This document shows positions 1 through 64,000 of a DNA stretch of 64,000 bases, piece after piece (positions within the stretch are counted from its first letter, which is position 1; every line of letters starts with the position of its first letter). Source of the DNA: Candidatus Latescibacterota bacterium (GTDB taxonomy: Bacteria; Krumholzibacteriota; Krumholzibacteriia; WVZY01; JAKEHA01); the NCBI GenBank assembly GCA_963707635.1, contig OY970173.1:960001-1024000 (forward strand), read 5' to 3'. The translations under genes and the position numbers were made by a program. Below the pieces are notes generated by a model that was not told the origin of the DNA, ran no database searches, and saw only the letters and a program-made list of their open reading frames with translations.

Positions 1-1
1 G

Positions 2-1513
2 ATCTCCGGCGTCGTGGTGGGTGCGGTGGCGCAGTTTGGCGGGCCCGTGTTCGGCTCGCTGGCCAAGACCGACTTCATGTCTCAACTGGTTCGCGGTCTG
101 TGGGTGGCGTTCGTGGGTCCGCTGGCGCTTCGCATGTGGGTTTTTGCGGGCATCGGGCTGGTGGTGGTGGCGGGTGTTACCTCGACCTTCAGCCGCGTCG
201 ACATCGCCGCGATCGCAGCCTGGGTGCGGCGTGGTGTCGGAAGCCGCCCGCACCGCGGCGGTCTCGGGCTCTTGCGCGCGGTGGGCATGGCGGTGCTCGG
301 TGGAGTGGCTGCGTTTCATCCCACCCTGGCGATGCAAGTACTGGCCGTTGCCGGCGCAACCGTGCTGTTCTTCTTCGGTGTACAGGAAGTCTTTTCGATC
401 ATCATGGGCTGGGTCCCGCAGGTGGAAGCAGCGGTCGCGGCGGCATCCGGCGGCAAGCGCTCGCATGTTCCACGCACCGTGGTGGCGGTCGTGATCGGCG
501 TGGCGGTCATGGGCGCGGGCGTCTGGTGGTATGTCCGCCAGGATGCCACACCCGCGGCGGCCTCCGTGGTCGAGGTCTGCAACGGCCATCCGGAACTCTG
601 CGACCGCCGCTTCAATGAAGTGGCGCTGCCCGCGACGCACAACTCGATGAGCGCGGGTGACATCGCGGACTGGATGTTCCCGAACCAGCAGAAGGGCATC
701 CGCACGCAGCTCGATGACGGCATCCGGGGCTTCCTTGTTGACGTCCATTACGGCGTGCCGGTGGGCGACCGCATCAAGACCATCCTCGACGACGAAGTCA
801 ACTCGGTTGCGAAGTACGAAGAGGCCATGGGCAAGGAAGCGGTGGACGCCGCCATGCGCATGCGTGACCGAATGGTGGGCAAGGAAACCGGCGAACGCGA
901 CGTCTACCTGGGTCACGGCTTCTGCGAGCTCGGGGCCGAACGCTTCGTCGACGCGCTGGAGCAAGTCTACGAGTTCCTGGTAATGAACCCCGGCGAGGTC
1001 ATCGTCATCATCGTTCAGGACGAAGGTGTGACCCCGCAGGATGTCGCGGCCTGTTTCGAGCGAAGCGGGCTCGACCGCCTCGTCTACCGCGGAGCGGTGA
1101 CGCCCCCGTGGCCGACGTTGCGCGAGATGGTCGATAGCGACCAGCGCGTGCTGGTCCTCGGGGAAAACAACGTGGAGGGTGTGCCCTGGTACCACCACTC
1201 GACCGAGGTCTACCAGGAGACGCCGTATCGGTTCTTAGACCCGTCCGAGTTTTCGAACAAGCCGAATCGGGGAGGAACCGCGGGTTCGTTGCTGCTCATG
1301 AATCACTGGATCGAAACGACACCCACGCCGCTTCCCAGCAACGCGGAGATCGTAAACGCGTACGACTTCCTCCTCAAGCGCGCGCGCGCGTGCCAGAAGG
1401 AGCGGCACATGATCCCCAACCTGGTCGCGGTCGACTTCTATCGGAGCGGGGACTTGATGCGCGTCGTGGATGCGCTCAACGGGGTGGAGACACCCCCCGA
1501 GCCGTCGTTGTAA
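2..1513 (+). CDS. Membrane protein with C-terminal PI-PLC-X/PLC-like phosphodiesterase domain (5' partial)
   Basis: Frame is open from the window edge. Several hydrophobic helices are followed by CNGHPELCDRRFNEV..ATHNS, QLDDGIRG, HGFCELG and NLVAVDFY, typical of PLC-like TIM-barrel phosphodiesterases. Confidence 0.7.
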   Translation: MSGVVVGAVAQFGGPVFGSLAKTDFMSQLVRGLWVAFVGPLALRMWVFAGIGLVVVAGVTSTFSRVDIAAIAAWVRRGVGSRPHRGGLGLLRAVGMAVLGGVAAFHPTLAMQVLAVAGATVLFFFGVQEVFSIIMGWVPQVEAAVAAASGGKRSHVPRTVVAVVIGVAVMGAGVWWYVRQDATPAAASVVEVCNGHPELCDRRFNEVALPATHNSMSAGDIADWMFPNQQKGIRTQLDDGIRGFLVDVHYGVPVGDRIKTILDDEVNSVAKYEEAMGKEAVDAAMRMRDRMVGKETGERDVYLGHGFCELGAERFVDALEQVYEFLVMNPGEVIVIIVQDEGVTPQDVAACFERSGLDRLVYRGAVTPPWPTLREMVDSDQRVLVLGENNVEGVPWYHHSTEVYQETPYRFLDPSEFSNKPNRGGTAGSLLLMNHWIETTPTPLPSNAEIVNAYDFLLKRARACQKERHMIPNLVAVDFYRSGDLMRVVDALNGVETPPEPSL

Positions 1514-1526
1514 CTGCACGCCTGCC

Positions 1527-3197
1527 ATGAAACTCGTCGAGTGTGTCCCCAACTTCAGCGAGGGACGCGACCGCGGCGTGATCGACAAGATCGTCGCAGC
1601 GATCGCGTCCGCCGCCGACGCACACGTGCTCGACGTCGACCCGGGGCGCGACACCAACCGCACCGTGGTGACGTTTGTGGCACCGGTCGACCGCGCCGTC
1701 GACGCTGCCTATCGCGGCATCGCGAAAGCCGCCGAGCTGATCGACATGTCGAAGCACCGCGGCGAACACCCGCGCATGGGGGCGACCGATGTGTGTCCCT
1801 TTGTTCCGCTGGGCACCACCACCATGCAGGAATGCGTCGCTCTCGCGCGCGCACTCGGCGAGCGCGTGGGACGCGAGCTCGGCATCCCGGTTTTTCTGTA
1901 CGAGTACGCGGCCACCCGGGACGACCGCCGGAGCCTCCCGGACATTCGCGCCAGCGAGTACGAAGGCCTCGCCGGGAAACTCGCCGACCCGCACTGGAAG
2001 CCCGACTTCGGCCCGGCGACGTTCAACCCGCGCTCCGGTGCCACCGTGATCGGTGCGCGCAAGTTCCTGATCGCCTACAACGTCAACCTCAATACCCGCG
2101 ACAAGAAAAAAGCGAACGACATCGCGTTCTCGATCCGCGAGACCGGGCGCAAGGTGCGCGACGAGCACGGGCGATTCATGCGGGACATGAGCGGTGACTT
2201 CGTCTACGAAGAGGGCACGCTCAAGGCGTGCAAGGCGGTGGGCTGGTATATAGAGGAGTACCAGCGCACGCAGGTCTCCATCAATCTCACCGACTTCGAC
2301 GTGACCCCGCCGCACGTCGCGTTCGAAGAGACCCGTCGTCAGGCGGACATGCGCGGTCTGCGCGCGACCGGGAGCGAACTGGTCGGGCTGATCCCGCTGG
2401 AGGCGATGCGCCGGGCGGGCTGTTACTATCTCGAGCTCCAGGGCGCGTCGGCTGGTGTGCCCGAGGCCCAGCTCGTCGAGACGGCGATTCAATCGCTTGG
2501 ACTTCGTGAACTCGGAGGGTTCGATCCCATGCAGAAGATCATCGAGTACCGTGTTGCTCCCGACGCCCCGCTGGCGTCTTCGTCGCTGCGCAACTTCGTC
2601 GACCTGACTTCTTCCGGCACCGCGGTCCCCGGCGGCGGCTCGGTGGCCGCGCTCTCCGGCGCGACGGCGGCCGCGCTGACCGCGATGGTGGCCAACCTCA
2701 CCTTCGGGAAGAAGGGCTACGAGTCGCACAACGACGAGATGAGCGCGCTCGCCACCGAGGCGCAGGCCCTCAAGGACGAATTCCTGCGCGCGGTGGACGA
2801 CGACGCGCGCGCGTTCGACGCCGTGATGGCGGCGAACCGGCTTCCGAAGGCGACGCACGACGAACACACCCGCCGCGACGCAGCCGTCCAGGAAGCGACG
2901 AAGCGCGCGATCGAGGTGCCCCTGTCGGTGATGCGCACGTGCGCGAAGTTGCTCCCGCTGATCGAGCGGGTCGCGGAGAAGGGGAACAAGAACTCGATCA
3001 GCGACGCGGGCGTGGCGGTGATGGCCCTGAAGACCGCCGCCGGCGGCGCCTACCTGAACGTGCTGGTCAATCTCTCGGGGATCACCGACGAGAAGTACGC
3101 GAAGTCAGCCGGCGGAGAAGCGCGAACCCTTCTCGACAGCGTGTCGGACGCGGCGCCGCGGATTGCGGACAGCATCGAGAAGGGGCTCGGGGCCTAA
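1527..3197 (+). CDS. ftcD: Bifunctional glutamate formimidoyltransferase / formiminotetrahydrofolate cyclodeaminase
   Basis: MKLVECVPNFSEGRD, HxGEHPRMGATDVCPF, GSELVGL, then cyclodeaminase motifs PGGGSVAA and GNKNSISDAGV. Start moved to ATG 1527. Confidence 0.95.
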   Translation: MKLVECVPNFSEGRDRGVIDKIVAAIASAADAHVLDVDPGRDTNRTVVTFVAPVDRAVDAAYRGIAKAAELIDMSKHRGEHPRMGATDVCPFVPLGTTTMQECVALARALGERVGRELGIPVFLYEYAATRDDRRSLPDIRASEYEGLAGKLADPHWKPDFGPATFNPRSGATVIGARKFLIAYNVNLNTRDKKKANDIAFSIRETGRKVRDEHGRFMRDMSGDFVYEEGTLKACKAVGWYIEEYQRTQVSINLTDFDVTPPHVAFEETRRQADMRGLRATGSELVGLIPLEAMRRAGCYYLELQGASAGVPEAQLVETAIQSLGLRELGGFDPMQKIIEYRVAPDAPLASSSLRNFVDLTSSGTAVPGGGSVAALSGATAAALTAMVANLTFGKKGYESHNDEMSALATEAQALKDEFLRAVDDDARAFDAVMAANRLPKATHDEHTRRDAAVQEATKRAIEVPLSVMRTCAKLLPLIERVAEKGNKNSISDAGVAVMALKTAAGGAYLNVLVNLSGITDEKYAKSAGGEARTLLDSVSDAAPRIADSIEKGLGA

Positions 3198-3334
3198 TGT
3201 TCACAACTTGATTTCCGCTTGCCGATCAACTATTCTTGAGCTCTGATTGGCGCATGAGGCGAACTGAACCGCTTCACTACTCGCGTCGATAAATCTGGCC
3301 GCGCGCATTAGACCTCCTTCCTCGCGGTGTCCCC

Positions 3335-5263
3335 ATGCGCTTACGATCGTCTATCATGGTGCCGTTCATGTGCATTCTCGCAGCTTCGTCTTCGGCGCGA
3401 GCGGCGGTTCCCATTCATCTCTGGAGCTACAACTCTGGCGGCAGCAACCCGGACGCCGGGTGGGGGGTCGCCACGGATGTGGCGGGCAATGTTGTGATTA
3501 CGGGTCAGTTTTCAGGGTCAGCGAGCTTCGGCGGCAAGGTACTGACCGGTGTCGGATATGTAGACGTCTTTGTGGCCAAGTACGATGCAAACGGCGTCTA
3601 CAAGTGGAGCAAGCGCTTCGGGAGCCCATTCAACCTTGCCATTGGCTATGCGGTCGCCGTGGACGGGACGGGCGATGTCGTTGTCATGGGGGCGTTCCAG
3701 GGAAAGGTGGACTTCGGCGGCGGCCCGTTTACCAGCACCGGCACCGACATCTTTGTCGCCAAGTTCGATGCGAATGGTGTCCACCAGTGGAGCCAGCACT
3801 TCCCGAGCTCCACGAGCTATGCCTCTGTCTACTCGGTCGCCATAGATGGACCGGGCAATGTGATTCTCGCCGGAACATTCCAGGGAACAGTGGACTTCGG
3901 CGGTGGGCCGCTGATCAGCGCCGGTGGCGAAGACATCTTCGTAGTCAGTTTTGATGCCAACGGCGCCCACCAGTGGAGCAAGCGCTTCGGAAGCGCGGGC
4001 CATGACTACAGCGATGGGGTCGCGGTCGATGCGATGGGCAACATCGTCGTCACCGGCGCGTTTAGACTTGCCGTGAGTTTCGGCGGCTCGACACTGACGA
4101 GCGCAGGCGGCAGCGACATCTTCGTGGCCAAGTACAATGCGGGTGGCGTCCACCAATGGAGCAAGCGATTTGGAAGCACGTCCGAGGACGTGGGCGGTGG
4201 GGTCGCCGTCGACATGCCCGGCAACGTCGCCGTCACCGGCAGTTTTAGAGGTGCCGTGAGTTTCGGCGGCTCGACACTGACCAGCGCAGGCGGCAGCGAC
4301 ATTTTCGTGGCCAAGTACGCGGCTAACGGTGTCCATCAGTGGAGCCGGCGCTTCGGAAGTACAGGTTCAGACGGCGGCTCGGGGATCGGCGTGGATGCGC
4401 CAGGGAATGTCGCGGTTACCGGAGGCTTCGAAGGAACGGTAAACTTCGACGGGGGACCACTGGTCAGCTCGGGTGGTGCCGATATTTTTTTGGCCAGGTA
4501 CGATGCGAGTGGCGGCCACCAGTGGAGTCGGGCCTTCGGTGGCGATACCGTTTTCGACAATTGCTATGGGCTTGCTGTGGACGGTTTGGGTAGTTTCGCG
4601 ATCACCGGGTCCTTCAATGGAACCGTGGACTTTGGCGGCGGCGGCCTGACCAGCGAGGGATGGGATGACATATTCGTCGCCAAGTTCGGCGAAGAGAGCC
4701 CCGTGCCCGTGCTCTTCACGAACTTCACGGCGACTCCTCGCGGTTCTGCGGTGGAAGTCGCGTGGGATGTTTGGAGCGACGACCCGTTGGGCGACTTCAC
4801 GCTCTATCGTCGCGACGAAACCGCTACGCAGACCAGAGTTGTGGCGACCGGGAGTGCGCTAGCCGCGCACTCGCACGTCGACGCCGCGGTCGAGGCCGGG
4901 AAGACCTACCACTATGAACTGGTGATTCACACGGCTGACGGGAGTGTTTTCCGCTCCCCCGAGGTCACTGTCACGGTCGCGGCGCTTGCCGGTGGCCTGG
5001 AACAAAACCAGCCGAACCCGTTCAATCCGACCACGGCGATCACCTACACATTGGCCGAACGCGCCGTGACGGCGATCAGTGTCTACAACGCGGCGGGTGA
5101 GAGGGTGGTGCGTCTCGACGAAGGCGAACACGCAGCGGGTACCCACCGCGTGGAGTGGGACGGTCGCGATGCCGCCGGACGTGCGGTGGCGAGCGGCGTA
5201 TACGTCTATCGTGTTGAAGGTGTGTCGGGCGTCGGCGCGAGAAAGATGGTCCTGCTCAAATAG
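3335..5263 (+). CDS. Secreted beta-propeller repeat protein with C-terminal FlgD-Ig/T9SS-like sorting domain
   Basis: Signal peptide ending ARA; seven ~61-aa repeats (WSKRFGS..GVAVD..GN..VTG.F..DIFVAKY); C-terminal LEQNQPNPFNPTT..WDGRD..VASGVYVYR..KMVLLK. Confidence 0.85.
   Translation: MRLRSSIMVPFMCILAASSSARAAVPIHLWSYNSGGSNPDAGWGVATDVAGNVVITGQFSGSASFGGKVLTGVGYVDVFVAKYDANGVYKWSKRFGSPFNLAIGYAVAVDGTGDVVVMGAFQGKVDFGGGPFTSTGTDIFVAKFDANGVHQWSQHFPSSTSYASVYSVAIDGPGNVILAGTFQGTVDFGGGPLISAGGEDIFVVSFDANGAHQWSKRFGSAGHDYSDGVAVDAMGNIVVTGAFRLAVSFGGSTLTSAGGSDIFVAKYNAGGVHQWSKRFGSTSEDVGGGVAVDMPGNVAVTGSFRGAVSFGGSTLTSAGGSDIFVAKYAANGVHQWSRRFGSTGSDGGSGIGVDAPGNVAVTGGFEGTVNFDGGPLVSSGGADIFLARYDASGGHQWSRAFGGDTVFDNCYGLAVDGLGSFAITGSFNGTVDFGGGGLTSEGWDDIFVAKFGEESPVPVLFTNFTATPRGSAVEVAWDVWSDDPLGDFTLYRRDETATQTRVVATGSALAAHSHVDAAVEAGKTYHYELVIHTADGSVFRSPEVTVTVAALAGGLEQNQPNPFNPTTAITYTLAERAVTAISVYNAAGERVVRLDEGEHAAGTHRVEWDGRDAAGRAVASGVYVYRVEGVSGVGARKMVLLK
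4021..4380 (+). repeat. Intragenic tandem repeat, 183-bp period (propeller units)
   Basis: GCCGTGAGTTTCGGCGGCTCGACACTGAC occurs at 4070 and 4253, with near-identical continuation. Confidence 0.85.
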
Positions 5264-5276
5264 GATAGAGGTCACG

Positions 5277-5846
5277 TCAGCGCGGCGGCAGCACCTCGAG
5301 CCACCTGCGTTTCCGCACGGCACGCCGCGCCAACTCCTCTTCGAAGAACGACAGGTACCGGCGCATCCCGCGCGAGCGCTGGACGACCGCTTCGTGCGCA
5401 ACCTCGAATACCATCCTGGCCTGCGTGTCGTGCAGGCGGCCGTCGCGATCGAGCAGGTCGAGTGGAATCCGGATATAGCTCGGTCGATCGTCGTTCAAGG
5501 TCCAGTGCCGCGCGAGCGAAAACACGTCGCACGCTTTCTCCCCCGACGGAATCCCGAGATCGCGCAGCTGCAAAAGATGGACGAGCTCGTGCGCGATGGT
5601 GTGGTAGGTGAGCCGCGACGGGTTGAGCCAGATGCGCGAGCCGCCGGGAACCGCCATGCCGCTCGCCGCCCGTGTGAGCCCGACGGTGACGGTTTCTCCC
5701 TCCAGCTCGGGGAAATAACGACGCACGTACGCGACGCGGCGCAGGACATCGTTGCGAAGACGATGCTTGCGAAGCACGGCGCTCGCGACCACGCGGGGTG
5801 CTTCGACATTTGGTTGCGAGAGGAGGCCGAGCTCGAGCTGGATCAT
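5277..5846 (-). CDS. Hypothetical protein with HExxH motif (putative zinc metallopeptidase)
   Basis: IWLNP..YHTIAHELVHLLQ..GEKACDVF; last gene of the minus-strand ABC cluster. Confidence 0.6.
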   Translation of the reverse strand: MIQLELGLLSQPNVEAPRVVASAVLRKHRLRNDVLRRVAYVRRYFPELEGETVTVGLTRAASGMAVPGGSRIWLNPSRLTYHTIAHELVHLLQLRDLGIPSGEKACDVFSLARHWTLNDDRPSYIRIPLDLLDRDGRLHDTQARMVFEVAHEAVVQRSRGMRRYLSFFEEELARRAVRKRRWLEVLPPR

Positions 5847-5890
5847 CTGCGGCGAAGCTAGCCGAGAAGTCGTTTCGGTGTCGAGAAAAG

Positions 5891-7339
5891 TTACCGGGTC
5901 CGGAATGTTTCCGAGTACGCGTGGCCGCGCTCGTCGATCGGGGTGCCGTCGATCCGGCCTTTGAGGCGGGCCCGTCCCTCCATCTGATAGAAGAACGAGC
6001 GCGCCTGCTCGTCGGCCCGAAACAGCGGCTGCTCGCCGCCCCCGGTCTCGGTGACGAAGCGGCGGCCCACCTCGATCCGAAGCCGGAGCGAGTCCATCCC
6101 CGCCGTGAACCCCACGTCGATCGACCGCGGCACGGCGTCAGGCCGCCATGTCACCGCGTAGTCGCTCGTCAGCACGAACGGCCGGGGCCCCTGGTCGTCG
6201 AACAGAGCCACGAGCACCGGCTGGCGGGCGAGCGCGCCGGCGGACGACGCGAAACGGCCGTAGAGGACGCTGAACCGGCCCGCGTGCACGATGCCCCAGT
6301 CCCACGCGGCGTCGCGGAAGTGCCCCCAGTTGTGGTCGTGGTAGCCGATGCCGTCGAGCTCGACGGTCTTTCCGCCCATCGACACCCGCCCGGTCATGCG
6401 CCCACGCACCACCGGCACGACGTAGCCGAAGGGCACGTCGGCGCCCATCGGGGTCAGCGGCGGGACGTACTGGTGCGGCGTCGGCGTCAATTCCAGCGAT
6501 ACGGTCACCGGGCGTGTGAGCGAATCGGCCAGCGCCGCGTGCACCTGGTACGCGCCGCCGTCGAAGCGAACCGTGTTCAGGCCCACCAGCAGATCGGGCG
6601 AATCCGTCGACGCGGCAATCTCCCGCCCGGGGAGGATGTCGACGAGCTTGGTCTGCCGGCCGGTTTCATCGACGTACTCCAGCAGCACCACACCGCGCGA
6701 ATAGCCGCTCGCCGCCCGGTCGTCCTCCCACGCGAGGGCGCTGATCGACACGTACAGCGCCCGTCCGGCGTCGTCGTGGTAGTTGAAATAGTGCCACTCG
6801 GCCCAGGTCTGCGACGAATCGACCACCGGCGGGTGGAAGGCGTCGATCTGATAGAGGAGGGAAGTGAAATCCGGGTCGAGGTAGTCGCGCTCGCCCCCGC
6901 CGTCGGTGAACGCGGCCGGCATCGCGGGCCAGAGCGCCGCGAAGCGCGACGGCACCACGCCGTCGACGCGGATCAATTGCTCGCGCCCGTCGTGCGCGAG
7001 CGTCGCGTAGGTGCGCGTCAGCTCGGGCGATACCACCTCGACCTCGCGCAGCCGCCGCGTTGAAAGAATCTCGCGCGTCAAGAGACGCCCGTTGGGAATG
7101 TCGAAGTGCATCGAGGTGACCCCGCCGGTCTTGAGCACCGCCACGTCGATACCCACCGGGAGCAGCACGATGTCGCCGCCGCCGGTCAGGTCCTCGTCCA
7201 TCGCCTGGTCGAGCACGGCGGAGCCGACCGACAGCAGCACCACCATCACCATCACGCCGATCGCGAACCCGAGCAGCAGGAACAGGGTGCGCTGCGGCCG
7301 GAACCGGAGTCCCTTCGTGACCAGCGAGGCCGTGTTCAT
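5891..7339 (-). CDS. Fusion of a MacB-type permease N-terminal half and an AttH/CrtC-like (lipocalin/hydratase) domain
   Basis: N-terminal LRFRPQRTLFLLLGFAIGVMVMVVLLSVG (MacB TM1); C-terminal WAEWHYFN and GIGYHDHNWG..WDW motifs of the CrtC/AttH/tocopherol-cyclase-like fold. Confidence 0.75.
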   Translation of the reverse strand: MNTASLVTKGLRFRPQRTLFLLLGFAIGVMVMVVLLSVGSAVLDQAMDEDLTGGGDIVLLPVGIDVAVLKTGGVTSMHFDIPNGRLLTREILSTRRLREVEVVSPELTRTYATLAHDGREQLIRVDGVVPSRFAALWPAMPAAFTDGGGERDYLDPDFTSLLYQIDAFHPPVVDSSQTWAEWHYFNYHDDAGRALYVSISALAWEDDRAASGYSRGVVLLEYVDETGRQTKLVDILPGREIAASTDSPDLLVGLNTVRFDGGAYQVHAALADSLTRPVTVSLELTPTPHQYVPPLTPMGADVPFGYVVPVVRGRMTGRVSMGGKTVELDGIGYHDHNWGHFRDAAWDWGIVHAGRFSVLYGRFASSAGALARQPVLVALFDDQGPRPFVLTSDYAVTWRPDAVPRSIDVGFTAGMDSLRLRIEVGRRFVTETGGGEQPLFRADEQARSFFYQMEGRARLKGRIDGTPIDERGHAYSETFRTR

Positions 7340-8010
7340 GCGGACTGGTTCTCCATTTCGATGGTGCGGTCGCCAAGCTCCGCCGCGTGCGGGTCGTGGG
7401 TCGCCATCACGAGGGTGAGACCGCCGGCCTGAAGCTCCTTGATGAGGGAGAGGATCGACGCGCCGGTCTTGCGGTCCAGCTCGCCGGTGGGTTCGTCGGC
7501 GATCAGGAGGTCGGGGCGGTTCGCGAGTGCGCGCGCGATCGCGACGCGCTGCATCTCGCCGCCCGAGAGCTGGTGCGGCCGGTGGTGGAACCGGTGCGAG
7601 AGCCCGACCCGGGCCAGCAGGCCCTCGATGCGCTCGCGGCGCTCACGCCGCGGGAGGTTGGTCTCGATCATGGGAAGCTCGACGTTCTCGAACGCGGTCA
7701 GCATCGGGAGCAGATAGAAGCGCTGGAACACGAACCCGATGCGGCGCAGGCGCAGGCGCGAGCGGTCGGCCTCCTTCATGGCGGCGGTCTCGACGCCGAA
7801 CACCTGCAGGCGGCCGCTGGTCGGCGCGTCGATGCACCCGAACAGGTTCAGGAGCGTGGTCTTGCCGCAGCCGCTCGGTCCCATCAGGACGACGAATTCG
7901 CCTCGCGTCACCACCAGATTGAAGTCGCGCACGGCGTCGACGACCGCGGCGCCCACGCGGTACGTCTTCCCGATGTTCTCGGCGCGAATGACGACGTCGT
8001 CCGCAGCCAC
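7336..8010 (-). CDS. ABC transporter ATP-binding protein (LolD/MacB family)
   Basis: [45 protein letters not shown]. Confidence 0.95.
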
Positions 8011-9219
8011 CTAGACCACCTCCTCGTGCAGCGTGCGCGGAATGTCGATGCGGCCGGCCTGAATCGCAGGCAGCAGCGCGGCCGCGAGACCGGCGGCGCC
8101 GGAGAGCACCATGGCGAGCACGATCTCTCGTGGTGCCGGCACGAAGAAGCGATACCCGGCGGGAAGACTCGGCGACTGGGTCAGGATGTGGTCGAGGCGG
8201 CCCGCGAGCATCCATCCCAGCGCGGCGCCGGCCACGGTACCGAGCAATAGCAGCACCCCGCTCTCCGCGAGCACCATCCACTGGATCGAGCGCCGGCGAA
8301 TGCCCATACTGCGCAGCGCGGCAATCTCGCCGCGGCGCTCGCCCACCCCGATGACGAGTACCACGGCGATCAACAAAAACGTAGTGAAGAGACTGATGGT
8401 CGAGAGGATGGTCGCGAACTGCTTGAAGTACGCGAGCTGGCGCACGAGCGACCGCATGAGCGCCTCCATCGAATAGACCGAGGTCTCCGGGAACGCCCGC
8501 GCGAGCGACGCCGCGACATCGCGCTGCGTTTCCGGCGAGGCCGGGCCGCCGCCTTCGTCCGCGTGCAGCTTCACCAGCACGAACGAGGCCGCGTCGGGCG
8601 GCGCGGGGCGTGTCCGCTGCGCTGCCGACAGAGGAATGATGGCGGTGCGCTGGTGCGGGAGATCGAAATCGATTTCGATCAGGGCGGTGACGATCGTGTG
8701 CAGGGTGTGCCGCGTGGCCAGCGACGCGGCAGGCGCAATATCGGAAAACTCGAGTGAATCACCCACCGTGACGCCGAGGGCAGTCGCCGCGTTCCGATTG
8801 AGTGCCATGGGGATGCGCGCGCGTGCGCGCGCCTGGTCCACGTCGACGCCTTCGACCACCCGGTAGAGCGATTGCGCCTCGCCCTCGATCCCCATCGTGA
8901 ACACGGGCGTCGAGTCCGCGTACAGTGTGGTGCCGAGCACGCGCAGCCAGCGCTCGACGCGCGGGTCGGCGGCGAGCGCGTCGCGCACGCGCCCGCTCTC
9001 CGCCACCACGGCGTCGGTGCCGAAGGGAAGCGTTCCCTGCGGACACACGCGCACTTCGTAGCCCACCGAGGAGAGCACGCGCCGGAAGGTCTTCTCCATC
9101 CCGGTCGACAGCATCAGCATGTCGGCGAGCAGGGCCACCGCGATCGCGATCGCCGCCACCGAGAACGCGGTGCGGAGCCGGTGCCGGAGCACGTTGCGAA
9201 GGGCGACGCGCGCGATCAT
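8011..9219 (-). CDS. ABC transporter permease (MacB/FtsX family)
   Basis: Starts MIARVALRNVLRHRLRTAFSVAAIAIAVA at ATG 9219 (ATGA overlap with the upstream stop); ERRGEIAALRSMG motif and three C-terminal TM helices. Confidence 0.9.
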   Translation of the reverse strand: MIARVALRNVLRHRLRTAFSVAAIAIAVALLADMLMLSTGMEKTFRRVLSSVGYEVRVCPQGTLPFGTDAVVAESGRVRDALAADPRVERWLRVLGTTLYADSTPVFTMGIEGEAQSLYRVVEGVDVDQARARARIPMALNRNAATALGVTVGDSLEFSDIAPAASLATRHTLHTIVTALIEIDFDLPHQRTAIIPLSAAQRTRPAPPDAASFVLVKLHADEGGGPASPETQRDVAASLARAFPETSVYSMEALMRSLVRQLAYFKQFATILSTISLFTTFLLIAVVLVIGVGERRGEIAALRSMGIRRRSIQWMVLAESGVLLLLGTVAGAALGWMLAGRLDHILTQSPSLPAGYRFFVPAPREIVLAMVLSGAAGLAAALLPAIQAGRIDIPRTLHEEVV

Positions 9220-10094
9220 CGCCCGAGCACCTCGTTCACTTGAAGCCTGAACAGGTACGCGGTGGCGAGCGAGCCCACCAGGCAGCCCACCAGCGACGCC
9301 ACGCCGAACGCCAGCGCCAGATGCCAGCCGGCGATGCTGGAGAAAATCAGGTCGGTGTCGAAGAAGCGCTGGTAGTAGCCGTTGACCACCCGCGAGACGA
9401 CGAACGCCGTGCCGACGCCGATGGCGGCGCCCAGGTTGGCGAGCAGCACGGTCTCGCCGACCACGAGCGCGTAGATGCGACGCTTCGAGATGCCGATCAC
9501 GCGCAGCACGCCGAGCGACTTGCGAAGCTCCTGCACCTGCAGGAGCACGATCGCGGCGAGGAACGCGGTCCCCGCCAGGATCGACAGGAAGCTGATCGCG
9601 CGGTGGAAGTTCGAAATGACGACGAAGGTCTGCGACGACTCGCGCGCCACGGCATCGGCGCGGTGGGCGCGAAAGCCGAGCTGAGCGGTATTGAGCACGG
9701 ACACCAGCGAGTCGACGCCCGCGCCTGGCGTCGTCTTCAAGATGAAGCGGCTCACGCGATCCGTCCGGCCCGTGAGGTCCTCGAGGTCCGTGATGGGCAT
9801 CCACGCCTGCTTGCTCGCGCGGCTGATGCCGGCCGGGTCGGGGGGCGGCGCGTAGGTTCCGGTGACGACGAACCGGTCGGCCGCGCGGCGCTCCCCGGCC
9901 ACGCGTATGGTCACCGTGTCTCCCGGCGCGAGCGCGAGGTTGCGCGCCAGCGACGCCTCGACCACCACCCGTCCGGCCGGGACGGCGAGCACCAGCGGGG
10001 CCGGGAGCAGGCACGACGCGACGCTCGCGATGAAGAAACGCTTGCCTGGCAATTGGCGCCCGGGGTTCCGATGGGGTACGCTGCCTCTCGACAC
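9216..10094 (-). CDS. Short ABC permease (C-terminal half of the MacB periplasmic domain plus FtsX TM2-4); start uncertain (GTG 10094 or TTG 10052)
   Basis: VVVEASLARNLALAPGDTV, FVVTG, ELRKSLGVLRVIG and three C-terminal TM helices; hydrophobic signal-like N-terminus. Confidence 0.75.
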   Translation of the reverse strand: MSRGSVPHRNPGRQLPGKRFFIASVASCLLPAPLVLAVPAGRVVVEASLARNLALAPGDTVTIRVAGERRAADRFVVTGTYAPPPDPAGISRASKQAWMPITDLEDLTGRTDRVSRFILKTTPGAGVDSLVSVLNTAQLGFRAHRADAVARESSQTFVVISNFHRAISFLSILAGTAFLAAIVLLQVQELRKSLGVLRVIGISKRRIYALVVGETVLLANLGAAIGVGTAFVVSRVVNGYYQRFFDTDLIFSSIAGWHLALAFGVASLVGCLVGSLATAYLFRLQVNEVLGR

Positions 10095-10128
10095 GGCAAC
10101 ATCATAGTATGCGAGTCGGTTTTGAACG

Positions 10129-10626
10129 ATGACCTTATCGCAGGGATTCCGGCGTCTGGATCGCACTCGAAGACTCGAGTTGGTCTTCGGGGTCATCCTT
10201 CCCGGCGTCCTCTTCGGCCCCTTTCTGTGCTTCGCCCTCGTGGGCATGCTGCTGACCGTGGCGACCAGCAAGACGCCGGTGCCGGGTTCCACGCTCCAAT
10301 TCATGGGCATTGTGGCGGCGATGATCGTGGGCGGCGCGTCGGCGCTCCTGGCACTCGGGTCGGCGGTGTTGCTGGATCCCGAGACGATCCAGCGCCGGAG
10401 GGGGCTCCGGGTCGGCATCGTCGCGGCTCTGCTGGGTGGAATCGGTGTCGCCGGCTACGCGCTGTGGGCGCAGCGCTCGAGTCTCGCGTGGTCGCTGAAG
10501 AGTCCCGGGGGGGCGGGCGCGCTCTGGATTCTGCTCCCCGGGCTCGTCGCGCTCGCAGGCCCGATGGTCATCGCGTTTCGCCGGCTGCCGGCGCTCATGG
10601 GCATGCGCCGGGCGCCGACGGTGTGA
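10129..10626 (+). CDS. Hypothetical membrane protein (about 4 TM helices)
   Basis: Four hydrophobic segments; fills the gap between the divergent genes. Confidence 0.6.
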   Translation: MTLSQGFRRLDRTRRLELVFGVILPGVLFGPFLCFALVGMLLTVATSKTPVPGSTLQFMGIVAAMIVGGASALLALGSAVLLDPETIQRRRGLRVGIVAALLGGIGVAGYALWAQRSSLAWSLKSPGGAGALWILLPGLVALAGPMVIAFRRLPALMGMRRAPTV

Positions 10627-10638
10627 TAAAGTCCCTCC

Positions 10639-11673
10639 ATGCTCCACATCCCGCGCCGCGCAGATTGGACCATGATCGCGTGCGCGCTGATGCTCGCGTG
10701 CTCGCGCGAGGGCAAGGCGCCGGCGAACGAGACCGCGAGGAGCGCCCCGCACGAGCTCGCGCCCGAGGGCATGGTGTGGATTCCCGGCGGCGAGTTCACG
10801 ATGGGCTCGAACGACCCCGCGTTTCGCGACGCGCAGCCCGTGCACCGGGTCCGCGTGCATCCATTCTGGATGGACGCGACCGAAGTCACCAACGCGGAGT
10901 ACGACGCCTTCGTCAAGGCGACCGGCTACGTGACCGTGGCCGAGCGCACGCCGCGCGCGGAGGATTTCCCCGGCGCGCCGCCCGAGAATCTGGTCGCGGG
11001 CTCGGTGGTGTTCTCTCCGCCGGATCACGAGGTGGCGCTGGACAACCACTATCAATGGTGGGGCTATGTCCACGGCGCGAACTGGCGGCACCCCGAAGGC
11101 CCCGAGAGCAACCTGGACGGGCGCATGGAGCACCCGGTCGTCCACATTGCGTTCCCGGACGCGGTCGCCTACGCGCAGTGGGCGGGCAAGCGGCTCCCGA
11201 CCGAAGCGGAGTGGGAGTTCGCCGCGCGCGGCGGGCTCGACGGCAAGGAATTTGTGTGGGGCGACGAGTTCAAACCCAACGGCAAGTTCATGGCGAACAC
11301 GTTCCAGGGCGACTTCCCGGGCCATAACACCGGCGAAGACGGCTTCCTGGCGACCGCGCCCGTGCGGTCGTTTCCGGCCAACGGGTTCGGTCTCTACGAC
11401 ATGGCCGGCAACGTGTGGGAGTGGGTGTCGGACTGGTATCGTCCCGATCAGCCCGCCGTGCTGGCGGCGGCCGCCGAGGTGGTCGACAACCCCAGCGGAC
11501 CCGATACCAGCGTCGATCCGTCCGAGCCCGGCGTGTGGAAGCACGTGCACAAGGGCGGATCGTTCCTGTGCACGGACCAGTATTGCGCGCGCTACAAGCC
11601 GGGCGGGCGCGGCAAGGGCGAGCCGGACACCGGCACCAATCACCTCGGGTTCCGATGCGTGCGGGATTTGTGA
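10639..11673 (+). CDS. Formylglycine-generating enzyme (FGE/SUMF1) family lipoprotein
   Basis: Lipobox LMLAC; PGGEFTMG, RLPTEAEWEFAARGG, GLYDMAGNVWEW, KGGSFLCTDQYC, HLGFRC. Confidence 0.92.
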   Translation: MLHIPRRADWTMIACALMLACSREGKAPANETARSAPHELAPEGMVWIPGGEFTMGSNDPAFRDAQPVHRVRVHPFWMDATEVTNAEYDAFVKATGYVTVAERTPRAEDFPGAPPENLVAGSVVFSPPDHEVALDNHYQWWGYVHGANWRHPEGPESNLDGRMEHPVVHIAFPDAVAYAQWAGKRLPTEAEWEFAARGGLDGKEFVWGDEFKPNGKFMANTFQGDFPGHNTGEDGFLATAPVRSFPANGFGLYDMAGNVWEWVSDWYRPDQPAVLAAAAEVVDNPSGPDTSVDPSEPGVWKHVHKGGSFLCTDQYCARYKPGGRGKGEPDTGTNHLGFRCVRDL

Positions 11674-11707
11674 GAGCATTGCCAGGCGGACACGTTTCCA
11701 GCCGCTC

Positions 11708-12388
11708 GTGAAACTAATCCTCTTCGACATCGACGGCACCCTCGTCGACTGCGGCGGGCAGGCGCGGCGCGCCTTCGCGACCGCGCTCATCGAAGTGGTG
11801 GGGACGGCGGGCGCGATCGACTCCTACGATTTTTCCGGCAAGCTCGACCCGCGCATCGTGCTCGATTTGCTCACGGGTGCGGGGTTGTCGCGCGACGAGG
11901 CGCTCGCGCGGCTTTCGGACGTTCGTCACGCCTACCTGGCGCGGCTCGAGGAGACGCTGCTCGTGGATCGAATGCGGCTCCTGCCCGGGGTCGGTGAGTT
12001 GCTCGACCGGCTCGCCGCGCGCGACGACATCGCGCTGGGGCTCCTCACCGGGAACTGGGAGAGCGGCGGGCGCATCAAGCTCTCCCGCTTCGACCTCAAT
12101 CGCTACTTCGCCTTCGGCGGTTTCGGCGACGACGCGCTCGACCGGCTCGACCTCCCGCCGGTCGCGCTCGAACGGGCGCACGCAACCGTCGGCCGCCGCT
12201 TCGCGCCTGAGGAGACGGTCATCGTCGGAGACTCGCTGCTGGATGTCGCGTGCGCGAAGGCGCACGGAATACGGGTCCTGGCGGTAGCGACCGGGCGGAC
12301 TTCCCGAGGTCTGCTCGCGCAGACCGCCCCGGACTGGGTGGAAGACGATTTGAGCACGGCGGGCGGCCACCCGGCCTTCGGTGCGTGA
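11708..12388 (+). CDS. HAD-superfamily hydrolase
   Basis: Starts at GTG 11708 with KLILFDIDGTL; LLTGN, GGFGDD, IVGDSLLD. Confidence 0.9.
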   Translation: MKLILFDIDGTLVDCGGQARRAFATALIEVVGTAGAIDSYDFSGKLDPRIVLDLLTGAGLSRDEALARLSDVRHAYLARLEETLLVDRMRLLPGVGELLDRLAARDDIALGLLTGNWESGGRIKLSRFDLNRYFAFGGFGDDALDRLDLPPVALERAHATVGRRFAPEETVIVGDSLLDVACAKAHGIRVLAVATGRTSRGLLAQTAPDWVEDDLSTAGGHPAFGA

Positions 12389-12399
12389 CAAGAAACGAC

Positions 12400-12428
12400 T
12401 TGCATTGGCCGCCGGGGGAGGCTACTAT
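12400..12428 (+). promoter_or_regulatory. Sigma70-type promoter of the pyr operon
   Basis: TTGCAT-17 nt-TACTAT immediately upstream of the PyrR-binding leader. Confidence 0.65.
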
Positions 12429-12440
12429 GCTTCGAGCAGA

Positions 12441-14110
<1,670 letters not shown>

Positions 14111-14127
14111 ACAGGCGAGAAGCGCGA

Positions 14128-14221
14128 GCAACCTTGTGCACTCCCTCGGGAGACAATCCGCAGTCGCGCATACCAACGTTGTGCGCGGGAGGACGTCGAC
14201 CGAGGGAGTGCACAAGGTTGC
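14128..14221 (+). repeat. Structured intergenic repeat family A, copy 1
   Basis: Perfect 22-bp inverted repeat enclosing CAATCCGCAGTCGCGCA-TACCAACGTTG-TGCGCGGGAGGACG. Confidence 0.85.
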
Positions 14222-14236
14222 CCACGCCGAGGTGCT

Positions 14237-15556
14237 ATGCTAAAACTCAACCAACTCACGCATCGTTCCTACATCATCGACAACGTCACCGTCGTCGATC
14301 CGAAGAAGAGTACGAGCTACCCGGGCCACGTCGTGGTAGTCGAGGGCAAGATCGAAGGCGTCGAGCGCGGGCGTGCGAAAGAGGCGTCGCTGCCGATCTA
14401 CGACGGGGAGGGACTCCACCTCGCACCCGGCTTCGTCGACATCCACGTCCACCTGCGCGAGCCTGGCGCCGAATACAAGGAAACCATCGCCACCGGCACC
14501 GCGGCCGCCGTCGCGGGCGGGGTCACGTCGGTGGCGTGCATGCCCAACACCAACCCGGCCATCGACGACCGCAGCGTGGTCGAGTTCATTTTGAAACAGG
14601 CCCGGAGCGTCGGACTCGCGAAGGTGTATCCCATCGCGGCGGCGACGATGGGACGCAAGGGCGAGATCCTCTCCGAATATTATGAGCTGGTCGGGGCGGG
14701 TGCGGTCGCGGTGACCGACGACGGCGCGCCGGTGTCGACCGCCGACATGGCGCGGCGCGTGATGGAGTACTCCGCTCCGCTGGGGATTCCATTCATCGAG
14801 CACTGCGAGGACATGACGGCCACCGGCGAAGGCGTCATGCACGAAGGCTTCTATTCCACCAAGCTCGGGCTCAAGGGCATCCCCGCGTTCAGCGAGGAAG
14901 TCTGCCTCTCGCGCGACCTCCTCATCCTGAGTTCGGTGCGGGGGGCCCGCTACCACGCCGCCCACATGTCGACGCGCGGATCGGTCGACCTGATCCGGCG
15001 CGCGAAGGATGCCGGATTGTCGGTGACGGCGGAAACGGCGCCGCACTACCTGTGCCTCACCGACGGCGACCTGGAGACGTACAACACCAACTTCAAGATC
15101 AGCCCGCCGCTTCGCGGCGAGGCGGATCGCGACGCCATGATCGAGGCGCTCAAGGACGGGACCATCGATTGCATCGCGTCCGACCACGCGCCGCACGCGG
15201 CCCACGAGAAGCAGGTCGAATTCAACGCGGCGCCCAACGGATCGGTCGGGCTCGAGACCCTGTTCCCGCTGGTGATGACGCACCTGGTGCGCCCCGGACA
15301 CTTCACACTCCCGCAGGCCCTCGGCCTCATCACCCACCGCCCGGCCGAGTGCCTGCGCATCCCGGGCGGGACGCTCGTGCGCGGCGCGGCGGCGGATCTC
15401 GTGCTCTTCGACCCGGAGGAGGCGTGGACCGTCCGCCCCGAGGGTCTCCATTCCAAGTCCAAGAACTCCGCGTTCCTCGGCCGCACCGTGTACGGGCGCG
15501 TGCGGCACACGCTCGTCGACGGGGTGAACGTGAGCGCGACGCTGATCGGCGCGTAG
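14237..15556 (+). CDS. pyrC: Dihydroorotase (type I)
   Basis: PGFVDIHVHLREPG, CMPNTNP, ETAPHYL, ASDHAPH. Confidence 0.95.
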   Translation: MLKLNQLTHRSYIIDNVTVVDPKKSTSYPGHVVVVEGKIEGVERGRAKEASLPIYDGEGLHLAPGFVDIHVHLREPGAEYKETIATGTAAAVAGGVTSVACMPNTNPAIDDRSVVEFILKQARSVGLAKVYPIAAATMGRKGEILSEYYELVGAGAVAVTDDGAPVSTADMARRVMEYSAPLGIPFIEHCEDMTATGEGVMHEGFYSTKLGLKGIPAFSEEVCLSRDLLILSSVRGARYHAAHMSTRGSVDLIRRAKDAGLSVTAETAPHYLCLTDGDLETYNTNFKISPPLRGEADRDAMIEALKDGTIDCIASDHAPHAAHEKQVEFNAAPNGSVGLETLFPLVMTHLVRPGHFTLPQALGLITHRPAECLRIPGGTLVRGAAADLVLFDPEEAWTVRPEGLHSKSKNSAFLGRTVYGRVRHTLVDGVNVSATLIGA

Positions 15557-15557
15557 C

Positions 15558-17156
15558 ATGGACTGGCGGCGGGCATTCCGGTGGACAACGGTCGCGGGGA
15601 TGGCGGGGGCGCTCGCGCTCACGGGCTGCGCGTACTTCAACACCCTCTACAACGCCAAGGAGAAGTACGACGGAGCGGAAAAAGCGAGCAAGTCGCGCGA
15701 GGCGGCTGAGCAGCGCGCCTCCGGCGGACAGGCGGGCAACACGGGTTCGACCGTCAATGCCCAGGCGGCACAATACGAATCCGTCATCGAGAAATGCACG
15801 AACGTGATCGCGCGCTATCCCGACAGCCGCCACGTCGACGACGCGATGCTCCTGATCGCGAAGTCGCTCTATAGGCTCGAGCGCTACGACGAAGCCGCCG
15901 CCGCGCTGGATTCGCTCGAAACCCGTTATCCGAAGACGAATCTCCTCGCGGACGCCCGTTTCCTCAAAGGCAAGTCGCTCGAAGCGGCGGAGCACTACGA
16001 CGTGGCGGCCACCGTGCTGTCGGATTTCGTCGATCGCCATCGCAAGCACCACGATCGTCCGGAAGCGCTCTATCTCCTGTGCATGTGCCAGATGCAACTC
16101 GGCTTGAGCGACAATGCGGTGGCGACGCTGCACCGTCTGGAGAAGGATCACAGCCGCTCGAACTATCGATTCAAGGCGCAGACAGACATGGCGGAAATCC
16201 TGGCCGACAAGGAGCTCTACGACCAGAGCCTGGCGGTCTACCGCAGCTTGAGCGAGGCGCGCATTCCCGCGAACGTTCGCTTCGACGTGTGGGTGGGTAT
16301 GGCGGGCGTTCAGGTGGAAGTGGGGGATTACCCGGGCGCGCTCGCGACCGTCGCCCGGTTGAAGACGCTGAAGATCACTGTCGAACAGGAACCCGTTGTG
16401 CTGCTATTGAGCGCGCGCGCGAATGCCGGCGCCGGCAACACCGAGCAAGCGATGCGCGAGTACAAGGACATCGCGAAGCGGTTCGCGCGCGGCACCTACG
16501 GCGCGGAGGCGAACTTCCGCCTGGGCGAGATGAGCGAGGCGACGGACAGCCTCGTGGCTGCGCAGCGGTACTATCAGGAAGTGCCCAATGCGTACTCCGG
16601 CTCCGAGTTCGCGGAAGAGGCCATCCGGCGCAGTTCCGACATCGGGCGCGTGCTCCTGATCCAGCAGACCTCCGGCGACGACAGCCCGGAGGCGGTGGCG
16701 CTCCGGACCTTTGCGATGGCGGAAGTGCAGCTCTTCCAGTTCAACAACACCGAGAAGGCAATCCCCAACTACGAGAAGATCGTCAACGAATTCGGGGAGA
16801 GCGAGTACGCGCCCAAGGCCGTGTACGCGCTGGGCTACATCTACGGCGTCATCCTCGCCGACTCGGTGAAGGCGAGAGAGTGGTACGAAGTGCTGCGCAC
16901 GCGCTATCCGGACAGCCAGCAGGCGCTGCTCGCGTACGGGTTCTACAAGGGCGCGTCGCCGCCGCCGCCGCTCTCCGACATGGCGCGCTTCGCGAAGCCG
17001 AAGGCGAGCCCGCCGCCCGCGGTGCCCGCCACGCACCCCGTCGGGGCGCCGCCGGGCATCCACCCACCGGCGCCTCCGCCGGCGCCGGTGCTGCCGGATT
17101 CGCTCCACGACCCCGAGGACCTGCTCCAACCCGCGCCGAAGGACTCATCGGGATGA
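15558..17156 (+). CDS. TPR-repeat lipoprotein (BamD/YfiO-like) with Pro-rich tail
   Basis: Lipobox LTGC then AYFNTLYNA; repeated YPDS/YPKT TPR turns; Pro-rich C-terminus. Confidence 0.8.
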   Translation: MDWRRAFRWTTVAGMAGALALTGCAYFNTLYNAKEKYDGAEKASKSREAAEQRASGGQAGNTGSTVNAQAAQYESVIEKCTNVIARYPDSRHVDDAMLLIAKSLYRLERYDEAAAALDSLETRYPKTNLLADARFLKGKSLEAAEHYDVAATVLSDFVDRHRKHHDRPEALYLLCMCQMQLGLSDNAVATLHRLEKDHSRSNYRFKAQTDMAEILADKELYDQSLAVYRSLSEARIPANVRFDVWVGMAGVQVEVGDYPGALATVARLKTLKITVEQEPVVLLLSARANAGAGNTEQAMREYKDIAKRFARGTYGAEANFRLGEMSEATDSLVAAQRYYQEVPNAYSGSEFAEEAIRRSSDIGRVLLIQQTSGDDSPEAVALRTFAMAEVQLFQFNNTEKAIPNYEKIVNEFGESEYAPKAVYALGYIYGVILADSVKAREWYEVLRTRYPDSQQALLAYGFYKGASPPPPLSDMARFAKPKASPPPAVPATHPVGAPPGIHPPAPPPAPVLPDSLHDPEDLLQPAPKDSSG

Positions 17157-18007
17157 GCGCGCACCAACACGCGGCGGGAAGCGCCTACTCGTTCACGCCT
17201 TCGAACGCGCACGAGCACACCGGCGCCGTGCTGGCCAATGTTTCCTTGAGCCGCCGGTACTTTCTCCTGCGAATCGCACGACCCGCGCATTTCGTCGAGC
17301 CCGCCGCGGGTCAATTCGTGCACGTCGCCGTCCCGCCCGTCGACGGGGACGGGCGGTTCTTTCTCCGGCGGCCGTTCTCGCTCCACGACTGCACGCGGGA
17401 TTCCCTCGAGCTGGTCATCGTCGAAGTCGGGCCCGGCTCGCAGGCTCTGCGGCGTCTCTCACCCGGCAGCCACCTCTGCTTCTATGGCCCGCTCGGGACC
17501 CCCTACCCGCTGCTGCCGGGCAAGCGCGTGCTCGCGATCGGCGGGGGAGTGGGGCTCGCGCCGCTCTATTACTATGGATTCCGCGCGCCCGGCCGGATCG
17601 GCGATGGCTACCGGCTGCTCTATGGCGCGCGTACGAAGGAAGACTTGTTTCTCGAGCACGTGCCGCTCGAGCAAGGCGGCGTTCTGCTGTCGACCGACGA
17701 CGGCAGTTACGGGTTCAAAGGCAACGTCGTCCAGCTCGCGTCCCGCGAGCTGGACCGGAGCCCCGCCGACGCGATCTTCTCGTGCGGTCCCACTGTAATG
17801 ATGAAAGCGGCGCAGCGACTCGCGGACGAGCGCGGACTCCCGCACTACGCGTCGCTCGAGAACCGCATGGGCTGCGCGCTCGGCGCGTGCCGCTCGTGCG
17901 TCGTGCCGACCCGGCTCGACGGCGCGAGCCCGTATCGGACCGTGTGCCACGACGGCCCCGTGTTCGACGGGAGCGTGCTGGTGTGGGACGAGCTGCCGGT
18001 GCCGTGA
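17153..18007 (+). CDS. pyrK: Dihydroorotate dehydrogenase electron transfer subunit
   Basis: LRRPFS, GGGVGLAP, CGPTVMM, 2Fe-2S motif MGCALGACRSC..VCHDGPVF. Confidence 0.92.
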   Translation: MSAHQHAAGSAYSFTPSNAHEHTGAVLANVSLSRRYFLLRIARPAHFVEPAAGQFVHVAVPPVDGDGRFFLRRPFSLHDCTRDSLELVIVEVGPGSQALRRLSPGSHLCFYGPLGTPYPLLPGKRVLAIGGGVGLAPLYYYGFRAPGRIGDGYRLLYGARTKEDLFLEHVPLEQGGVLLSTDDGSYGFKGNVVQLASRELDRSPADAIFSCGPTVMMKAAQRLADERGLPHYASLENRMGCALGACRSCVVPTRLDGASPYRTVCHDGPVFDGSVLVWDELPVP

Positions 18008-18018
18008 GGCGAGTGAGA

Positions 18019-18951
18019 ATGGCGCGCGCACACGATATCAGCGTTCAGATCGGACCGGTTCGGTTCAAGAACCCGGTCTTCATCGCGTCGGGGATCTGCG
18101 GCTACGCCGAAGAGTACTCGCCGCTGGTGAACCTTTCGCGCCTGGGCGGAGTGGTGACGAAGACCATCACCATGCTCCCGCGCCAGGGCAACCTGCCGCC
18201 GCGCATCCACGAGCTGCCGCACGGCATGCTCAATTCGATCGGCCTCGAGAACGTGGGTCTCGACCTCTATCTAACGGAGAAACTCCCGCAGCTGAATCAG
18301 CGCCCCGACGTCGGGGTGATGGTGAGCGTCGCCGCCGAAACCGAAGCCGAGTTCATCCGCCTCGCGGAGGCGTTCGCCGCGCGCGAGGGTTACGCCGGCC
18401 TGGAACTCAATCTCTCCTGCCCCAACGTCGCCGGCGAGGCGCTGGACCAGGGGCGCAACCCCCAGCTCGTCGAGCGCATCACGCGCATCGTCAAGGATCG
18501 CATTCCAAAGAAATCACTGTGGGTGAAAGTCACGCCCAACATCACCGACGTCGGCCTCGTCGCGCGCGCGGCGGAGCAGGGCGGCGCCGACGCGGTCGCC
18601 GCCATCAACACGCTGGTCGGAATCGACTTCGATCTGGAGACCGGCAAGCCCGTGTTCGCGCGCGGCAGCGCGGGTTACTCCGGTCCGGCCATTCTCCCCA
18701 TCGCGCTGCAGAAAGTGTGGGAGTGCGCGAAGGCGGTCTCGATCCCAATCGTCGGCATCGGCGGCATCATGACCATCGATGATGCGCGCAAGTTCTTCCT
18801 CGCCGGCGCGACCGCGATCCAGGTGGGGACGGCGCTCTACGCGGATCCGGGCCTGCCGGAGCGGATCATCGACGCGTTGGAAGCGCACCCGGAGTGGATC
18901 ACGGCGCGAGCGCGGCAGGCGTCGCCGCGGTCCGACGCCGCTCCGGCTTGA
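18019..18951 (+). CDS. pyrD: Dihydroorotate dehydrogenase family 1B catalytic subunit
   Basis: KNPVFIASG, MLNSIGLEN, LELNLSCPNV, INTL, IVGIGGI. Confidence 0.95.
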   Translation: MARAHDISVQIGPVRFKNPVFIASGICGYAEEYSPLVNLSRLGGVVTKTITMLPRQGNLPPRIHELPHGMLNSIGLENVGLDLYLTEKLPQLNQRPDVGVMVSVAAETEAEFIRLAEAFAAREGYAGLELNLSCPNVAGEALDQGRNPQLVERITRIVKDRIPKKSLWVKVTPNITDVGLVARAAEQGGADAVAAINTLVGIDFDLETGKPVFARGSAGYSGPAILPIALQKVWECAKAVSIPIVGIGGIMTIDDARKFFLAGATAIQVGTALYADPGLPERIIDALEAHPEWITARARQASPRSDAAPA

Positions 18952-19040
18952 CTCCATGTCATTCCGGCGGTTAGACTGCCTCGATCTCTCCGACCCGAAC
19001 TCCCCACAAAAGGAGTGTTTCGAATGACAGGGAGAAACCC

Positions 19041-20546
19041 ATGAGCGGCGGTCCTGCCCGATCTGAATCGGCCCCGGTTCCGGAGTTCACGCAGGTTCTC
19101 GGCCATCCGCGTCCGCTGTGGATGCTGTTCATGACCGAGTTCTGGGAGCGCTTCGCGTTCTACGGCATGCGCTGGGCGCTGACGCTCTACATCGTCGCGC
19201 AGTTCCACGGCGGCGATGCCTCGGGCGAGGCGCCGGCCAGCCGGATCTACGGCGCCTATCTCGCGCTGGTCTATGCGACGGCGATCTTCGGCGGCTACGT
19301 GGCCGACCGCATCATCGGCTATCAGCGCTCGATTCTGCTCGGCGCGGTGATCATGGCGACGGGCCTGTTCATGATCACGGTGCCCAACGAGCAGATCTTC
19401 AAGCTGGGCCTGGCCACCATCATCGCCGGCAACGGCCTCTTCAAGCCGAACATCTCGACCATGGTCGGCAAGCTCTACGGGGTCGGCGATCCGCGTCGCG
19501 ACTCGGGCTTCACCATCTTCTACATGGGGATCAACGCGGGCGCGTTCATCGCGCCGATCCTGACCGGGTGGCTCGCCGGCCGTGTGTTCGGCAGCGAGGA
19601 CATGCCGACCTACAAGGTGGTGTTCTTCACCACCGGCATCGGCATGTTGATCAGCCTGGTGTGGTTCTGGATCGGACGCCGCCAGCTCGGCACCGTCGGC
19701 CGGCCGCAGGAAGGCGGCGCCCAAAACCGCGCGCGCGTGCTGTACGTGGGACTCTGCGCGCTGGTCGCGATCCCGGTGATCTTCTTCCTGCTCACCATGG
19801 ACGCCGGCATACTGGCGTGGGTGCTGGGCGCCTTGTTCATCGGCCTGTGCGCCATGATCATGATCGAGGGCGTCCGCGAGGGAGCGGTGGCGCGCGACCG
19901 CGCGATCGCGATGCTCATCATCTTCGTCTTCAACATCATGTTCTGGATGTTCTTCGAGCAGGCCGGCAGCTCGTTCAACTTCCTCGCCGAGAAGATCGTC
20001 AATCGCGACTTCGGCGGCTGGATCTTCCCGGTCGCCTGGTTCCAGTCGATCAACCCGATCGGCATCCTCGCGCTCGCGCCGGTATTCGCCTGGCTGTGGG
20101 TCAAGCTGGGCAAGCGTAAATCCTTCGATACCGCGCAAGTTCGGCCTCGGCCTCACTGCCAACGGGCTCGCCTTCCTGCTGCTGATGTTCTCGCTGTCGA
20201 AGCTGGTGAGCGCGACGGGCATGATCCCGTTCTGGACGCTTGTTCACGGTGTATCGTGATTCAGACGGTGGGCGAGCTGTGCCTGTCGCCGATCGGACTG
20301 TCGATGGTGACCAAGCTCGCGCCGGTGCGTCTGGTCGGCCTCGGCATGGGGGGCTGGTTCCTGTCCACGGGGATCGGCAACAACCTGTCGGGTATCTTCG
20401 CCAGCGGTGTCAGCGGCGAAGGCGGCATGACCACGGCATCGGCGTTGTCCGGATACACGTTCGGCTTCTGGGCCCTGGTCAGCGCCGGCGCGGTGCTGCT
20501 CCTGATCGCACCGCTGATCCAGAGACTGATGCACGGCGTGAAGTAA
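19041..20546 (+). CDS. POT/PTR-family oligopeptide:H+ symporter, with an internal out-of-frame segment at about 20118-20255
   Basis: EFWERFAFYGMR (ExxERFxYY-like), GNGLFKPNIS, FYMGINAG, GELCLSPIGLS. Confidence 0.9.
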   Translation: MSGGPARSESAPVPEFTQVLGHPRPLWMLFMTEFWERFAFYGMRWALTLYIVAQFHGGDASGEAPASRIYGAYLALVYATAIFGGYVADRIIGYQRSILLGAVIMATGLFMITVPNEQIFKLGLATIIAGNGLFKPNISTMVGKLYGVGDPRRDSGFTIFYMGINAGAFIAPILTGWLAGRVFGSEDMPTYKVVFFTTGIGMLISLVWFWIGRRQLGTVGRPQEGGAQNRARVLYVGLCALVAIPVIFFLLTMDAGILAWVLGALFIGLCAMIMIEGVREGAVARDRAIAMLIIFVFNIMFWMFFEQAGSSFNFLAEKIVNRDFGGWIFPVAWFQSINPIGILALAPVFAWLWVKLGKRKSFDTAQVRPRPHCQRARLPAADVLAVEAGERDGHDPVLDACSRCIVIQTVGELCLSPIGLSMVTKLAPVRLVGLGMGGWFLSTGIGNNLSGIFASGVSGEGGMTTASALSGYTFGFWALVSAGAVLLLIAPLIQRLMHGVK

Positions 20547-20583
20547 TGCCCGGACGAAGGCGGTCGCGCGAGGTAGCGATGAG

Positions 20584-21288
20584 ATGACGACCCCGCGCGA
20601 CCGCCTTATCGTTGCCCTCGACGTCGATTCTCACGCCGCCGCGTCCGCGCTGGTCGCTTCGCTTTCGCCCCACGTCGGGTGGTTCAAGATCGGCAGCGTG
20701 CTCTTCACGCGCGAAGGACCGCGCGTGTGCGCGCTGGTCAAGGACTCCGGCGCGCGCCTCTTTCTCGACCTCAAGTACCACGACATTCCGAACACCGTCG
20801 CCGGCGCCGTGCGCAACGCACTCGCGCTGGGCGCCGACATGATCACCCTCCACGCCTCGGGCGGCCCCACCATGCTGCGCGCCGCCCGCGACGCCGCCAA
20901 CGAAACCGGCCACCGCGACGTGATACTGGTCGCGGTAACAGTGCTCACCCATCTGGACGACGAGGAAATGAATGCGGTCTTCGGGGTGCAGGAACCGGTG
21001 GAAACCCGGGTGCTGGCCCTCGCACGCGTGGCGCGCGACGGTGGAATGACCGGAGTGGTGGCCTCCGCCCAGGAGCTGCCCGCGATCAAGCGCACGATGG
21101 GGAAGGACTTCGTGGTGGTGACGCCGGGGATTCGCTTACCCGACGCCAAACAGGACGACCAGACCCGCGTGGTGACACCCGAGCAAGCGATCAAAGATGG
21201 AGCCGACTATATCGTCGTCGGGCGGCCAATCATCGCGGCGAAGGATCCCGCCGCCGCGGCGCTCGAGATCTTAAAGCGGATTCGATAG
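20584..21288 (+). CDS. pyrF: Orotidine-5'-phosphate decarboxylase
   Basis: LIVALD, FLDLKYHDIPNTV, VTPGIR, VVGRPI. Confidence 0.97.
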   Translation: MTTPRDRLIVALDVDSHAAASALVASLSPHVGWFKIGSVLFTREGPRVCALVKDSGARLFLDLKYHDIPNTVAGAVRNALALGADMITLHASGGPTMLRAARDAANETGHRDVILVAVTVLTHLDDEEMNAVFGVQEPVETRVLALARVARDGGMTGVVASAQELPAIKRTMGKDFVVVTPGIRLPDAKQDDQTRVVTPEQAIKDGADYIVVGRPIIAAKDPAAAALEILKRIR

Positions 21289-21384
21289 GTGGGCGGTTCG
21301 CAGTCCCCGTGGCGCCAATCCGCAGTCGCGCATTTCAACAGAATGCGCGGGAGGACGGCGCGCAGGGGACGGCGAACCGCCCAC
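21289..21384 (+). repeat. Structured intergenic repeat family A, copy 2 (between convergent genes)
   Basis: Stem GTGGGCGGTTCGC-A-GTCCCC / GGGGAC-G-GCGAACCGCCCAC enclosing CAATCCGCAGTCGCGCA-TTTCAACAGAA-TGCGCGGGAGGACG. Confidence 0.85.
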
Positions 21385-21392
21385 GTCGGCTA

Positions 21393-22766
21393 CTACAACG
21401 CGAATCCGATCAGCATCTTGATGCGCCGGTATGTCATTTCCGTCGGTGTCGCCGTCGCCGGCAGCACGCCGCGCGATACCGGCGTGATCTCGACCGGCCG
21501 GCTCCCCCAGGTGAACCCACCGCCGAGCGTCAAGTCGATCCCTTTGATCGCGAAGGCGACGCCGCCGTTGATCTGGTAGAGGTCCCAGGACGTCAGCACG
21601 ATCGGGCGCTGCGAAAGTTCCTTCCAGGCGGAGTGATCGGTAATGAAGCTCGCGTACGCGGTCGTGCGCTCGCTGAACTTCTTCTCGAGTCCGAAGCCGA
21701 AATTCCAGACGTCCTTCAGCGCGTGGGCGTAGGTCATGTCGAAGGACGTCACCCCGGGGCCCGTATCGGGCGCGGGCGATTCGACCACCGTGTACTCGTC
21801 GACCGACGAGAACCACTCGACCGTGGCATGGATCGTGGACGAACCGAGCGGGCGCGATCCCCCGATTCCCACCGACAAGGGCGAATGGTACTCCGCGGAA
21901 AGGTCCTTGCCGAAGGACACGTTCGCCGCGGAATCGTCGGTCCCGTTCCCGTCGACGTCACCGACCACCGACTGATTGACGACGACCTCTCCGGATCCGA
22001 ATACCTCGAGCCCCCGCGTCGTCACCGTGACGCCGAACGTGCTTCCCGCGAATTCGGCGGACACGCCGAATTTGCCCAGCAGGCGAAACGTCTGGTAGTC
22101 GACCTCGTTGACGTAGAGAAGCATGGTTCCGTAGTCGTTGTTGCCGATCGCCTCGATCGACTGTTGCGTCCGCGTTCGCTGCGAACGATACGCGCCGTAG
22201 AGACTCGCGCCCACGCCGAACCGGTCTCCCGCACGCGATGACCAGGTGGCCCCGCCCCAGTTCTCGGTGAGATTCTGATCGAGGATGATCTCCCCGCCGA
22301 TGGAGAGGGTGTCACCCGGGGTGTCCAGGCCGACGAGGACCCCGTCGCGCGAGTCCAGGCGAAAATCGAGCTGCTGGCGGGTCAAGAACGAGTACCCCCA
22401 CGTGTCGCCGAACCACTTGACCGGCAGGAGGCCGGCGATCAGGCTCGGCGCCGGGCCCACCGTGCGCGAAGCCAGCGCGTCGGCGTCGCTTTCGGAGTCG
22501 GACAGACGGATGGTCTGTATTTGAAAAACGCTGGCCGTGAGGATGAACGACGGGTCCTTGACCAGGCACAGCGATCCCGGGTTGTAATACGTCGCGCTCA
22601 TGTCGACGGCGCTTCCCACCACCACACCGCCCAAGAGCTCACCGCGTGTTCCGTACTGGAGATTCCAGTAGTGGGTGTCCTGGGCGACGGCGGCGCTACC
22701 GATCGTGAGCAAGCCGAGGCACAATGCGAACGTTCGGGGAAGCCTGCGAAACAATGTAGCCGTCAT
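21393..22766 (-). CDS. Outer-membrane beta-barrel protein (FadL/long-chain fatty-acid channel-like)
   Basis: GGAGG RBS; signal peptide ending AVA-Q; N-terminal D.SA.YYNP motif; alternating amphipathic beta strands. Confidence 0.7.
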   Translation of the reverse strand: MTATLFRRLPRTFALCLGLLTIGSAAVAQDTHYWNLQYGTRGELLGGVVVGSAVDMSATYYNPGSLCLVKDPSFILTASVFQIQTIRLSDSESDADALASRTVGPAPSLIAGLLPVKWFGDTWGYSFLTRQQLDFRLDSRDGVLVGLDTPGDTLSIGGEIILDQNLTENWGGATWSSRAGDRFGVGASLYGAYRSQRTRTQQSIEAIGNNDYGTMLLYVNEVDYQTFRLLGKFGVSAEFAGSTFGVTVTTRGLEVFGSGEVVVNQSVVGDVDGNGTDDSAANVSFGKDLSAEYHSPLSVGIGGSRPLGSSTIHATVEWFSSVDEYTVVESPAPDTGPGVTSFDMTYAHALKDVWNFGFGLEKKFSERTTAYASFITDHSAWKELSQRPIVLTSWDLYQINGGVAFAIKGIDLTLGGGFTWGSRPVEITPVSRGVLPATATPTEMTYRRIKMLIGFAL

Positions 22767-22886
22767 GATTTTCCTCCTGGCGCACGGCCAGCCTAGCACG
22801 TGGCCGCGTGATACGTAAGCAACGGTCCGGGTGTGACGCCATATTCCGCGCTCGGGGCATCCCGCGATCATGTACAATTATTGCAG

Positions 22887-24428
22887 ATGGCCACCCGACT
22901 GCTCGTCATCGGCGCCGACGCCCTCGATAAGGACCTGGTCCTGCGCTGGGCTGACGAGGGCGTGCTCCCCGGGTTTCGCCGCCTGCTGGAGACCTCCGCG
23001 TGGGGGGTCACGGAGGCCCCGCCGGGGCTCTTCGTCGGCGCGGTCTGGCCGTCGTTCTGGACGGCGACATCGCCTGCCCGCCACGCCCGCTATTGCTTCG
23101 AGCAGCTCAAGCCCGGCACCTACGAGCGAGTCCGTATCCATCCGACCGACACCCAGGCGCCCGCATTCTGGCAGGCGCTGAGCAGCGCCGGCAAACGCGT
23201 CGCCATCCTCGACGTTCCCAAGACCTACGTCGAGAACGGCCTCAACGGGCTCCAGGTGGTCGATTGGGGCACGCACGACCCCGACTTCGCGGGTCCGCTG
23301 ACCTGGCCGGAGCCGTTCGCGAACGAGGTGCTCTCGCGCTACGGTCGCGACGAAGTCGGCAACTGCAACGCGCACGGCCGCGCGGGGGAGTACGCGAAGC
23401 TGCGTGACCAGCTGGTGGCGCGGACCCGCGCGCGCGGGCGCATGATCACGGATGTGATCGGCCAGGGCGACTGGGACGCCGTGGTCGCGGTCTTCAGCGA
23501 GAGCCACTGCGTGGGGCACCAGTGCTGGCACCTGCACGATGTCTCGCACCCCCGCCACGACGCGGCGGTGGCGCGCGAAGTCGGGAGCCCGATGCGCGAC
23601 GTGTATCGCGCCATCGACGCCGAAATCGGCCGCATCCTCGACGCGGCGGGCCCGTCGACCGACGTGATCGTGTTCGGCAGCCACGGCATGCGGTCGCACT
23701 TCGACGCCACCTTTCTCCTGGATGAAATGCTGCGCCGGATCGAGCGCCCGGGCGCCCCATCCCCGGGGCCCAAGAAGCGCCGCCCCCTTGCCAAGCGCAT
23801 GTGGGGCCGCATTCCGGCGCCGGTGCGCCGCGTGCTCGCGCCGCTCAAGGAGCCGGCGAAGGCGCGCCTCGGGATCGAAGGGCCGGCCGCGCGCCGCTGT
23901 TTCGCCGTCCCGAACAACGACGCGTATGGAGCGGTGCGGGTGAATCTCATCGGGCGGGAACCGTCGGGCCGGGTGCGCACGGAAGACCTGGATGCCTTCT
24001 GCCGCGACCTCGAGCGGGACCTGAAAAGCTTCGTCAACCTCGACACCGGTGAGCCGCTGGTGCGCGGCGTCATGCGCGCGGCGGATTTCTACCGCGGCCC
24101 GAACATGGAACACCTCCCGGATCTCATCATCGAATGGAATCGCGACACGCCGGTGTCGCGCGTGCACTCGGAAAAAACCGGCGAGATCGTCGGGACCTAC
24201 ACAAAGTGCCGGACGGGCGACCACTCTCCTTTCGGGGTGTTTTTCGCGCGGGGCGCGCGCGTAAAGCCGGGGCCCGTCCGGCGCTCGTTCTCCGTGATGG
24301 ACTACGGGCCGACCATCGCCGACCGCCTCGGGGTTCCGCTGGCCGACGTCGACGGTCGCTCGTTCGCGGCACTCTTCGACGGGGCGGCGTTGGAGCCCCC
24401 CGCGAGCGTCTCACGCGCGAGCGAATGA
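22887..24428 (+). CDS. Alkaline phosphatase / nucleotide pyrophosphatase-phosphodiesterase family protein
   Basis: LLVIGADA, WPSFWT, VGHQCWH, GSHGM, TGDH. Confidence 0.85.
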   Translation: MATRLLVIGADALDKDLVLRWADEGVLPGFRRLLETSAWGVTEAPPGLFVGAVWPSFWTATSPARHARYCFEQLKPGTYERVRIHPTDTQAPAFWQALSSAGKRVAILDVPKTYVENGLNGLQVVDWGTHDPDFAGPLTWPEPFANEVLSRYGRDEVGNCNAHGRAGEYAKLRDQLVARTRARGRMITDVIGQGDWDAVVAVFSESHCVGHQCWHLHDVSHPRHDAAVAREVGSPMRDVYRAIDAEIGRILDAAGPSTDVIVFGSHGMRSHFDATFLLDEMLRRIERPGAPSPGPKKRRPLAKRMWGRIPAPVRRVLAPLKEPAKARLGIEGPAARRCFAVPNNDAYGAVRVNLIGREPSGRVRTEDLDAFCRDLERDLKSFVNLDTGEPLVRGVMRAADFYRGPNMEHLPDLIIEWNRDTPVSRVHSEKTGEIVGTYTKCRTGDHSPFGVFFARGARVKPGPVRRSFSVMDYGPTIADRLGVPLADVDGRSFAALFDGAALEPPASVSRASE

Positions 24429-25567
24429 AGCGCCGTATTTCCGTCCTCGTGCCCAGTCTGTGTCGCGGCGGGATGACGCGCGCGTACACGATCGCGGGCG
24501 CGCTGACCCACGCGGGCGCCGAGGTCGAGATCGTCGGGCCGCTGCCGCGCGGAGCCATCGTCTACCCCGAACCCGCGCCGGGCACCACGATTCACCGGGT
24601 GCCCGAGTCTCCGTTTGCCGGCCGGGCGGTGGCGACGGCGCGGGTCGCGACCGGCGACATTCTGTACGCGGTCAAACCGCGCGCGACCAGCTTCGGGGTG
24701 GCACTCCTGTGCCGCGGGGGCCGCCCCCTCGTCGTGGACATCGACGACTTCGAGGCCGGCTTCGCACTTGAGCGGCGCGCGCGCGGGTCGCTGCCGGGTC
24801 GCGCGCGCAAGGCTCTGCGCCGCGTGCGCAATCTGGATCACCCGGATTACACGCGCTGGATGGAGCGCTGGCTCGCCCATGCCGACGCGATCACGGCGAA
24901 CACGCATTTCCTCGCGGAGCGCTACCGGGCCACGTATCTGCCCAGCGCGCGGGATACGACCCAATTCGACCCCGCGCGGTTCGACGCCGATCAGTGCCGC
25001 CGTGACCTCGGGCTGGCCGATTTCCGCGTCGTGATGTTCCCGGGGACGCCGCGCGTGCACAAAGGGGTCGAGGACGCAGTGGCGGCGCTCGATCGCCTCG
25101 GCTGGTCCGACGCGCGTCTGGTGCTGGTGGGCGGCCGCGAGGTCGGAGACGACGTCGCCGACGATCTCGCGCGGCGCTACCCGAAATGGGTCGTCCGCCT
25201 GGGCAGGTTCGGGGTCGCGGACATGCCGCGCGTGGTGGCCGCCGCGCACGTCGTGGTCGTCCCGCAGCGCGACACCGCGGTCGCGCGCGCGCAGTTCCCG
25301 ATGAAGCTGACCGACGCGATGGCGATGGCGAAGCCGATCGTCGCGACGCGGGTCGGCGACATCGCCGACGCACTCGACGGCGCGGCATGGCTGGTGCCGC
25401 CGTCCTCTCCCGATGCGATCGCACAGGCGCTGGCGGAGATCTTCGCCGACCCGGGCGAGGCGGCCCGCCGCGGCCGCGCGGCGCGCCAGCGCTGCGAGGA
25501 ACGATTCAGTTTCGCCGCCGCCGGGCGCGTCCTGGCGGAAGTGATCGAGCGAGTCAGCGGCGCCTGA
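24425..25567 (+). CDS. Glycosyltransferase family 4
   Basis: HKGV, FPMKLTDAMAMAKPIVATRVGD; ATGA overlap with the upstream gene. Confidence 0.88.
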   Translation: MKRRISVLVPSLCRGGMTRAYTIAGALTHAGAEVEIVGPLPRGAIVYPEPAPGTTIHRVPESPFAGRAVATARVATGDILYAVKPRATSFGVALLCRGGRPLVVDIDDFEAGFALERRARGSLPGRARKALRRVRNLDHPDYTRWMERWLAHADAITANTHFLAERYRATYLPSARDTTQFDPARFDADQCRRDLGLADFRVVMFPGTPRVHKGVEDAVAALDRLGWSDARLVLVGGREVGDDVADDLARRYPKWVVRLGRFGVADMPRVVAAAHVVVVPQRDTAVARAQFPMKLTDAMAMAKPIVATRVGDIADALDGAAWLVPPSSPDAIAQALAEIFADPGEAARRGRAARQRCEERFSFAAAGRVLAEVIERVSGA

Positions 25568-25570
25568 CGG

Positions 25571-25707
25571 ATGCAGGTCCTGTGTCGACAGCCCGAGGCG
25601 GCTCGTTTCGTCCGCGCCTTCGCACTAGACTCAGCGCCGGGGCGCCGTCGGCGCGACCCGCTAGTGCCCGGCAAGAGGACCCGCGAAGCTGTAGGGCATG
25701 GATTTGC
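25571..25707. repeat. Structured intergenic repeat family B, copy 1
   Basis: Colinear similarity to 49422-49573 (ATGCRGGTCCTGT..ACAGCCC..GGCTCG..CGCGCCTYCGCACT..GGGCGCC..ACCCGC..CCGG..ACCCGC..GCTGYAGGG). Confidence 0.6.
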
Positions 25708-25724
25708 CCCGATCGCCAAAGGCT

Positions 25725-25753
25725 TTGACGGCTGCGGAGACTTGCCGTAGGCT
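25725..25753 (+). promoter_or_regulatory. Putative sigma70 promoter of the nucleotide-sugar operon
   Basis: TTGACG-17 nt-TAGGCT. Confidence 0.5.
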
Positions 25754-25789
25754 CACAGGCCGAAGTCTTTCCCTGGCCGACGTGAAAGG

Positions 25790-26752
25790 TTGCCCTCTTT
25801 GCGCGTCCTCATAACCGGAGTCACCGGCTTTGCCGGGAGTCACCTGGCCGACTACTGCCTCGAACGGGGCGGGGTCGACCTGCACGGCATCATCCGCTGG
25901 CGAAGCCGGACTGAGAACATCGAGCACCTCGACGGCAAGATCGCGCTCCACGAGTGCGACCTGCGCGACGCCACCTCGACGCGCGACGTGGTCGAGGAAG
26001 TCCACCCCGACTACATCTTCCACCTGGCCGCCCAGAGCTTCGTGCCCACGTCGTGGAGGGCCCCGGCCGAGAGCCTCATCACCAACGTGATCGGCCAGCT
26101 CAACATTTTCGAAGCCGTGCGCAAGATCGGGCTCAAGTGCCGCATCCAGCTCGCGTGCTCGAGCGAAGAGTACGGCATGGTCCTCGAGCACGAGGTGCCG
26201 ATCAAGGAAACCAACCCGCTGCGACCCCTTTCTCCCTACGGGGTGAGCAAGGTGGGGCAGGACCTGCTCGGCTACCAGTACTTCATGAGCTACCAGATGG
26301 ACATCGTGCGCACGCGCGGCTTCAACCACGAGGGGCCGCGCCGGGCCCCGGTGTTCGTGATGAGCGATTTCGCCAAGCAGATCGCCGCGATCGAACGCGG
26401 CAAACAGCCGCCCGTCCTGCGCGTGGGCAACCTCGACGCCAAACGCGATTTCACCGACGTGCGCGACATGGTGCGCGCGTACTGGCTCTCGCTGGAGAAG
26501 GGCAAACCCGGGGAGGCGTACAACATCTGCCAGGAGAAGTGCTGGTCGATCCGCGACATGCTCGACGCGTTGCTGAAGCTCACCCGGGCGAAGATCCGCG
26601 TCGAGACCGACCCCGCGCGGCTGCGGCCGTCGGACGTGATGCTGCTGCTCGGCGACTGCTCCAAGTTTCGGGCCGATACCGGCTGGCGGCCGGTGATTCC
26701 ATTCGAGCAAACCTTGCGCGATACGCTGGACTACTGGCGGGAAAGGCCTTAG
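25790..26752 (+). CDS. GDP-mannose 4,6-dehydratase / Rmd-family extended SDR
   Basis: ITGVTGFAGSHL, HLAAQSFV, SSEEYG, SPYGVSK, FNHEGPRR, RLRPSDV. Confidence 0.88.
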   Translation: MPSLRVLITGVTGFAGSHLADYCLERGGVDLHGIIRWRSRTENIEHLDGKIALHECDLRDATSTRDVVEEVHPDYIFHLAAQSFVPTSWRAPAESLITNVIGQLNIFEAVRKIGLKCRIQLACSSEEYGMVLEHEVPIKETNPLRPLSPYGVSKVGQDLLGYQYFMSYQMDIVRTRGFNHEGPRRAPVFVMSDFAKQIAAIERGKQPPVLRVGNLDAKRDFTDVRDMVRAYWLSLEKGKPGEAYNICQEKCWSIRDMLDALLKLTRAKIRVETDPARLRPSDVMLLLGDCSKFRADTGWRPVIPFEQTLRDTLDYWRERP

Positions 26753-26761
26753 GCGATTCAT

Positions 26762-27706
26762 ATGCCCCGAGCGCTGGTCACCGGATGCAATGGTTTCGTG
26801 GGGGGTGCGCTCGTGGAACGGCTCGCTGGGGGCGGCTACGACGTCTACGGCGTCGATCGCTCGGCCGGGACGGGCGCGTTCCGCGGCAAGACGCGCCTCA
26901 CGGGCGACCTGACCGACGCGGGGTTCGCCACCCGCGCCGTCATGGAGGCGACGCCCGACTGCATCATCCATCTCGCGGCGCAGTCGAGTGTGAAGCGCTC
27001 GTTCGAGGAGCCGGCCGAGACGCTGCGCGACAACACGGTGCCGGCGCTCAACATCCTGGAGTCCGTCCGTCGCGCCGGAGCGCATACGCGCGTGCTCTTG
27101 ATCGGCTCGGCCGACGAGTACGGCACCGTCGATGCGGACCGGCTGCCGCTGGTCGAATCGACGTCCGTGAACCCGGAGAGCCCGTACGCGCTCGCGAAGT
27201 CGATGCAGAATCAGTACGGGCGCATGTTCGCGAAGCTCTTCGGGGTGGACGTCCTGATGACGCGCAGCTTCAACCACACCGGGCCCGGTCAGCGCGACAG
27301 CTTCGTGCTGTCGAACTTCGCGAAGCAGGTGGCCGAGATCAAGCGCGGCGCGCGCGAGGCCGTGATCGACGTCGGTAATGTAGACGTGCGCCGCGATTTC
27401 CTCGACGTGCGCGACGTGTGCGACGGCTACGTCGTGCTGCTGCAGAAGGGGCGTTCGGGGGAGACCTACAACGTCTGCTCGGGCCGGTCGTACCGGGTGG
27501 GCGACCTCCTCGACCAGTTGTGCGCCATCGCGGGCGTGCGGGTGCAGATCCGGGTCGACGAGTCGCGGCTGCGGCCCGTCGACATGCCGGAGCTGCGCGG
27601 CGACCCGTCGAAGATGCGCGAGCACACCGGCTGGACGGCGCGCCGTCCCATCAACGAGACGCTGCGAGCCCTGCTGGAATACTGGGACAAGGGAGCGAAT
27701 GGTTAG
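26762..27706 (+). CDS. GDP-mannose 4,6-dehydratase / Rmd-family extended SDR (paralog)
   Basis: VTGCNGFVG, HLAAQSSV, SADEYG, SPYALAK, FNHTGPGQ. Confidence 0.85.
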   Translation: MPRALVTGCNGFVGGALVERLAGGGYDVYGVDRSAGTGAFRGKTRLTGDLTDAGFATRAVMEATPDCIIHLAAQSSVKRSFEEPAETLRDNTVPALNILESVRRAGAHTRVLLIGSADEYGTVDADRLPLVESTSVNPESPYALAKSMQNQYGRMFAKLFGVDVLMTRSFNHTGPGQRDSFVLSNFAKQVAEIKRGAREAVIDVGNVDVRRDFLDVRDVCDGYVVLLQKGRSGETYNVCSGRSYRVGDLLDQLCAIAGVRVQIRVDESRLRPVDMPELRGDPSKMREHTGWTARRPINETLRALLEYWDKGANG

Positions 27707-29012
27707 AATCTGCATGATCGGCACGGGCTACGTGGGGCTGGTGAGCGGCGCGTGCTTTGCCGACTTCGGCCACAGCGTTACCTGCGTCGACATCGACCAG
27801 GCGCGCATCGAGGGGCTCGGACGCGGGGAGATCCCGATCTACGAGCCGGGCCTGAAGGACGTCGTCACGCGCAACGTGGAGAGCGAGCGTCTCGCGTTCA
27901 CCACTCGGCTCGACGCCGCGGTCGGCGGCGCGCAGGTCGTGTTCATCGCGGTGGGGACACCGGCACTCGCGGACGGCGCCACCGACCTCGCGTTCGTGTT
28001 CGACGCGGCCCGCGACCTCGCGCGGCACCTGTCCGGCTACACGGTCGTGGTCCAGAAGAGCACCGCGCCGGTCGGCACTGCGCGCCGGGTGGCCGCAGTG
28101 ATCCGGGAGGGCAAGCCCGCGGACGCCGAGTTCGACATCGCGTCCAACCCGGAGTTCCTCCGCGAAGGATCCGCCGTCGGGGACTTCATGCGGCCCGACC
28201 GCGTCGTGGTCGGCGCCGAGACCGATCGCGCGCGCGAGACCATGGAGCAGGTGTACCGGCCGCTATACCTGCTGGAGACGCCGATCGTCTCCACGTCGCT
28301 CGAGTCGGCCGAGATGATCAAGTACGCGTCCAACGCGTTCCTCGCGACCAAGATTTCGTTCATCAACGAGATGGCGCGGATCTGCGAGCTGACCGGCGCG
28401 ACGGTGGACGACGTGGCGCGCGGCATGGGGCTCGACGGGCGCATCGGGAAGAAGTTCCTCCACGCCGGCATCGGCTACGGGGGCTCCTGCCTGCCCAAGG
28501 ACGTGTCGTCCCTGATCCACGCCGCCCGCGAGCACGGCTACGACGCCCCGCTGATCCGCGCGGCGCACACGATCAACCACGAGCTGGTCGACCGGGCGCT
28601 GGAGAAACTCTCGCGCGGCCTGGGCGGATTGAACGGCAAGGCGGTGGGTCTGCTCGGGCTGGCGTTCAAGCCCAACACCGACGACCTCCGCGAGGCGCCG
28701 GCCTTGCGCATCGTGCACGAGCTCCTCAAGGCCGGGGCGCGGGTGAAGGTCTACGACCCGGTGGCGATGGAGAAGTTCCGCCGCACCATGAAGGCGCCGG
28801 TCGAATTCGGCAAGAGCGCCTACGAGACCGCCGAGGGCGCGGACGCGATGGTGCTGGTGACGGAGTGGAACGAGTTCCGCCAGCTCGACTTCGAGCGGCT
28901 GAAGAAGCTCATGCGCGGAAACGTGTTCGTCGATTGCCGGAACGTTTACTCGCCGGACCGGCTGGAAAAGATCGGGTTCAAGTACGAGTCATTCGGGAGA
29001 GGAAAAGCATGA
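27699..29012 (+). CDS. ugd: UDP-glucose/GDP-mannose dehydrogenase
   Basis: GTGYVGL, SNPEFLREG, KYASNAFLATKISFINE, GYGGSCLPKD, FKPNTDDLRE. Confidence 0.93.
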   Translation: MVRICMIGTGYVGLVSGACFADFGHSVTCVDIDQARIEGLGRGEIPIYEPGLKDVVTRNVESERLAFTTRLDAAVGGAQVVFIAVGTPALADGATDLAFVFDAARDLARHLSGYTVVVQKSTAPVGTARRVAAVIREGKPADAEFDIASNPEFLREGSAVGDFMRPDRVVVGAETDRARETMEQVYRPLYLLETPIVSTSLESAEMIKYASNAFLATKISFINEMARICELTGATVDDVARGMGLDGRIGKKFLHAGIGYGGSCLPKDVSSLIHAAREHGYDAPLIRAAHTINHELVDRALEKLSRGLGGLNGKAVGLLGLAFKPNTDDLREAPALRIVHELLKAGARVKVYDPVAMEKFRRTMKAPVEFGKSAYETAEGADAMVLVTEWNEFRQLDFERLKKLMRGNVFVDCRNVYSPDRLEKIGFKYESFGRGKA

Positions 29013-29470
29013 AGCTCATCGACGGCGTCCGCGTCAAACAGCTCAAGGTGATCCCCGACGAGCGCGGGTTTCTGATGGAAATGCTCCGCTCCGACGACGA
29101 ATTCTTCCAGAAGTTCGGGCAGGCGTACCTGACCGTCGCCTACCCGGGCGTGGTCAAGGGCTGGCATTACCACCGCAAGCAGACCGATCACTTCGTGTGC
29201 GTGCACGGGATGCTCAAGGTGGTGCTCTACGACCGCCGCGAGAAGTCGCCCACGCAGGGGCTGGTGAACGAGTTCTTCATGGGCGAGCGCAACCCGATCC
29301 TGCTGGTGATTCCGCCGCTCGTGCTCCACGGCATGAAGGGGATCGGCACGACGCCGGGCTTCCTCATTAACATTCCGACCGAGCTGTACAACTACAAGGA
29401 ACCGGACGAATTCCGCGTCGACCCCCACGACAACGACGTCCCCTACGACTGGAACCGCAAAGACGGCTGA
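29009..29470 (+). CDS. rfbC: dTDP-4-dehydrorhamnose 3,5-epimerase family (cupin)
   Basis: DERGFLME, PGVVKGWHYH, IPPLVLHG; ATG at 29009. Confidence 0.8.
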   Translation: MKLIDGVRVKQLKVIPDERGFLMEMLRSDDEFFQKFGQAYLTVAYPGVVKGWHYHRKQTDHFVCVHGMLKVVLYDRREKSPTQGLVNEFFMGERNPILLVIPPLVLHGMKGIGTTPGFLINIPTELYNYKEPDEFRVDPHDNDVPYDWNRKDG

Positions 29471-29486
29471 CGCCCGGTTGTCCACC

Positions 29487-30524
29487 ATGCCGTTCAAGTC
29501 CATCCTCGTCACCGGCGGAGCCGGCTTCATCGGCTCGAACTTCGTGCGCATGATCGCGAACGAACAGCCGGGGTGCGCGGTCACGGTCCTGGACGCGCTC
29601 ACCTACGCCGGCAACCTGGAGAACATCGCCGAGCTGGTCGACGCGAAGCGCGTGCGGTTCATTCGCGGGAACATCTGCGACCCCGCCGCGGTGCGCGCCG
29701 CGATGGACGGCTGCGAAGTGGTGTTCAATTTCGCGGCCGAGACGCACGTGGACCGCTCGATCGAAGAGGCGGCGTCGTTCATCGAGACCGATATCCAGGG
29801 GACGTACACGCTCCTGAATCACGCGCGCGAGCTCCAGGTGCGGCGCTACGTACAGATCTCGACCGACGAGGTGTACGGGTCGAGCGCGGGCGAAGGGTTC
29901 AGCGAGGAATCGCCGCTGCGGCCGGGCAACCCGTACAGCGCCAGCAAGTGCGGCGGCGACCTCATGTGCCTCGCCTACGCCAACACCTACCGGCTGCCGA
30001 TCGTGATCACGCGCAGCTCGAACAACTTCGGGCCCTATCAGCACGTGGAGAAGTTCATCCCGCTCTTTACCACCAACGCCATGGAGGGGAAGGACCTTCC
30101 GCTCTACGGGGACGGGATGCACCACCGCGACTGGATCTTCGTGGACGACAACTGCCGCGCGATCGCGCTGGTGGCGGAGAAGGGCAACGACGGCGAGGTC
30201 TACAATATCGCGGTGGGCAACAGCCAGCCCAACCTGCGGGTCGCGGAGTTGATCCTCCAGCACGTCGGCGACACGAAGTCCCGCATCGTCTTCATCGAAG
30301 ACCGCAAGGGCCACGACCGCATGTACAAGCTCGCCGCCGCGAAGGTGCGCGCGCTGGGCTGGGCGCCGGCCACCGATTTCGCGGTGGGGATGGAAAAGAC
30401 GGTGCGCTGGTACGTCGAGAACCGCGGCTGGTGGGAGCGGGTGAAGTCGGGCGCGTTTCGCGACTACTACGAGAAGCACTACGGCGCGCGGCTGGCGAAA
30501 GGGAAGGCGAAGGGTAGTCCGTGA
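29487..30524 (+). CDS. rfbB: dTDP-glucose 4,6-dehydratase
   Basis: TGGAGFIGSNF, DALTYAGN, FAAETHVDRSI, STDEVYG, PYSASK. Confidence 0.95.
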   Translation: MPFKSILVTGGAGFIGSNFVRMIANEQPGCAVTVLDALTYAGNLENIAELVDAKRVRFIRGNICDPAAVRAAMDGCEVVFNFAAETHVDRSIEEAASFIETDIQGTYTLLNHARELQVRRYVQISTDEVYGSSAGEGFSEESPLRPGNPYSASKCGGDLMCLAYANTYRLPIVITRSSNNFGPYQHVEKFIPLFTTNAMEGKDLPLYGDGMHHRDWIFVDDNCRAIALVAEKGNDGEVYNIAVGNSQPNLRVAELILQHVGDTKSRIVFIEDRKGHDRMYKLAAAKVRALGWAPATDFAVGMEKTVRWYVENRGWWERVKSGAFRDYYEKHYGARLAKGKAKGSP

Positions 30525-30614
30525 GGCAGCGTGGCTCACTCTCCCGCTCAGGTCCTCGCGCGCGATGGTTGAAAGCGCGCTGCGGATTCGCGTGCGAGTG
30601 AACCACGCTGCCTC
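30523..30614 (-). repeat. Structured intergenic repeat family A, copy 3
   Basis: On the minus strand, a 19-bp stem GAGGCAGCGTGGTTCACTC encloses GAATCCGCAG-CGCGC-TTTCAACCATC-GCGCG-CGAGGAC. Confidence 0.8.
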
Positions 30615-30625
30615 GCACCGTTGAG

Positions 30626-31732
30626 ATGTCTTCCAAACCCCGCATCCTCCTGGTCGCCGGCGCGAGGCCCAACTTCATGAAGGTGGCGCCGGTGTGGCGC
30701 GCGCTCGACGCGATGCGGCGCTTCGAGCTGACGCTCGTCCACACCGGGCAACACTACGACGACAACATGTCGAAGGTCTTCTTCGACGACCTCCGTCTCC
30801 CCCGGCCCACCGCTCACCTCGGCGTGGGTTCCGGGAGTCACGCCGAGCAGACCGCGCGCGTGATGCTGGCGTTCGAACCCGCGCTCGTCGCGGCCGGCCC
30901 GAACCTGGTGATCGTCGTCGGCGACGTGAACTCCACGCTGGCGTGTACGCTGGTGGCGGTGAAGCGCGACGTGCCGGTGGCGCACGTCGAAGCCGGGCTG
31001 CGCAGCTTCGACCGCACCATGCCCGAAGAGATCAACCGCATGGTGACGGACATTCTCGCCGAGCTGCTCTTCACCACCTCGCCCGAGGCGCGCGACAATC
31101 TGATGCGCGAGGGAGTGGACGAGGCCAAGATCCATTTCGTCGGGAACGTCATGATCGACAGTCTGAATTTTTACCGGCCGGAGGCCGAGAAGTCGGGGGT
31201 GCTGCAGACGCTCGGCCTGACGAAAAAGGGCTACGGGCTGGTGACCCTGCACCGGCCCTCGAACGTGGACGACGCGGCGGTCTTGGTTCCCCTGCTGGAC
31301 GCCCTGACCGCCATCGCGCAGGACTGCCCGCTCGTCTTTCCCGTGCATCCGCGTACCCGCCAGGCGATTGCACGCGCCGGATTCCAGGAGCCATCGGGCC
31401 GGTTGCGCCTGCTCGACGCGATCGGATATCTGGACTTCATGAAGCTCATGACCTATAGTTCTATAGTCCTCACCGATTCCGGAGGTATCCAGGAAGAAAC
31501 CACTGCTCTCGGGATCCCCTGTCTGACGATCCGCGACAACACAGAGCGTCCCATCACGGTCACGATGGGCACCAACCGTCTGGTCGGGACCGACCCGGTG
31601 CGAATCGTCGCCGAAGCCAAGGATGTGCTTCGGCGCGGTGTCCACGGGGCCCGGGTTCCGGACCTGTGGGACGGTAAAGCGGCGGATCGGATCGCGCAGG
31701 CGGTAACTCGATTTTTACATGAGCAGTCGTAG
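30626..31732 (+). CDS. wecB: UDP-N-acetylglucosamine 2-epimerase (non-hydrolysing)
   Basis: GARPNFMK, HTGQHYD, HVEAGLRS, TDSGGIQEE, TERP. Confidence 0.95.
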   Translation: MSSKPRILLVAGARPNFMKVAPVWRALDAMRRFELTLVHTGQHYDDNMSKVFFDDLRLPRPTAHLGVGSGSHAEQTARVMLAFEPALVAAGPNLVIVVGDVNSTLACTLVAVKRDVPVAHVEAGLRSFDRTMPEEINRMVTDILAELLFTTSPEARDNLMREGVDEAKIHFVGNVMIDSLNFYRPEAEKSGVLQTLGLTKKGYGLVTLHRPSNVDDAAVLVPLLDALTAIAQDCPLVFPVHPRTRQAIARAGFQEPSGRLRLLDAIGYLDFMKLMTYSSIVLTDSGGIQEETTALGIPCLTIRDNTERPITVTMGTNRLVGTDPVRIVAEAKDVLRRGVHGARVPDLWDGKAADRIAQAVTRFLHEQS

Positions 31733-33233
31733 GTCCTGGTCGTTCCGCCATTCTCCGGTCGGGGAGAGCTTCGCCTGGAGCCTCGGCCTCTCCTTCCTCC
31801 CGGTCATCGCCGCGTTCGCCGGCTCGTGGATCATCGCGCGTTTTTCCGGCCCCACCGTGTGGGGATCGGTGTCGTGGGCGATGGCGCTGGCGACCCAGAT
31901 CCTCATCGTCGCCAAGATGGGCCTGGACCTGGGTGCGTCGCGACTGGCGAGCGAGTACGGAGTCAGCCGGCCCGGTATCCTGCGCGAGCTGCTCGCCGTT
32001 TCCTCCAACCTGCGCCTCGCGTTTACCCTCCCGACCGCGCTGGTGACCTACCTGTTCGCGCCCCAGATCGCGCACGCGTTTCACAACGACGTGCTGCTGT
32101 GGCCGGTGCGGCTTTCGGCCGGGCTCGTGTTCTGCGCCAGCGTCTACGAATTCCAGGAGCAGTTTCTGATCGGGCTCAACCGCCACGCGGTGGTTTCGCG
32201 CGTACGTTCGGCCATGCTCACGCTGCGCATCGTGGCGACGGTGGCCGTGGTCGCGGCCGGCATGGGGACGATCGGGATTCTGTGCGGCTACATCGGCGCG
32301 TGGATCGTCGGCATGATCGTCTTCTCGATTCTGCTGCGGCGCTACCTGCCGGACGCCACGCCGGACCGGGTGGAGCGCACGTCGATCCGGCGCCGGCTGC
32401 TCGCGATGAGCATCCCGCTGGCCGTGAGCAGCGCGTCGGTGACGATCTACTCCCAGGTGGACAAGCTGGTCCTGGGGTACTTCGATCCCATCGAAGAAGT
32501 GGGGCAGTACTCGATCGCGCGCGCGGTGATGGAGGTGGCGCTGTTTCCCGCGTTCGCGCTCGTGACCACGCTGCGCCCGGCGCTCGCGGCGCGCTTCTCG
32601 CAGGGCGATCTGGCCGATTGCGCGCGGCTGATCCGGCGTTCATTGCGCTTCTCGCTGGTGGCGGGCGTGCTGTTCGGATCGATTTTCGTGGCGATGTCGG
32701 TGCCGCTGGTGTCGCTCGTGTACTCGAGCCAGTATCACTACGCGGGCGAACTGCTGGTGTGGTTCTCGTGGATCGTCGTGATTCGAAGCCTGGGCGCGCT
32801 GGTCCTGCCCGCGCTGCTCGCAGCCGACCGCATCCGGACCTACGCGTGGCTCACGGCCGGCGCCGCGGTGCTCAATTTCGTGCTCAACGTGGTGCTGATC
32901 CCGACCATGCATTCGCGCGGGGCGATCGTCGCCACCATCGTCTCCTACGGGCTCCTGCTGGCCTTCGGGCTGCGGGAGGTCTTCGCTATCTTCGGGGTTC
33001 GCCTGCGGTTGCGGGCGCTGGCGTCCGCCTTTCGCACGCTTCTTGCAGGCGCGGTGGTGGCGGCAGCCCTCTGGGCAATAATCAGGCAACTTCATGTCGA
33101 ACCGGGAGTTTGGATCATTGCACTCGCGCTGCTCCACGTCGTTCTTTACGGGTTGCTCGTCGTGGTGCTACGAGTCATCCGGCCGGCCGAAATTCGTCCT
33201 TTTGTGAGCAACTTGTTGAAAATGAAAGGATAG
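31719..33233 (+). CDS. Oligosaccharide flippase (Wzx/MOP family)
   Basis: About 12-14 TM helices; IYSQVDKLVLGYF..EVGQY; LNVVLIP..GA. Confidence 0.85.
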   Translation: MSSRRSWSFRHSPVGESFAWSLGLSFLPVIAAFAGSWIIARFSGPTVWGSVSWAMALATQILIVAKMGLDLGASRLASEYGVSRPGILRELLAVSSNLRLAFTLPTALVTYLFAPQIAHAFHNDVLLWPVRLSAGLVFCASVYEFQEQFLIGLNRHAVVSRVRSAMLTLRIVATVAVVAAGMGTIGILCGYIGAWIVGMIVFSILLRRYLPDATPDRVERTSIRRRLLAMSIPLAVSSASVTIYSQVDKLVLGYFDPIEEVGQYSIARAVMEVALFPAFALVTTLRPALAARFSQGDLADCARLIRRSLRFSLVAGVLFGSIFVAMSVPLVSLVYSSQYHYAGELLVWFSWIVVIRSLGALVLPALLAADRIRTYAWLTAGAAVLNFVLNVVLIPTMHSRGAIVATIVSYGLLLAFGLREVFAIFGVRLRLRALASAFRTLLAGAVVAAALWAIIRQLHVEPGVWIIALALLHVVLYGLLVVVLRVIRPAEIRPFVSNLLKMKG

Positions 33234-33266
33234 CCGGTCTACAGTATCGGCGCAGGAGGCAGTCTG

Positions 33267-34394
33267 GTGACAGCATTACCGACGTGGATGGCTGACGTGG
33301 TGGTTTTTGCGATCGCGCTCGCCGTGAGCGTCGCCGCCACGCCTCTCGTGCGCGGGCTCGCGGTCCGCTGGCGTCTCGGCGACAAGCCCAACGGGCGCAA
33401 AGTGCACGCGGAGCACATTCCGCACCTCGGCGGGGTCGCGTTGTTTCTCGCCGTGGCCGTCGCCGTTCTCGCCGCGGGAGTCCTCTTGCGGCGCGGGGCC
33501 GGCGACTGGTCGCTTCTGGCCAAGGCCGTCCCCGTCGTCATGACCATCGTGTTGCTCGGGCTGGTGGACGACATGCGCAGCCTGCGCGCGCGCCAGAAGC
33601 TCGTCGTCCAGACCGTCGCGGCCGCTGTGCTGGTCGCGGTGGGCTTCCGCTTCTTCACCGGCGTGTGGCTGCTCGACGTGTCGTCGATCCTGCTGGTGGT
33701 GCTTTCGATGGTGTTCATCGTGGGCATGTTGAGCTCGGTCAATCTGATCGACGGCCACGACGGACTGGCGGCCGGGGTGACGCTGATTTCGGCGGTGGCG
33801 TTTGCGGTGATCGGCGGCATGATCGGCGCGCCCGACGTGATGACGCTGTCGCTGGCCGTTTGCGGCGCCTGCCTGGGCTTCCTCTTCTTCAACTTCCCGC
33901 CCGGCCGCATCTACATGGGAGACACCGGCAGCATGATGCTCGGGCTCCTGCTCGCGCTGATGGCGTGCATGGTGTCGATGCGCTCCCACTCCGCGAACAC
34001 GTTCGCGGCGGTCTGTCTCGTGCTCGGCCTCCCGATCCTCGATACTCTGCTGGCGATCGCGCGCCGCCTCGTGCTGCGCTCGCCCGTGTTCGCGGCCGAC
34101 ACGCTGCACATGCACCACGTGCTGCGCGCGTCCGGATTGTCGCCGCGGCGCACGCTGGTCGTGCTCTACGGCATGCAGGCGCTCTTCTGCCTGCTCGGCG
34201 TCGCCGCTGCCGCCAACTGGGTCGCACCCGTGATCGTGGGTCTCGGTTTCCTGACGGTCGCATTCGTCGCGTTCCTGCGCGCGATGGTCGAAGTCCCGGC
34301 CGAGCGCGCGACCGCTGCGTCCCCGAGCGCGATCCCGTTCCAGTCGGGCTTCCCGACCGCCCTGCAGGAGCGCCACACCTCCGTCGGCCGGTAA
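33267..34394 (+). CDS. MraY/WecA/TagO-family undecaprenyl-phosphate sugar-phosphotransferase
   Basis: RKVH..IPHLGG, GLVDD, NLIDGHDGLA, FNFPPGRIYMGDTGS, HMHH. Confidence 0.92.
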   Translation: MTALPTWMADVVVFAIALAVSVAATPLVRGLAVRWRLGDKPNGRKVHAEHIPHLGGVALFLAVAVAVLAAGVLLRRGAGDWSLLAKAVPVVMTIVLLGLVDDMRSLRARQKLVVQTVAAAVLVAVGFRFFTGVWLLDVSSILLVVLSMVFIVGMLSSVNLIDGHDGLAAGVTLISAVAFAVIGGMIGAPDVMTLSLAVCGACLGFLFFNFPPGRIYMGDTGSMMLGLLLALMACMVSMRSHSANTFAAVCLVLGLPILDTLLAIARRLVLRSPVFAADTLHMHHVLRASGLSPRRTLVVLYGMQALFCLLGVAAAANWVAPVIVGLGFLTVAFVAFLRAMVEVPAERATAASPSAIPFQSGFPTALQERHTSVGR

Positions 34395-34399
34395 CTCCG

Positions 34400-34429
34400 T
34401 TGACGCTCCCGCGAGCGCTGTGATATCGT
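34400..34429 (+). promoter_or_regulatory. Putative sigma70 promoter upstream of the hemC-like gene and serS
   Basis: TTGACG-18 nt-TATCGT with an extended -10 TG. Confidence 0.5.
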
Positions 34430-34487
34430 TTCCGGCACTCGAGCGGAATACGACCGCAGTGCACCTTCCTGGACGGACGGAATCAGC

Positions 34488-35411
34488 GTGACGACGAAAA
34501 CGACGTGTCGAATTGCCAGCGACGTCGATCTTCTCTCCCGTGTCCAACTCGATGAAGTGTTGCGCCTGCTCGACGTGTACAGCGCGAAGCACGCGATCGA
34601 CCTCGTGACCCAGGACGAACCGGACGAGCTCAAGCATTCCAAGTCGATCTTCAGTTCCCCCGAACGCATCGCCGTGCTCATGAGCCGCCTGCTCGACGGC
34701 GAGTGCGACGTGCTCGTCCTCGACGCCGTCTGCCTGCCGACGCGCATGCCCATCGGGCTCACGATCGGGGCCCTCACCCGGCGCATCACGCCGTACGACG
34801 CGCTCATCTCCAACGACGACTGCATCCTGGACGAGCTGCGCGAGGGCGCCGCATTGATCACCAGCACGCTCCGGCGCGAGGCCCAGTTGCGCTACTACCG
34901 GCCCGACCTGAAGATCGTGCGCTCGCAGGGGAGCTTCGACGCGGTGCTCCAGAAGGTGAAGAGCGGGAAGGTGGAGGCCGCCGTGGTCGCGGCCGCTGAC
35001 GTCGAACGGCTCAACAAGCAGGAGTCCGTCACCGAGCTGCTCACCAATTCCGTGTGCATTCCCGCCGCCGGGCAGGGGGCACTCGCCGTCATGATTCGCT
35101 CCGCCGAGGAGCAGTTCCGCGACACCGTGCAGTCGATAAACGACCCCGCGACCCACAGCATGCTGCGCGCCGAGTGGGCGTTCCTCGAGGAGCTCGACGT
35201 CGACGCGGCCGCGCCGGTCGCCGTGCTCGCGGGCATCGAGGGCAAGGCGCTCGAACTGGAGGGCATGGTGTGCTTCCCCGACGGCAGCGAGCGGATCCAG
35301 TGCATGGTGAAGGGGTCCATCGGCGACGAAGAGGACGTCGGACGCACCCTGGCCACCGAAATCCTCGAATCCGGCGGGCGCGAGGTGATCGCGGAGTTCC
35401 GCCTCTCGTGA
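34488..35411 (+). CDS. Hydroxymethylbilane synthase (HemC)-like protein, catalytically degenerate
   Basis: Retains LLDGECD, TSTLRREAQL, PAAGQGALAV and AEWAFLEEL; lacks the GGC cofactor Cys and the VHSxKD motif. Confidence 0.8.
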   Translation: MTTKTTCRIASDVDLLSRVQLDEVLRLLDVYSAKHAIDLVTQDEPDELKHSKSIFSSPERIAVLMSRLLDGECDVLVLDAVCLPTRMPIGLTIGALTRRITPYDALISNDDCILDELREGAALITSTLRREAQLRYYRPDLKIVRSQGSFDAVLQKVKSGKVEAAVVAAADVERLNKQESVTELLTNSVCIPAAGQGALAVMIRSAEEQFRDTVQSINDPATHSMLRAEWAFLEELDVDAAAPVAVLAGIEGKALELEGMVCFPDGSERIQCMVKGSIGDEEDVGRTLATEILESGGREVIAEFRLS

Positions 35412-35415
35412 CCGT

Positions 35416-36684
35416 GTGATCGATCGCCGCCTCATCCGCGAAGAATCCGACCGGCTCCGACTCGGCCTTCGGCGCAAGCATTCCACCATCGACCTCGACC
35501 GCCTCGTCGCGCTCGACCGCGAACACCTCGCCAACCTGCAGGACGCCGAAAAACTCAAGCACGAGCGCAACGTCGCCTCCGACGAGATCGGCCGGCGCAA
35601 GAAGGCCGGCGAGGACGCCGCCGCCCTGCACGCGGCCATGAAGGAAACCGCCGCGCGCATCAAGGCGCTCGAAGTGCGCAACAAGGAAATCGAAGAGACG
35701 CTCGATTCACTCCTGCTCACCGTCCCCAATCTCCCGCACGACAGCGTCCCCGACGGCGCGGACAGCACGGCCAACGTGGTCGTGCGCACCAAGGGAACCG
35801 CGGCGAAGCCCTTCGCCGACGTGCTCCCGCACTGGGAGATCGGCGAGAAGCTGGGGATCCTCGACCTCGAAGCCGGGCGCATCGTCTCCGGCCGGGGCTT
35901 CGTCGTCTTCCGCGGCGACGGCGCGCGCCTGTGCCGCGCGCTGGTGAACCTGATGCTCGACATGCACATCGAGCAGGGGTACCAGGAGGTGCTGGTCCCG
36001 TACCTCGTGCACCGGGCGTCGATGACCGGCACCGGTCAGCTTCCCAAGCTGGAAGAAGACATGTACCGCTGCGACACCGACGACCTGTTTTTGATTCCGA
36101 CCGCCGAAGTCCCGGTCACCAATCTGCACCGGGATTCCACCCTCGAGCGCGACCGGCTGCCCATCAAGTACACCGCGTTCAGCCCGTGCTTCCGGCGCGA
36201 GGCGGGGAGCCACGGGGCCGACACGCGCGGGCTCCTGCGCGTTCATCAGTTCGACAAGGTCGAGATGGTGAAGTTCGTCCACCCCGACGGGTCGTACGAC
36301 GAGCTGGAGAGTCTCGTGACCGACGCGTGCGCGGTGCTCGAAGCACTCGAGCTTCCGTACCGGGTGGTGGCGCTGTGTGCGGGGGACTTGAGTTTCGCGG
36401 CGGCGAAGTGCTACGACCTGGAGGCGTTCGCGCCCGGCGTCGACAAATGGCTCGAGGTGTCGTCGTGCAGCAACTTCGAGGACTTCCAGGCACGCCGCGC
36501 CGGGATTCGCATGAAGAAAGCCGATGGTGACCGCCACCGCTTCGTGCACACCTTGAACGGGTCGGGGCTCGCCCTTCCGCGCGTGGTGGCGTCGATCCTC
36601 GAGGTGCACCAGACCCCGACCGGCCGGGTGAAAATACCGCGGCGCCTCTCCGCGTACATGCAGGGCAAGGAGTACCTCGGCTGA
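35416..36684 (+). CDS. serS: Serine--tRNA ligase
   Basis: GTGQLPK, LIPTAEVP, FRREAGSHG, RVHQFDKVE, EVSSCSN, HTLNGSGLA. Confidence 0.98.
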   Translation: MIDRRLIREESDRLRLGLRRKHSTIDLDRLVALDREHLANLQDAEKLKHERNVASDEIGRRKKAGEDAAALHAAMKETAARIKALEVRNKEIEETLDSLLLTVPNLPHDSVPDGADSTANVVVRTKGTAAKPFADVLPHWEIGEKLGILDLEAGRIVSGRGFVVFRGDGARLCRALVNLMLDMHIEQGYQEVLVPYLVHRASMTGTGQLPKLEEDMYRCDTDDLFLIPTAEVPVTNLHRDSTLERDRLPIKYTAFSPCFRREAGSHGADTRGLLRVHQFDKVEMVKFVHPDGSYDELESLVTDACAVLEALELPYRVVALCAGDLSFAAAKCYDLEAFAPGVDKWLEVSSCSNFEDFQARRAGIRMKKADGDRHRFVHTLNGSGLALPRVVASILEVHQTPTGRVKIPRRLSAYMQGKEYLG

Positions 36685-36701
36685 CGGGTAGCCGGATTTC
36701 C

Positions 36702-37952
36702 ATGGCGCTCGCGCCCAGCGGCAACATTCGATTCTGGCTGAAGGGGTACCTCTTCCTCGGCGTGGCCGTGCTTACCCTGGCCATGCTGGTCTACTCGAAC
36801 CACCTCATCTCGCGCATGCGGGCGAGCTCGGAGGCGACCAGCCGCCTCTTCTCGCGTTACTTCTCGAACGTCATCTTCGAGGTCGCAGACGACGGCAGCC
36901 TCGCCAACCTGCGCGCCGTCGTGCAGGAGACCGACCTGCCGATCATCATCACCGTGTTCGAGGGCAAGCCCATTCTCTGGCACGGCGTTCCCGTCGACGA
37001 GCGCACCGAAGAAGACTTCCAGATGCTGATCAACATGGACGTCAACAACCCGCCCACGCCCAAGCTCAAGAAGCTGGTCGAACTCTATCGCGAGTTCGAC
37101 CGCACCAACGCGCCCATCCCGATCCGCGCGGTCGGCGCCGACGACCCCACCGGGTGGGTGCACTACGGGCCGTCGCCGCTCCAGCGCGAGCTGCGCTACA
37201 TGCCGTTCGTCATGCTCGGGATCTTTCTCGTGTTCATGGCGGTCGCGATCCAGGGACTGCGCACCCTCAAGGTGGCCGAGCAGCGCTCGATCTGGGTGGG
37301 CATGGCAAAGGAAACCGCGCACCAGCTCGGGACGCCGCTCTCGGCGATGCTGGGCTGGGTGCAGATTCTCAAAGACCGCGCCGCTGCACGCGGCTACGAC
37401 GACATGCGGGCATCGATCGACGAGATGGAGATCGATCTCTCGAGGCTCAACAAGGTGACGGAACGCTTCAGCAAGATCGGCTCGACGCCGGAGCTCGCCG
37501 CGGTCGATTTGACGCCGGTTCTCGAGCGCACGGTGGCGTATTTCCACAAGCGGCTGCCGAGCCTCAAGGCGAACTCGTCGATCACGCTCCGGGGCGAGAA
37601 GATCCCGCCCGTCAACGGCAACGTGGAGCTGCTGGAGTGGGTGTTCGAGAACCTGATCAAGAACGCGCTCGACGCGCTGGGCGAGTCCGGCGGCGAGATC
37701 GAGATCACCACGCGCCACGCGGCCGAGCAGCGGGCGGTGGAGGTCACCGTGCGGGACACCGGGCGCGGCATTCCGGCGACGCTGCGCGACCAGATCTTCA
37801 ACCCCGGGTTCACCACCAAACGGCGCGGGTGGGGGCTGGGACTCGTGCTCGCGCGCCGGATCGTCGAGGAGTACCACGGCGGCGAGATTCGTCTCGTCGA
37901 GTCCCGCCCCGGCAAGGGCACGACCTTCCAGGTGCGCCTGCCCGCGGCTTGA
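36702..37952 (+). CDS. Membrane sensor histidine kinase
   Basis: Two TM helices; ETAHQLGTPLS H-box; ENLIKNALDA; DTGRGI; GWGLGL. Confidence 0.93.
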   Translation: MALAPSGNIRFWLKGYLFLGVAVLTLAMLVYSNHLISRMRASSEATSRLFSRYFSNVIFEVADDGSLANLRAVVQETDLPIIITVFEGKPILWHGVPVDERTEEDFQMLINMDVNNPPTPKLKKLVELYREFDRTNAPIPIRAVGADDPTGWVHYGPSPLQRELRYMPFVMLGIFLVFMAVAIQGLRTLKVAEQRSIWVGMAKETAHQLGTPLSAMLGWVQILKDRAAARGYDDMRASIDEMEIDLSRLNKVTERFSKIGSTPELAAVDLTPVLERTVAYFHKRLPSLKANSSITLRGEKIPPVNGNVELLEWVFENLIKNALDALGESGGEIEITTRHAAEQRAVEVTVRDTGRGIPATLRDQIFNPGFTTKRRGWGLGLVLARRIVEEYHGGEIRLVESRPGKGTTFQVRLPAA

Positions 37953-38056
37953 TCGGCCTCGTCCGGACGCGTATACTTCAGAGGCATCCGGCATTCCGCC
38001 GCGCGCCGCGCCCGTGTCCGCGACCCGACAGCCACGCTGCTCTATTACAAAGAAAA

Positions 38057-39601
38057 ATGACCAAACGCATTCTCTGGGTCGACGATGAGATCGAGCTGCT
38101 CAAGTCGCACGTCATGTTCCTGCGTGGCAAGGGCTACGACGTCCAGACCGCCACCAACGGGGCGGACGCGTTGAGCCTTGTCCGCGAGGGCAAGTTCGAC
38201 ATCATGCTGCTCGACGAGTCGATGCCCGGGCGCAGCGGGCTCGACGCGCTGGTGGAGATCAAGGAAGCGGACACCGGGCTGCCGGTGGTGATGATCACCA
38301 AGAACGAGGAAGAGCGGCTGATGGACAACGCCATCGGCATGAAGATCGACGACTATCTGCTCAAGCCGGTGAGCCCGCTGCAGATCTATTCGGCCTGCAA
38401 GCGCATCCTCGACGCTCCCAAGATCCAGGAGGACCGCCTCTCGCCCGACTACGTGCGCCAGTTCGGCGAGATCAACGCGCTGGTGCAGGAGAGCACGTGG
38501 GACGCGTGGCTGCGCGTCCACCGCAAGCTGTGCCAGTGGGACCGCGAGTTCGACCAGTTCCGCCGCACGGGCTTGAATGCCACCCACGAGGACCAACGGC
38601 TGAATTGCGCGCACCACTTCGGGCAGTTCGTGGAGGCCAACTACCGCGACTGGGTCGCGTCGGCCGACCGCCCGACCATGAGCGTCGACATCTTTCCGAA
38701 GTTCATCGCCCCGCACCTCAAGGCGGGGGAGAAGATCTTCTTCATCCTGGTCGACTGCGTGCGGCTCGACCAGTGGATGGTGATCGAGGAGTTCCTGGGC
38801 GAGTACTTCGACGTGCAGTGGGACTTCTACTCGTCGATTCTGCCCACCGCCACGCCGTACTCGCGCAACGCCATTTTCAGCGGCTTGTTTCCGGACGAGA
38901 TCGCCCGCCGCTATCCCGACAAGTGGCTGGAGCGAAGCAACGAGGAGACCAGCAAGAACAAGTACGAATCCTTTTTCCTGGCCGAGCAGATGAAGCGCGC
39001 CAGGCTCGACGAGAGCAAGCTGCGCTACGTGAAGATTTATACGGCGGCCGAGGCGAACGAAACCAAGAAGCGGGTGGCGGGGTTTATGAACACGCCGTTC
39101 GTGGCGCTGGTGTTCAATTTCGTCGATATCCTCACCCACGGCCGGAACCAGTCGGAGATCCTCCAGCAGCTGCTCCCGGACGAAGCGGCGTTTCGCTCGC
39201 TCATGCGCTCCTGGTTCTCGCACTCGGTGCTGCGCGACATCCTGATCGACCTCGCGCGCGCGAAGATCAAGGTGGTGCTCACCACCGACCACGGCTCGAT
39301 TCTCGGCCGCAAGTCGAGCCTGGTCTACGGCCGGCGTGACACCTCGACCAACCTGCGCTACAAGTTCGGTGACAACTTGAAAACCGACGAGCGCCAGGCG
39401 ATCATCACGCGCCAGCCGGGCGAGTTTCGCCTGCCCTCGGAGTCGCGCACCAAGACCTACATCTTCGCGAAAGAGTATTTCTATTTCGTCTATCCGACCA
39501 ATTTCCGCGACTACGAGAAGGCCTACGACGGCAGCTTCCAGCACGGGGGCGTCTCGCTGGAGGAGATGGTCCTGCCCTGCCTGACCCTCACGCCCCGGTG
39601 A
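38057..39601 (+). CDS. porX: Response regulator with PglZ (alkaline-phosphatase-like) domain, PorX family
   Basis: ILWVDDEIELLKSH receiver domain; ILPTATPYSRNAIFSG, TTDHG, FQHGGVSLEEM; followed by tsaE as in Bacteroidota. Confidence 0.88.
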   Translation: MTKRILWVDDEIELLKSHVMFLRGKGYDVQTATNGADALSLVREGKFDIMLLDESMPGRSGLDALVEIKEADTGLPVVMITKNEEERLMDNAIGMKIDDYLLKPVSPLQIYSACKRILDAPKIQEDRLSPDYVRQFGEINALVQESTWDAWLRVHRKLCQWDREFDQFRRTGLNATHEDQRLNCAHHFGQFVEANYRDWVASADRPTMSVDIFPKFIAPHLKAGEKIFFILVDCVRLDQWMVIEEFLGEYFDVQWDFYSSILPTATPYSRNAIFSGLFPDEIARRYPDKWLERSNEETSKNKYESFFLAEQMKRARLDESKLRYVKIYTAAEANETKKRVAGFMNTPFVALVFNFVDILTHGRNQSEILQQLLPDEAAFRSLMRSWFSHSVLRDILIDLARAKIKVVLTTDHGSILGRKSSLVYGRRDTSTNLRYKFGDNLKTDERQAIITRQPGEFRLPSESRTKTYIFAKEYFYFVYPTNFRDYEKAYDGSFQHGGVSLEEMVLPCLTLTPR

Positions 39602-39614
39602 CGGGGCGTCGGCC

Positions 39615-40082
39615 ATGCCGCGATCGGTTGCATGCACGGTGCGCACCGCCTCGCGCGCGGAGACGGTGCAATTCGGCGCCGCGCTGGGAACCCGAATCCG
39701 CCACGGCGTGTGCGTGTGCCTCACCGGCCCGCTCGGTGCCGGCAAGACCGCGCTGGTCTCGGGGCTGTGCCGCGGCCTCGGCGTGACCGACCCGGTCGTC
39801 AGCCCCACCTTCATCCTGCTGGAGAGGTTCGCCGGCCGGCTGCCGGTGGTGCACGTCGACTTGTACCGCCTCGAACACGAGCGCGAGCTGGAAGAAATCG
39901 GTGTGTTCGACACCCTCGGCACCGGTTCGGTGGTGCTGGCGGAGTGGGGGGACCGGTCTCCCGGCCTGTTGCGCGGGGCCGACATCGTGATCGACATTCA
40001 GCCCGGTGATGGGGATGCGCGCACGCTGGTCGTGTCGGCGACGCCGAGCCTGGCCGCCGACCTGGCGGGGTGCCAATGGTAA
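39615..40082 (+). CDS. tsaE: tRNA threonylcarbamoyladenosine biosynthesis ATPase
   Basis: GPLGAGKT, SPTF, HVDLYRL, EW. Confidence 0.93.
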   Translation: MPRSVACTVRTASRAETVQFGAALGTRIRHGVCVCLTGPLGAGKTALVSGLCRGLGVTDPVVSPTFILLERFAGRLPVVHVDLYRLEHERELEEIGVFDTLGTGSVVLAEWGDRSPGLLRGADIVIDIQPGDGDARTLVVSATPSLAADLAGCQW

Positions 40083-40819
40083 CGCTCGCGATCGACACCT
40101 CGCACGCGGTCGGGAGCGCGGCGCTCGCGGTGGACGGCGCCGTATCGGGAGTCGGACGCTTCGAGGAGCCGTCGTCGCATCTGGTGGCACTGGGGCGTAC
40201 GGTCGAGGACCTGCTGTCGGCCGCCGGCCGCAGTGCCCGCGACGTCGATCGTATCGCGGTCGTGATCGGCCCGGGGAGCTTTACCGGGCTGCGCATCGGG
40301 CTCGCGTTCGCGAAGGGACTGCACGCGGCGATCGGCGTGGAGATGGTGGTGATGGACTCGCTGCGCCTGCTGGCGCTTCCGCACCTCGCCGACACGCCGA
40401 CCGTGTGTGCGATGATCGACGCCCGCCGGGGCGAAGTGTACGCGGCGGTCTACGCACCCGCGTCCGCCGCCGAAACCGACGCGGATGCCGGGGCCGCGCG
40501 CGAAGTCGGGACCCCGCGCGCGCAGGCGCCGGACGCGTTTCTGGATTCACTCGCCGCCGCGCCCGCGCTCTTCGTCGGCACTGGAACGCTCGCCCACGCC
40601 GACCGGATCCGGGCCCGATTCCCGGGCGCGCGCCTCGCCGGCGGCGCCGAGGCGTACCCCTCGACGGCGCACCTCGCCGCCATTGCCCACCGGATGCCCG
40701 CGCTCGACAAGGCGTCGATCCGGACGCTGGAACCCCTCTATCTGCGGCCCAGCGGCGCGGAGCGCATGCGCCTGCGCCCCCTGGGCCGCGCCGGCGACGA
40801 CCCGGCTACCGATTCATGA
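40076..40819 (+). CDS. tsaB: tRNA threonylcarbamoyladenosine biosynthesis protein
   Basis: LAIDTS, GPGSFTGLRIG, DARRGEVY, EPLYLR. Confidence 0.93.
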   Translation: MVTLAIDTSHAVGSAALAVDGAVSGVGRFEEPSSHLVALGRTVEDLLSAAGRSARDVDRIAVVIGPGSFTGLRIGLAFAKGLHAAIGVEMVVMDSLRLLALPHLADTPTVCAMIDARRGEVYAAVYAPASAAETDADAGAAREVGTPRAQAPDAFLDSLAAAPALFVGTGTLAHADRIRARFPGARLAGGAEAYPSTAHLAAIAHRMPALDKASIRTLEPLYLRPSGAERMRLRPLGRAGDDPATDS

Positions 40820-41283
40820 CCGACCTCGTGATCGAACCCCTCGATGAGCCGCACCTGCCACGCGTGCTCGAGATCGAACGCGAGCTGTTTCGCGCGCCGT
40901 GGTCGCTCGCCATGTTCCGCCAGGAAGTGGAGGAGAAGTGGCTGTCACGCTCGTTTGTGGCGATCTCCGAGCAGCAGGTCGTCGCGTACGTGATCGCGTG
41001 GTTTTTGCGCGGTGAGGTTCACATCCTGAACCTCGGCGTCACTCCGACGCACCAGCGGCGCGGCATCGCGCGCCGCCTGCTGCGCCACATCCTCGATTTT
41101 GCGGAAGAAACCAACAGTGCGTTGGTCACACTCGAGGTCCGGGTCAGCAACGAGGCGGCCAAGCGGCTCTACGCCTCGATGGGGTTCGCGTCGGTCGGGA
41201 TCCGGCGGCGCTACTACCGCGACAACGACGAGGACGCGCTGGTCATGACCCGCCGCCTCGGCCGCGACCGGGAGCGGGAATGA
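40816..41283 (+). CDS. rimI: Ribosomal-protein-alanine N-acetyltransferase
   Basis: PWS, HILNLGV, LEVRVSNEAA..LY..GF, RRRYY..EDALVM. Confidence 0.92.
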   Translation: MTDLVIEPLDEPHLPRVLEIERELFRAPWSLAMFRQEVEEKWLSRSFVAISEQQVVAYVIAWFLRGEVHILNLGVTPTHQRRGIARRLLRHILDFAEETNSALVTLEVRVSNEAAKRLYASMGFASVGIRRRYYRDNDEDALVMTRRLGRDRERE

Positions 41284-42029
41284 CGATGGGCGGCTCCTCG
41301 AAGCTGGCCGTCGTCGCCGGCAGCGGCATGGGGGCGCTCGCCGACGAGGTGGCGGTGGATCGGCGCGTGCCGTTTTCCGACATCGACGGGGTCGGCGCCT
41401 GCACGGTGGCCGGCCACGCGGGGGAGGTTCGCGAGGGAACGCTCGACGGCCGGCCGTGTGTGTGGGTGCTGGGCAGGCGGCACGGCTATGAGGGGCAGGC
41501 GGCAGCCATGCTGAAGCTGGTGGACTGGCTGGCGTCCCGGGGCGTCACCCACCTGCTCGTAACCTCCGCGGCGGGAGCGCTCCGTCCATCGCTGTTGCCG
41601 GGGGAGGTCGTGATCGCCCGTGACGTGATCGACCGGCAGAACCGCCGGTTGGCCCCGCGTCCGGACCCGCCGGACACCCGTTTGGCGCTCGACCCGGGGC
41701 TGGTCGCCGCGCTGGAACGAGCCGCCACGCGGGCGGGGGTCGCGTGGCACCGGGGCACGCTGGTGTGCGGCAGCGGACCGGCCTACGAGACGGCCGCCGA
41801 GGTCCGTTACCTCCAGGAGAGCGCCGGGGACGTGGCCACCATGTCGGCCGCGCCCGAGATGATGGCCGCCAACCGGATCGGGCTCCCCGTGGCCGTCGCC
41901 GCCCTCGTGACCAACCCCGGCACCGGCATCGCCCCGGCGGCCCTGTCGCACTCGGAGGTGCTCGATGTGGGACGGAAGTCCGTCGGGCAGGTGGGGGCTG
42001 TTGTCAGGCAACTGCTTGCAGAATTGTAA
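41280..42029 (+). CDS. Purine nucleoside phosphorylase (PNP/MTAP family)
   Basis: AGSGMG, GHAG, GRRHGYEG, GPAYETAAE, LVTN, LSHSEVL. Confidence 0.85.
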   Translation: MTMGGSSKLAVVAGSGMGALADEVAVDRRVPFSDIDGVGACTVAGHAGEVREGTLDGRPCVWVLGRRHGYEGQAAAMLKLVDWLASRGVTHLLVTSAAGALRPSLLPGEVVIARDVIDRQNRRLAPRPDPPDTRLALDPGLVAALERAATRAGVAWHRGTLVCGSGPAYETAAEVRYLQESAGDVATMSAAPEMMAANRIGLPVAVAALVTNPGTGIAPAALSHSEVLDVGRKSVGQVGAVVRQLLAEL

Positions 42030-42120
42030 CTTGAGTGGGAGCCGGCGCCTCGTGCCCGGAATGCTGTTGTGGCCCTCCGGTGGCACCGCTATAGTGGGAT
42101 CAATTCCCTGACGAAGGACG

Positions 42121-43035
42121 GTGCTCTCCGAATTGTCGTGGTTCAAACGGGAAAAGAAGGGCGTCCAGCCCATCCAGAAGAAGCCCGTTCCGGACGGTCT
42201 CTGGAAGAAGTGCGACATCTGCGGAGAGATCCTCTACGTCAAGGAGCTCGAGAAACGTCTGTGGACGTGCTCGAAGTGCGGCTACCACTTCATGATCTCG
42301 ACCCAGCAGTACATCGAGATCCTCGCCGACCCGGGTTCCTTTCGTGAAACGCACACCGGCCTCGTCTCGGGCGACCCGCTCGAGTTCAAGGACCTCAAGC
42401 GCTACAAGGATCGTATTCGCGAGTACCGCGAGAAGACCGGCATGGAAGACGCGATGGTCACCGGCTTCGCCTCCATGGGCGGCCGCGACGTCGTGCTCGG
42501 CATCATGGACTTCTCGTACATGGGGGGCAGCATGGGGTCGGTGGTGGGCGAGAAGTTCGCGCGCGCCGCGGACGACGCCATCCTGCGCCGGCGCCCGTTC
42601 ATCGTGGTGTCGCGCTCCGGCGGCGCCCGCATGCAGGAGTCGATCTACTCGCTCATGCAGATGGCGAAGACGAGTGCGATGCTCGCGCGCCTCGACGAAG
42701 CCGGCCTCCCGTACATTTCGATCATGACCAACCCGACCACGGGGGGTGTGACCGCGAGCTACGCCAGCCTCGGCGACGTGATCATCGCCGAGCCCAAGGC
42801 GCTGATCGGGTTCGCGGGACCGCGCGTCATCCAGCAGACGATCCGGCAGGATCTCCCGGAAGGCTTTCAGCGCAGCGAGTTCCTGCTCGAGCACGGTATG
42901 ATCGACATGATCGTGCCGCGCGACGAGCTGCGCCGCGTGATCGAGGGGCTCCTGGACTTCATGAGCGCGAGAACTGCGGCGTCCGTCACGGAACAGGAAG
43001 TGAAGGATGACTCGGAGTCGCCGGCCGTTTCCTGA
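42121..43035 (+). CDS. accD: Acetyl-CoA carboxylase carboxyltransferase beta subunit
   Basis: C4 zinc ribbon, GGSMGSVVGEK, SGGARMQE, GFAGPRVI, FLLEHG. Confidence 0.97.
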   Translation: MLSELSWFKREKKGVQPIQKKPVPDGLWKKCDICGEILYVKELEKRLWTCSKCGYHFMISTQQYIEILADPGSFRETHTGLVSGDPLEFKDLKRYKDRIREYREKTGMEDAMVTGFASMGGRDVVLGIMDFSYMGGSMGSVVGEKFARAADDAILRRRPFIVVSRSGGARMQESIYSLMQMAKTSAMLARLDEAGLPYISIMTNPTTGGVTASYASLGDVIIAEPKALIGFAGPRVIQQTIRQDLPEGFQRSEFLLEHGMIDMIVPRDELRRVIEGLLDFMSARTAASVTEQEVKDDSESPAVS

Positions 43036-44374
43036 TCCCTCCTCCCCGCTTCCGCCCCACCTCACATTCGTCCTCGGTCTCTCGCCTTCTGCGATGACGC
43101 TGGGGCTTGCCAACATGCGCGCCCTCATGGACCGCCTCGGCCACCCGGAGCGGCGGTTCCGGTCGGCGCTGGTGGCCGGCACCAACGGCAAGGGGTCGGT
43201 CACCGCGATGCTCGCCTCGATATTGAGCCGTCACGGCGTGCGCACCGGCCGCTACATTTCGCCGCACGTGTTCAGCGTGGTGGAACGCATCGCGATCGAC
43301 GGGGAGTTCGTGAGCGTGGCGGAGATGGAGGCGGCCGCGGCCCGCGTCGTCCCGCTCTACGGCGAGATTCCGTTCAGCTACTTCGAAGCCCTGACCGCGA
43401 TCGCGTTCCTGGTGTTCGCGCAGCGCGGCGTCGAGGTCGCGGTGCTCGAGGTGGGCCTCGGCGGCCGTTTCGACGCCACCAACGTGGTCGAGCCGGAGGT
43501 CAGCATCGTGACCAGTATATCGCTGGACCACCGCCGCATCCTCGGCGATACCGAGGAGGAAATCCTGCGCGAGAAGCTGGGGGTGGCGCGCGCCGGGATC
43601 CCGCTCCTGGTCGGGGCGCTCTCGCCGGAGCTGCGCGCGGTCGTCGACGAACGCGCCGCGCGCGCCGGGTTCGACGTGTTCGGCCCAGTGGAACTCGGCA
43701 ATGCAACAGTCGAGGAAGAGTTCCTGGGCGGCATTCAGGTTCGCCTCCGCACGCCGCACGCCGACTACGGCACCGCGCGCGTCCGTTTCGGGGGGCGCCA
43801 CCAGGCGGTCAACGCGCTGCTCGCGGTCGGCGCCGCGGAGCGGCTGCTGCCCTCGCTCGAGCGGGCGGTGGAGGGGCTGGAGGCCGCCGCCATCGCGGGG
43901 CGGTTCGAGTGTCTGGAACGGGGCGGCCGCACCTTCGTCCTCGACGTCGCGCACAACGACGCCGCCCTCGTGGCCACCGCGGACCACCTGGCCCGGTTTC
44001 GCCCGCGCGAGGAATGCGCGCTCGTGTTCGGGCTGCTCAAGCGCAAGGAGCTTTTCGAGGCGCCGCGCCACCTGATGGAGGCGGCTTCCTGCCTGTGTCT
44101 GGTCGAGCCCGACGCCGAGCCCGGAAGCAACGACGCGGCGTTCCCCCCGCACGAGTTGTGGGCCCGATACTTCGCTCCGCTCTTGCCCAATGCGGCGACG
44201 GACGTCATGCTGTGGAACCGCACGGCCTCCGGCGACGATTCGCTCGCGCGTGTGAAGCGCTGGCTGGACGGCGACGGCCGCCGGTTCAAGGTCGTGCTGG
44301 CGACCGGATCCCATCGCGTGGTCGAGGGCTTCGGGGGACGGATTCTGGCGGATGCAGTCGGGAGCGCACGGTGA
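43007..44374 (+). CDS. folC: Folylpolyglutamate synthase / dihydrofolate synthase (start uncertain)
   Basis: VAGTNGKGS, SPH, EVGLGGRFDATN, LDVAHN; accD-folC synteny. Confidence 0.9.
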   Translation: MTRSRRPFPDPSSPLPPHLTFVLGLSPSAMTLGLANMRALMDRLGHPERRFRSALVAGTNGKGSVTAMLASILSRHGVRTGRYISPHVFSVVERIAIDGEFVSVAEMEAAAARVVPLYGEIPFSYFEALTAIAFLVFAQRGVEVAVLEVGLGGRFDATNVVEPEVSIVTSISLDHRRILGDTEEEILREKLGVARAGIPLLVGALSPELRAVVDERAARAGFDVFGPVELGNATVEEEFLGGIQVRLRTPHADYGTARVRFGGRHQAVNALLAVGAAERLLPSLERAVEGLEAAAIAGRFECLERGGRTFVLDVAHNDAALVATADHLARFRPREECALVFGLLKRKELFEAPRHLMEAASCLCLVEPDAEPGSNDAAFPPHELWARYFAPLLPNAATDVMLWNRTASGDDSLARVKRWLDGDGRRFKVVLATGSHRVVEGFGGRILADAVGSAR

Positions 44375-45318
44375 GCCTCTATCTGGGCGTCGACATCGGC
44401 GGGACCAACGTCAAGATCGCGGCGGTGTCCGCCACCGGGCGCGTGCTCGCGCGCGGCGTGATCGATACCCGCGCCGGGGAGGGTCCGGCGCGCACGTTCC
44501 GCCGCATCCACGACGCGGCCCGCCACCTGGCGGGGAAGGGCCGGGTCGGCGGGGTCGGCATCGGGTGCGCCGGCCTGCTCGATGCGCGGACGAAGCGCCT
44601 CCACGCCTCGCCGAATCTCCCCGAGTGGGAGGGCGCCGCCCTGGAGCGAATCGCGCGGGTGCACTTCGGTGTACCAATCCTGGTCGAGAACGACGCGACC
44701 TGCGCCGCCTTCGGCGAATCGTTCGCGCGGGGGCGGAACGGGCGCGACCTGGTCATGATCACGCTCGGCACCGGGGTGGGCGGCGGCATCATCAGCGACG
44801 GGCGGGTGGTGCGGGGGACATCGGGATTCGCGGGCGAGGTCGGCCACATGGTCGTCGATCCGAAAGGGCCCCGCTGCCGCTGCGGCGCCCGCGGGTGCCT
44901 CGAGGCGTACGCCAGCGCGTACGGGATCGCGCGCACCGCACGCAACGCCCTGCGCCGGCGGGGGAAGAAACGGCTCGCCGGGGGCGGGCGACTGGACGCC
45001 CGCGCCGTGTTCGAAGCCGCCCGCCGCGGCGACCCGGCGGCGCGGGAGACGGTGCGCGTGACGGGCGAGCACCTGGGTACGGCGATTGCGTCGCTGCTGA
45101 ATTTGCTCAACCCGTCGATGGTGGTGATCGGGGGCGGAATCGCGGCGTCGTTCGCCGCGCTCTCGCCGCACGTGCGCCGGGCCGTGGAGCGCAGCGCGTT
45201 TGCCGCCACCGTACGCGCGGCGAGGATCGAGCCGTCGCGGCTGGGCAACGACGCGGCGGTGGTCGGCGCCGCGATGCTCGTGCGCGGCGCGCGACCGCGA
45301 AGGCGCCCCGCTGGTTGA
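44371..45318 (+). CDS. ROK-family kinase (glucokinase-like)
   Basis: GVDIGGT, ENDA, TLGTGVGGG, GEVGH, CRCGARGCLE. Confidence 0.92.
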   Translation: MSLYLGVDIGGTNVKIAAVSATGRVLARGVIDTRAGEGPARTFRRIHDAARHLAGKGRVGGVGIGCAGLLDARTKRLHASPNLPEWEGAALERIARVHFGVPILVENDATCAAFGESFARGRNGRDLVMITLGTGVGGGIISDGRVVRGTSGFAGEVGHMVVDPKGPRCRCGARGCLEAYASAYGIARTARNALRRRGKKRLAGGGRLDARAVFEAARRGDPAARETVRVTGEHLGTAIASLLNLLNPSMVVIGGGIAASFAALSPHVRRAVERSAFAATVRAARIEPSRLGNDAAVVGAAMLVRGARPRRRPAG

Positions 45319-45336
45319 TTCTGCCCCGCTGACGGC

Positions 45337-48300
45337 ATGCCCATGTCCTCACCGCGACACCGGCCCCAGCGATTCGCCGCCGCGCTCGCGGTCTACCTCG
45401 TGCTGGCGGCCGGCGCGGGGGCGCGCTTCGGCGCCGCCCAGACCGGACCGGCCGAGCCGCCCGCGCCGGACTACTACGACATCACCGGCGATTTCACCTC
45501 GCTGAAGAAGATCAACGGCGAAACCGTCCTCGAGCTCCTGCAGAACGTGCGCATCGTGCACGGCGACGTGACCGTCAACGCCGACCGGGCGGTATCGTTC
45601 ACCGAGCGGCGTCTCACCCAGCTCACCGGGCACGTGCGGGTGCAGCAGGGCACATTCGTAATGACGGGGGAGGAAGGCGAATACCGCCGCGACGAGGACC
45701 TGGCCGTGCTCGAGCGCCGCGTGCACATCGTCGACGAGGGCTGGACGGTGGACTGTGACGAAGTGCGCTATTCGCGGCGCACCGGCCAGGCGTGGCTCAT
45801 CGGCCACGTGGTGGGGCGCGATTCCACCTCGACGCTCCGCGCCGACCGCGTGCTGTACGAGCGCACCATCGGACGCGCGGAGGCGTTCGGTTCCGTCGAG
45901 CTTTCCAACCGCGAGGAGCGCGTGGTCGTGCGCGGGCGCCACGGCGTCTACCGGCGCGACCGCGGCGAGGGGTTGATCGACCGCGACCCGACACTCGTCT
46001 CCGGCCCCGACGACGACGAGCCGGTCACGGTGGTGAGCGACACGATGCGGGTGTACCCGGACAGCTCGCGCGCGATCGCGTACTACCGGGTCAAGATCAT
46101 CAAGGGCAACACCGTCACCCAGTGCGATTCCGCGATGCTCTACGACGACCAGAAGCGGGTCGAGCTCTACGGGCATCCGCTCGCCCGCCAGGACCGCACC
46201 ACCATGAAGGGCGAGCGCATGATCGCCCACTACGACGAGAAGGAGATCAACCGGATCGACATCCTCGGCGCCGCCGTCATCCGGGACGAGCGCCGCGACT
46301 CGCTGGTGGTCGGGCGCGACAACTGGGTCGCGGGCGACACGATTTCACTCTATCTGCACGACAACGGCCTCGACTCGCTGCACGTCGCGGGCCACGCGTC
46401 GAGCGAGTACTACCCGTCGACCCCGAACAAGGTGGAGAGCAACTTCATCAGCGGGAACCGCATGTTCTTCCGGCTGGGGCGCGACGAAATCGAATTCGTG
46501 GACGTGTCGGGCAAGGCGGGTGGGACGTACCGGTACCTGAACCTGGGCGCGAACCAGACCGCGGACAGCCTGCGCGCGGTCGGGGATTCCACGCTCGCGT
46601 ACGTCCCCTTCGCCGGCCGCGCCGAGCGCGTGGAGTATTCGGCGGAGCGCATCCAGTACCACGCGCGCACCAGGGACCTGGTGCTGGAGAAGTCGGCCCG
46701 GCTCACCTATCACGACAACGAGCTCACCGGCGACGCCATCACCTACCACTCCGCGCTGCAGATCCTCGACGCCACCGGGAGTCCGACGCTCACCGACGCC
46801 GGCCAGAAACTCTACGGGAAGCGCATGGACTACGACCTCGAATCGGAGACCGGGCTGGTCACCTCCGGCAGCACGCAGTACGAGCAGGGGTACTACCACG
46901 GCGAGAACATGGCGAAGGTGGGGGAGAACGAGCTCAAGGTCTGGAATTCCTGGTACTCGACCTGCGACCTCAAGGAACCGCACTACCACTTCGCGGCGCG
47001 CACCATGAAGGTCTACCCGGACGACAAGGTGTTCAGCGGCCCCATCTGGCTCCACATCGGCAAGACGCCGATTTTCGCGCTGCCTTTCATGGCCAACTCC
47101 ATCAGCCACGGGAGGAGATCGGGGGTGCTGCGTCCGGACTTCGAATTCGGGATCACGAGCGACCGCTCGCGCTTCATCCGTAACGTGGGTTACTACTGGG
47201 CCACCAACGATTACACCGACTTCACGTTCGTGGCCGACTTCAACGAGGACAAGTCCTGGCGGCTGCACATCACCAACCAGTATAAGCTCCGTTACTTGTT
47301 CGACGGCGCCGTCCAGTATTCCTATTTCCGCGACCTCACCGATCAATCCACCGAGTGGACCTTCGACGGCGTGCATCGCCAGACACTGGGCGAGAAGGCG
47401 TCGCTCAACGCGGGTTTGCGCTTCGTGTCGAGCGACGACGCCCCGCAGAGTGTCAACACCATCGACGACGTGAACCGCTATATCGACCGCTCGATCCGCT
47501 CCAACGTGAGCCTTCGCAAGAGCTGGGACACGGCGGGCTTCAGCGCGTCCGCCAGCCGCACCCAGAACCTGAACATCGTCGACCCCGACGCGATCAAGGT
47601 TCAGATGACGCTGCCGGACGTGACCCTCTCGATCCCGTCGCGTAACCTCTACTTCGGTTCGGACTCCAGCGCCCCCAAGGGGCTTTGGGAAAGCATTCTC
47701 AAGAACACACGCTATTCACCCGCTCTGTCGGGCAGCCGCCAGAACACCGAGAAGCTCTACGAGGATTCGGAGGCGATCAACGGCCGCGCGGGGCTCTCGC
47801 TCAGCAGTCCGCAGCGGATCAAGTTCGTGACCCTGGCGCCGGGGCTCAACACGAGCCTGGTCTCGTCGCGATACGACCTGCAGCGCCGGGCGTACGACCG
47901 GATCGTAACCTCGGGGGGAGTGCCCGACACCGTGCCCGTCGCCGCGCTGGACTCCACCTCGACCATCACCCAGTTCACCTGGAACGTCGGCGTGTCCGCA
48001 AATAGCAACTTCTACGGCACCTTCTACCCGCGCATCGGCCGCTTGCGCGGCATCCGCCACACGCTCACGCCGAGTGTGGCCTATTCGCTGACCCCGGCGC
48101 AGCACGGTCGGCCGCGCGCCCAGGGGGTCGGTCTCAACCTGCGCAACGCCTTCGACCTGAAGGTGCTGGATACGTCGAAGGCGGCGCGGGAGGACACCAC
48201 CGATACCGAGGGGGAGAAGGTCCGCAAGCTCTCGAGCGTCCTGTTCTGGAACCTCTCCGCCTCCTACCGGCCCGACCTCCCGCTCGACCAGGCGTGGAGC

Positions 48301-48927
48301 ACCGTCAACTCCGCGGTCAACTTCGTGCTGATGGGCATGAACGTGTCGATCAACCACGTGATCGACCCCTACACCTGGGACATCAACAGCACCAGCGCGA
48401 CCTCGAGCCTGCGCATCGGCGGAACCCACCCGTTCGGGAGGGCGTCGCACGTGGACACGCGCGAGCTCAACCAGGTCGCGGCGGCCGATACCTCCCACGC
48501 GAAGCGGAAAGACTTCGCCTCCGGCGGCGTCGAGTTCATCCAGACCGGAGACGTCGCGGCCGACCGGCCCGCGGGCGACATCCAGCTCGAGGAGGGGCGT
48601 CTCCCGTGGAGCATGTCGCTGGGGTTGAGCTACTCGAAGTCGTCGTCGGGGCAGTCCAGCTCCACCCTGCGCATGGGCTGGCAGGTCAAGCTGACGGACA
48701 ACTGGCATATTGACTATTCGACGATCTACGACGTCGAGTCGCGCGAGCAGTCGGGCCAGTACTTCAGCATCGGGCGCGACCTGCACTGCTGGGAGATGAG
48801 CTTTTCCCGCCAACTGCTTGGCGACGAGTGGCAGTACTACTTCCGCATCTCGCTCAAGGCCCATTCCGACCTCTACGGCGAATCGGGCAGCCGCGGCGTC
48901 GGGGGCGGTCTTATCGGTCAATTCTAG
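45337..48927 (+). CDS. lptD: LptD-like LPS assembly protein with extended N-terminal OstA/LptA-like jellyroll
   Basis: Signal peptide; repeated OstA-like strands; YSTCDLKEPHY, RRSGVLRP, C-terminal RDLHCWEM barrel motif. Confidence 0.8.
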   Translation: MPMSSPRHRPQRFAAALAVYLVLAAGAGARFGAAQTGPAEPPAPDYYDITGDFTSLKKINGETVLELLQNVRIVHGDVTVNADRAVSFTERRLTQLTGHVRVQQGTFVMTGEEGEYRRDEDLAVLERRVHIVDEGWTVDCDEVRYSRRTGQAWLIGHVVGRDSTSTLRADRVLYERTIGRAEAFGSVELSNREERVVVRGRHGVYRRDRGEGLIDRDPTLVSGPDDDEPVTVVSDTMRVYPDSSRAIAYYRVKIIKGNTVTQCDSAMLYDDQKRVELYGHPLARQDRTTMKGERMIAHYDEKEINRIDILGAAVIRDERRDSLVVGRDNWVAGDTISLYLHDNGLDSLHVAGHASSEYYPSTPNKVESNFISGNRMFFRLGRDEIEFVDVSGKAGGTYRYLNLGANQTADSLRAVGDSTLAYVPFAGRAERVEYSAERIQYHARTRDLVLEKSARLTYHDNELTGDAITYHSALQILDATGSPTLTDAGQKLYGKRMDYDLESETGLVTSGSTQYEQGYYHGENMAKVGENELKVWNSWYSTCDLKEPHYHFAARTMKVYPDDKVFSGPIWLHIGKTPIFALPFMANSISHGRRSGVLRPDFEFGITSDRSRFIRNVGYYWATNDYTDFTFVADFNEDKSWRLHITNQYKLRYLFDGAVQYSYFRDLTDQSTEWTFDGVHRQTLGEKASLNAGLRFVSSDDAPQSVNTIDDVNRYIDRSIRSNVSLRKSWDTAGFSASASRTQNLNIVDPDAIKVQMTLPDVTLSIPSRNLYFGSDSSAPKGLWESILKNTRYSPALSGSRQNTEKLYEDSEAINGRAGLSLSSPQRIKFVTLAPGLNTSLVSSRYDLQRRAYDRIVTSGGVPDTVPVAALDSTSTITQFTWNVGVSANSNFYGTFYPRIGRLRGIRHTLTPSVAYSLTPAQHGRPRAQGVGLNLRNAFDLKVLDTSKAAREDTTDTEGEKVRKLSSVLFWNLSASYRPDLPLDQAWSTVNSAVNFVLMGMNVSINHVIDPYTWDINSTSATSSLRIGGTHPFGRASHVDTRELNQVAAADTSHAKRKDFASGGVEFIQTGDVAADRPAGDIQLEEGRLPWSMSLGLSYSKSSSGQSSSTLRMGWQVKLTDNWHIDYSTIYDVESREQSGQYFSIGRDLHCWEMSFSRQLLGDEWQYYFRISLKAHSDLYGESGSRGVGGGLIGQF

Positions 48928-49000
48928 GTCGGGGCGGGAGCGCCCCGGCGGATGTCCCCCGAAATCTCGCGTCGCCACGCCGAGAATGCTTGAATATGTA

Positions 49001-49030
49001 TTGACACGTTTTTTTTGAGGTCGATAAAGT
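49001..49030 (+). promoter_or_regulatory. Putative sigma70 promoter of HU
   Basis: TTGACA-18 nt-TAAAGT, followed by a strong AGGAGG RBS. Confidence 0.6.
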
Positions 49031-49058
49031 GCGCATGAGAGTGGGAAGGAGGTGAACA

Positions 49059-49352
49059 ATGAACAAGACTGAATTGATCGAGCGCATCGCGCAGAAGACC
49101 GGGCTCACGATGAAGGACGCCAAGAACGTCATCGACGTGATTTTCAGCACCCAGGCCAAGAGCGGCATCATCGCGGGCGAGCTCAAGTCGGGTCGCAAGG
49201 TACAGATCACCGGGTTCGGAACGTTCCAGGTCCGCAAGCGCAAGAAGCGGGAGGGACGGAATCCACAGACAGGTGCACCCATCGAGATTCCAGCGACCAA
49301 GTTCCCCGCGTTTTCCGCGGGCCGCGCCCTAAAGGACCGCGTCAAGGTGTAG
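49059..49352 (+). CDS. hup: HU DNA-binding protein
   Basis: MNKTELI, GFGTF, REGRNPQTG, PAFSAG. Confidence 0.96.
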   Translation: MNKTELIERIAQKTGLTMKDAKNVIDVIFSTQAKSGIIAGELKSGRKVQITGFGTFQVRKRKKREGRNPQTGAPIEIPATKFPAFSAGRALKDRVKV

Positions 49353-49374
49353 TACCCTGGCGTGGCTCTGTCGT

Positions 49375-49414
49375 CGGCAGGCGAAGCGTGCACCGCTTCG
49401 CCTGTCGCTTTTTT
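49375..49414 (+). terminator. Intrinsic terminator after hup
   Basis: CGGCAGGCGAAGCG-TGCAC-CGCTTCGCCTGTCG followed by CTTTTTT. Confidence 0.85.
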
Positions 49415-49421
49415 GTCCGCT

Positions 49422-49573
49422 ATGCGGGTCCTGTCGGCCAACAGCCCACGGCGGGCTCGCCATTCGCGCCTCCGCACTCGGTGGCTCGCCCTTGTGGGCG
49501 CCCGTTGGCCGCCACCCGCGTCGTTCCGGATCGGCGCCACCCGCTCGTGCTGCAGGGAATTCCGGGTCCTGCC
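49422..49573. repeat. Structured intergenic repeat family B, copy 2
   Basis: Colinear with 25571-25707; internal stems CGGCCAAC/GTTGGCCG and GCCCAC/GTGGGC. Confidence 0.6.
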
Positions 49574-49645
49574 ACCCGCTCCAGTACAACCGCGCGCCGG
49601 TCAACGCCTTGTGGCGTGGCGACGGCACGTGCTATATTCCTCGAC

Positions 49646-51052
49646 ATGCGTTTCCTCGTGGCAAGTTTGGCCGCGTGGTCGGTGCTCGTGTCGCCCGGCG
49701 CCGCCCAGGCGCCGCAGACCGCGCCCTTCGACGCGACCGTGCGCCTGGTGTACGAAAGCGACACGCGTGCGTACTACCGGCCCTGCGGCTGACACAACAA
49801 TGCCGCTGGCGGACTCGCCCGGCGGGCGGGTCTCTTGAAGACGTTGCGGGCGGAGTCGGCGCCGGTACTGGTGTGCACGGCGGGGGATTTCTACGGGACC
49901 GCCGACGTGTACAACGAGTCGAAGTCGCATTTCGTGGCGCGGATGCTGGGCGAACTCGGATACGACGCGATCGGCGTCGGCGAGATGGATCTGAATTTCG
50001 GGCTGGCCTCGCTGGTCGAAGACGCCCGCCTCTACCGCCTGCCGATCGTGTGCGCGAACCTCCAGGCCAAGAACGATTCCTTGCGCGTGCGCACGGGCGG
50101 GCCCGAGTCCACCGCCGCTGACCGATTGGGCAGCGCGTTCCCGCCGTACCGGATCGTGACCAAGGCGGGCGCGCGCTTCGGGTTCCTGGGGCTGCTGTCG
50201 CCGGCGACCAAGACGCACGCGCGGGAAGCGACGGTGGAGTCGCTGACGTACGTGCTGGGCGACCCGCTCGAGATCGCGAAGACGGCGGTGGCCGAGCTGC
50301 GGCCGCAGTGCGACGTGCTCGTCGTGCTGGGCCACATGGACGAGGAGGAGGCGCGCAAGCTGGCTGAAAAGGTCCCCGGGATCGACCTGGTAGTGCTGGG
50401 ACACGACCCGCAGGGGAAGTCGCTCGGAGAGTTGGTAACGGTAGGCGACACCCACCTGCTGCGCGCGACCGCGCAGGGGCAGTACATCGGCCAGCTGGAC
50501 ATGCGGCTGGGCGACGATCACCACATCGCCGAGGTGTGGAACCGGCTGCACGTGCTGCAGGCCTCGTACCCGGACGACCCCGACATGGCGAAGAAGCTGG
50601 ACCAGTTCGACGTGGACAACCGGATGATTCAGAAGGAGCTCTTCGCCAAGGAACAGATGAAGGCCAGCGCCGACGACCCCTTCGCCGCGCGCTATCTCGG
50701 GGTGGGTGCCTGCCAGTCGTGCCACCTCGAGCAGTTCAACGTGTACACCGGTACCCGCCACGCGCATGCCTACGCCACGCTGGCGTCAGAGTTCGTCCAG
50801 CGCGACACCAACTGCGTGGGCTGCCACGTGACCGGCTACGGCGACGCGGGGGGATTCCAGGGCGTGCGGATGCGTGGCTCGATGGTCGACCTGGTCGACG
50901 TTCAGTGCGAGGCGTGCCACGGCCCCGGGGCCGACCACGCGCGCGACGGCTCGTACCGCCAGAAGGCGCGGGAAAGCTGCGTGCGCTGCCACACCCCCAA
51001 CGACGACCCCGATTTCAATTTTGACGAAGACTGGCCCAAGATCGCCCACTAG
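49646..51052 (+). CDS. Exported UshA-like (metallophosphoesterase-fold) selenoprotein fused to a tetraheme c-type cytochrome; in-frame TGA 49790-49792 read as Sec49
   Basis: The two listed ORFs (ending 49792 and starting 49835) share a frame and are separated only by TGA: signal peptide..YESDTRAYYRPCG-TGA-HNNAAGGLARRA..TAGDF; four CxxCH motifs. Confidence 0.85.
49802..49823 (+). promoter_or_regulatory. Candidate bacterial SECIS hairpin
   Basis: GCCG-CT-GGCG-[GACT]-CGCC-CGGC; the apical loop starts with G after a 19-nt spacer from the TGA. Confidence 0.7.
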
Positions 51053-51821
51053 CCTCGCGCTCGCGGCGGCTGTCTTGTCGGTGCTTCCGGTCGGGTCGGC
51101 CCGCGCCGCCGACGCGGAGTCGCTGCTGCTGCCGGGTATCGACATTCGCTCGATCGACTTCGCGGTCGGAACCTGGTGCCGCTACCGGGTCGTCGACGAA
51201 GCCATGGGCCAGGCGGACACGAGCGAGGTGATGCTGGCGATCGTCGGGCGGGAGTCCACACCCGACGGTCCCGCGTACTGGCTCGAGATCGAGACGAGTC
51301 CATTGCGCGGCTCCGACGACGACCGTGACTTCTCGCGCGTGCTGGTGGACGATCGGGTGCGCGCGATGGCGCCGGGCGACTCGGTCTATCATTTCGTGCG
51401 GCGGTTCTACGTCAAGAAGGGCAACGGGCCGGTCGAGGCGGGTGATCCCCGGGACCTCAAGCGGCTAACGGTCGTGTCTCCCGCCTCCAGGGGGGATTGG
51501 AAAACCACTCCCGGCCGCCGGATCGACACGACCGCGGGAGCCATCGATTGCGAACTCCGCCAGTTCGAGACCGACGAATCGCGCGACGTCCCCGCAGGGC
51601 GGATCGTGATCCGGCAGCGCCGGGTCGATCGAGTCCAGGTGTGGGTCTCACTCGTGATCCCCGTGTTTCATCTCGCCCGCTGCGAGATCGAGCGCCTGCG
51701 CGAGTCGAAGGCCATCCCGCCGGTGCGGGGCGTGCCGGATTCCGGGCCGAGAACCTCACGAACCACCAGCGAGATCGTGTCCTACGGCACCGGCGCGAAA
51801 GCGCGCATTGCCGCGCCGTGA
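51021..51821 (+). CDS. Exported hypothetical protein overlapping the selenoprotein gene end (start uncertain, TTG 51021)
   Basis: Signal-like SLALAAAVLSVLPVGSARA-A; beta-rich body (VGTWCRYRV, YWLEIE). Confidence 0.7.
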   Translation: MTKTGPRSPTSLALAAAVLSVLPVGSARAADAESLLLPGIDIRSIDFAVGTWCRYRVVDEAMGQADTSEVMLAIVGRESTPDGPAYWLEIETSPLRGSDDDRDFSRVLVDDRVRAMAPGDSVYHFVRRFYVKKGNGPVEAGDPRDLKRLTVVSPASRGDWKTTPGRRIDTTAGAIDCELRQFETDESRDVPAGRIVIRQRRVDRVQVWVSLVIPVFHLARCEIERLRESKAIPPVRGVPDSGPRTSRTTSEIVSYGTGAKARIAAP

Positions 51822-51830
51822 TGCGATGAT

Positions 51831-51860
51831 TTGATTTTGGCCGCGGGGCTGTGCTATAAG
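51831..51860 (+). promoter_or_regulatory. Putative promoter of the CBS/CGL pair
   Basis: TTGATT-18 nt-TATAAG with an extended -10 TG. Confidence 0.5.
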
Positions 51861-51959
51861 ATCGCACAGATTCGGGCCCGCAACCGATTTCACCTGACTT
51901 CCACGGTTACCAACTGATTCAAGGAGGAGGGCGCCCGCCTGCCGCGCCCGGGACTACCC

Positions 51960-52958
51960 ATGAGCGATCGACTGCGACGCGTCAAGTACGCGGAGAGTGT
52001 TCTCGGAACCATCGGCAACACGCCCCTGGTCAGGCTCAACCGCGTCGCCGCCGACGTGAAGTGCACGGTGCTCGCGAAGCTCGAGTACTTCAATCCCGGC
52101 GGCAGCGTCAAGGATCGCATCGGAATCGTCATGATCGAAGACGAGATCCGCAAGGGGACCCTCAAGCCGGGCGGCACCATCGTCGAATGCACGTCGGGCA
52201 ACACCGGTCTCGGACTCGCGCTCGCGGCCTCGATCCTGGGGTACAAGTGCGTGTTCACCATGCCCGACAAGGTCCCGGTCGAAAAAGAGTACATGCTCAA
52301 GGCGTACGGGGCGGAGGTGATCCGCTGCCCGACCAACGTCGCGCCGGACTCGCCCGAGAGTTACTACTCGGTGGCGAAACGTCTCGCGCGCGAGCGCCCC
52401 AACGCGGTACTCGGCAACCAGTATCAGAATCCGATGAACCCGGAGGCGCACTACCGGTCGACGGGTCCCGAGATCTGGCGCGACACCGGCGGCGAGGTCG
52501 ACTACCTGGTGGCGGGCATGGGGACCGGCGGGACGATCAGCGGGACCGGCCGCTACCTGAAGGAAATGAAGCCGGCGGTGAAAGTAATCGGCGCCGACCC
52601 CGAGGGCAGTATCCTCACCCATTATTTCTATCACAAGGAATTGATCGAGGCTCGCCAGTACCTGGTCGATGGAATCGGCGAAGACTTCATCCCGGGGACC
52701 TGTCAGTTCCAGTACGTCGACGAGATGATGCTGGTGGGCGATCGCGAGTCGATCCTCATGACGAGGCGGCTCGCGCGCGAGGAAGGAATGCTGGTGGGCA
52801 GCTCCTCCGGCACGGCCGTCGTGGCCGCGCTGCGGGTGGCGCGCGACCTCGACGCCGACAAGATCGTGGTGGTCCTGATACCGGACACCGGGGAGCGTTA
52901 CTTGAGCAAGGTTCATTCGGAAGCGTGGCTCGCCCAGCATGGTCTGGGCGGCGCGTAG
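51960..52958 (+). CDS. Cystathionine beta-synthase / cysteine synthase family (PLP)
   Basis: IGNTPLV, NPGGSVKDRIG, TSGNTGLG, GMGTGGT, GIGEDFIP, PDTGERYLSK. Confidence 0.93.
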   Translation: MSDRLRRVKYAESVLGTIGNTPLVRLNRVAADVKCTVLAKLEYFNPGGSVKDRIGIVMIEDEIRKGTLKPGGTIVECTSGNTGLGLALAASILGYKCVFTMPDKVPVEKEYMLKAYGAEVIRCPTNVAPDSPESYYSVAKRLARERPNAVLGNQYQNPMNPEAHYRSTGPEIWRDTGGEVDYLVAGMGTGGTISGTGRYLKEMKPAVKVIGADPEGSILTHYFYHKELIEARQYLVDGIGEDFIPGTCQFQYVDEMMLVGDRESILMTRRLAREEGMLVGSSSGTAVVAALRVARDLDADKIVVVLIPDTGERYLSKVHSEAWLAQHGLGGA

Positions 52959-52972
52959 ACAGGCGGAGGCAT

Positions 52973-54106
52973 ATGGGATTCTCGACCGATTGCGTGCACG
53001 CGGGGCAGTCCCCGGACGAAAAAACCGGCGCCGTCATCACGCCGATCTTCCAGACCTCGACCTACCGGCAGGATGGAATCGGCAAGCACCGAGGCTACGA
53101 ATACGCCCGCACCGCCAACCCGACGCGCGAGGCCCTGGAACGCAACGTCGCCGCGCTGGAGAAGGGGAAGCACGGAATCGCCTATTCCTCGGGCATGGCC
53201 GCGATCGACACCGTGCTCCGGCTGTTCGGACCGGGGGACGAGATTGTCGTGACCCATAACGTGTACGGCGGCACGTACCGCCTCTTCGAGATGGTGTTGA
53301 AGGGGTACGGCCTCTCCTTCAAGTTCATCGACACCGCCGACCTCGCGGCCGTGGAGCGCGCGCTTTCGGACAAGACCCGCCTGGTCTTCATCGAGTCGCC
53401 CACCAACCCGGTGCTCCGCGTCACCGACATCCGCGCGGTGTCGGAGATGGCGCACGCGCGCGGGGCGCGGGTGTGCGTGGACAACACCTTCATGAGTCCC
53501 TACCTGCAGAATCCGCTGGCCCTGGGCGCCGACCTGGTCACGCACAGCACGACCAAGTTCCTGAACGGACACAGCGACATGGTGGGCGGCATCGTCGTGT
53601 TGAACGACGACGTTACCGCGCAGAAGCTCCGTTTCCTCCAGAACGCGGTGGGCGCGGTTCCCGGGCCGATGGATTGCTGGCTGGCGCTGCGCGGGACCAA
53701 GACGCTCGCCGTGCGCATGAAGCAGCACGAAGCGAACGCCCGGGTCCTCGCCGCGTTCCTGGCGGGACACCCAAACCTGGAGAAGGTCAACTACCCGGGG
53801 CTGCCCGACCACCCGCACCACGAGCTCGCCAGGCGACAGGCGCGCGGCTTCGGCGCGATCATTTCCTTCGACCTCGAGTCGCGCGAGCGCGCCGACAAAG
53901 TGCTGCGCGCGGTCAAGCTCTTCACCCTCGCCGAGAGTCTCGGCGGGGTGGAGAGTCTGATCAGCCATCCTGCCACCATGACGCACGGCAGCGTTCCCGA
54001 CGCCGACAAGGCGAAGCTGGGCGTGACTCCCGGGCTGGTGCGGATCTCGGTCGGCATCGAAGACGTCGAAGATCTCCAGGCCGATCTCGAGCAAGCGCTT
54101 CGTTAA
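52973..54106 (+). CDS. Cystathionine gamma-lyase/synthase (Cys/Met metabolism PLP enzyme)
   Basis: PIFQTSTY, YARTANPT, ESPTNP, VDNTF, HSTTKFLNGHSD, AESLGGVESL. Confidence 0.95.
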   Translation: MGFSTDCVHAGQSPDEKTGAVITPIFQTSTYRQDGIGKHRGYEYARTANPTREALERNVAALEKGKHGIAYSSGMAAIDTVLRLFGPGDEIVVTHNVYGGTYRLFEMVLKGYGLSFKFIDTADLAAVERALSDKTRLVFIESPTNPVLRVTDIRAVSEMAHARGARVCVDNTFMSPYLQNPLALGADLVTHSTTKFLNGHSDMVGGIVVLNDDVTAQKLRFLQNAVGAVPGPMDCWLALRGTKTLAVRMKQHEANARVLAAFLAGHPNLEKVNYPGLPDHPHHELARRQARGFGAIISFDLESRERADKVLRAVKLFTLAESLGGVESLISHPATMTHGSVPDADKAKLGVTPGLVRISVGIEDVEDLQADLEQALR

Positions 54107-54147
54107 CCATCTGCCGCGATCGGGCCGCTCATCGAGAAAGAGCGGTC

Positions 54148-54231
54148 GGTGTGCACTCCCTCTGCCGCCGTCCTCCCGCGCACAATGTTGATATGCGCGA
54201 CTGCGGATTGGCGTCCGAGGGAGTGCACACC
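54148..54231 (-). repeat. Structured intergenic repeat family A, copy 4
   Basis: On the minus strand, a 15-bp stem GGTGTGCACTCCCTC encloses CAATCCGCAGTCGCGCA-TATCAACATTG-TGCGCGGGAGGACG. Confidence 0.85.
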
Positions 54232-54245
54232 TTCCCCAAAAAGAA

Positions 54246-54338
54246 CGGGCGATATATCGGGCGAAGCGCGATTTCGCGAGTCGCGCATTCCAGCTTGTGC
54301 GCGCGAGCGCATGAGCGCGGAGTCCGATATATCGCCCG
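54246..54338 (+). repeat. Structured intergenic repeat family A, copy 5 (divergent)
   Basis: 17-bp stem CGGGCGATATATCGGGC/GTCCGATATATCGCCCG enclosing GAGTCGCGCA-TTCCAGCTTG-TGCGCGCGAG. Confidence 0.7.
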
Positions 54339-54589
54339 GGAATACTCGGGGTCGCCATCTTGCGCGTCCGGCGGATCGTGACTATATTCAGAACGTCGAT
54401 GTTGCCACACGACAACGTGCTACGAGCTGATCCTCTGCAGTTTTTGCTTGACGCATCTGGCGGTATCTTCTAGGGTTCCGCAAGATATTGTGGTTCCGGT
54501 GCGTCAGGACACAGCATCCTGTGTATCCCGGCCATTTAAAACGGTTTAGGCTGTTGCCCTTTTTTCACCTCAACACGGAGGAGTTGGGT

Positions 54590-54769
54590 ATGGAAAAGCG
54601 GGAAAAAGGCGGGGTGCTCATGAAGGACAAGGAGTACGTCAAGTTCGTTCAGCTCCTTCGAAAGGCGGAGAAGGAAGGACGGTTGGACGGATATCCCTGT
54701 CCGCTTTGCGGCTCGCGGTACGCGACTAGCGATGATGCGGAAGGGTGCTGCCGGGTTGTGATCTCGTGA
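54590..54769 (+). CDS. Small Cys-rich (putative Zn-binding) protein, 59 aa
   Basis: GGAGGAG RBS before ATG 54590; YPCPLCG..AEGCC. Confidence 0.7.
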   Translation: MEKREKGGVLMKDKEYVKFVQLLRKAEKEGRLDGYPCPLCGSRYATSDDAEGCCRVVIS

Positions 54770-54791
54770 CCCCCGCAGCCGGACGGTGAAT

Positions 54792-55193
54792 ATGTCTATC
54801 GTGAGTTCCAGTACCATTCGACAGCACTGCTCGGTCTGCAAGGCCGACTTCGACATGGACATCATCAAGCAGGGCAGCACCGAGGAAGTGCTGTGGCTGA
54901 AATGTCCCGGCTGTCAGGGCTTCCTTCCCTACATGCCGAAGGAAGACATGACCGGAGCCGACGATCGCCTTCCGGACGAGCAGTTGGTGGCGATTGAAGA
55001 CCTGGATGTCGATCACGCCAAGGAGTACTCGGACGACCAGGAGTTTCAGATCGGTGAAGTGATTCACCACCGCTCCTGGAACGATTTCGGCAAGATCGTC
55101 GGCAAGGATCGGCTGCCCGGTAATCGCCGGACGATCTGGGTGCAGTTCATTCGGCAGGGGCGCGTGCAGCTCCTCGAAGGCGTCGTTCACTAA
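54792..55193 (+). CDS. Zinc-ribbon protein with a small C-terminal beta-barrel domain
   Basis: CSVC..CPGC, then YSDDQEFQIGEVIHH..FGKIV..VQF. Confidence 0.7.
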   Translation: MSIVSSSTIRQHCSVCKADFDMDIIKQGSTEEVLWLKCPGCQGFLPYMPKEDMTGADDRLPDEQLVAIEDLDVDHAKEYSDDQEFQIGEVIHHRSWNDFGKIVGKDRLPGNRRTIWVQFIRQGRVQLLEGVVH

Positions 55194-55214
55194 CGACGTC
55201 GGCGCGGGGCGATC

Positions 55215-55991
55215 ATGCACCGCATCGGAGTCGCGGCCTGCGTGGCGGCCGCGCTCGCGATCGTAGCCTGCGCCTTCCACGAGGCCGGTGCCGCGGGCAT
55301 CTATGAAGATGCTCCTGCGGAATCGGCCTTTCTTTTATCCCCCAGACAGATAGTCGTGCGCGGCACGTTGGAGTTCACCTCCGGTGGGGCGGAGGGCTCC
55401 GTCTATCGTCTCCTGGCGGCCTTCCCCGTCCGCAGCGCCTTCTACGTGTCCGTCGACCAGCCGTTCGTCGCGCTCACCGATTCGTCCCACATCGAGACCG
55501 GACTCGGCGACCTTCGGCTCCGCGCCCGGGCGCGGCTGTGGGGGGGCGGGGGGCGTGCGGTCTACCTGCTCGGATTTCTCAGCGCGGGCACCGGCAACAG
55601 CCGGTTCTTTCCGTATTCGTCGCAGACGATCGACGTGAACGCGTCGGCTGGCTACGCCGATTCCCTGGGCACTCTGACCGTGTGGGCGATCGCTGGATTC
55701 ACCTGGGTCAGCAACTATCCCGACAATCAGGTGATCGTCGCCGCATGCACGGACTATCTGCGCGTGAGCGCGGGGGCGTCGCTCGCGCTCGGGTCGAAAA
55801 CCGCGGTCGGGGCGGGCGCCTTGGTTCTTTCGTACGAGGGCGATACGCGCCGCGATCTCCTCTTCGCCACCGGGACCTATCAGTGGACGGGCGCGCTGGG
55901 CCTGTTTGCCGACGTGCAGGTCGAAACCGGGCCGGTCGGCGACCGCGTGAACGACTGGGGTGCGATCGGGGGCGTGAGCGTCGGTTTTTGA
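55215..55991 (+). CDS. Putative outer-membrane beta-barrel protein
   Basis: Signal peptide; TGLGDLRL motif; amphipathic strands; terminal Phe. Confidence 0.65.
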   Translation: MHRIGVAACVAAALAIVACAFHEAGAAGIYEDAPAESAFLLSPRQIVVRGTLEFTSGGAEGSVYRLLAAFPVRSAFYVSVDQPFVALTDSSHIETGLGDLRLRARARLWGGGGRAVYLLGFLSAGTGNSRFFPYSSQTIDVNASAGYADSLGTLTVWAIAGFTWVSNYPDNQVIVAACTDYLRVSAGASLALGSKTAVGAGALVLSYEGDTRRDLLFATGTYQWTGALGLFADVQVETGPVGDRVNDWGAIGGVSVGF

Positions 55992-56248
55992 CCCCTCGCA
56001 CACTTCGAGAACCGCTTCGCAGTTTGCCCGTGCTGCCTGCCCGCGCCGGGCCCCAACCCCCAAGCACAGAGTTCCGAGTCGCGCCTCGTCGCGTCAGCCC
56101 GATTCCCATGGATTCCGCATGCGGACGCCCCAAAAGTCCCCCTGTCCGTGGCACATGGCTTGCCCTTTCGGACCCCGGCAGACCCTCTGGTCGACGCAAC
56201 GACAACGGACCAGACATCGCTCCCCGATGGGAGAGCTGGAGGGAACTC

Positions 56249-56848
56249 GTGATCCGCATAGTCCTCGTGGAGGACGACGATCTCATGCGCGAATGGCTCG
56301 GACGTTCGCTCGCCAGCCGTGGCTACACGGTGGCGCGCTTCGCTCGCGCCGACCACGCCATTCCCGCCGTCGCCGCGGATCCGCCCGACGTCGTCGTCTC
56401 CGACGTGCGCATGCCGGGCATGTCCGGGTTCGAAATGGGTCACGCGCTGCGGGCCCGCGGCCTCTGCGTGCCCTTCGTGTTCATGACGGCCGATCCGACG
56501 GAGTCGCTGGACGAGGAAGCGTCCATGCTCGGGGCCCGGCGCGTGCTGCGGAAACCCTTCGGCGACGTGGCCGAGCTCTGGGAAGCGGTTGACGCCGCCG
56601 TCGACGCGGCCGTTGCAGATGGCGCCGCGAACGGCGCGGACCTGACCGAAACGTCGCACGCGCTGCGGACCCCTCTCACCGCGGTCCGCATGGCGGTCGA
56701 AGGGCTCATCGCCGAGCGCACGCTCGACGCGCGCGAACGCCACCTGGCCGAGATCGCGGTGCGCAACCTCGACCGGCTCGCCAACGCGGTCGAAGATCAC
56801 CTCGACCACCTCGCCTTCGCGGGCGATCTGGACGCGCCGCTCGACTAG
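56249..56848 (+). CDS. Response regulator receiver fused to a HisKA (DHp) domain, with no ATPase domain
   Basis: GGAGG RBS and GTG start; VLVEDD, SDVRMPGMSG, MTA, KPF; SHALRTPLTAV, then a stop about 65 aa later. Confidence 0.85.
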   Translation: MIRIVLVEDDDLMREWLGRSLASRGYTVARFARADHAIPAVAADPPDVVVSDVRMPGMSGFEMGHALRARGLCVPFVFMTADPTESLDEEASMLGARRVLRKPFGDVAELWEAVDAAVDAAVADGAANGADLTETSHALRTPLTAVRMAVEGLIAERTLDARERHLAEIAVRNLDRLANAVEDHLDHLAFAGDLDAPLD

Positions 56849-56862
56849 CGGCAATCCCTTTT

Positions 56863-58236
56863 TCAGTCTGTGTGGGTTTCGAGAAGTTCCGACATGCGGG
56901 ACTTGCGCCGCCGTTGCACGGCCTCGGCGTCGGCGGCGGTGGTGGGGCCGCCGGCGAGCAGCAGCGTCAGCGGCTGCTCGATGGTGCGTTCGACCGACCC
57001 GCGCATCGGCCGCAGCTCGAACGAGCCTTCCTCGATGTGCTCGACCAGCCAGGCGAACGCCTCCACCCCGGTGTAGCCGAACCCATCGCAGTGAACGGGT
57101 TCCCCGTCTTCGAGGAATACCTTCGCCCGCCCCTCGGGGGTGTGGAATACCAGCACGCCCGTGAGACCGGACGAGCTCGCCAGGCGCAGCGCGTCGGCGA
57201 CCACGATCCGCCCCAGGTCACCGGCGTAGAGCGAGGGCGGCCGCACGCGGCGCGCGAACGCCCGCGCGAGCGGAGACGCGAATACGATCACGACGCCGAT
57301 CAGCACCAGGATGGCGGTGAGGTGACGGTCGAAGAACGCGGCGACCCCGGGCGCGACGTCACGGATGGCGCCGGTGAACTGCTCCGGCCAGGCTGGTCCC
57401 TCGCTCTTCGGCGCGGCCGCGCCGGCGCCGGGGGCGGAAAGCGCGCGAAACTGTTCGCGCGCCCACTCGTTCGACGGATCCTGCGCGAGGATGGCCTGCA
57501 GCACGTCGGACGCCTCGCCGCGGACCCAGTTGCCGGATTCGATCAGGCGGCGCGCGGACGACTCCATGGACGCGATGCGGTCGTGCTCGATCTTGGTGGA
57601 GAACTCGGCGCGCAGGGCGTAGAGGTCCTCGCGCGGCGCTTTCGACAGCGCGAGGTCGATGGTGGACAGCGCGGCATCCATCTGCCCGATGCGCGCCAGG
57701 CAGCGGGCCTTGTCGGCCAGGACGTCGACGTTGTCGGGGGTGATGGACAGGAGCACGGCGAGGCGCGGCAGCGCCTCCTCGAAGCGCCCGGCGGCCAGCA
57801 GGGTGCGGATCTCGCGCTCGAGTTCGCCGCGCAGCTCCTGCTCCACGATGCGCAGGTTCGCGACGATGTCGAGGCGCGCCGGGACCAGCGTGGAGGCGCG
57901 CGTCAGGAGGCCCCGGGCATACTCCAAACGACCCGTGCGTTTGTAGAGGTGCGCGAGCTCGCACATCGCGTCGATGTCGTCTGGGTCACGGAGCAGCGCT
58001 TCCTGGAAATAGACTTCCGCGAGCGGAAAATGGGAGAAGCCCACTGCTGAACGCCCCATGTCCAGGAGTTCCTCGCGCGTCGTCGTCGAGTCGAACAACG
58101 CCTCGTTGTTCCACTCCGGGACGAAGTGGGCACGCGGCTGCTGCGCCCCGGCCGGGGACGCAACGGCGCACAGGCCGGCCGCGAGACTGGCGATCATGAG
58201 GGAAACACGCGTCATCACGACGCGAAATCGCAACAT
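56863..58236 (-). CDS. TPR-repeat membrane protein with a C-terminal DUF4388/PatA_N-like domain (start uncertain)
   Basis: Signal peptide, TPR repeats, one TM helix, then AGDLG..TGVLVF..VFLEDGEPVH..EGSFEL. Confidence 0.75.
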   Translation of the reverse strand: MLRFRVVMTRVSLMIASLAAGLCAVASPAGAQQPRAHFVPEWNNEALFDSTTTREELLDMGRSAVGFSHFPLAEVYFQEALLRDPDDIDAMCELAHLYKRTGRLEYARGLLTRASTLVPARLDIVANLRIVEQELRGELEREIRTLLAAGRFEEALPRLAVLLSITPDNVDVLADKARCLARIGQMDAALSTIDLALSKAPREDLYALRAEFSTKIEHDRIASMESSARRLIESGNWVRGEASDVLQAILAQDPSNEWAREQFRALSAPGAGAAAPKSEGPAWPEQFTGAIRDVAPGVAAFFDRHLTAILVLIGVVIVFASPLARAFARRVRPPSLYAGDLGRIVVADALRLASSSGLTGVLVFHTPEGRAKVFLEDGEPVHCDGFGYTGVEAFAWLVEHIEEGSFELRPMRGSVERTIEQPLTLLLAGGPTTAADAEAVQRRRKSRMSELLETHTD

Positions 58237-58353
58237 TCATACCATGGGCACGAAGGGAAGCCATGGGAACCGGGGTGGGGCGGCCGGGAACAACCGGGCG
58301 GGATGGGGCCGTTTGGGCCGCGACGGGGCAGCGCGAGGAACGACGGGCAGCGA

Positions 58354-59781
58354 TCAGTCGGGCAGGTTGACGGCCTTTCGGGTCCAGCTCGACACGACGG
58401 CGAAGTTCGCGGGGTCGCGCAGGAGCTGCACCCCGTGCCCGGAGAACTGGAACACACGCGTGGTGACCACCGGACGCGCGCCGCCGTGGCCGGTCGCCGC
58501 GGAGTCGTCGCCCGCCTCGGTGAGCAGCCAGAGCGAGCGCATGGCGAAGGCGTCTTCGTCGCTCGCGACCGCCAGCATCGGCTTCGGCGGCCGGAACGAC
58601 AGCGCCGCCGCCAGGTCACGATCGTCCGCGGTGAACAGCGGCGAGAGGTGGACGACGACCGCCACCACGCCGAGCTCGTGGATCGCGTGTTCGACGGTGG
58701 TGCACGCGCCGCCTTCGGCGACGATGGCGATGCCGTCGGCCGGGACCCCGGCCTGGTCGCGAAGGTAGCGCCACGCGGTTTCCACGTCGGACGCAAGCCG
58801 GTCGCGCTGGCGCGCCGGCATCTGGCTGTACGACGGGATCGAGTCCGATCGGCTGTCGCCGTGCCCGCGCGGGTCGACTGTCAGGGTGGTCAGGCCGTCG
58901 ACGGTGAAGAGCTGCGCGTACGGCGTGAACGCGGAGCGCCGGCCTCCCAGGTCGGGAACGAACAGGATCGCGGCCGGGCTCTTGCCGCGCCGCAGCGTCG
59001 CCTCGAGACGCACCCCGCCCTCGCCCTGGAGCTCGATGATCTCGGCGCCTTCGGCCCGGGCGGCGTCGGCGCGCGCGCGCCGCGCGCCGGCGACGGCGCC
59101 GGAGACGACCGCGTCGAACTCGCCGGCGTTCACCTTGCCCGACGCGGACAGCAGCGCGATCAACGCCGCGTCGTCGTCCGGATTGGAGTCCCCGGTCGAA
59201 CCGATCAGCGCAAGGTACGCGGCGCGGGCCTCGTCGCGGCGCCCGAGGCCGGCGAGGCATCGCGCGCGCACGCGCACCGCGTCCTCGGCGGCGTCCTCGT
59301 CCAGCATGGCGACGGCATGGTCGGCCACCTGCAGCGCCTCGTCGCGGCGCCCCAGCTCCAGGAGTGCGCGCGCCCGGAGCGCGTACGCGCGGCCGAGGAA
59401 CGGGGGAGGGGTCGCGCTGGCGCCGGACCACTCGATCGCGGCGCGGAGCACTTTCTCGGCGCCGTCGGGGTCGTGACCCTGATCGAGGAGCATGACGGCG
59501 TACGCGTTCGACGTGGCCACGTCGCCCGGAAAGAACACCAGAATCTGTTCGAATGCCTCTGCCGCCCGGTCGAACTGGCCGATCGACACGTACAGATCCG
59601 CCAGCCACCGCAGCGTCACCGCCTGCTTCTCGGCGGCGACGTCCCCTCCGATGAGCTGTTCGAGTTTCCGTATCTCCTGGTCGATGTCCGCGCGGGTGTC
59701 GATCCGGCCGCTCGAATCCTGCCCGCGCGCGCTCGACGCGCACAGAATCGAAACCAAGACGACCAGCGTGACGCGCAGCAT
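58354..59781 (-). CDS. Exported TPR plus alpha/beta-hydrolase-fold protein
   Basis: Signal peptide, TPR repeats, DPRGHGDS and a late GHG; the nucleophile elbow is not canonical. Confidence 0.7.
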   Translation of the reverse strand: MLRVTLVVLVSILCASSARGQDSSGRIDTRADIDQEIRKLEQLIGGDVAAEKQAVTLRWLADLYVSIGQFDRAAEAFEQILVFFPGDVATSNAYAVMLLDQGHDPDGAEKVLRAAIEWSGASATPPPFLGRAYALRARALLELGRRDEALQVADHAVAMLDEDAAEDAVRVRARCLAGLGRRDEARAAYLALIGSTGDSNPDDDAALIALLSASGKVNAGEFDAVVSGAVAGARRARADAARAEGAEIIELQGEGGVRLEATLRRGKSPAAILFVPDLGGRRSAFTPYAQLFTVDGLTTLTVDPRGHGDSRSDSIPSYSQMPARQRDRLASDVETAWRYLRDQAGVPADGIAIVAEGGACTTVEHAIHELGVVAVVVHLSPLFTADDRDLAAALSFRPPKPMLAVASDEDAFAMRSLWLLTEAGDDSAATGHGGARPVVTTRVFQFSGHGVQLLRDPANFAVVSSWTRKAVNLPD

Positions 59782-59787
59782 GAGCGG

Positions 59788-60348
59788 CTACAGCCCGAGC
59801 TCCGTCGATACGGTCCGCATCGAGGAGATGACGTTCGCGATGTGTTCGTCGAGCGACAGCCCGACCAACTCGGCGCCGCGTTCGATGTCTTCGCGCGAGA
59901 CGTTGCGGGCGAATCCCTTGTCCTTGAGCTTCTTCTTCACCGACGCGGGTTCGAGGTCGGAAAGGCTCTTCGACGGCCGCACCAGCGCCACCGCGGTGAT
60001 GAAACCGCACAGCTCGTCGACGGCGAAAAGCGCCTGGCGCATCGGTGTGTCGCGCGGGACGCCGGTGCGATCCGCGTGGGAGAGGATGGTCTGGATCAAT
60101 TCCTCGTCGACCCCGCGCGCCCGGAGGATTTCCGCCCCGCGGAACGGGTGGTCGTCGAGCGACGGGAAGCGCTCGTAGTCGAAGTCGTGCAGGAGGCCGG
60201 CGGCGCCCCACGCGTCGGCGTCGGCACCGGAACGCGCGGCGTAGTGACGCATCGCCGCTTCCACCGCGTAGGCGTGTTTGAGCAGGCTCTCGCCCTGGGT
60301 GTGTTCCTGCAGGATGGCGAGGGCGCTTTCCCGCGTGGGAAACGGCAC
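59788..60348 (-). CDS. HD/HDIG-domain hydrolase
   Basis: KHAYAVEAAM, GLLHDFDYE, AVDELCGFI; AGGAG RBS before GTG 60348. Confidence 0.88.
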   Translation of the reverse strand: MPFPTRESALAILQEHTQGESLLKHAYAVEAAMRHYAARSGADADAWGAAGLLHDFDYERFPSLDDHPFRGAEILRARGVDEELIQTILSHADRTGVPRDTPMRQALFAVDELCGFITAVALVRPSKSLSDLEPASVKKKLKDKGFARNVSREDIERGAELVGLSLDEHIANVISSMRTVSTELGL

Positions 60349-60421
60349 GGCCGGACACTCCTTGGTTTGCGGGATGGCGGGGCGATCGTCTATATTAGGC
60401 GGACGACCATCTGATGATAGT

Positions 60422-62197
60422 ATGAATACTCCCGCCAGTTCCAAAGAAAAACGCCGGCTCGCGCTGCGAACAGTGCTGCGCTACCTCGGCCGATACCGCC
60501 TTCGACTCGCCGTCGGAGGCTTGTGTCTGGTGCTGGCCGACCTGCTCGTGCTCGTGAGTCCGTGGATTCTCAAGACCGCGATCGACGCGCTCTCGCGCGG
60601 AGTGACGAAACGAGAGCTGCTCAGCTACGCGGGCATGCTGGTCGGGATCGCGGCGGTGGGCGGCCTGTTCCGGTTTCTCATGCGCCGCATCATGATCGGC
60701 GTTTCCCGTCAGATCGAAGTCGACATGCGCGCGGACTTCTTCGCGCACCTGCAGGCGATGAGCCCCGCGTTCTATCACCACCACCGCACCGGCGAGCTGA
60801 TGGCGCTCGCCACCAACGACTTGAACGCCGTGCGCACGCTGGTGGGCCCCGCGGTCATGTACTCGATGAACACGGTGGTGATCGGCAGCATGGCGATCGC
60901 GCTGATGATGGTGCTGTCGTGGAAGCTCACCATCGCGGCGCTCGCGCCCATGCTCGTGCTCACGGTGGGCGTCTACTACAGCGTGAAGATCATCCACCGG
61001 CTGTTCGAGATCGTGCAGGCGAAATTCGCGTCGATCAACGCGCGGGCGCAGGAGAACCTGAGCGGCATCCGGGTGGTGAAGGCCTACGCGCGCGAGAACT
61101 ACGAGACCGGCGAGTTCGCGAAGGCGAGCGGGGAGTATCTCGCGGCCAACATGAAACTGCTGCGGGTGCAGAGCCTGCTCCACCCGCTCCTCGCCACCGT
61201 CGCCGGCATGGGCGTGCTGGCGATCCTCCTCTTCGGCGGCAACCTCGTCATCGACGGCGAGATCACGCTGGGGACGTTCGTCGCGTTCAACGGTTACCTC
61301 ACCATGCTGGTGTGGCCGGTGATCGCGCTCGGCTGGGTAATGAACATGAACGAGCAGGGCCTCGCGTCCATGCAGCGCATCAACGAGGTGCTCGAGGAGA
61401 AGGCGACCGTCACCGACGAGCGCGCCGGCGCGGGCGGGGTCGACCACGCGTCGATTCGCTTCGACGACGTGTCGTTTTCGTACGGCCGTGGCGGCGTCCA
61501 CCGCGACGTGCTCAAGCACATCAGCTTCGAGGTGAAGGACGGAGAGACGGTCGCGATCGTGGGGCCGACGGGATCCGGCAAGACCTCGCTCGTCTCGCTC
61601 GTCCTGCGCCTGTACGACGCGACCGGCGGGCGCGTGCTCGTCGGCGGGCGCGACGTGCGCGAGATTCCGCTGCGGGAGCTCCGCGGATTGATCGGCCTGG
61701 TGCCGCAGGACATCTTCCTTTTCTCGGAGACGATCCGCGAGAACATCTCCTTCGGCGTGGCGGAGCTGCCCGACCCGGTGCTCCACGTCGTGAGCCAGAC
61801 CGCGCAGATCTACGACGAAGTCATCGAGTTCCCGGGCAAGTTCGAGTCGATGATCGGGGAGCGCGGAATCAATCTCTCGGGCGGGCAGGCGCAGCGCGTG
61901 GCGATCGCGCGCGCACTGGCCAAGCGCCCCCGCATCCTGATCCTCGACGACGCGCTCTCCAGCGTGGACGCCACCACCGAGGAGAAGATCCTTACCTCGC
62001 TCGCGGGCGAATTCGAGAACCGGACCGTGATCCTGATCTCGCACCGCATCTCGACCGCGCGCCAGGCCGACCGCGTGGTGGTGCTCGACGACGGCGAGAT
62101 CGTCGAGCAGGGCACGCACGACGAGCTGATCGCGCTCGGCGGGCTCTACGCCGAGATGAATCGAAAGCAGATGCTGATGGTGGCGCTGGAGAGGTGA
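60422..62197 (+). CDS. ABC exporter half-transporter (TMD+NBD) with a degenerate Walker B
   Basis: Six TM helices; GPTGSGKT, LSGGQAQR, ILDDALS, SHR. Confidence 0.93.
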   Translation: MNTPASSKEKRRLALRTVLRYLGRYRLRLAVGGLCLVLADLLVLVSPWILKTAIDALSRGVTKRELLSYAGMLVGIAAVGGLFRFLMRRIMIGVSRQIEVDMRADFFAHLQAMSPAFYHHHRTGELMALATNDLNAVRTLVGPAVMYSMNTVVIGSMAIALMMVLSWKLTIAALAPMLVLTVGVYYSVKIIHRLFEIVQAKFASINARAQENLSGIRVVKAYARENYETGEFAKASGEYLAANMKLLRVQSLLHPLLATVAGMGVLAILLFGGNLVIDGEITLGTFVAFNGYLTMLVWPVIALGWVMNMNEQGLASMQRINEVLEEKATVTDERAGAGGVDHASIRFDDVSFSYGRGGVHRDVLKHISFEVKDGETVAIVGPTGSGKTSLVSLVLRLYDATGGRVLVGGRDVREIPLRELRGLIGLVPQDIFLFSETIRENISFGVAELPDPVLHVVSQTAQIYDEVIEFPGKFESMIGERGINLSGGQAQRVAIARALAKRPRILILDDALSSVDATTEEKILTSLAGEFENRTVILISHRISTARQADRVVVLDDGEIVEQGTHDELIALGGLYAEMNRKQMLMVALER

Positions 62198-64000
62198 GCG
62201 TGGAGTACATCCAGGCCGACGAACTGCAGGAGAAGCCGTACGACCGCCGCCTGATGGGGCGGCTGATGGCGTACCTCAAGCCGTACAAGCGCTACGTCGG
62301 GTTGAGCGTGGCGCTGCTCGCGGTCGAGTCGCTGATCGAGCTGGCCCCGCCCTTCGTCACCAAGCTGGCGATCGACCGCTATCTGGCGCCGACGGGAGAC
62401 GTCGCGACCAGTCTTCGGCACGCCGGACTGGCGAAGGCGGTGGCGGTGCTGGGGGTGGCGCTGCTGGCGGGTCTGGCCTCGAGCTACGTCCACGGGCTCA
62501 CGATGGGCTTCGTGGGCCAGCGCGTGATGTTCGACCTGCGCATGCAGATCTTCCGCCGGCTCCAGCGCCTGGATGTCTCGTTCTTCGACCGCAACCCGGT
62601 GGGGCGCCTGATGACGCGGCTCACCAACGACGTCGAGACCCTCAACGAGATGTTCACCGCCGGCGTGGTCGCGATCTTCCTGGACATTTTCACGCTGGCG
62701 GGAATCGTGGTCGTGCTGGTGTGGCTCAACTGGCAGCTGGCGCTCATCACCTTCACCGTGCTGCCGCTATTGTTCATCTGCGCACAGGTGTTCCGCATCA
62801 AGGCGCGCGACTCCTACCGCAAGGTGCGCGTGCGTCTGGCGGCCCTCAATACGTTCCTGCAGGAAAACGTGACCGGCATGAGCGTGGTGCAGATCTTCAA
62901 CCGCGAGAAGGCGCAAAACCGGCGCTTTTCGCGGCTGAACAACGAGCTCTACGACGCCCACCTGCAGTCGATCCTGGCCTACGCGGTGTTCTATCCGGCG
63001 GTGGAGCTCCTGAGCGCGGTGGCGATCGCGCTGATCGTCGCCTTCGGCGGGCTCGACGTGATCACGGGTGCCATGACCTTCGGCTCGCTGGTGGCGTTCA
63101 TCCAGTACGCGCAGCGTTTCTATCGCCCGATCAGCGACCTCTCGGAGAAATACAACATCCTGCAGTCGGCGATGGCCTCGTCGGAGCGCATCTTCGGCGT
63201 GCTCGACCGCGACGCCCGCATCGCCGATCCCGCGGATCCGGCGCCGATTCCGACCGCGCCGTCCGAGGTGCGGTTCGACCACGTGAGCTTCGCCTACAAC
63301 CCGGACGTCCCCGTCCTCCACGACGTGAGCTTCACCGTGCAGCCCGGCGAGAAACTCGCCATCGTCGGCTACACCGGCGCGGGCAAGACCACCATCATTA
63401 GTCTACTTTCGCGTTTCTACGACGTGAACGAGGGACGCATCACCATCGACGGCGTCGACGTGCGCGGCTACCGGCTGACGGATCTGCGCCGGCACATCGC
63501 CACTGTGCTCCAGGACGTGTTTCTGTTTTCCGGGAGCGTGGCGCACAACATCCACCTCGGGAATACCGAGATCCCCGACGCGCAAATCCGCGACGTGGCG
63601 CGCTACATCAACGCGGAGCGCTTCGTCGAGCGGCTGCCGAACGGGTACGACGAGAACGTCGGCGAGCGCGGGAGCTCGCTCTCCGTCGGCGAGCGCCAGC
63701 TGCTCTCGTTCGCGCGCGCGCTGGTGTACGACCCGAAGATCCTGGTGCTCGACGAGGCGACCTCCAGCGTCGACACCGAGACCGAGTTCCTGGTCCAGGA
63801 CGCGCTGCGCAAGTTCATGGCCAACCGGACCTCGATCGTGATCGCACACCGGCTCTCGACCATCCGCTACGTGGACCGCATCCTCGTGCTGCACAGGGGC
63901 CGCGTGGTCGAGGAAGGCACCCACGCGCAGCTGCTCGCACAGGGCGGGCACTACGCAAAGCTCTACGAGCTGCAGTTCAAGGAGCAGGAGAAGACGCAGC
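62194..64000 (+). CDS. ABC exporter half-transporter partner (3' partial; absent from the ORF track)
   Basis: GTGA overlap; open frame to the window end: FFDRNPVGRLMTR, GYTGAGKTT, LSVGERQLL, VLDEATSSVD, IAHRLST. Confidence 0.92.
   Translation, partial: MSVEYIQADELQEKPYDRRLMGRLMAYLKPYKRYVGLSVALLAVESLIELAPPFVTKLAIDRYLAPTGDVATSLRHAGLAKAVAVLGVALLAGLASSYVHGLTMGFVGQRVMFDLRMQIFRRLQRLDVSFFDRNPVGRLMTRLTNDVETLNEMFTAGVVAIFLDIFTLAGIVVVLVWLNWQLALITFTVLPLLFICAQVFRIKARDSYRKVRVRLAALNTFLQENVTGMSVVQIFNREKAQNRRFSRLNNELYDAHLQSILAYAVFYPAVELLSAVAIALIVAFGGLDVITGAMTFGSLVAFIQYAQRFYRPISDLSEKYNILQSAMASSERIFGVLDRDARIADPADPAPIPTAPSEVRFDHVSFAYNPDVPVLHDVSFTVQPGEKLAIVGYTGAGKTTIISLLSRFYDVNEGRITIDGVDVRGYRLTDLRRHIATVLQDVFLFSGSVAHNIHLGNTEIPDAQIRDVARYINAERFVERLPNGYDENVGERGSSLSVGERQLLSFARALVYDPKILVLDEATSSVDTETEFLVQDALRKFMANRTSIVIAHRLSTIRYVDRILVLHRGRVVEEGTHAQLLAQGGHYAKLYELQFKEQEKTQ

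What the first reader, a model, noticed from the sequence alone, without database searches (positions are those of the whole stretch)
14128..54338. Five-copy intergenic element with a conserved core and variable outer stems (family A)
Seen: copies at 14128-14221(+), 21289-21384(+), 30523-30614(-), 54148-54231(-) and a divergent one at 54246-54338(+). Each has a 15-22 bp outer stem whose sequence differs between copies (copies 1 and 4 are related) while pairing is kept. The core consensus is AATCCGCAG(T)CGCGC(A)-loop containing YCAAC-(T)GCGCG(G/C)GAGGAC. Copies occur in both orientations and always shortly after a stop codon. Inference: an undescribed REP-like or non-autonomous mobile element, or a protein-binding RNA/ssDNA motif. 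The TCAA-like loop recalls HUH (IS200/IS605/RAYT) cleavage motifs, but no such enzyme is in the window.
Basis: partly seen in the sequence, partly recalled or inferred. Interest (0 to 1): 0.72.

Follow-up and report, generated by a model that had tools for sequence, protein, structure and literature searches.

The report
One-strand hairpin repeat between bacterial genes
The five hairpins are copies of a ~94-base palindromic repeat found 74 times between genes of this bacterium and at filled-or-empty sites in its relatives; its pairing is kept on the repeat's own strand whichever way the genes run, so it likely acts as a single-stranded DNA hairpin, spread by an enzyme I could not find.

Summary
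Confirmed. The five hairpins belong to a dispersed family: 74 copies in this genome in four subfamilies, with matches in 28 of 150 genomes of the phylum sample. There is no Rfam match.

The core is a stem broken by tandem G·A mismatches and is near-identical across species. The outer stems are mostly private to each copy, yet paired.

The element is mobile on an evolutionary scale. The pyrB-pyrC site is empty in 22 of 22 other family genomes. Ribosomal-operon junctions are filled, empty or inverted across species.

Key test: G·T wobbles outnumber A·C 23:3 on the element's own strand even where that strand is antisense to the mRNA. Ordinary intergenic hairpins favour the mRNA strand 46:5. So the fold that is kept is not the mRNA's.

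No GTAG foot, TA ends or target duplication was found. No RAYT/Y1, reverse transcriptase or IS110 was found in the genome.

Verdict: a new variant of the ERIC/YPAL/REP kind of repeat, enzyme unknown. The scan had already noted this family's doublets in this genome (e1-1450685) and similar designs in other lineages.

The parts
14128..14221 (+). Copy 1, subfamily A1; core 14155-14194; 22-bp outer stem; inserted at the pyrB-pyrC junction
   Evidence: site empty in 22 of 22 other family genomes, filled in metagenome contig L105 with two paired stem changes
21289..21384 (+). Copy 2, subfamily A1 with its own outer stem; core 21317-21356; convergent gap directly after the pyrF stop
30523..30614 (-). 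Copy 3, subfamily A2; core 30552-30588; antisense to the two flanking + strand epimerase genes; overlaps the upstream stop by 2 nt
54148..54231 (-). Copy 4, subfamily A1; core 54170-54209; left member of the A1-B doublet
54246..54338 (+). Copy 5, subfamily B; right member of the head-to-head doublet (14-nt spacer)
13130..14110 (+). pyrB (aspartate carbamoyltransferase), host gene upstream of copy 1
   Evidence: Pfam OTCace
14237..15556 (+). pyrC (dihydroorotase), host gene downstream of copy 1
   Evidence: Pfam Amidohydro_1/DHOase
20584..21288 (+). pyrF (OMP decarboxylase), host gene ending at copy 2
   Evidence: Pfam OMPdecase
29478..30524 (+). NAD-dependent epimerase/dehydratase, host gene ending at copy 3
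   Evidence: Pfam
52973..54106 (+). Cys/Met PLP-dependent enzyme, host gene upstream of the doublet

Best explanation
It is a dispersed, non-coding palindromic repeat that is gained, lost and inverted between related genomes and keeps its pairing on its own strand, so it likely works as a single-stranded DNA hairpin whose G·A-mismatch core is likely read by a trans-acting protein not yet identified. Shown: copy number, filled/empty/inverted sites, covariation, the strand bias, and head-to-head doublets. Inferred: (1) whole elements or ~200-bp doublets are copied to new sites just after stop codons; (2) once fixed, the outer stem drifts with its locus and is kept paired by template switching between the arms plus selection on one strand; (3) the core is held by protein recognition and is sometimes overwritten in place by the genome's current core type (gene conversion); (4) inversion arises between the arms, or by local inverted duplication followed by loss of the old core. 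Any effect on mRNA stability would be a by-product.
For: 74 copies found by two methods. Both orientations in co-directional gaps, 20 sense: 27 antisense (p 0.38). G·T:A·C on the core strand is 49:12 overall, 23:3 in antisense copies, 14:2 in the antisense A2+C copies with independent stems, and 17:5 and 32:7 in the two replichore classes; 46:9 in 73 copies from relatives. Control hairpins give 46:5 on the mRNA strand. The core strand folds more stably in 71 of 74 copies as DNA. Covariation: 78.9% paired vs 62.2±0.6 shuffled, 0/500. Mobility. A1 and B copies share inner stems at unrelated loci. All 10 of 10 close pairs have one geometry. At rpsN-rpsH the stems track the locus in 7 of 7 genomes, and the core tracks the genome clearly in 2 of 7. 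E. coli TnpAREP reads a bulged ssDNA hairpin strand-specifically (PMC8266576, passages). Template switching perfects bacterial inverted repeats (PMC5941160, abstract).
Against: No mobilising enzyme was found. No target-site duplication or conserved target motif. No strain-level excision or inversion was seen, because no close, deep read set was available. The strand bias cannot tell ssDNA from an RNA made from the element's own strand. Core conversion is ambiguous in 5 of 7 genomes. Enrichment in convergent gaps (22/74 vs 105/1173) also fits a 3'-end RNA role. Long retention at rpsN-rpsH (11 of 16 genus genomes) suggests slow turnover, or some host benefit, at some sites.
Confidence: 0.58

Rival explanations
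1. An orphaned REP/REPIN family: spread by a RAYT (Y1 HUH) enzyme that these genomes have since lost or carry only transiently.
For: Doublets, REP-like gap distribution (PMC3733652 passages), bulged strand-specific hairpin. RAYT genes are patchy, with transfer and loss (PMC6006769 abstract).
Against: PF01797 in 0 of 17 genus genomes, 2 of 41 relatives and 0 of 5 further carriers. Neither hit locus holds a copy. GTAG/GTGG foot in 1 of 74. Young subfamilies A1 and B imply recent spread in a 96%-complete single-contig genome with no RAYT hit.
Confidence: 0.14
2. An RNA made from the element's own strand (a small RNA or an RNA intermediate of spread), independent of the neighbouring genes.
For: G·U wobble and tandem G·A pairs are equally RNA-like. 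The core strand folds better as RNA in 69 of 74 copies.
Against: No RVT_1 in the genome. No promoter-like site around copy 1 (one copy only). No conserved sequence at the element's ends or flanks. No Rfam family.
Confidence: 0.12
3. Only the ~55-nt core moves. It enters the loops of pre-existing host hairpins (YPAL-like targeting of dyad symmetry), which become the 'variable stems'.
For: Stems of 91 non-A1/B copies are near-unrelated between copies (8.1-8.3 of 20 vs 6.7 random). G005 has near-identical cores in unrelated stems and a genome-type core inside an orthologous stem. Some empty junctions hold short hairpins. YPAL targets dyad symmetry (PMC2229807).
Against: pyrB-pyrC has overlapping stop/start and no room for a hairpin in 14 of 22 empty genomes. 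A1 and B share stems across loci. By eye, hairpins at empty junctions do not resemble the stems at filled ones.
Confidence: 0.1
4. Primarily an mRNA element (3'-end stabiliser, terminator or processing site) selected in the transcripts of the flanking genes.
For: Position after stop codons, enrichment in convergent gaps and depletion in divergent gaps (5/74 vs 271/1173). ERIC and YPAL affect mRNA stability (PMC2229807).
Against: On the mRNA strand, antisense copies have G·U:A·C 3:23 against 46:5 in control hairpins (Fisher p 8e-12; copies are not fully independent). A U-tract follows only 2 of 64 units. Orientation flips at orthologous sites.
Confidence: 0.06

Closest known systems
ERIC/IRU/RU-1 (enterobacterial 127-bp repeat; PMC2229807, parts 1-2 of 3 read)
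   Same: Long single hairpin of similar size, intergenic. The E. coli aceF-lpd intergenic repeat (the label ERIC is recalled, the record does not annotate it) folds with two G·A-rich internal loops around a short stem and an apical hairpin, the same layout by eye.
   Different: ERIC has TA ends, target duplication and conserved terminal repeats. Here TA ends are 0 of 74, there is no TSD, and the ends are the variable part. Model R2 finds nothing in MG1655.
YPAL/RU-2 of Yersinia (PMC2229807)
   Same: No TA ends, internal inverted repeats, not AT-rich; targets next to dyad symmetry; filled and empty sites; no demonstrated transposase.
   Different: YPAL is ~168 bp with 3-26 bp TSDs; none was detected here. 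No Rfam family reached its gathering score in the window, and only miRNA models gave weak hits over three copies. YPAL sequences were not compared directly.
REP/BIME/REPIN with RAYT (TnpAREP) (PMC6006769 abstract, section 12 and part 1 of section 15; PMC8266576 passages; PMC3733652 passages)
   Same: Dispersed after stop codons, in unidirectional and convergent gaps; inverted dimers; bulged hairpin with one functional strand.
   Different: REPs are 20-40 bp with a GTAG/CGTC foot and a cognate flanked gene. This element is ~94 nt, has no foot and no RAYT found, and conserves the centre rather than the arms.
Rickettsia palindromic elements (RPE; PMC2229807)
   Same: 105-146 bp long stem-loops with no demonstrated transposase. 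A likeness of the central motif is recalled from memory and was not tested.
   Different: RPEs often insert in frame in genes. Here 71 of 74 copies do not overlap my predicted ORFs by more than 10 nt.

Membership tests
REP/REPIN-RAYT | GTAG/GTGG (or CGTC) tetranucleotide at the hairpin foot | tested here: not met
   1 of 74 for each motif
REP/REPIN-RAYT | Cognate Y1 HUH gene (PF01797) flanked by copies | tested here: not met
   0 in G000, 2 of 41 relatives, 0 of 5 other carriers; hit loci carry no copy
REP/REPIN-RAYT | Intergenic, downstream of genes, in unidirectional/convergent gaps, often as inverted dimers | tested here: met
REP/REPIN-RAYT | Strand-specific cleavage of the folded ssDNA by the enzyme | not testable with these tools
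   needs biochemistry; the strand bias is only indirect
ERIC/IRU (MITE) | TA termini and target-site duplication | tested here: not met
   TA at both ends 0 of 74; flanking direct repeats equal to shuffles
ERIC/IRU (MITE) | Conserved terminal inverted repeats | tested here: not met
   outer arms near-unrelated between copies
ERIC/IRU (MITE) | Sequence/structure homology to E. coli ERIC | tested here: not met
   R2: 0 hits in MG1655, none in L225 with filters off; only a layout likeness by eye
YPAL/RU-2 | 3-26 bp target-site duplication | tested here: inconclusive
   none above background, but most copies are old and no near-identical empty strain was available
YPAL/RU-2 | Sequence homology to YPAL | not tested
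   no YPAL sequence fetched; Rfam scans gave no bacterial family
Integron attC | Conserved terminal R boxes and cassette arrays next to an integrase | tested here: not met
   ends not conserved; copies sit singly between housekeeping genes; none in the three integrase loci
Intrinsic terminator | U-tract after the hairpin | tested here: not met
   2 of 64 units
Any Rfam family | Score at the gathering threshold | tested here: not met
   0 in the window; only sub-threshold miRNA models

The most novel reading that the evidence does not exclude
The element marks a class of 'core-conserved, arm-variable' bacterial repeats that spread with no transposase of their own: a host single-strand DNA enzyme recognises a G·A-mismatch hairpin, copies or swaps the core between sites, and rebuilds a fresh perfect stem at each locus. 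The same route could explain how ERIC-, YPAL- and RPE-type repeats, whose mobilisers are unproven, move.
Probability: 0.15. Interest if true: 0.8.

Novelty: new variant of a known kind. Interest (0 to 1): 0.45.

Why it matters
A 2007 review states that there was no experimental support for how ERIC, YPAL, RPE and similar repeats move (PMC2229807). This family gives a clean case. It has spread recently in a near-complete genome where no RAYT, RT or IS110 was found. Its functional strand can be read from wobble asymmetry, and it has a short, phylum-wide core that can serve as bait for the binding protein. The G·T versus A·C test also warns that perfect covariation and G·U pairs in such repeats do not by themselves show an mRNA function. 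If no enzyme turns up, it remains one more lineage-specific repeat family of modest interest.

Tried and rejected
Enzymes in the own genome. Not found: PF01797, RVT_1 (21), IS110 (22), PDDEXK_3 (82), 23S-IVP four-helix (83). The Y2_Tnp search is uninformative because its control rang nowhere. A RAYT motif regex and tblastn with two Y1 proteins found nothing significant.

GIY-YIG. The 84-aa gene is near-universal and low-copy in the order. It has no flanking hairpin, and 0 of 30 GIY-YIG loci hold a convincing copy (72, 86).

DUF222-HNH gene. It is flanked by two copies in G002, but only 1 of 30 such loci has copies by R1 or R2. It was not found with this query in element-rich G023, G026 and G027 (56). 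A divergent copy next to such a gene in L084 was seen by eye and missed by both models.

Flanking genes. None of 123 flanking proteins in G000 is a transposase or recombinase by Pfam; 14 have no family. A further 27 ORFs from relatives gave none either.

Target signals. No target-site duplication or conserved flank.

Wider searches. The strict core pattern gave 1 hit in genome contigs and 0 in viral contigs. A looser pattern gave 8 viral stretches, all weak under R2 (E 0.04 or worse). Plasmid blastn gave only chance-level hits or none.

Reads. No RNA holder was listed and no run held half of the words. Laying four low-share DNA runs was uninformative.

Literature. Searches for Krumholzibacteriota + repeat + palindrom, REP + gene conversion + concerted evolution + hairpin and sheared + hairpin + intergenic repeat/MITE (129) showed no description of this family; I saw listings only. 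The Chen and Shapiro CIR paper was not held, so CIR is known here only through the review. No supplements were read.
Full report
OBSERVATION. All five hairpins are present as described. The window lies in a 3.20-Mb single-contig genome, 66% GC and 96% complete. The phylum name Krumholzibacteriota comes only from earlier finding e1-1450685; I did not verify it. Rfam gives nothing at gathering score and only weak miRNA-hairpin hits over copies 3-5.

INVENTORY. Subfamily HMMs gave 76 hits, of which I dropped 2 short partials, leaving 74 copies: A1 23, B 20, C 19, A2 12, median 94 nt. Covariance model R2 returns 75 matches at 74 loci, one of them on both strands. With my own simple gene caller, 71 of 74 copies do not overlap an ORF by more than 10 nt. 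Copies are enriched in convergent gaps (22/74 vs 105 of 1173 gaps of at least 80 bp, p 1e-6) and depleted in divergent gaps (5/74 vs 271/1173, p 4e-4; doublet members counted singly). In co-directional gaps 20 copies are sense and 27 antisense. There is no replichore bias (32:42, p 0.30). Neighbours are unrelated housekeeping genes, including rpsJ-rplC, rpsN-rpsH and rpoA-rplQ. All 10 of 10 close pairs are B + A doublets with their 5' ends facing, spaced -1 to 14 nt. Copies 4 and 5 are one such pair.

ANATOMY. Read on one strand, the element is one long hairpin: a variable outer stem (median 16-19 Watson-Crick pairs), short conserved stems separated by G·A/A·G internal loops, a GC-rich 5-6 bp apical stem, and a variable AT-rich loop. 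The G·A pairing is my reading of the sequence from known tandem sheared pairs; it was not measured. The smallest piece shared by the distant copies is CC-GCA-GC on the 5' side facing GC-GA-GG on the 3' side. Subfamilies swap the middle stem in step (CC/GG, CAC/GTG, CGC/GCG, CCC/GGG). On 113 distinct copies, 27 named pairs are 78.9% paired against 62.2±0.6% in shuffles (0/500) and 33-58% when slid, with 631 double-sided changes. That alignment was fitted to a model from the same family, so it leans towards the structure. In 91 non-A1/B copies an arm scores 15.6/20 with its own partner, 8.1 with another copy's partner and 6.7 at random.

DISTRIBUTION. R1 matched 23 of 61 genomes, all within the own order. 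R2 matched 28 of 150 phylum genomes: 10/16 in the own family, 7/9 in the sister family, 5/33 and 5/60 in two families of other orders, and 0/31 in five others (only 27 candidates were scored per genome, so copy counts are floors). A 50-nt core is identical between this genome and G005, while loops are often genome-typical.

MOBILITY. At pyrB-pyrC (copy 1), 22 of 22 other family genomes have no copy and 14 have overlapping stop/start codons. A metagenome contig with 96.6% pyrB identity has the orthologous copy, with two changes on each arm that keep pairing. Neither arm comes from the flanking coding sequence. In the ribosomal cluster:
- rpsN-rpsH is filled in 11 of 16 genus genomes (9 antisense, 2 sense; G013 looks degenerate and was not called) and 0 of 5 outside the genus.
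- rpsJ-rplC is filled in 6 of 13 (3 each way).
- rpoA-rplQ is filled in 3 of 14, with G001 and G008 sharing a stem around opposite cores.
The two sense copies at rpsN-rpsH keep a coreless left arm of the old copy upstream, which fits local inverted duplication and loss of the old core (inference). At that junction the arms resemble orthologues more than own-genome copies in 7 of 7 testable genomes. The core resembles the own genome clearly in G005 (0.93 vs 0.52) and G015 (0.82 vs 0.66) and is ambiguous in the other 5. No TSD, GTAG/CGTC foot, TA ends or U-tract were found.

WHICH STRAND FOLDS. A G·T wobble on one strand is an A·C mismatch on the other, so their ratio shows the strand whose fold is kept. 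With scoring that treats both alike:
- The core strand has 49 G·T to 12 A·C overall; 23:3 where it is antisense to the mRNA, 8:3 where sense, 12:5 in convergent gaps.
- Antisense copies with independent stems (A2, C) give 14:2 (p 0.004). Per copy, 14 antisense copies lean G·T, 2 lean A·C and 11 tie.
- Both replichore classes agree (17:5, 32:7).
- In 93 control hairpins from element-free co-directional gaps the mRNA strand has 46:5.
- 73 copies from relatives give 46:9 on the core strand.
So the kept fold follows the element, not transcription or replication direction. This fits an ssDNA hairpin or an RNA from the element's own strand. A strand-linked mutation bias could contribute. No RNA data were available to decide.

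ENZYME. None was found; the searches are listed under Tried and rejected. The only suggestive case, a DUF222-HNH gene between two copies in G002, did not generalise (1 of 30 loci). Ordinary genes are also bracketed by two copies.

MECHANISM. I commit to a non-autonomous DNA repeat recognised as a folded single strand. Shown: copy number, turnover, inversion, covariation, strand bias and doublet geometry. Inferred: copying of whole elements or doublets, arm correction by template switching (precedent PMC5941160, abstract), in-place core conversion, and protein recognition of the mismatch core (precedent: the TnpAREP bulge requirement, PMC8266576, passages).

COMPARISON AND NOVELTY. It works like REP/BIME in placement and strand specificity, and like ERIC and YPAL in size and layout (PMC2229807 parts 1-2; PMC6006769 sections 12 and part of 15; PMC3733652, PMC2267715 and PMC10969869 passages). 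It fails the tested defining features of REP-RAYT and ERIC, and R2 does not detect the E. coli repeat. My searches showed no paper on this family. The scan's own notes already report its doublets in this genome and similar centre-conserved, arm-variable repeats in at least 8 other genomes (unchecked AI notes). The design therefore appears to be recurrent, not unique. Verdict: new variant of a known kind, interest 0.45.

Noticed in passing
L076:2202-3275 (G002); G000:C1:1260970-1262073 and 227718-228766: A DUF222-HNH protein family is scattered in up to 18 matches per genome across all 22 other family genomes. It looks like a mobile gene family of its own. One copy is bracketed by two of the hairpins.
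   Followed up: partly
L227, L228, L230/L231 (viral contigs), around position 2501: A repeated intergenic element in phage-tail-like regions carries the same minimal core motif but only a weak outer stem (R2 E about 0.1); two copies lie 1.1 kb apart in one contig.
   Followed up: partly
L225:1255-1385 (E. coli MG1655, aceF-lpd gap): The E. coli repeat (ERIC by recall) shows the same layout of G·A-rich internal loops; common ancestry of such cores is untested.
   Followed up: partly
L156, L160, L161, L163 (G003, G010, G014, G006 ribosomal clusters): Genomes lacking the element at rpsN-rpsH carry other short hairpins there, in G010, G014 and G006 a repeated 'TTCTCGCGCG...' type that recurs at other junctions; possibly a second repeat family.
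   Followed up: no
G000:C1:19560-19585 and about 1219466-1219500: Half-copies next to full copies (a B arm beside an A1; an A1 3' half beside a B) suggest decay of doublets.
   Followed up: partly
window:21393-22724 (-), 54855-55193 (+), 55356-55991 (+): Predicted genes near copies 2 and 5 have no Pfam family.
   Followed up: no
G000:C1:1667450-1667544: The genome encodes a tRNA-Sec.
   Followed up: no
L078:1028-1236 (G005): Two copies in direct tandem 111 nt apart, unlike the head-to-head doublets of G000.
   Followed up: no
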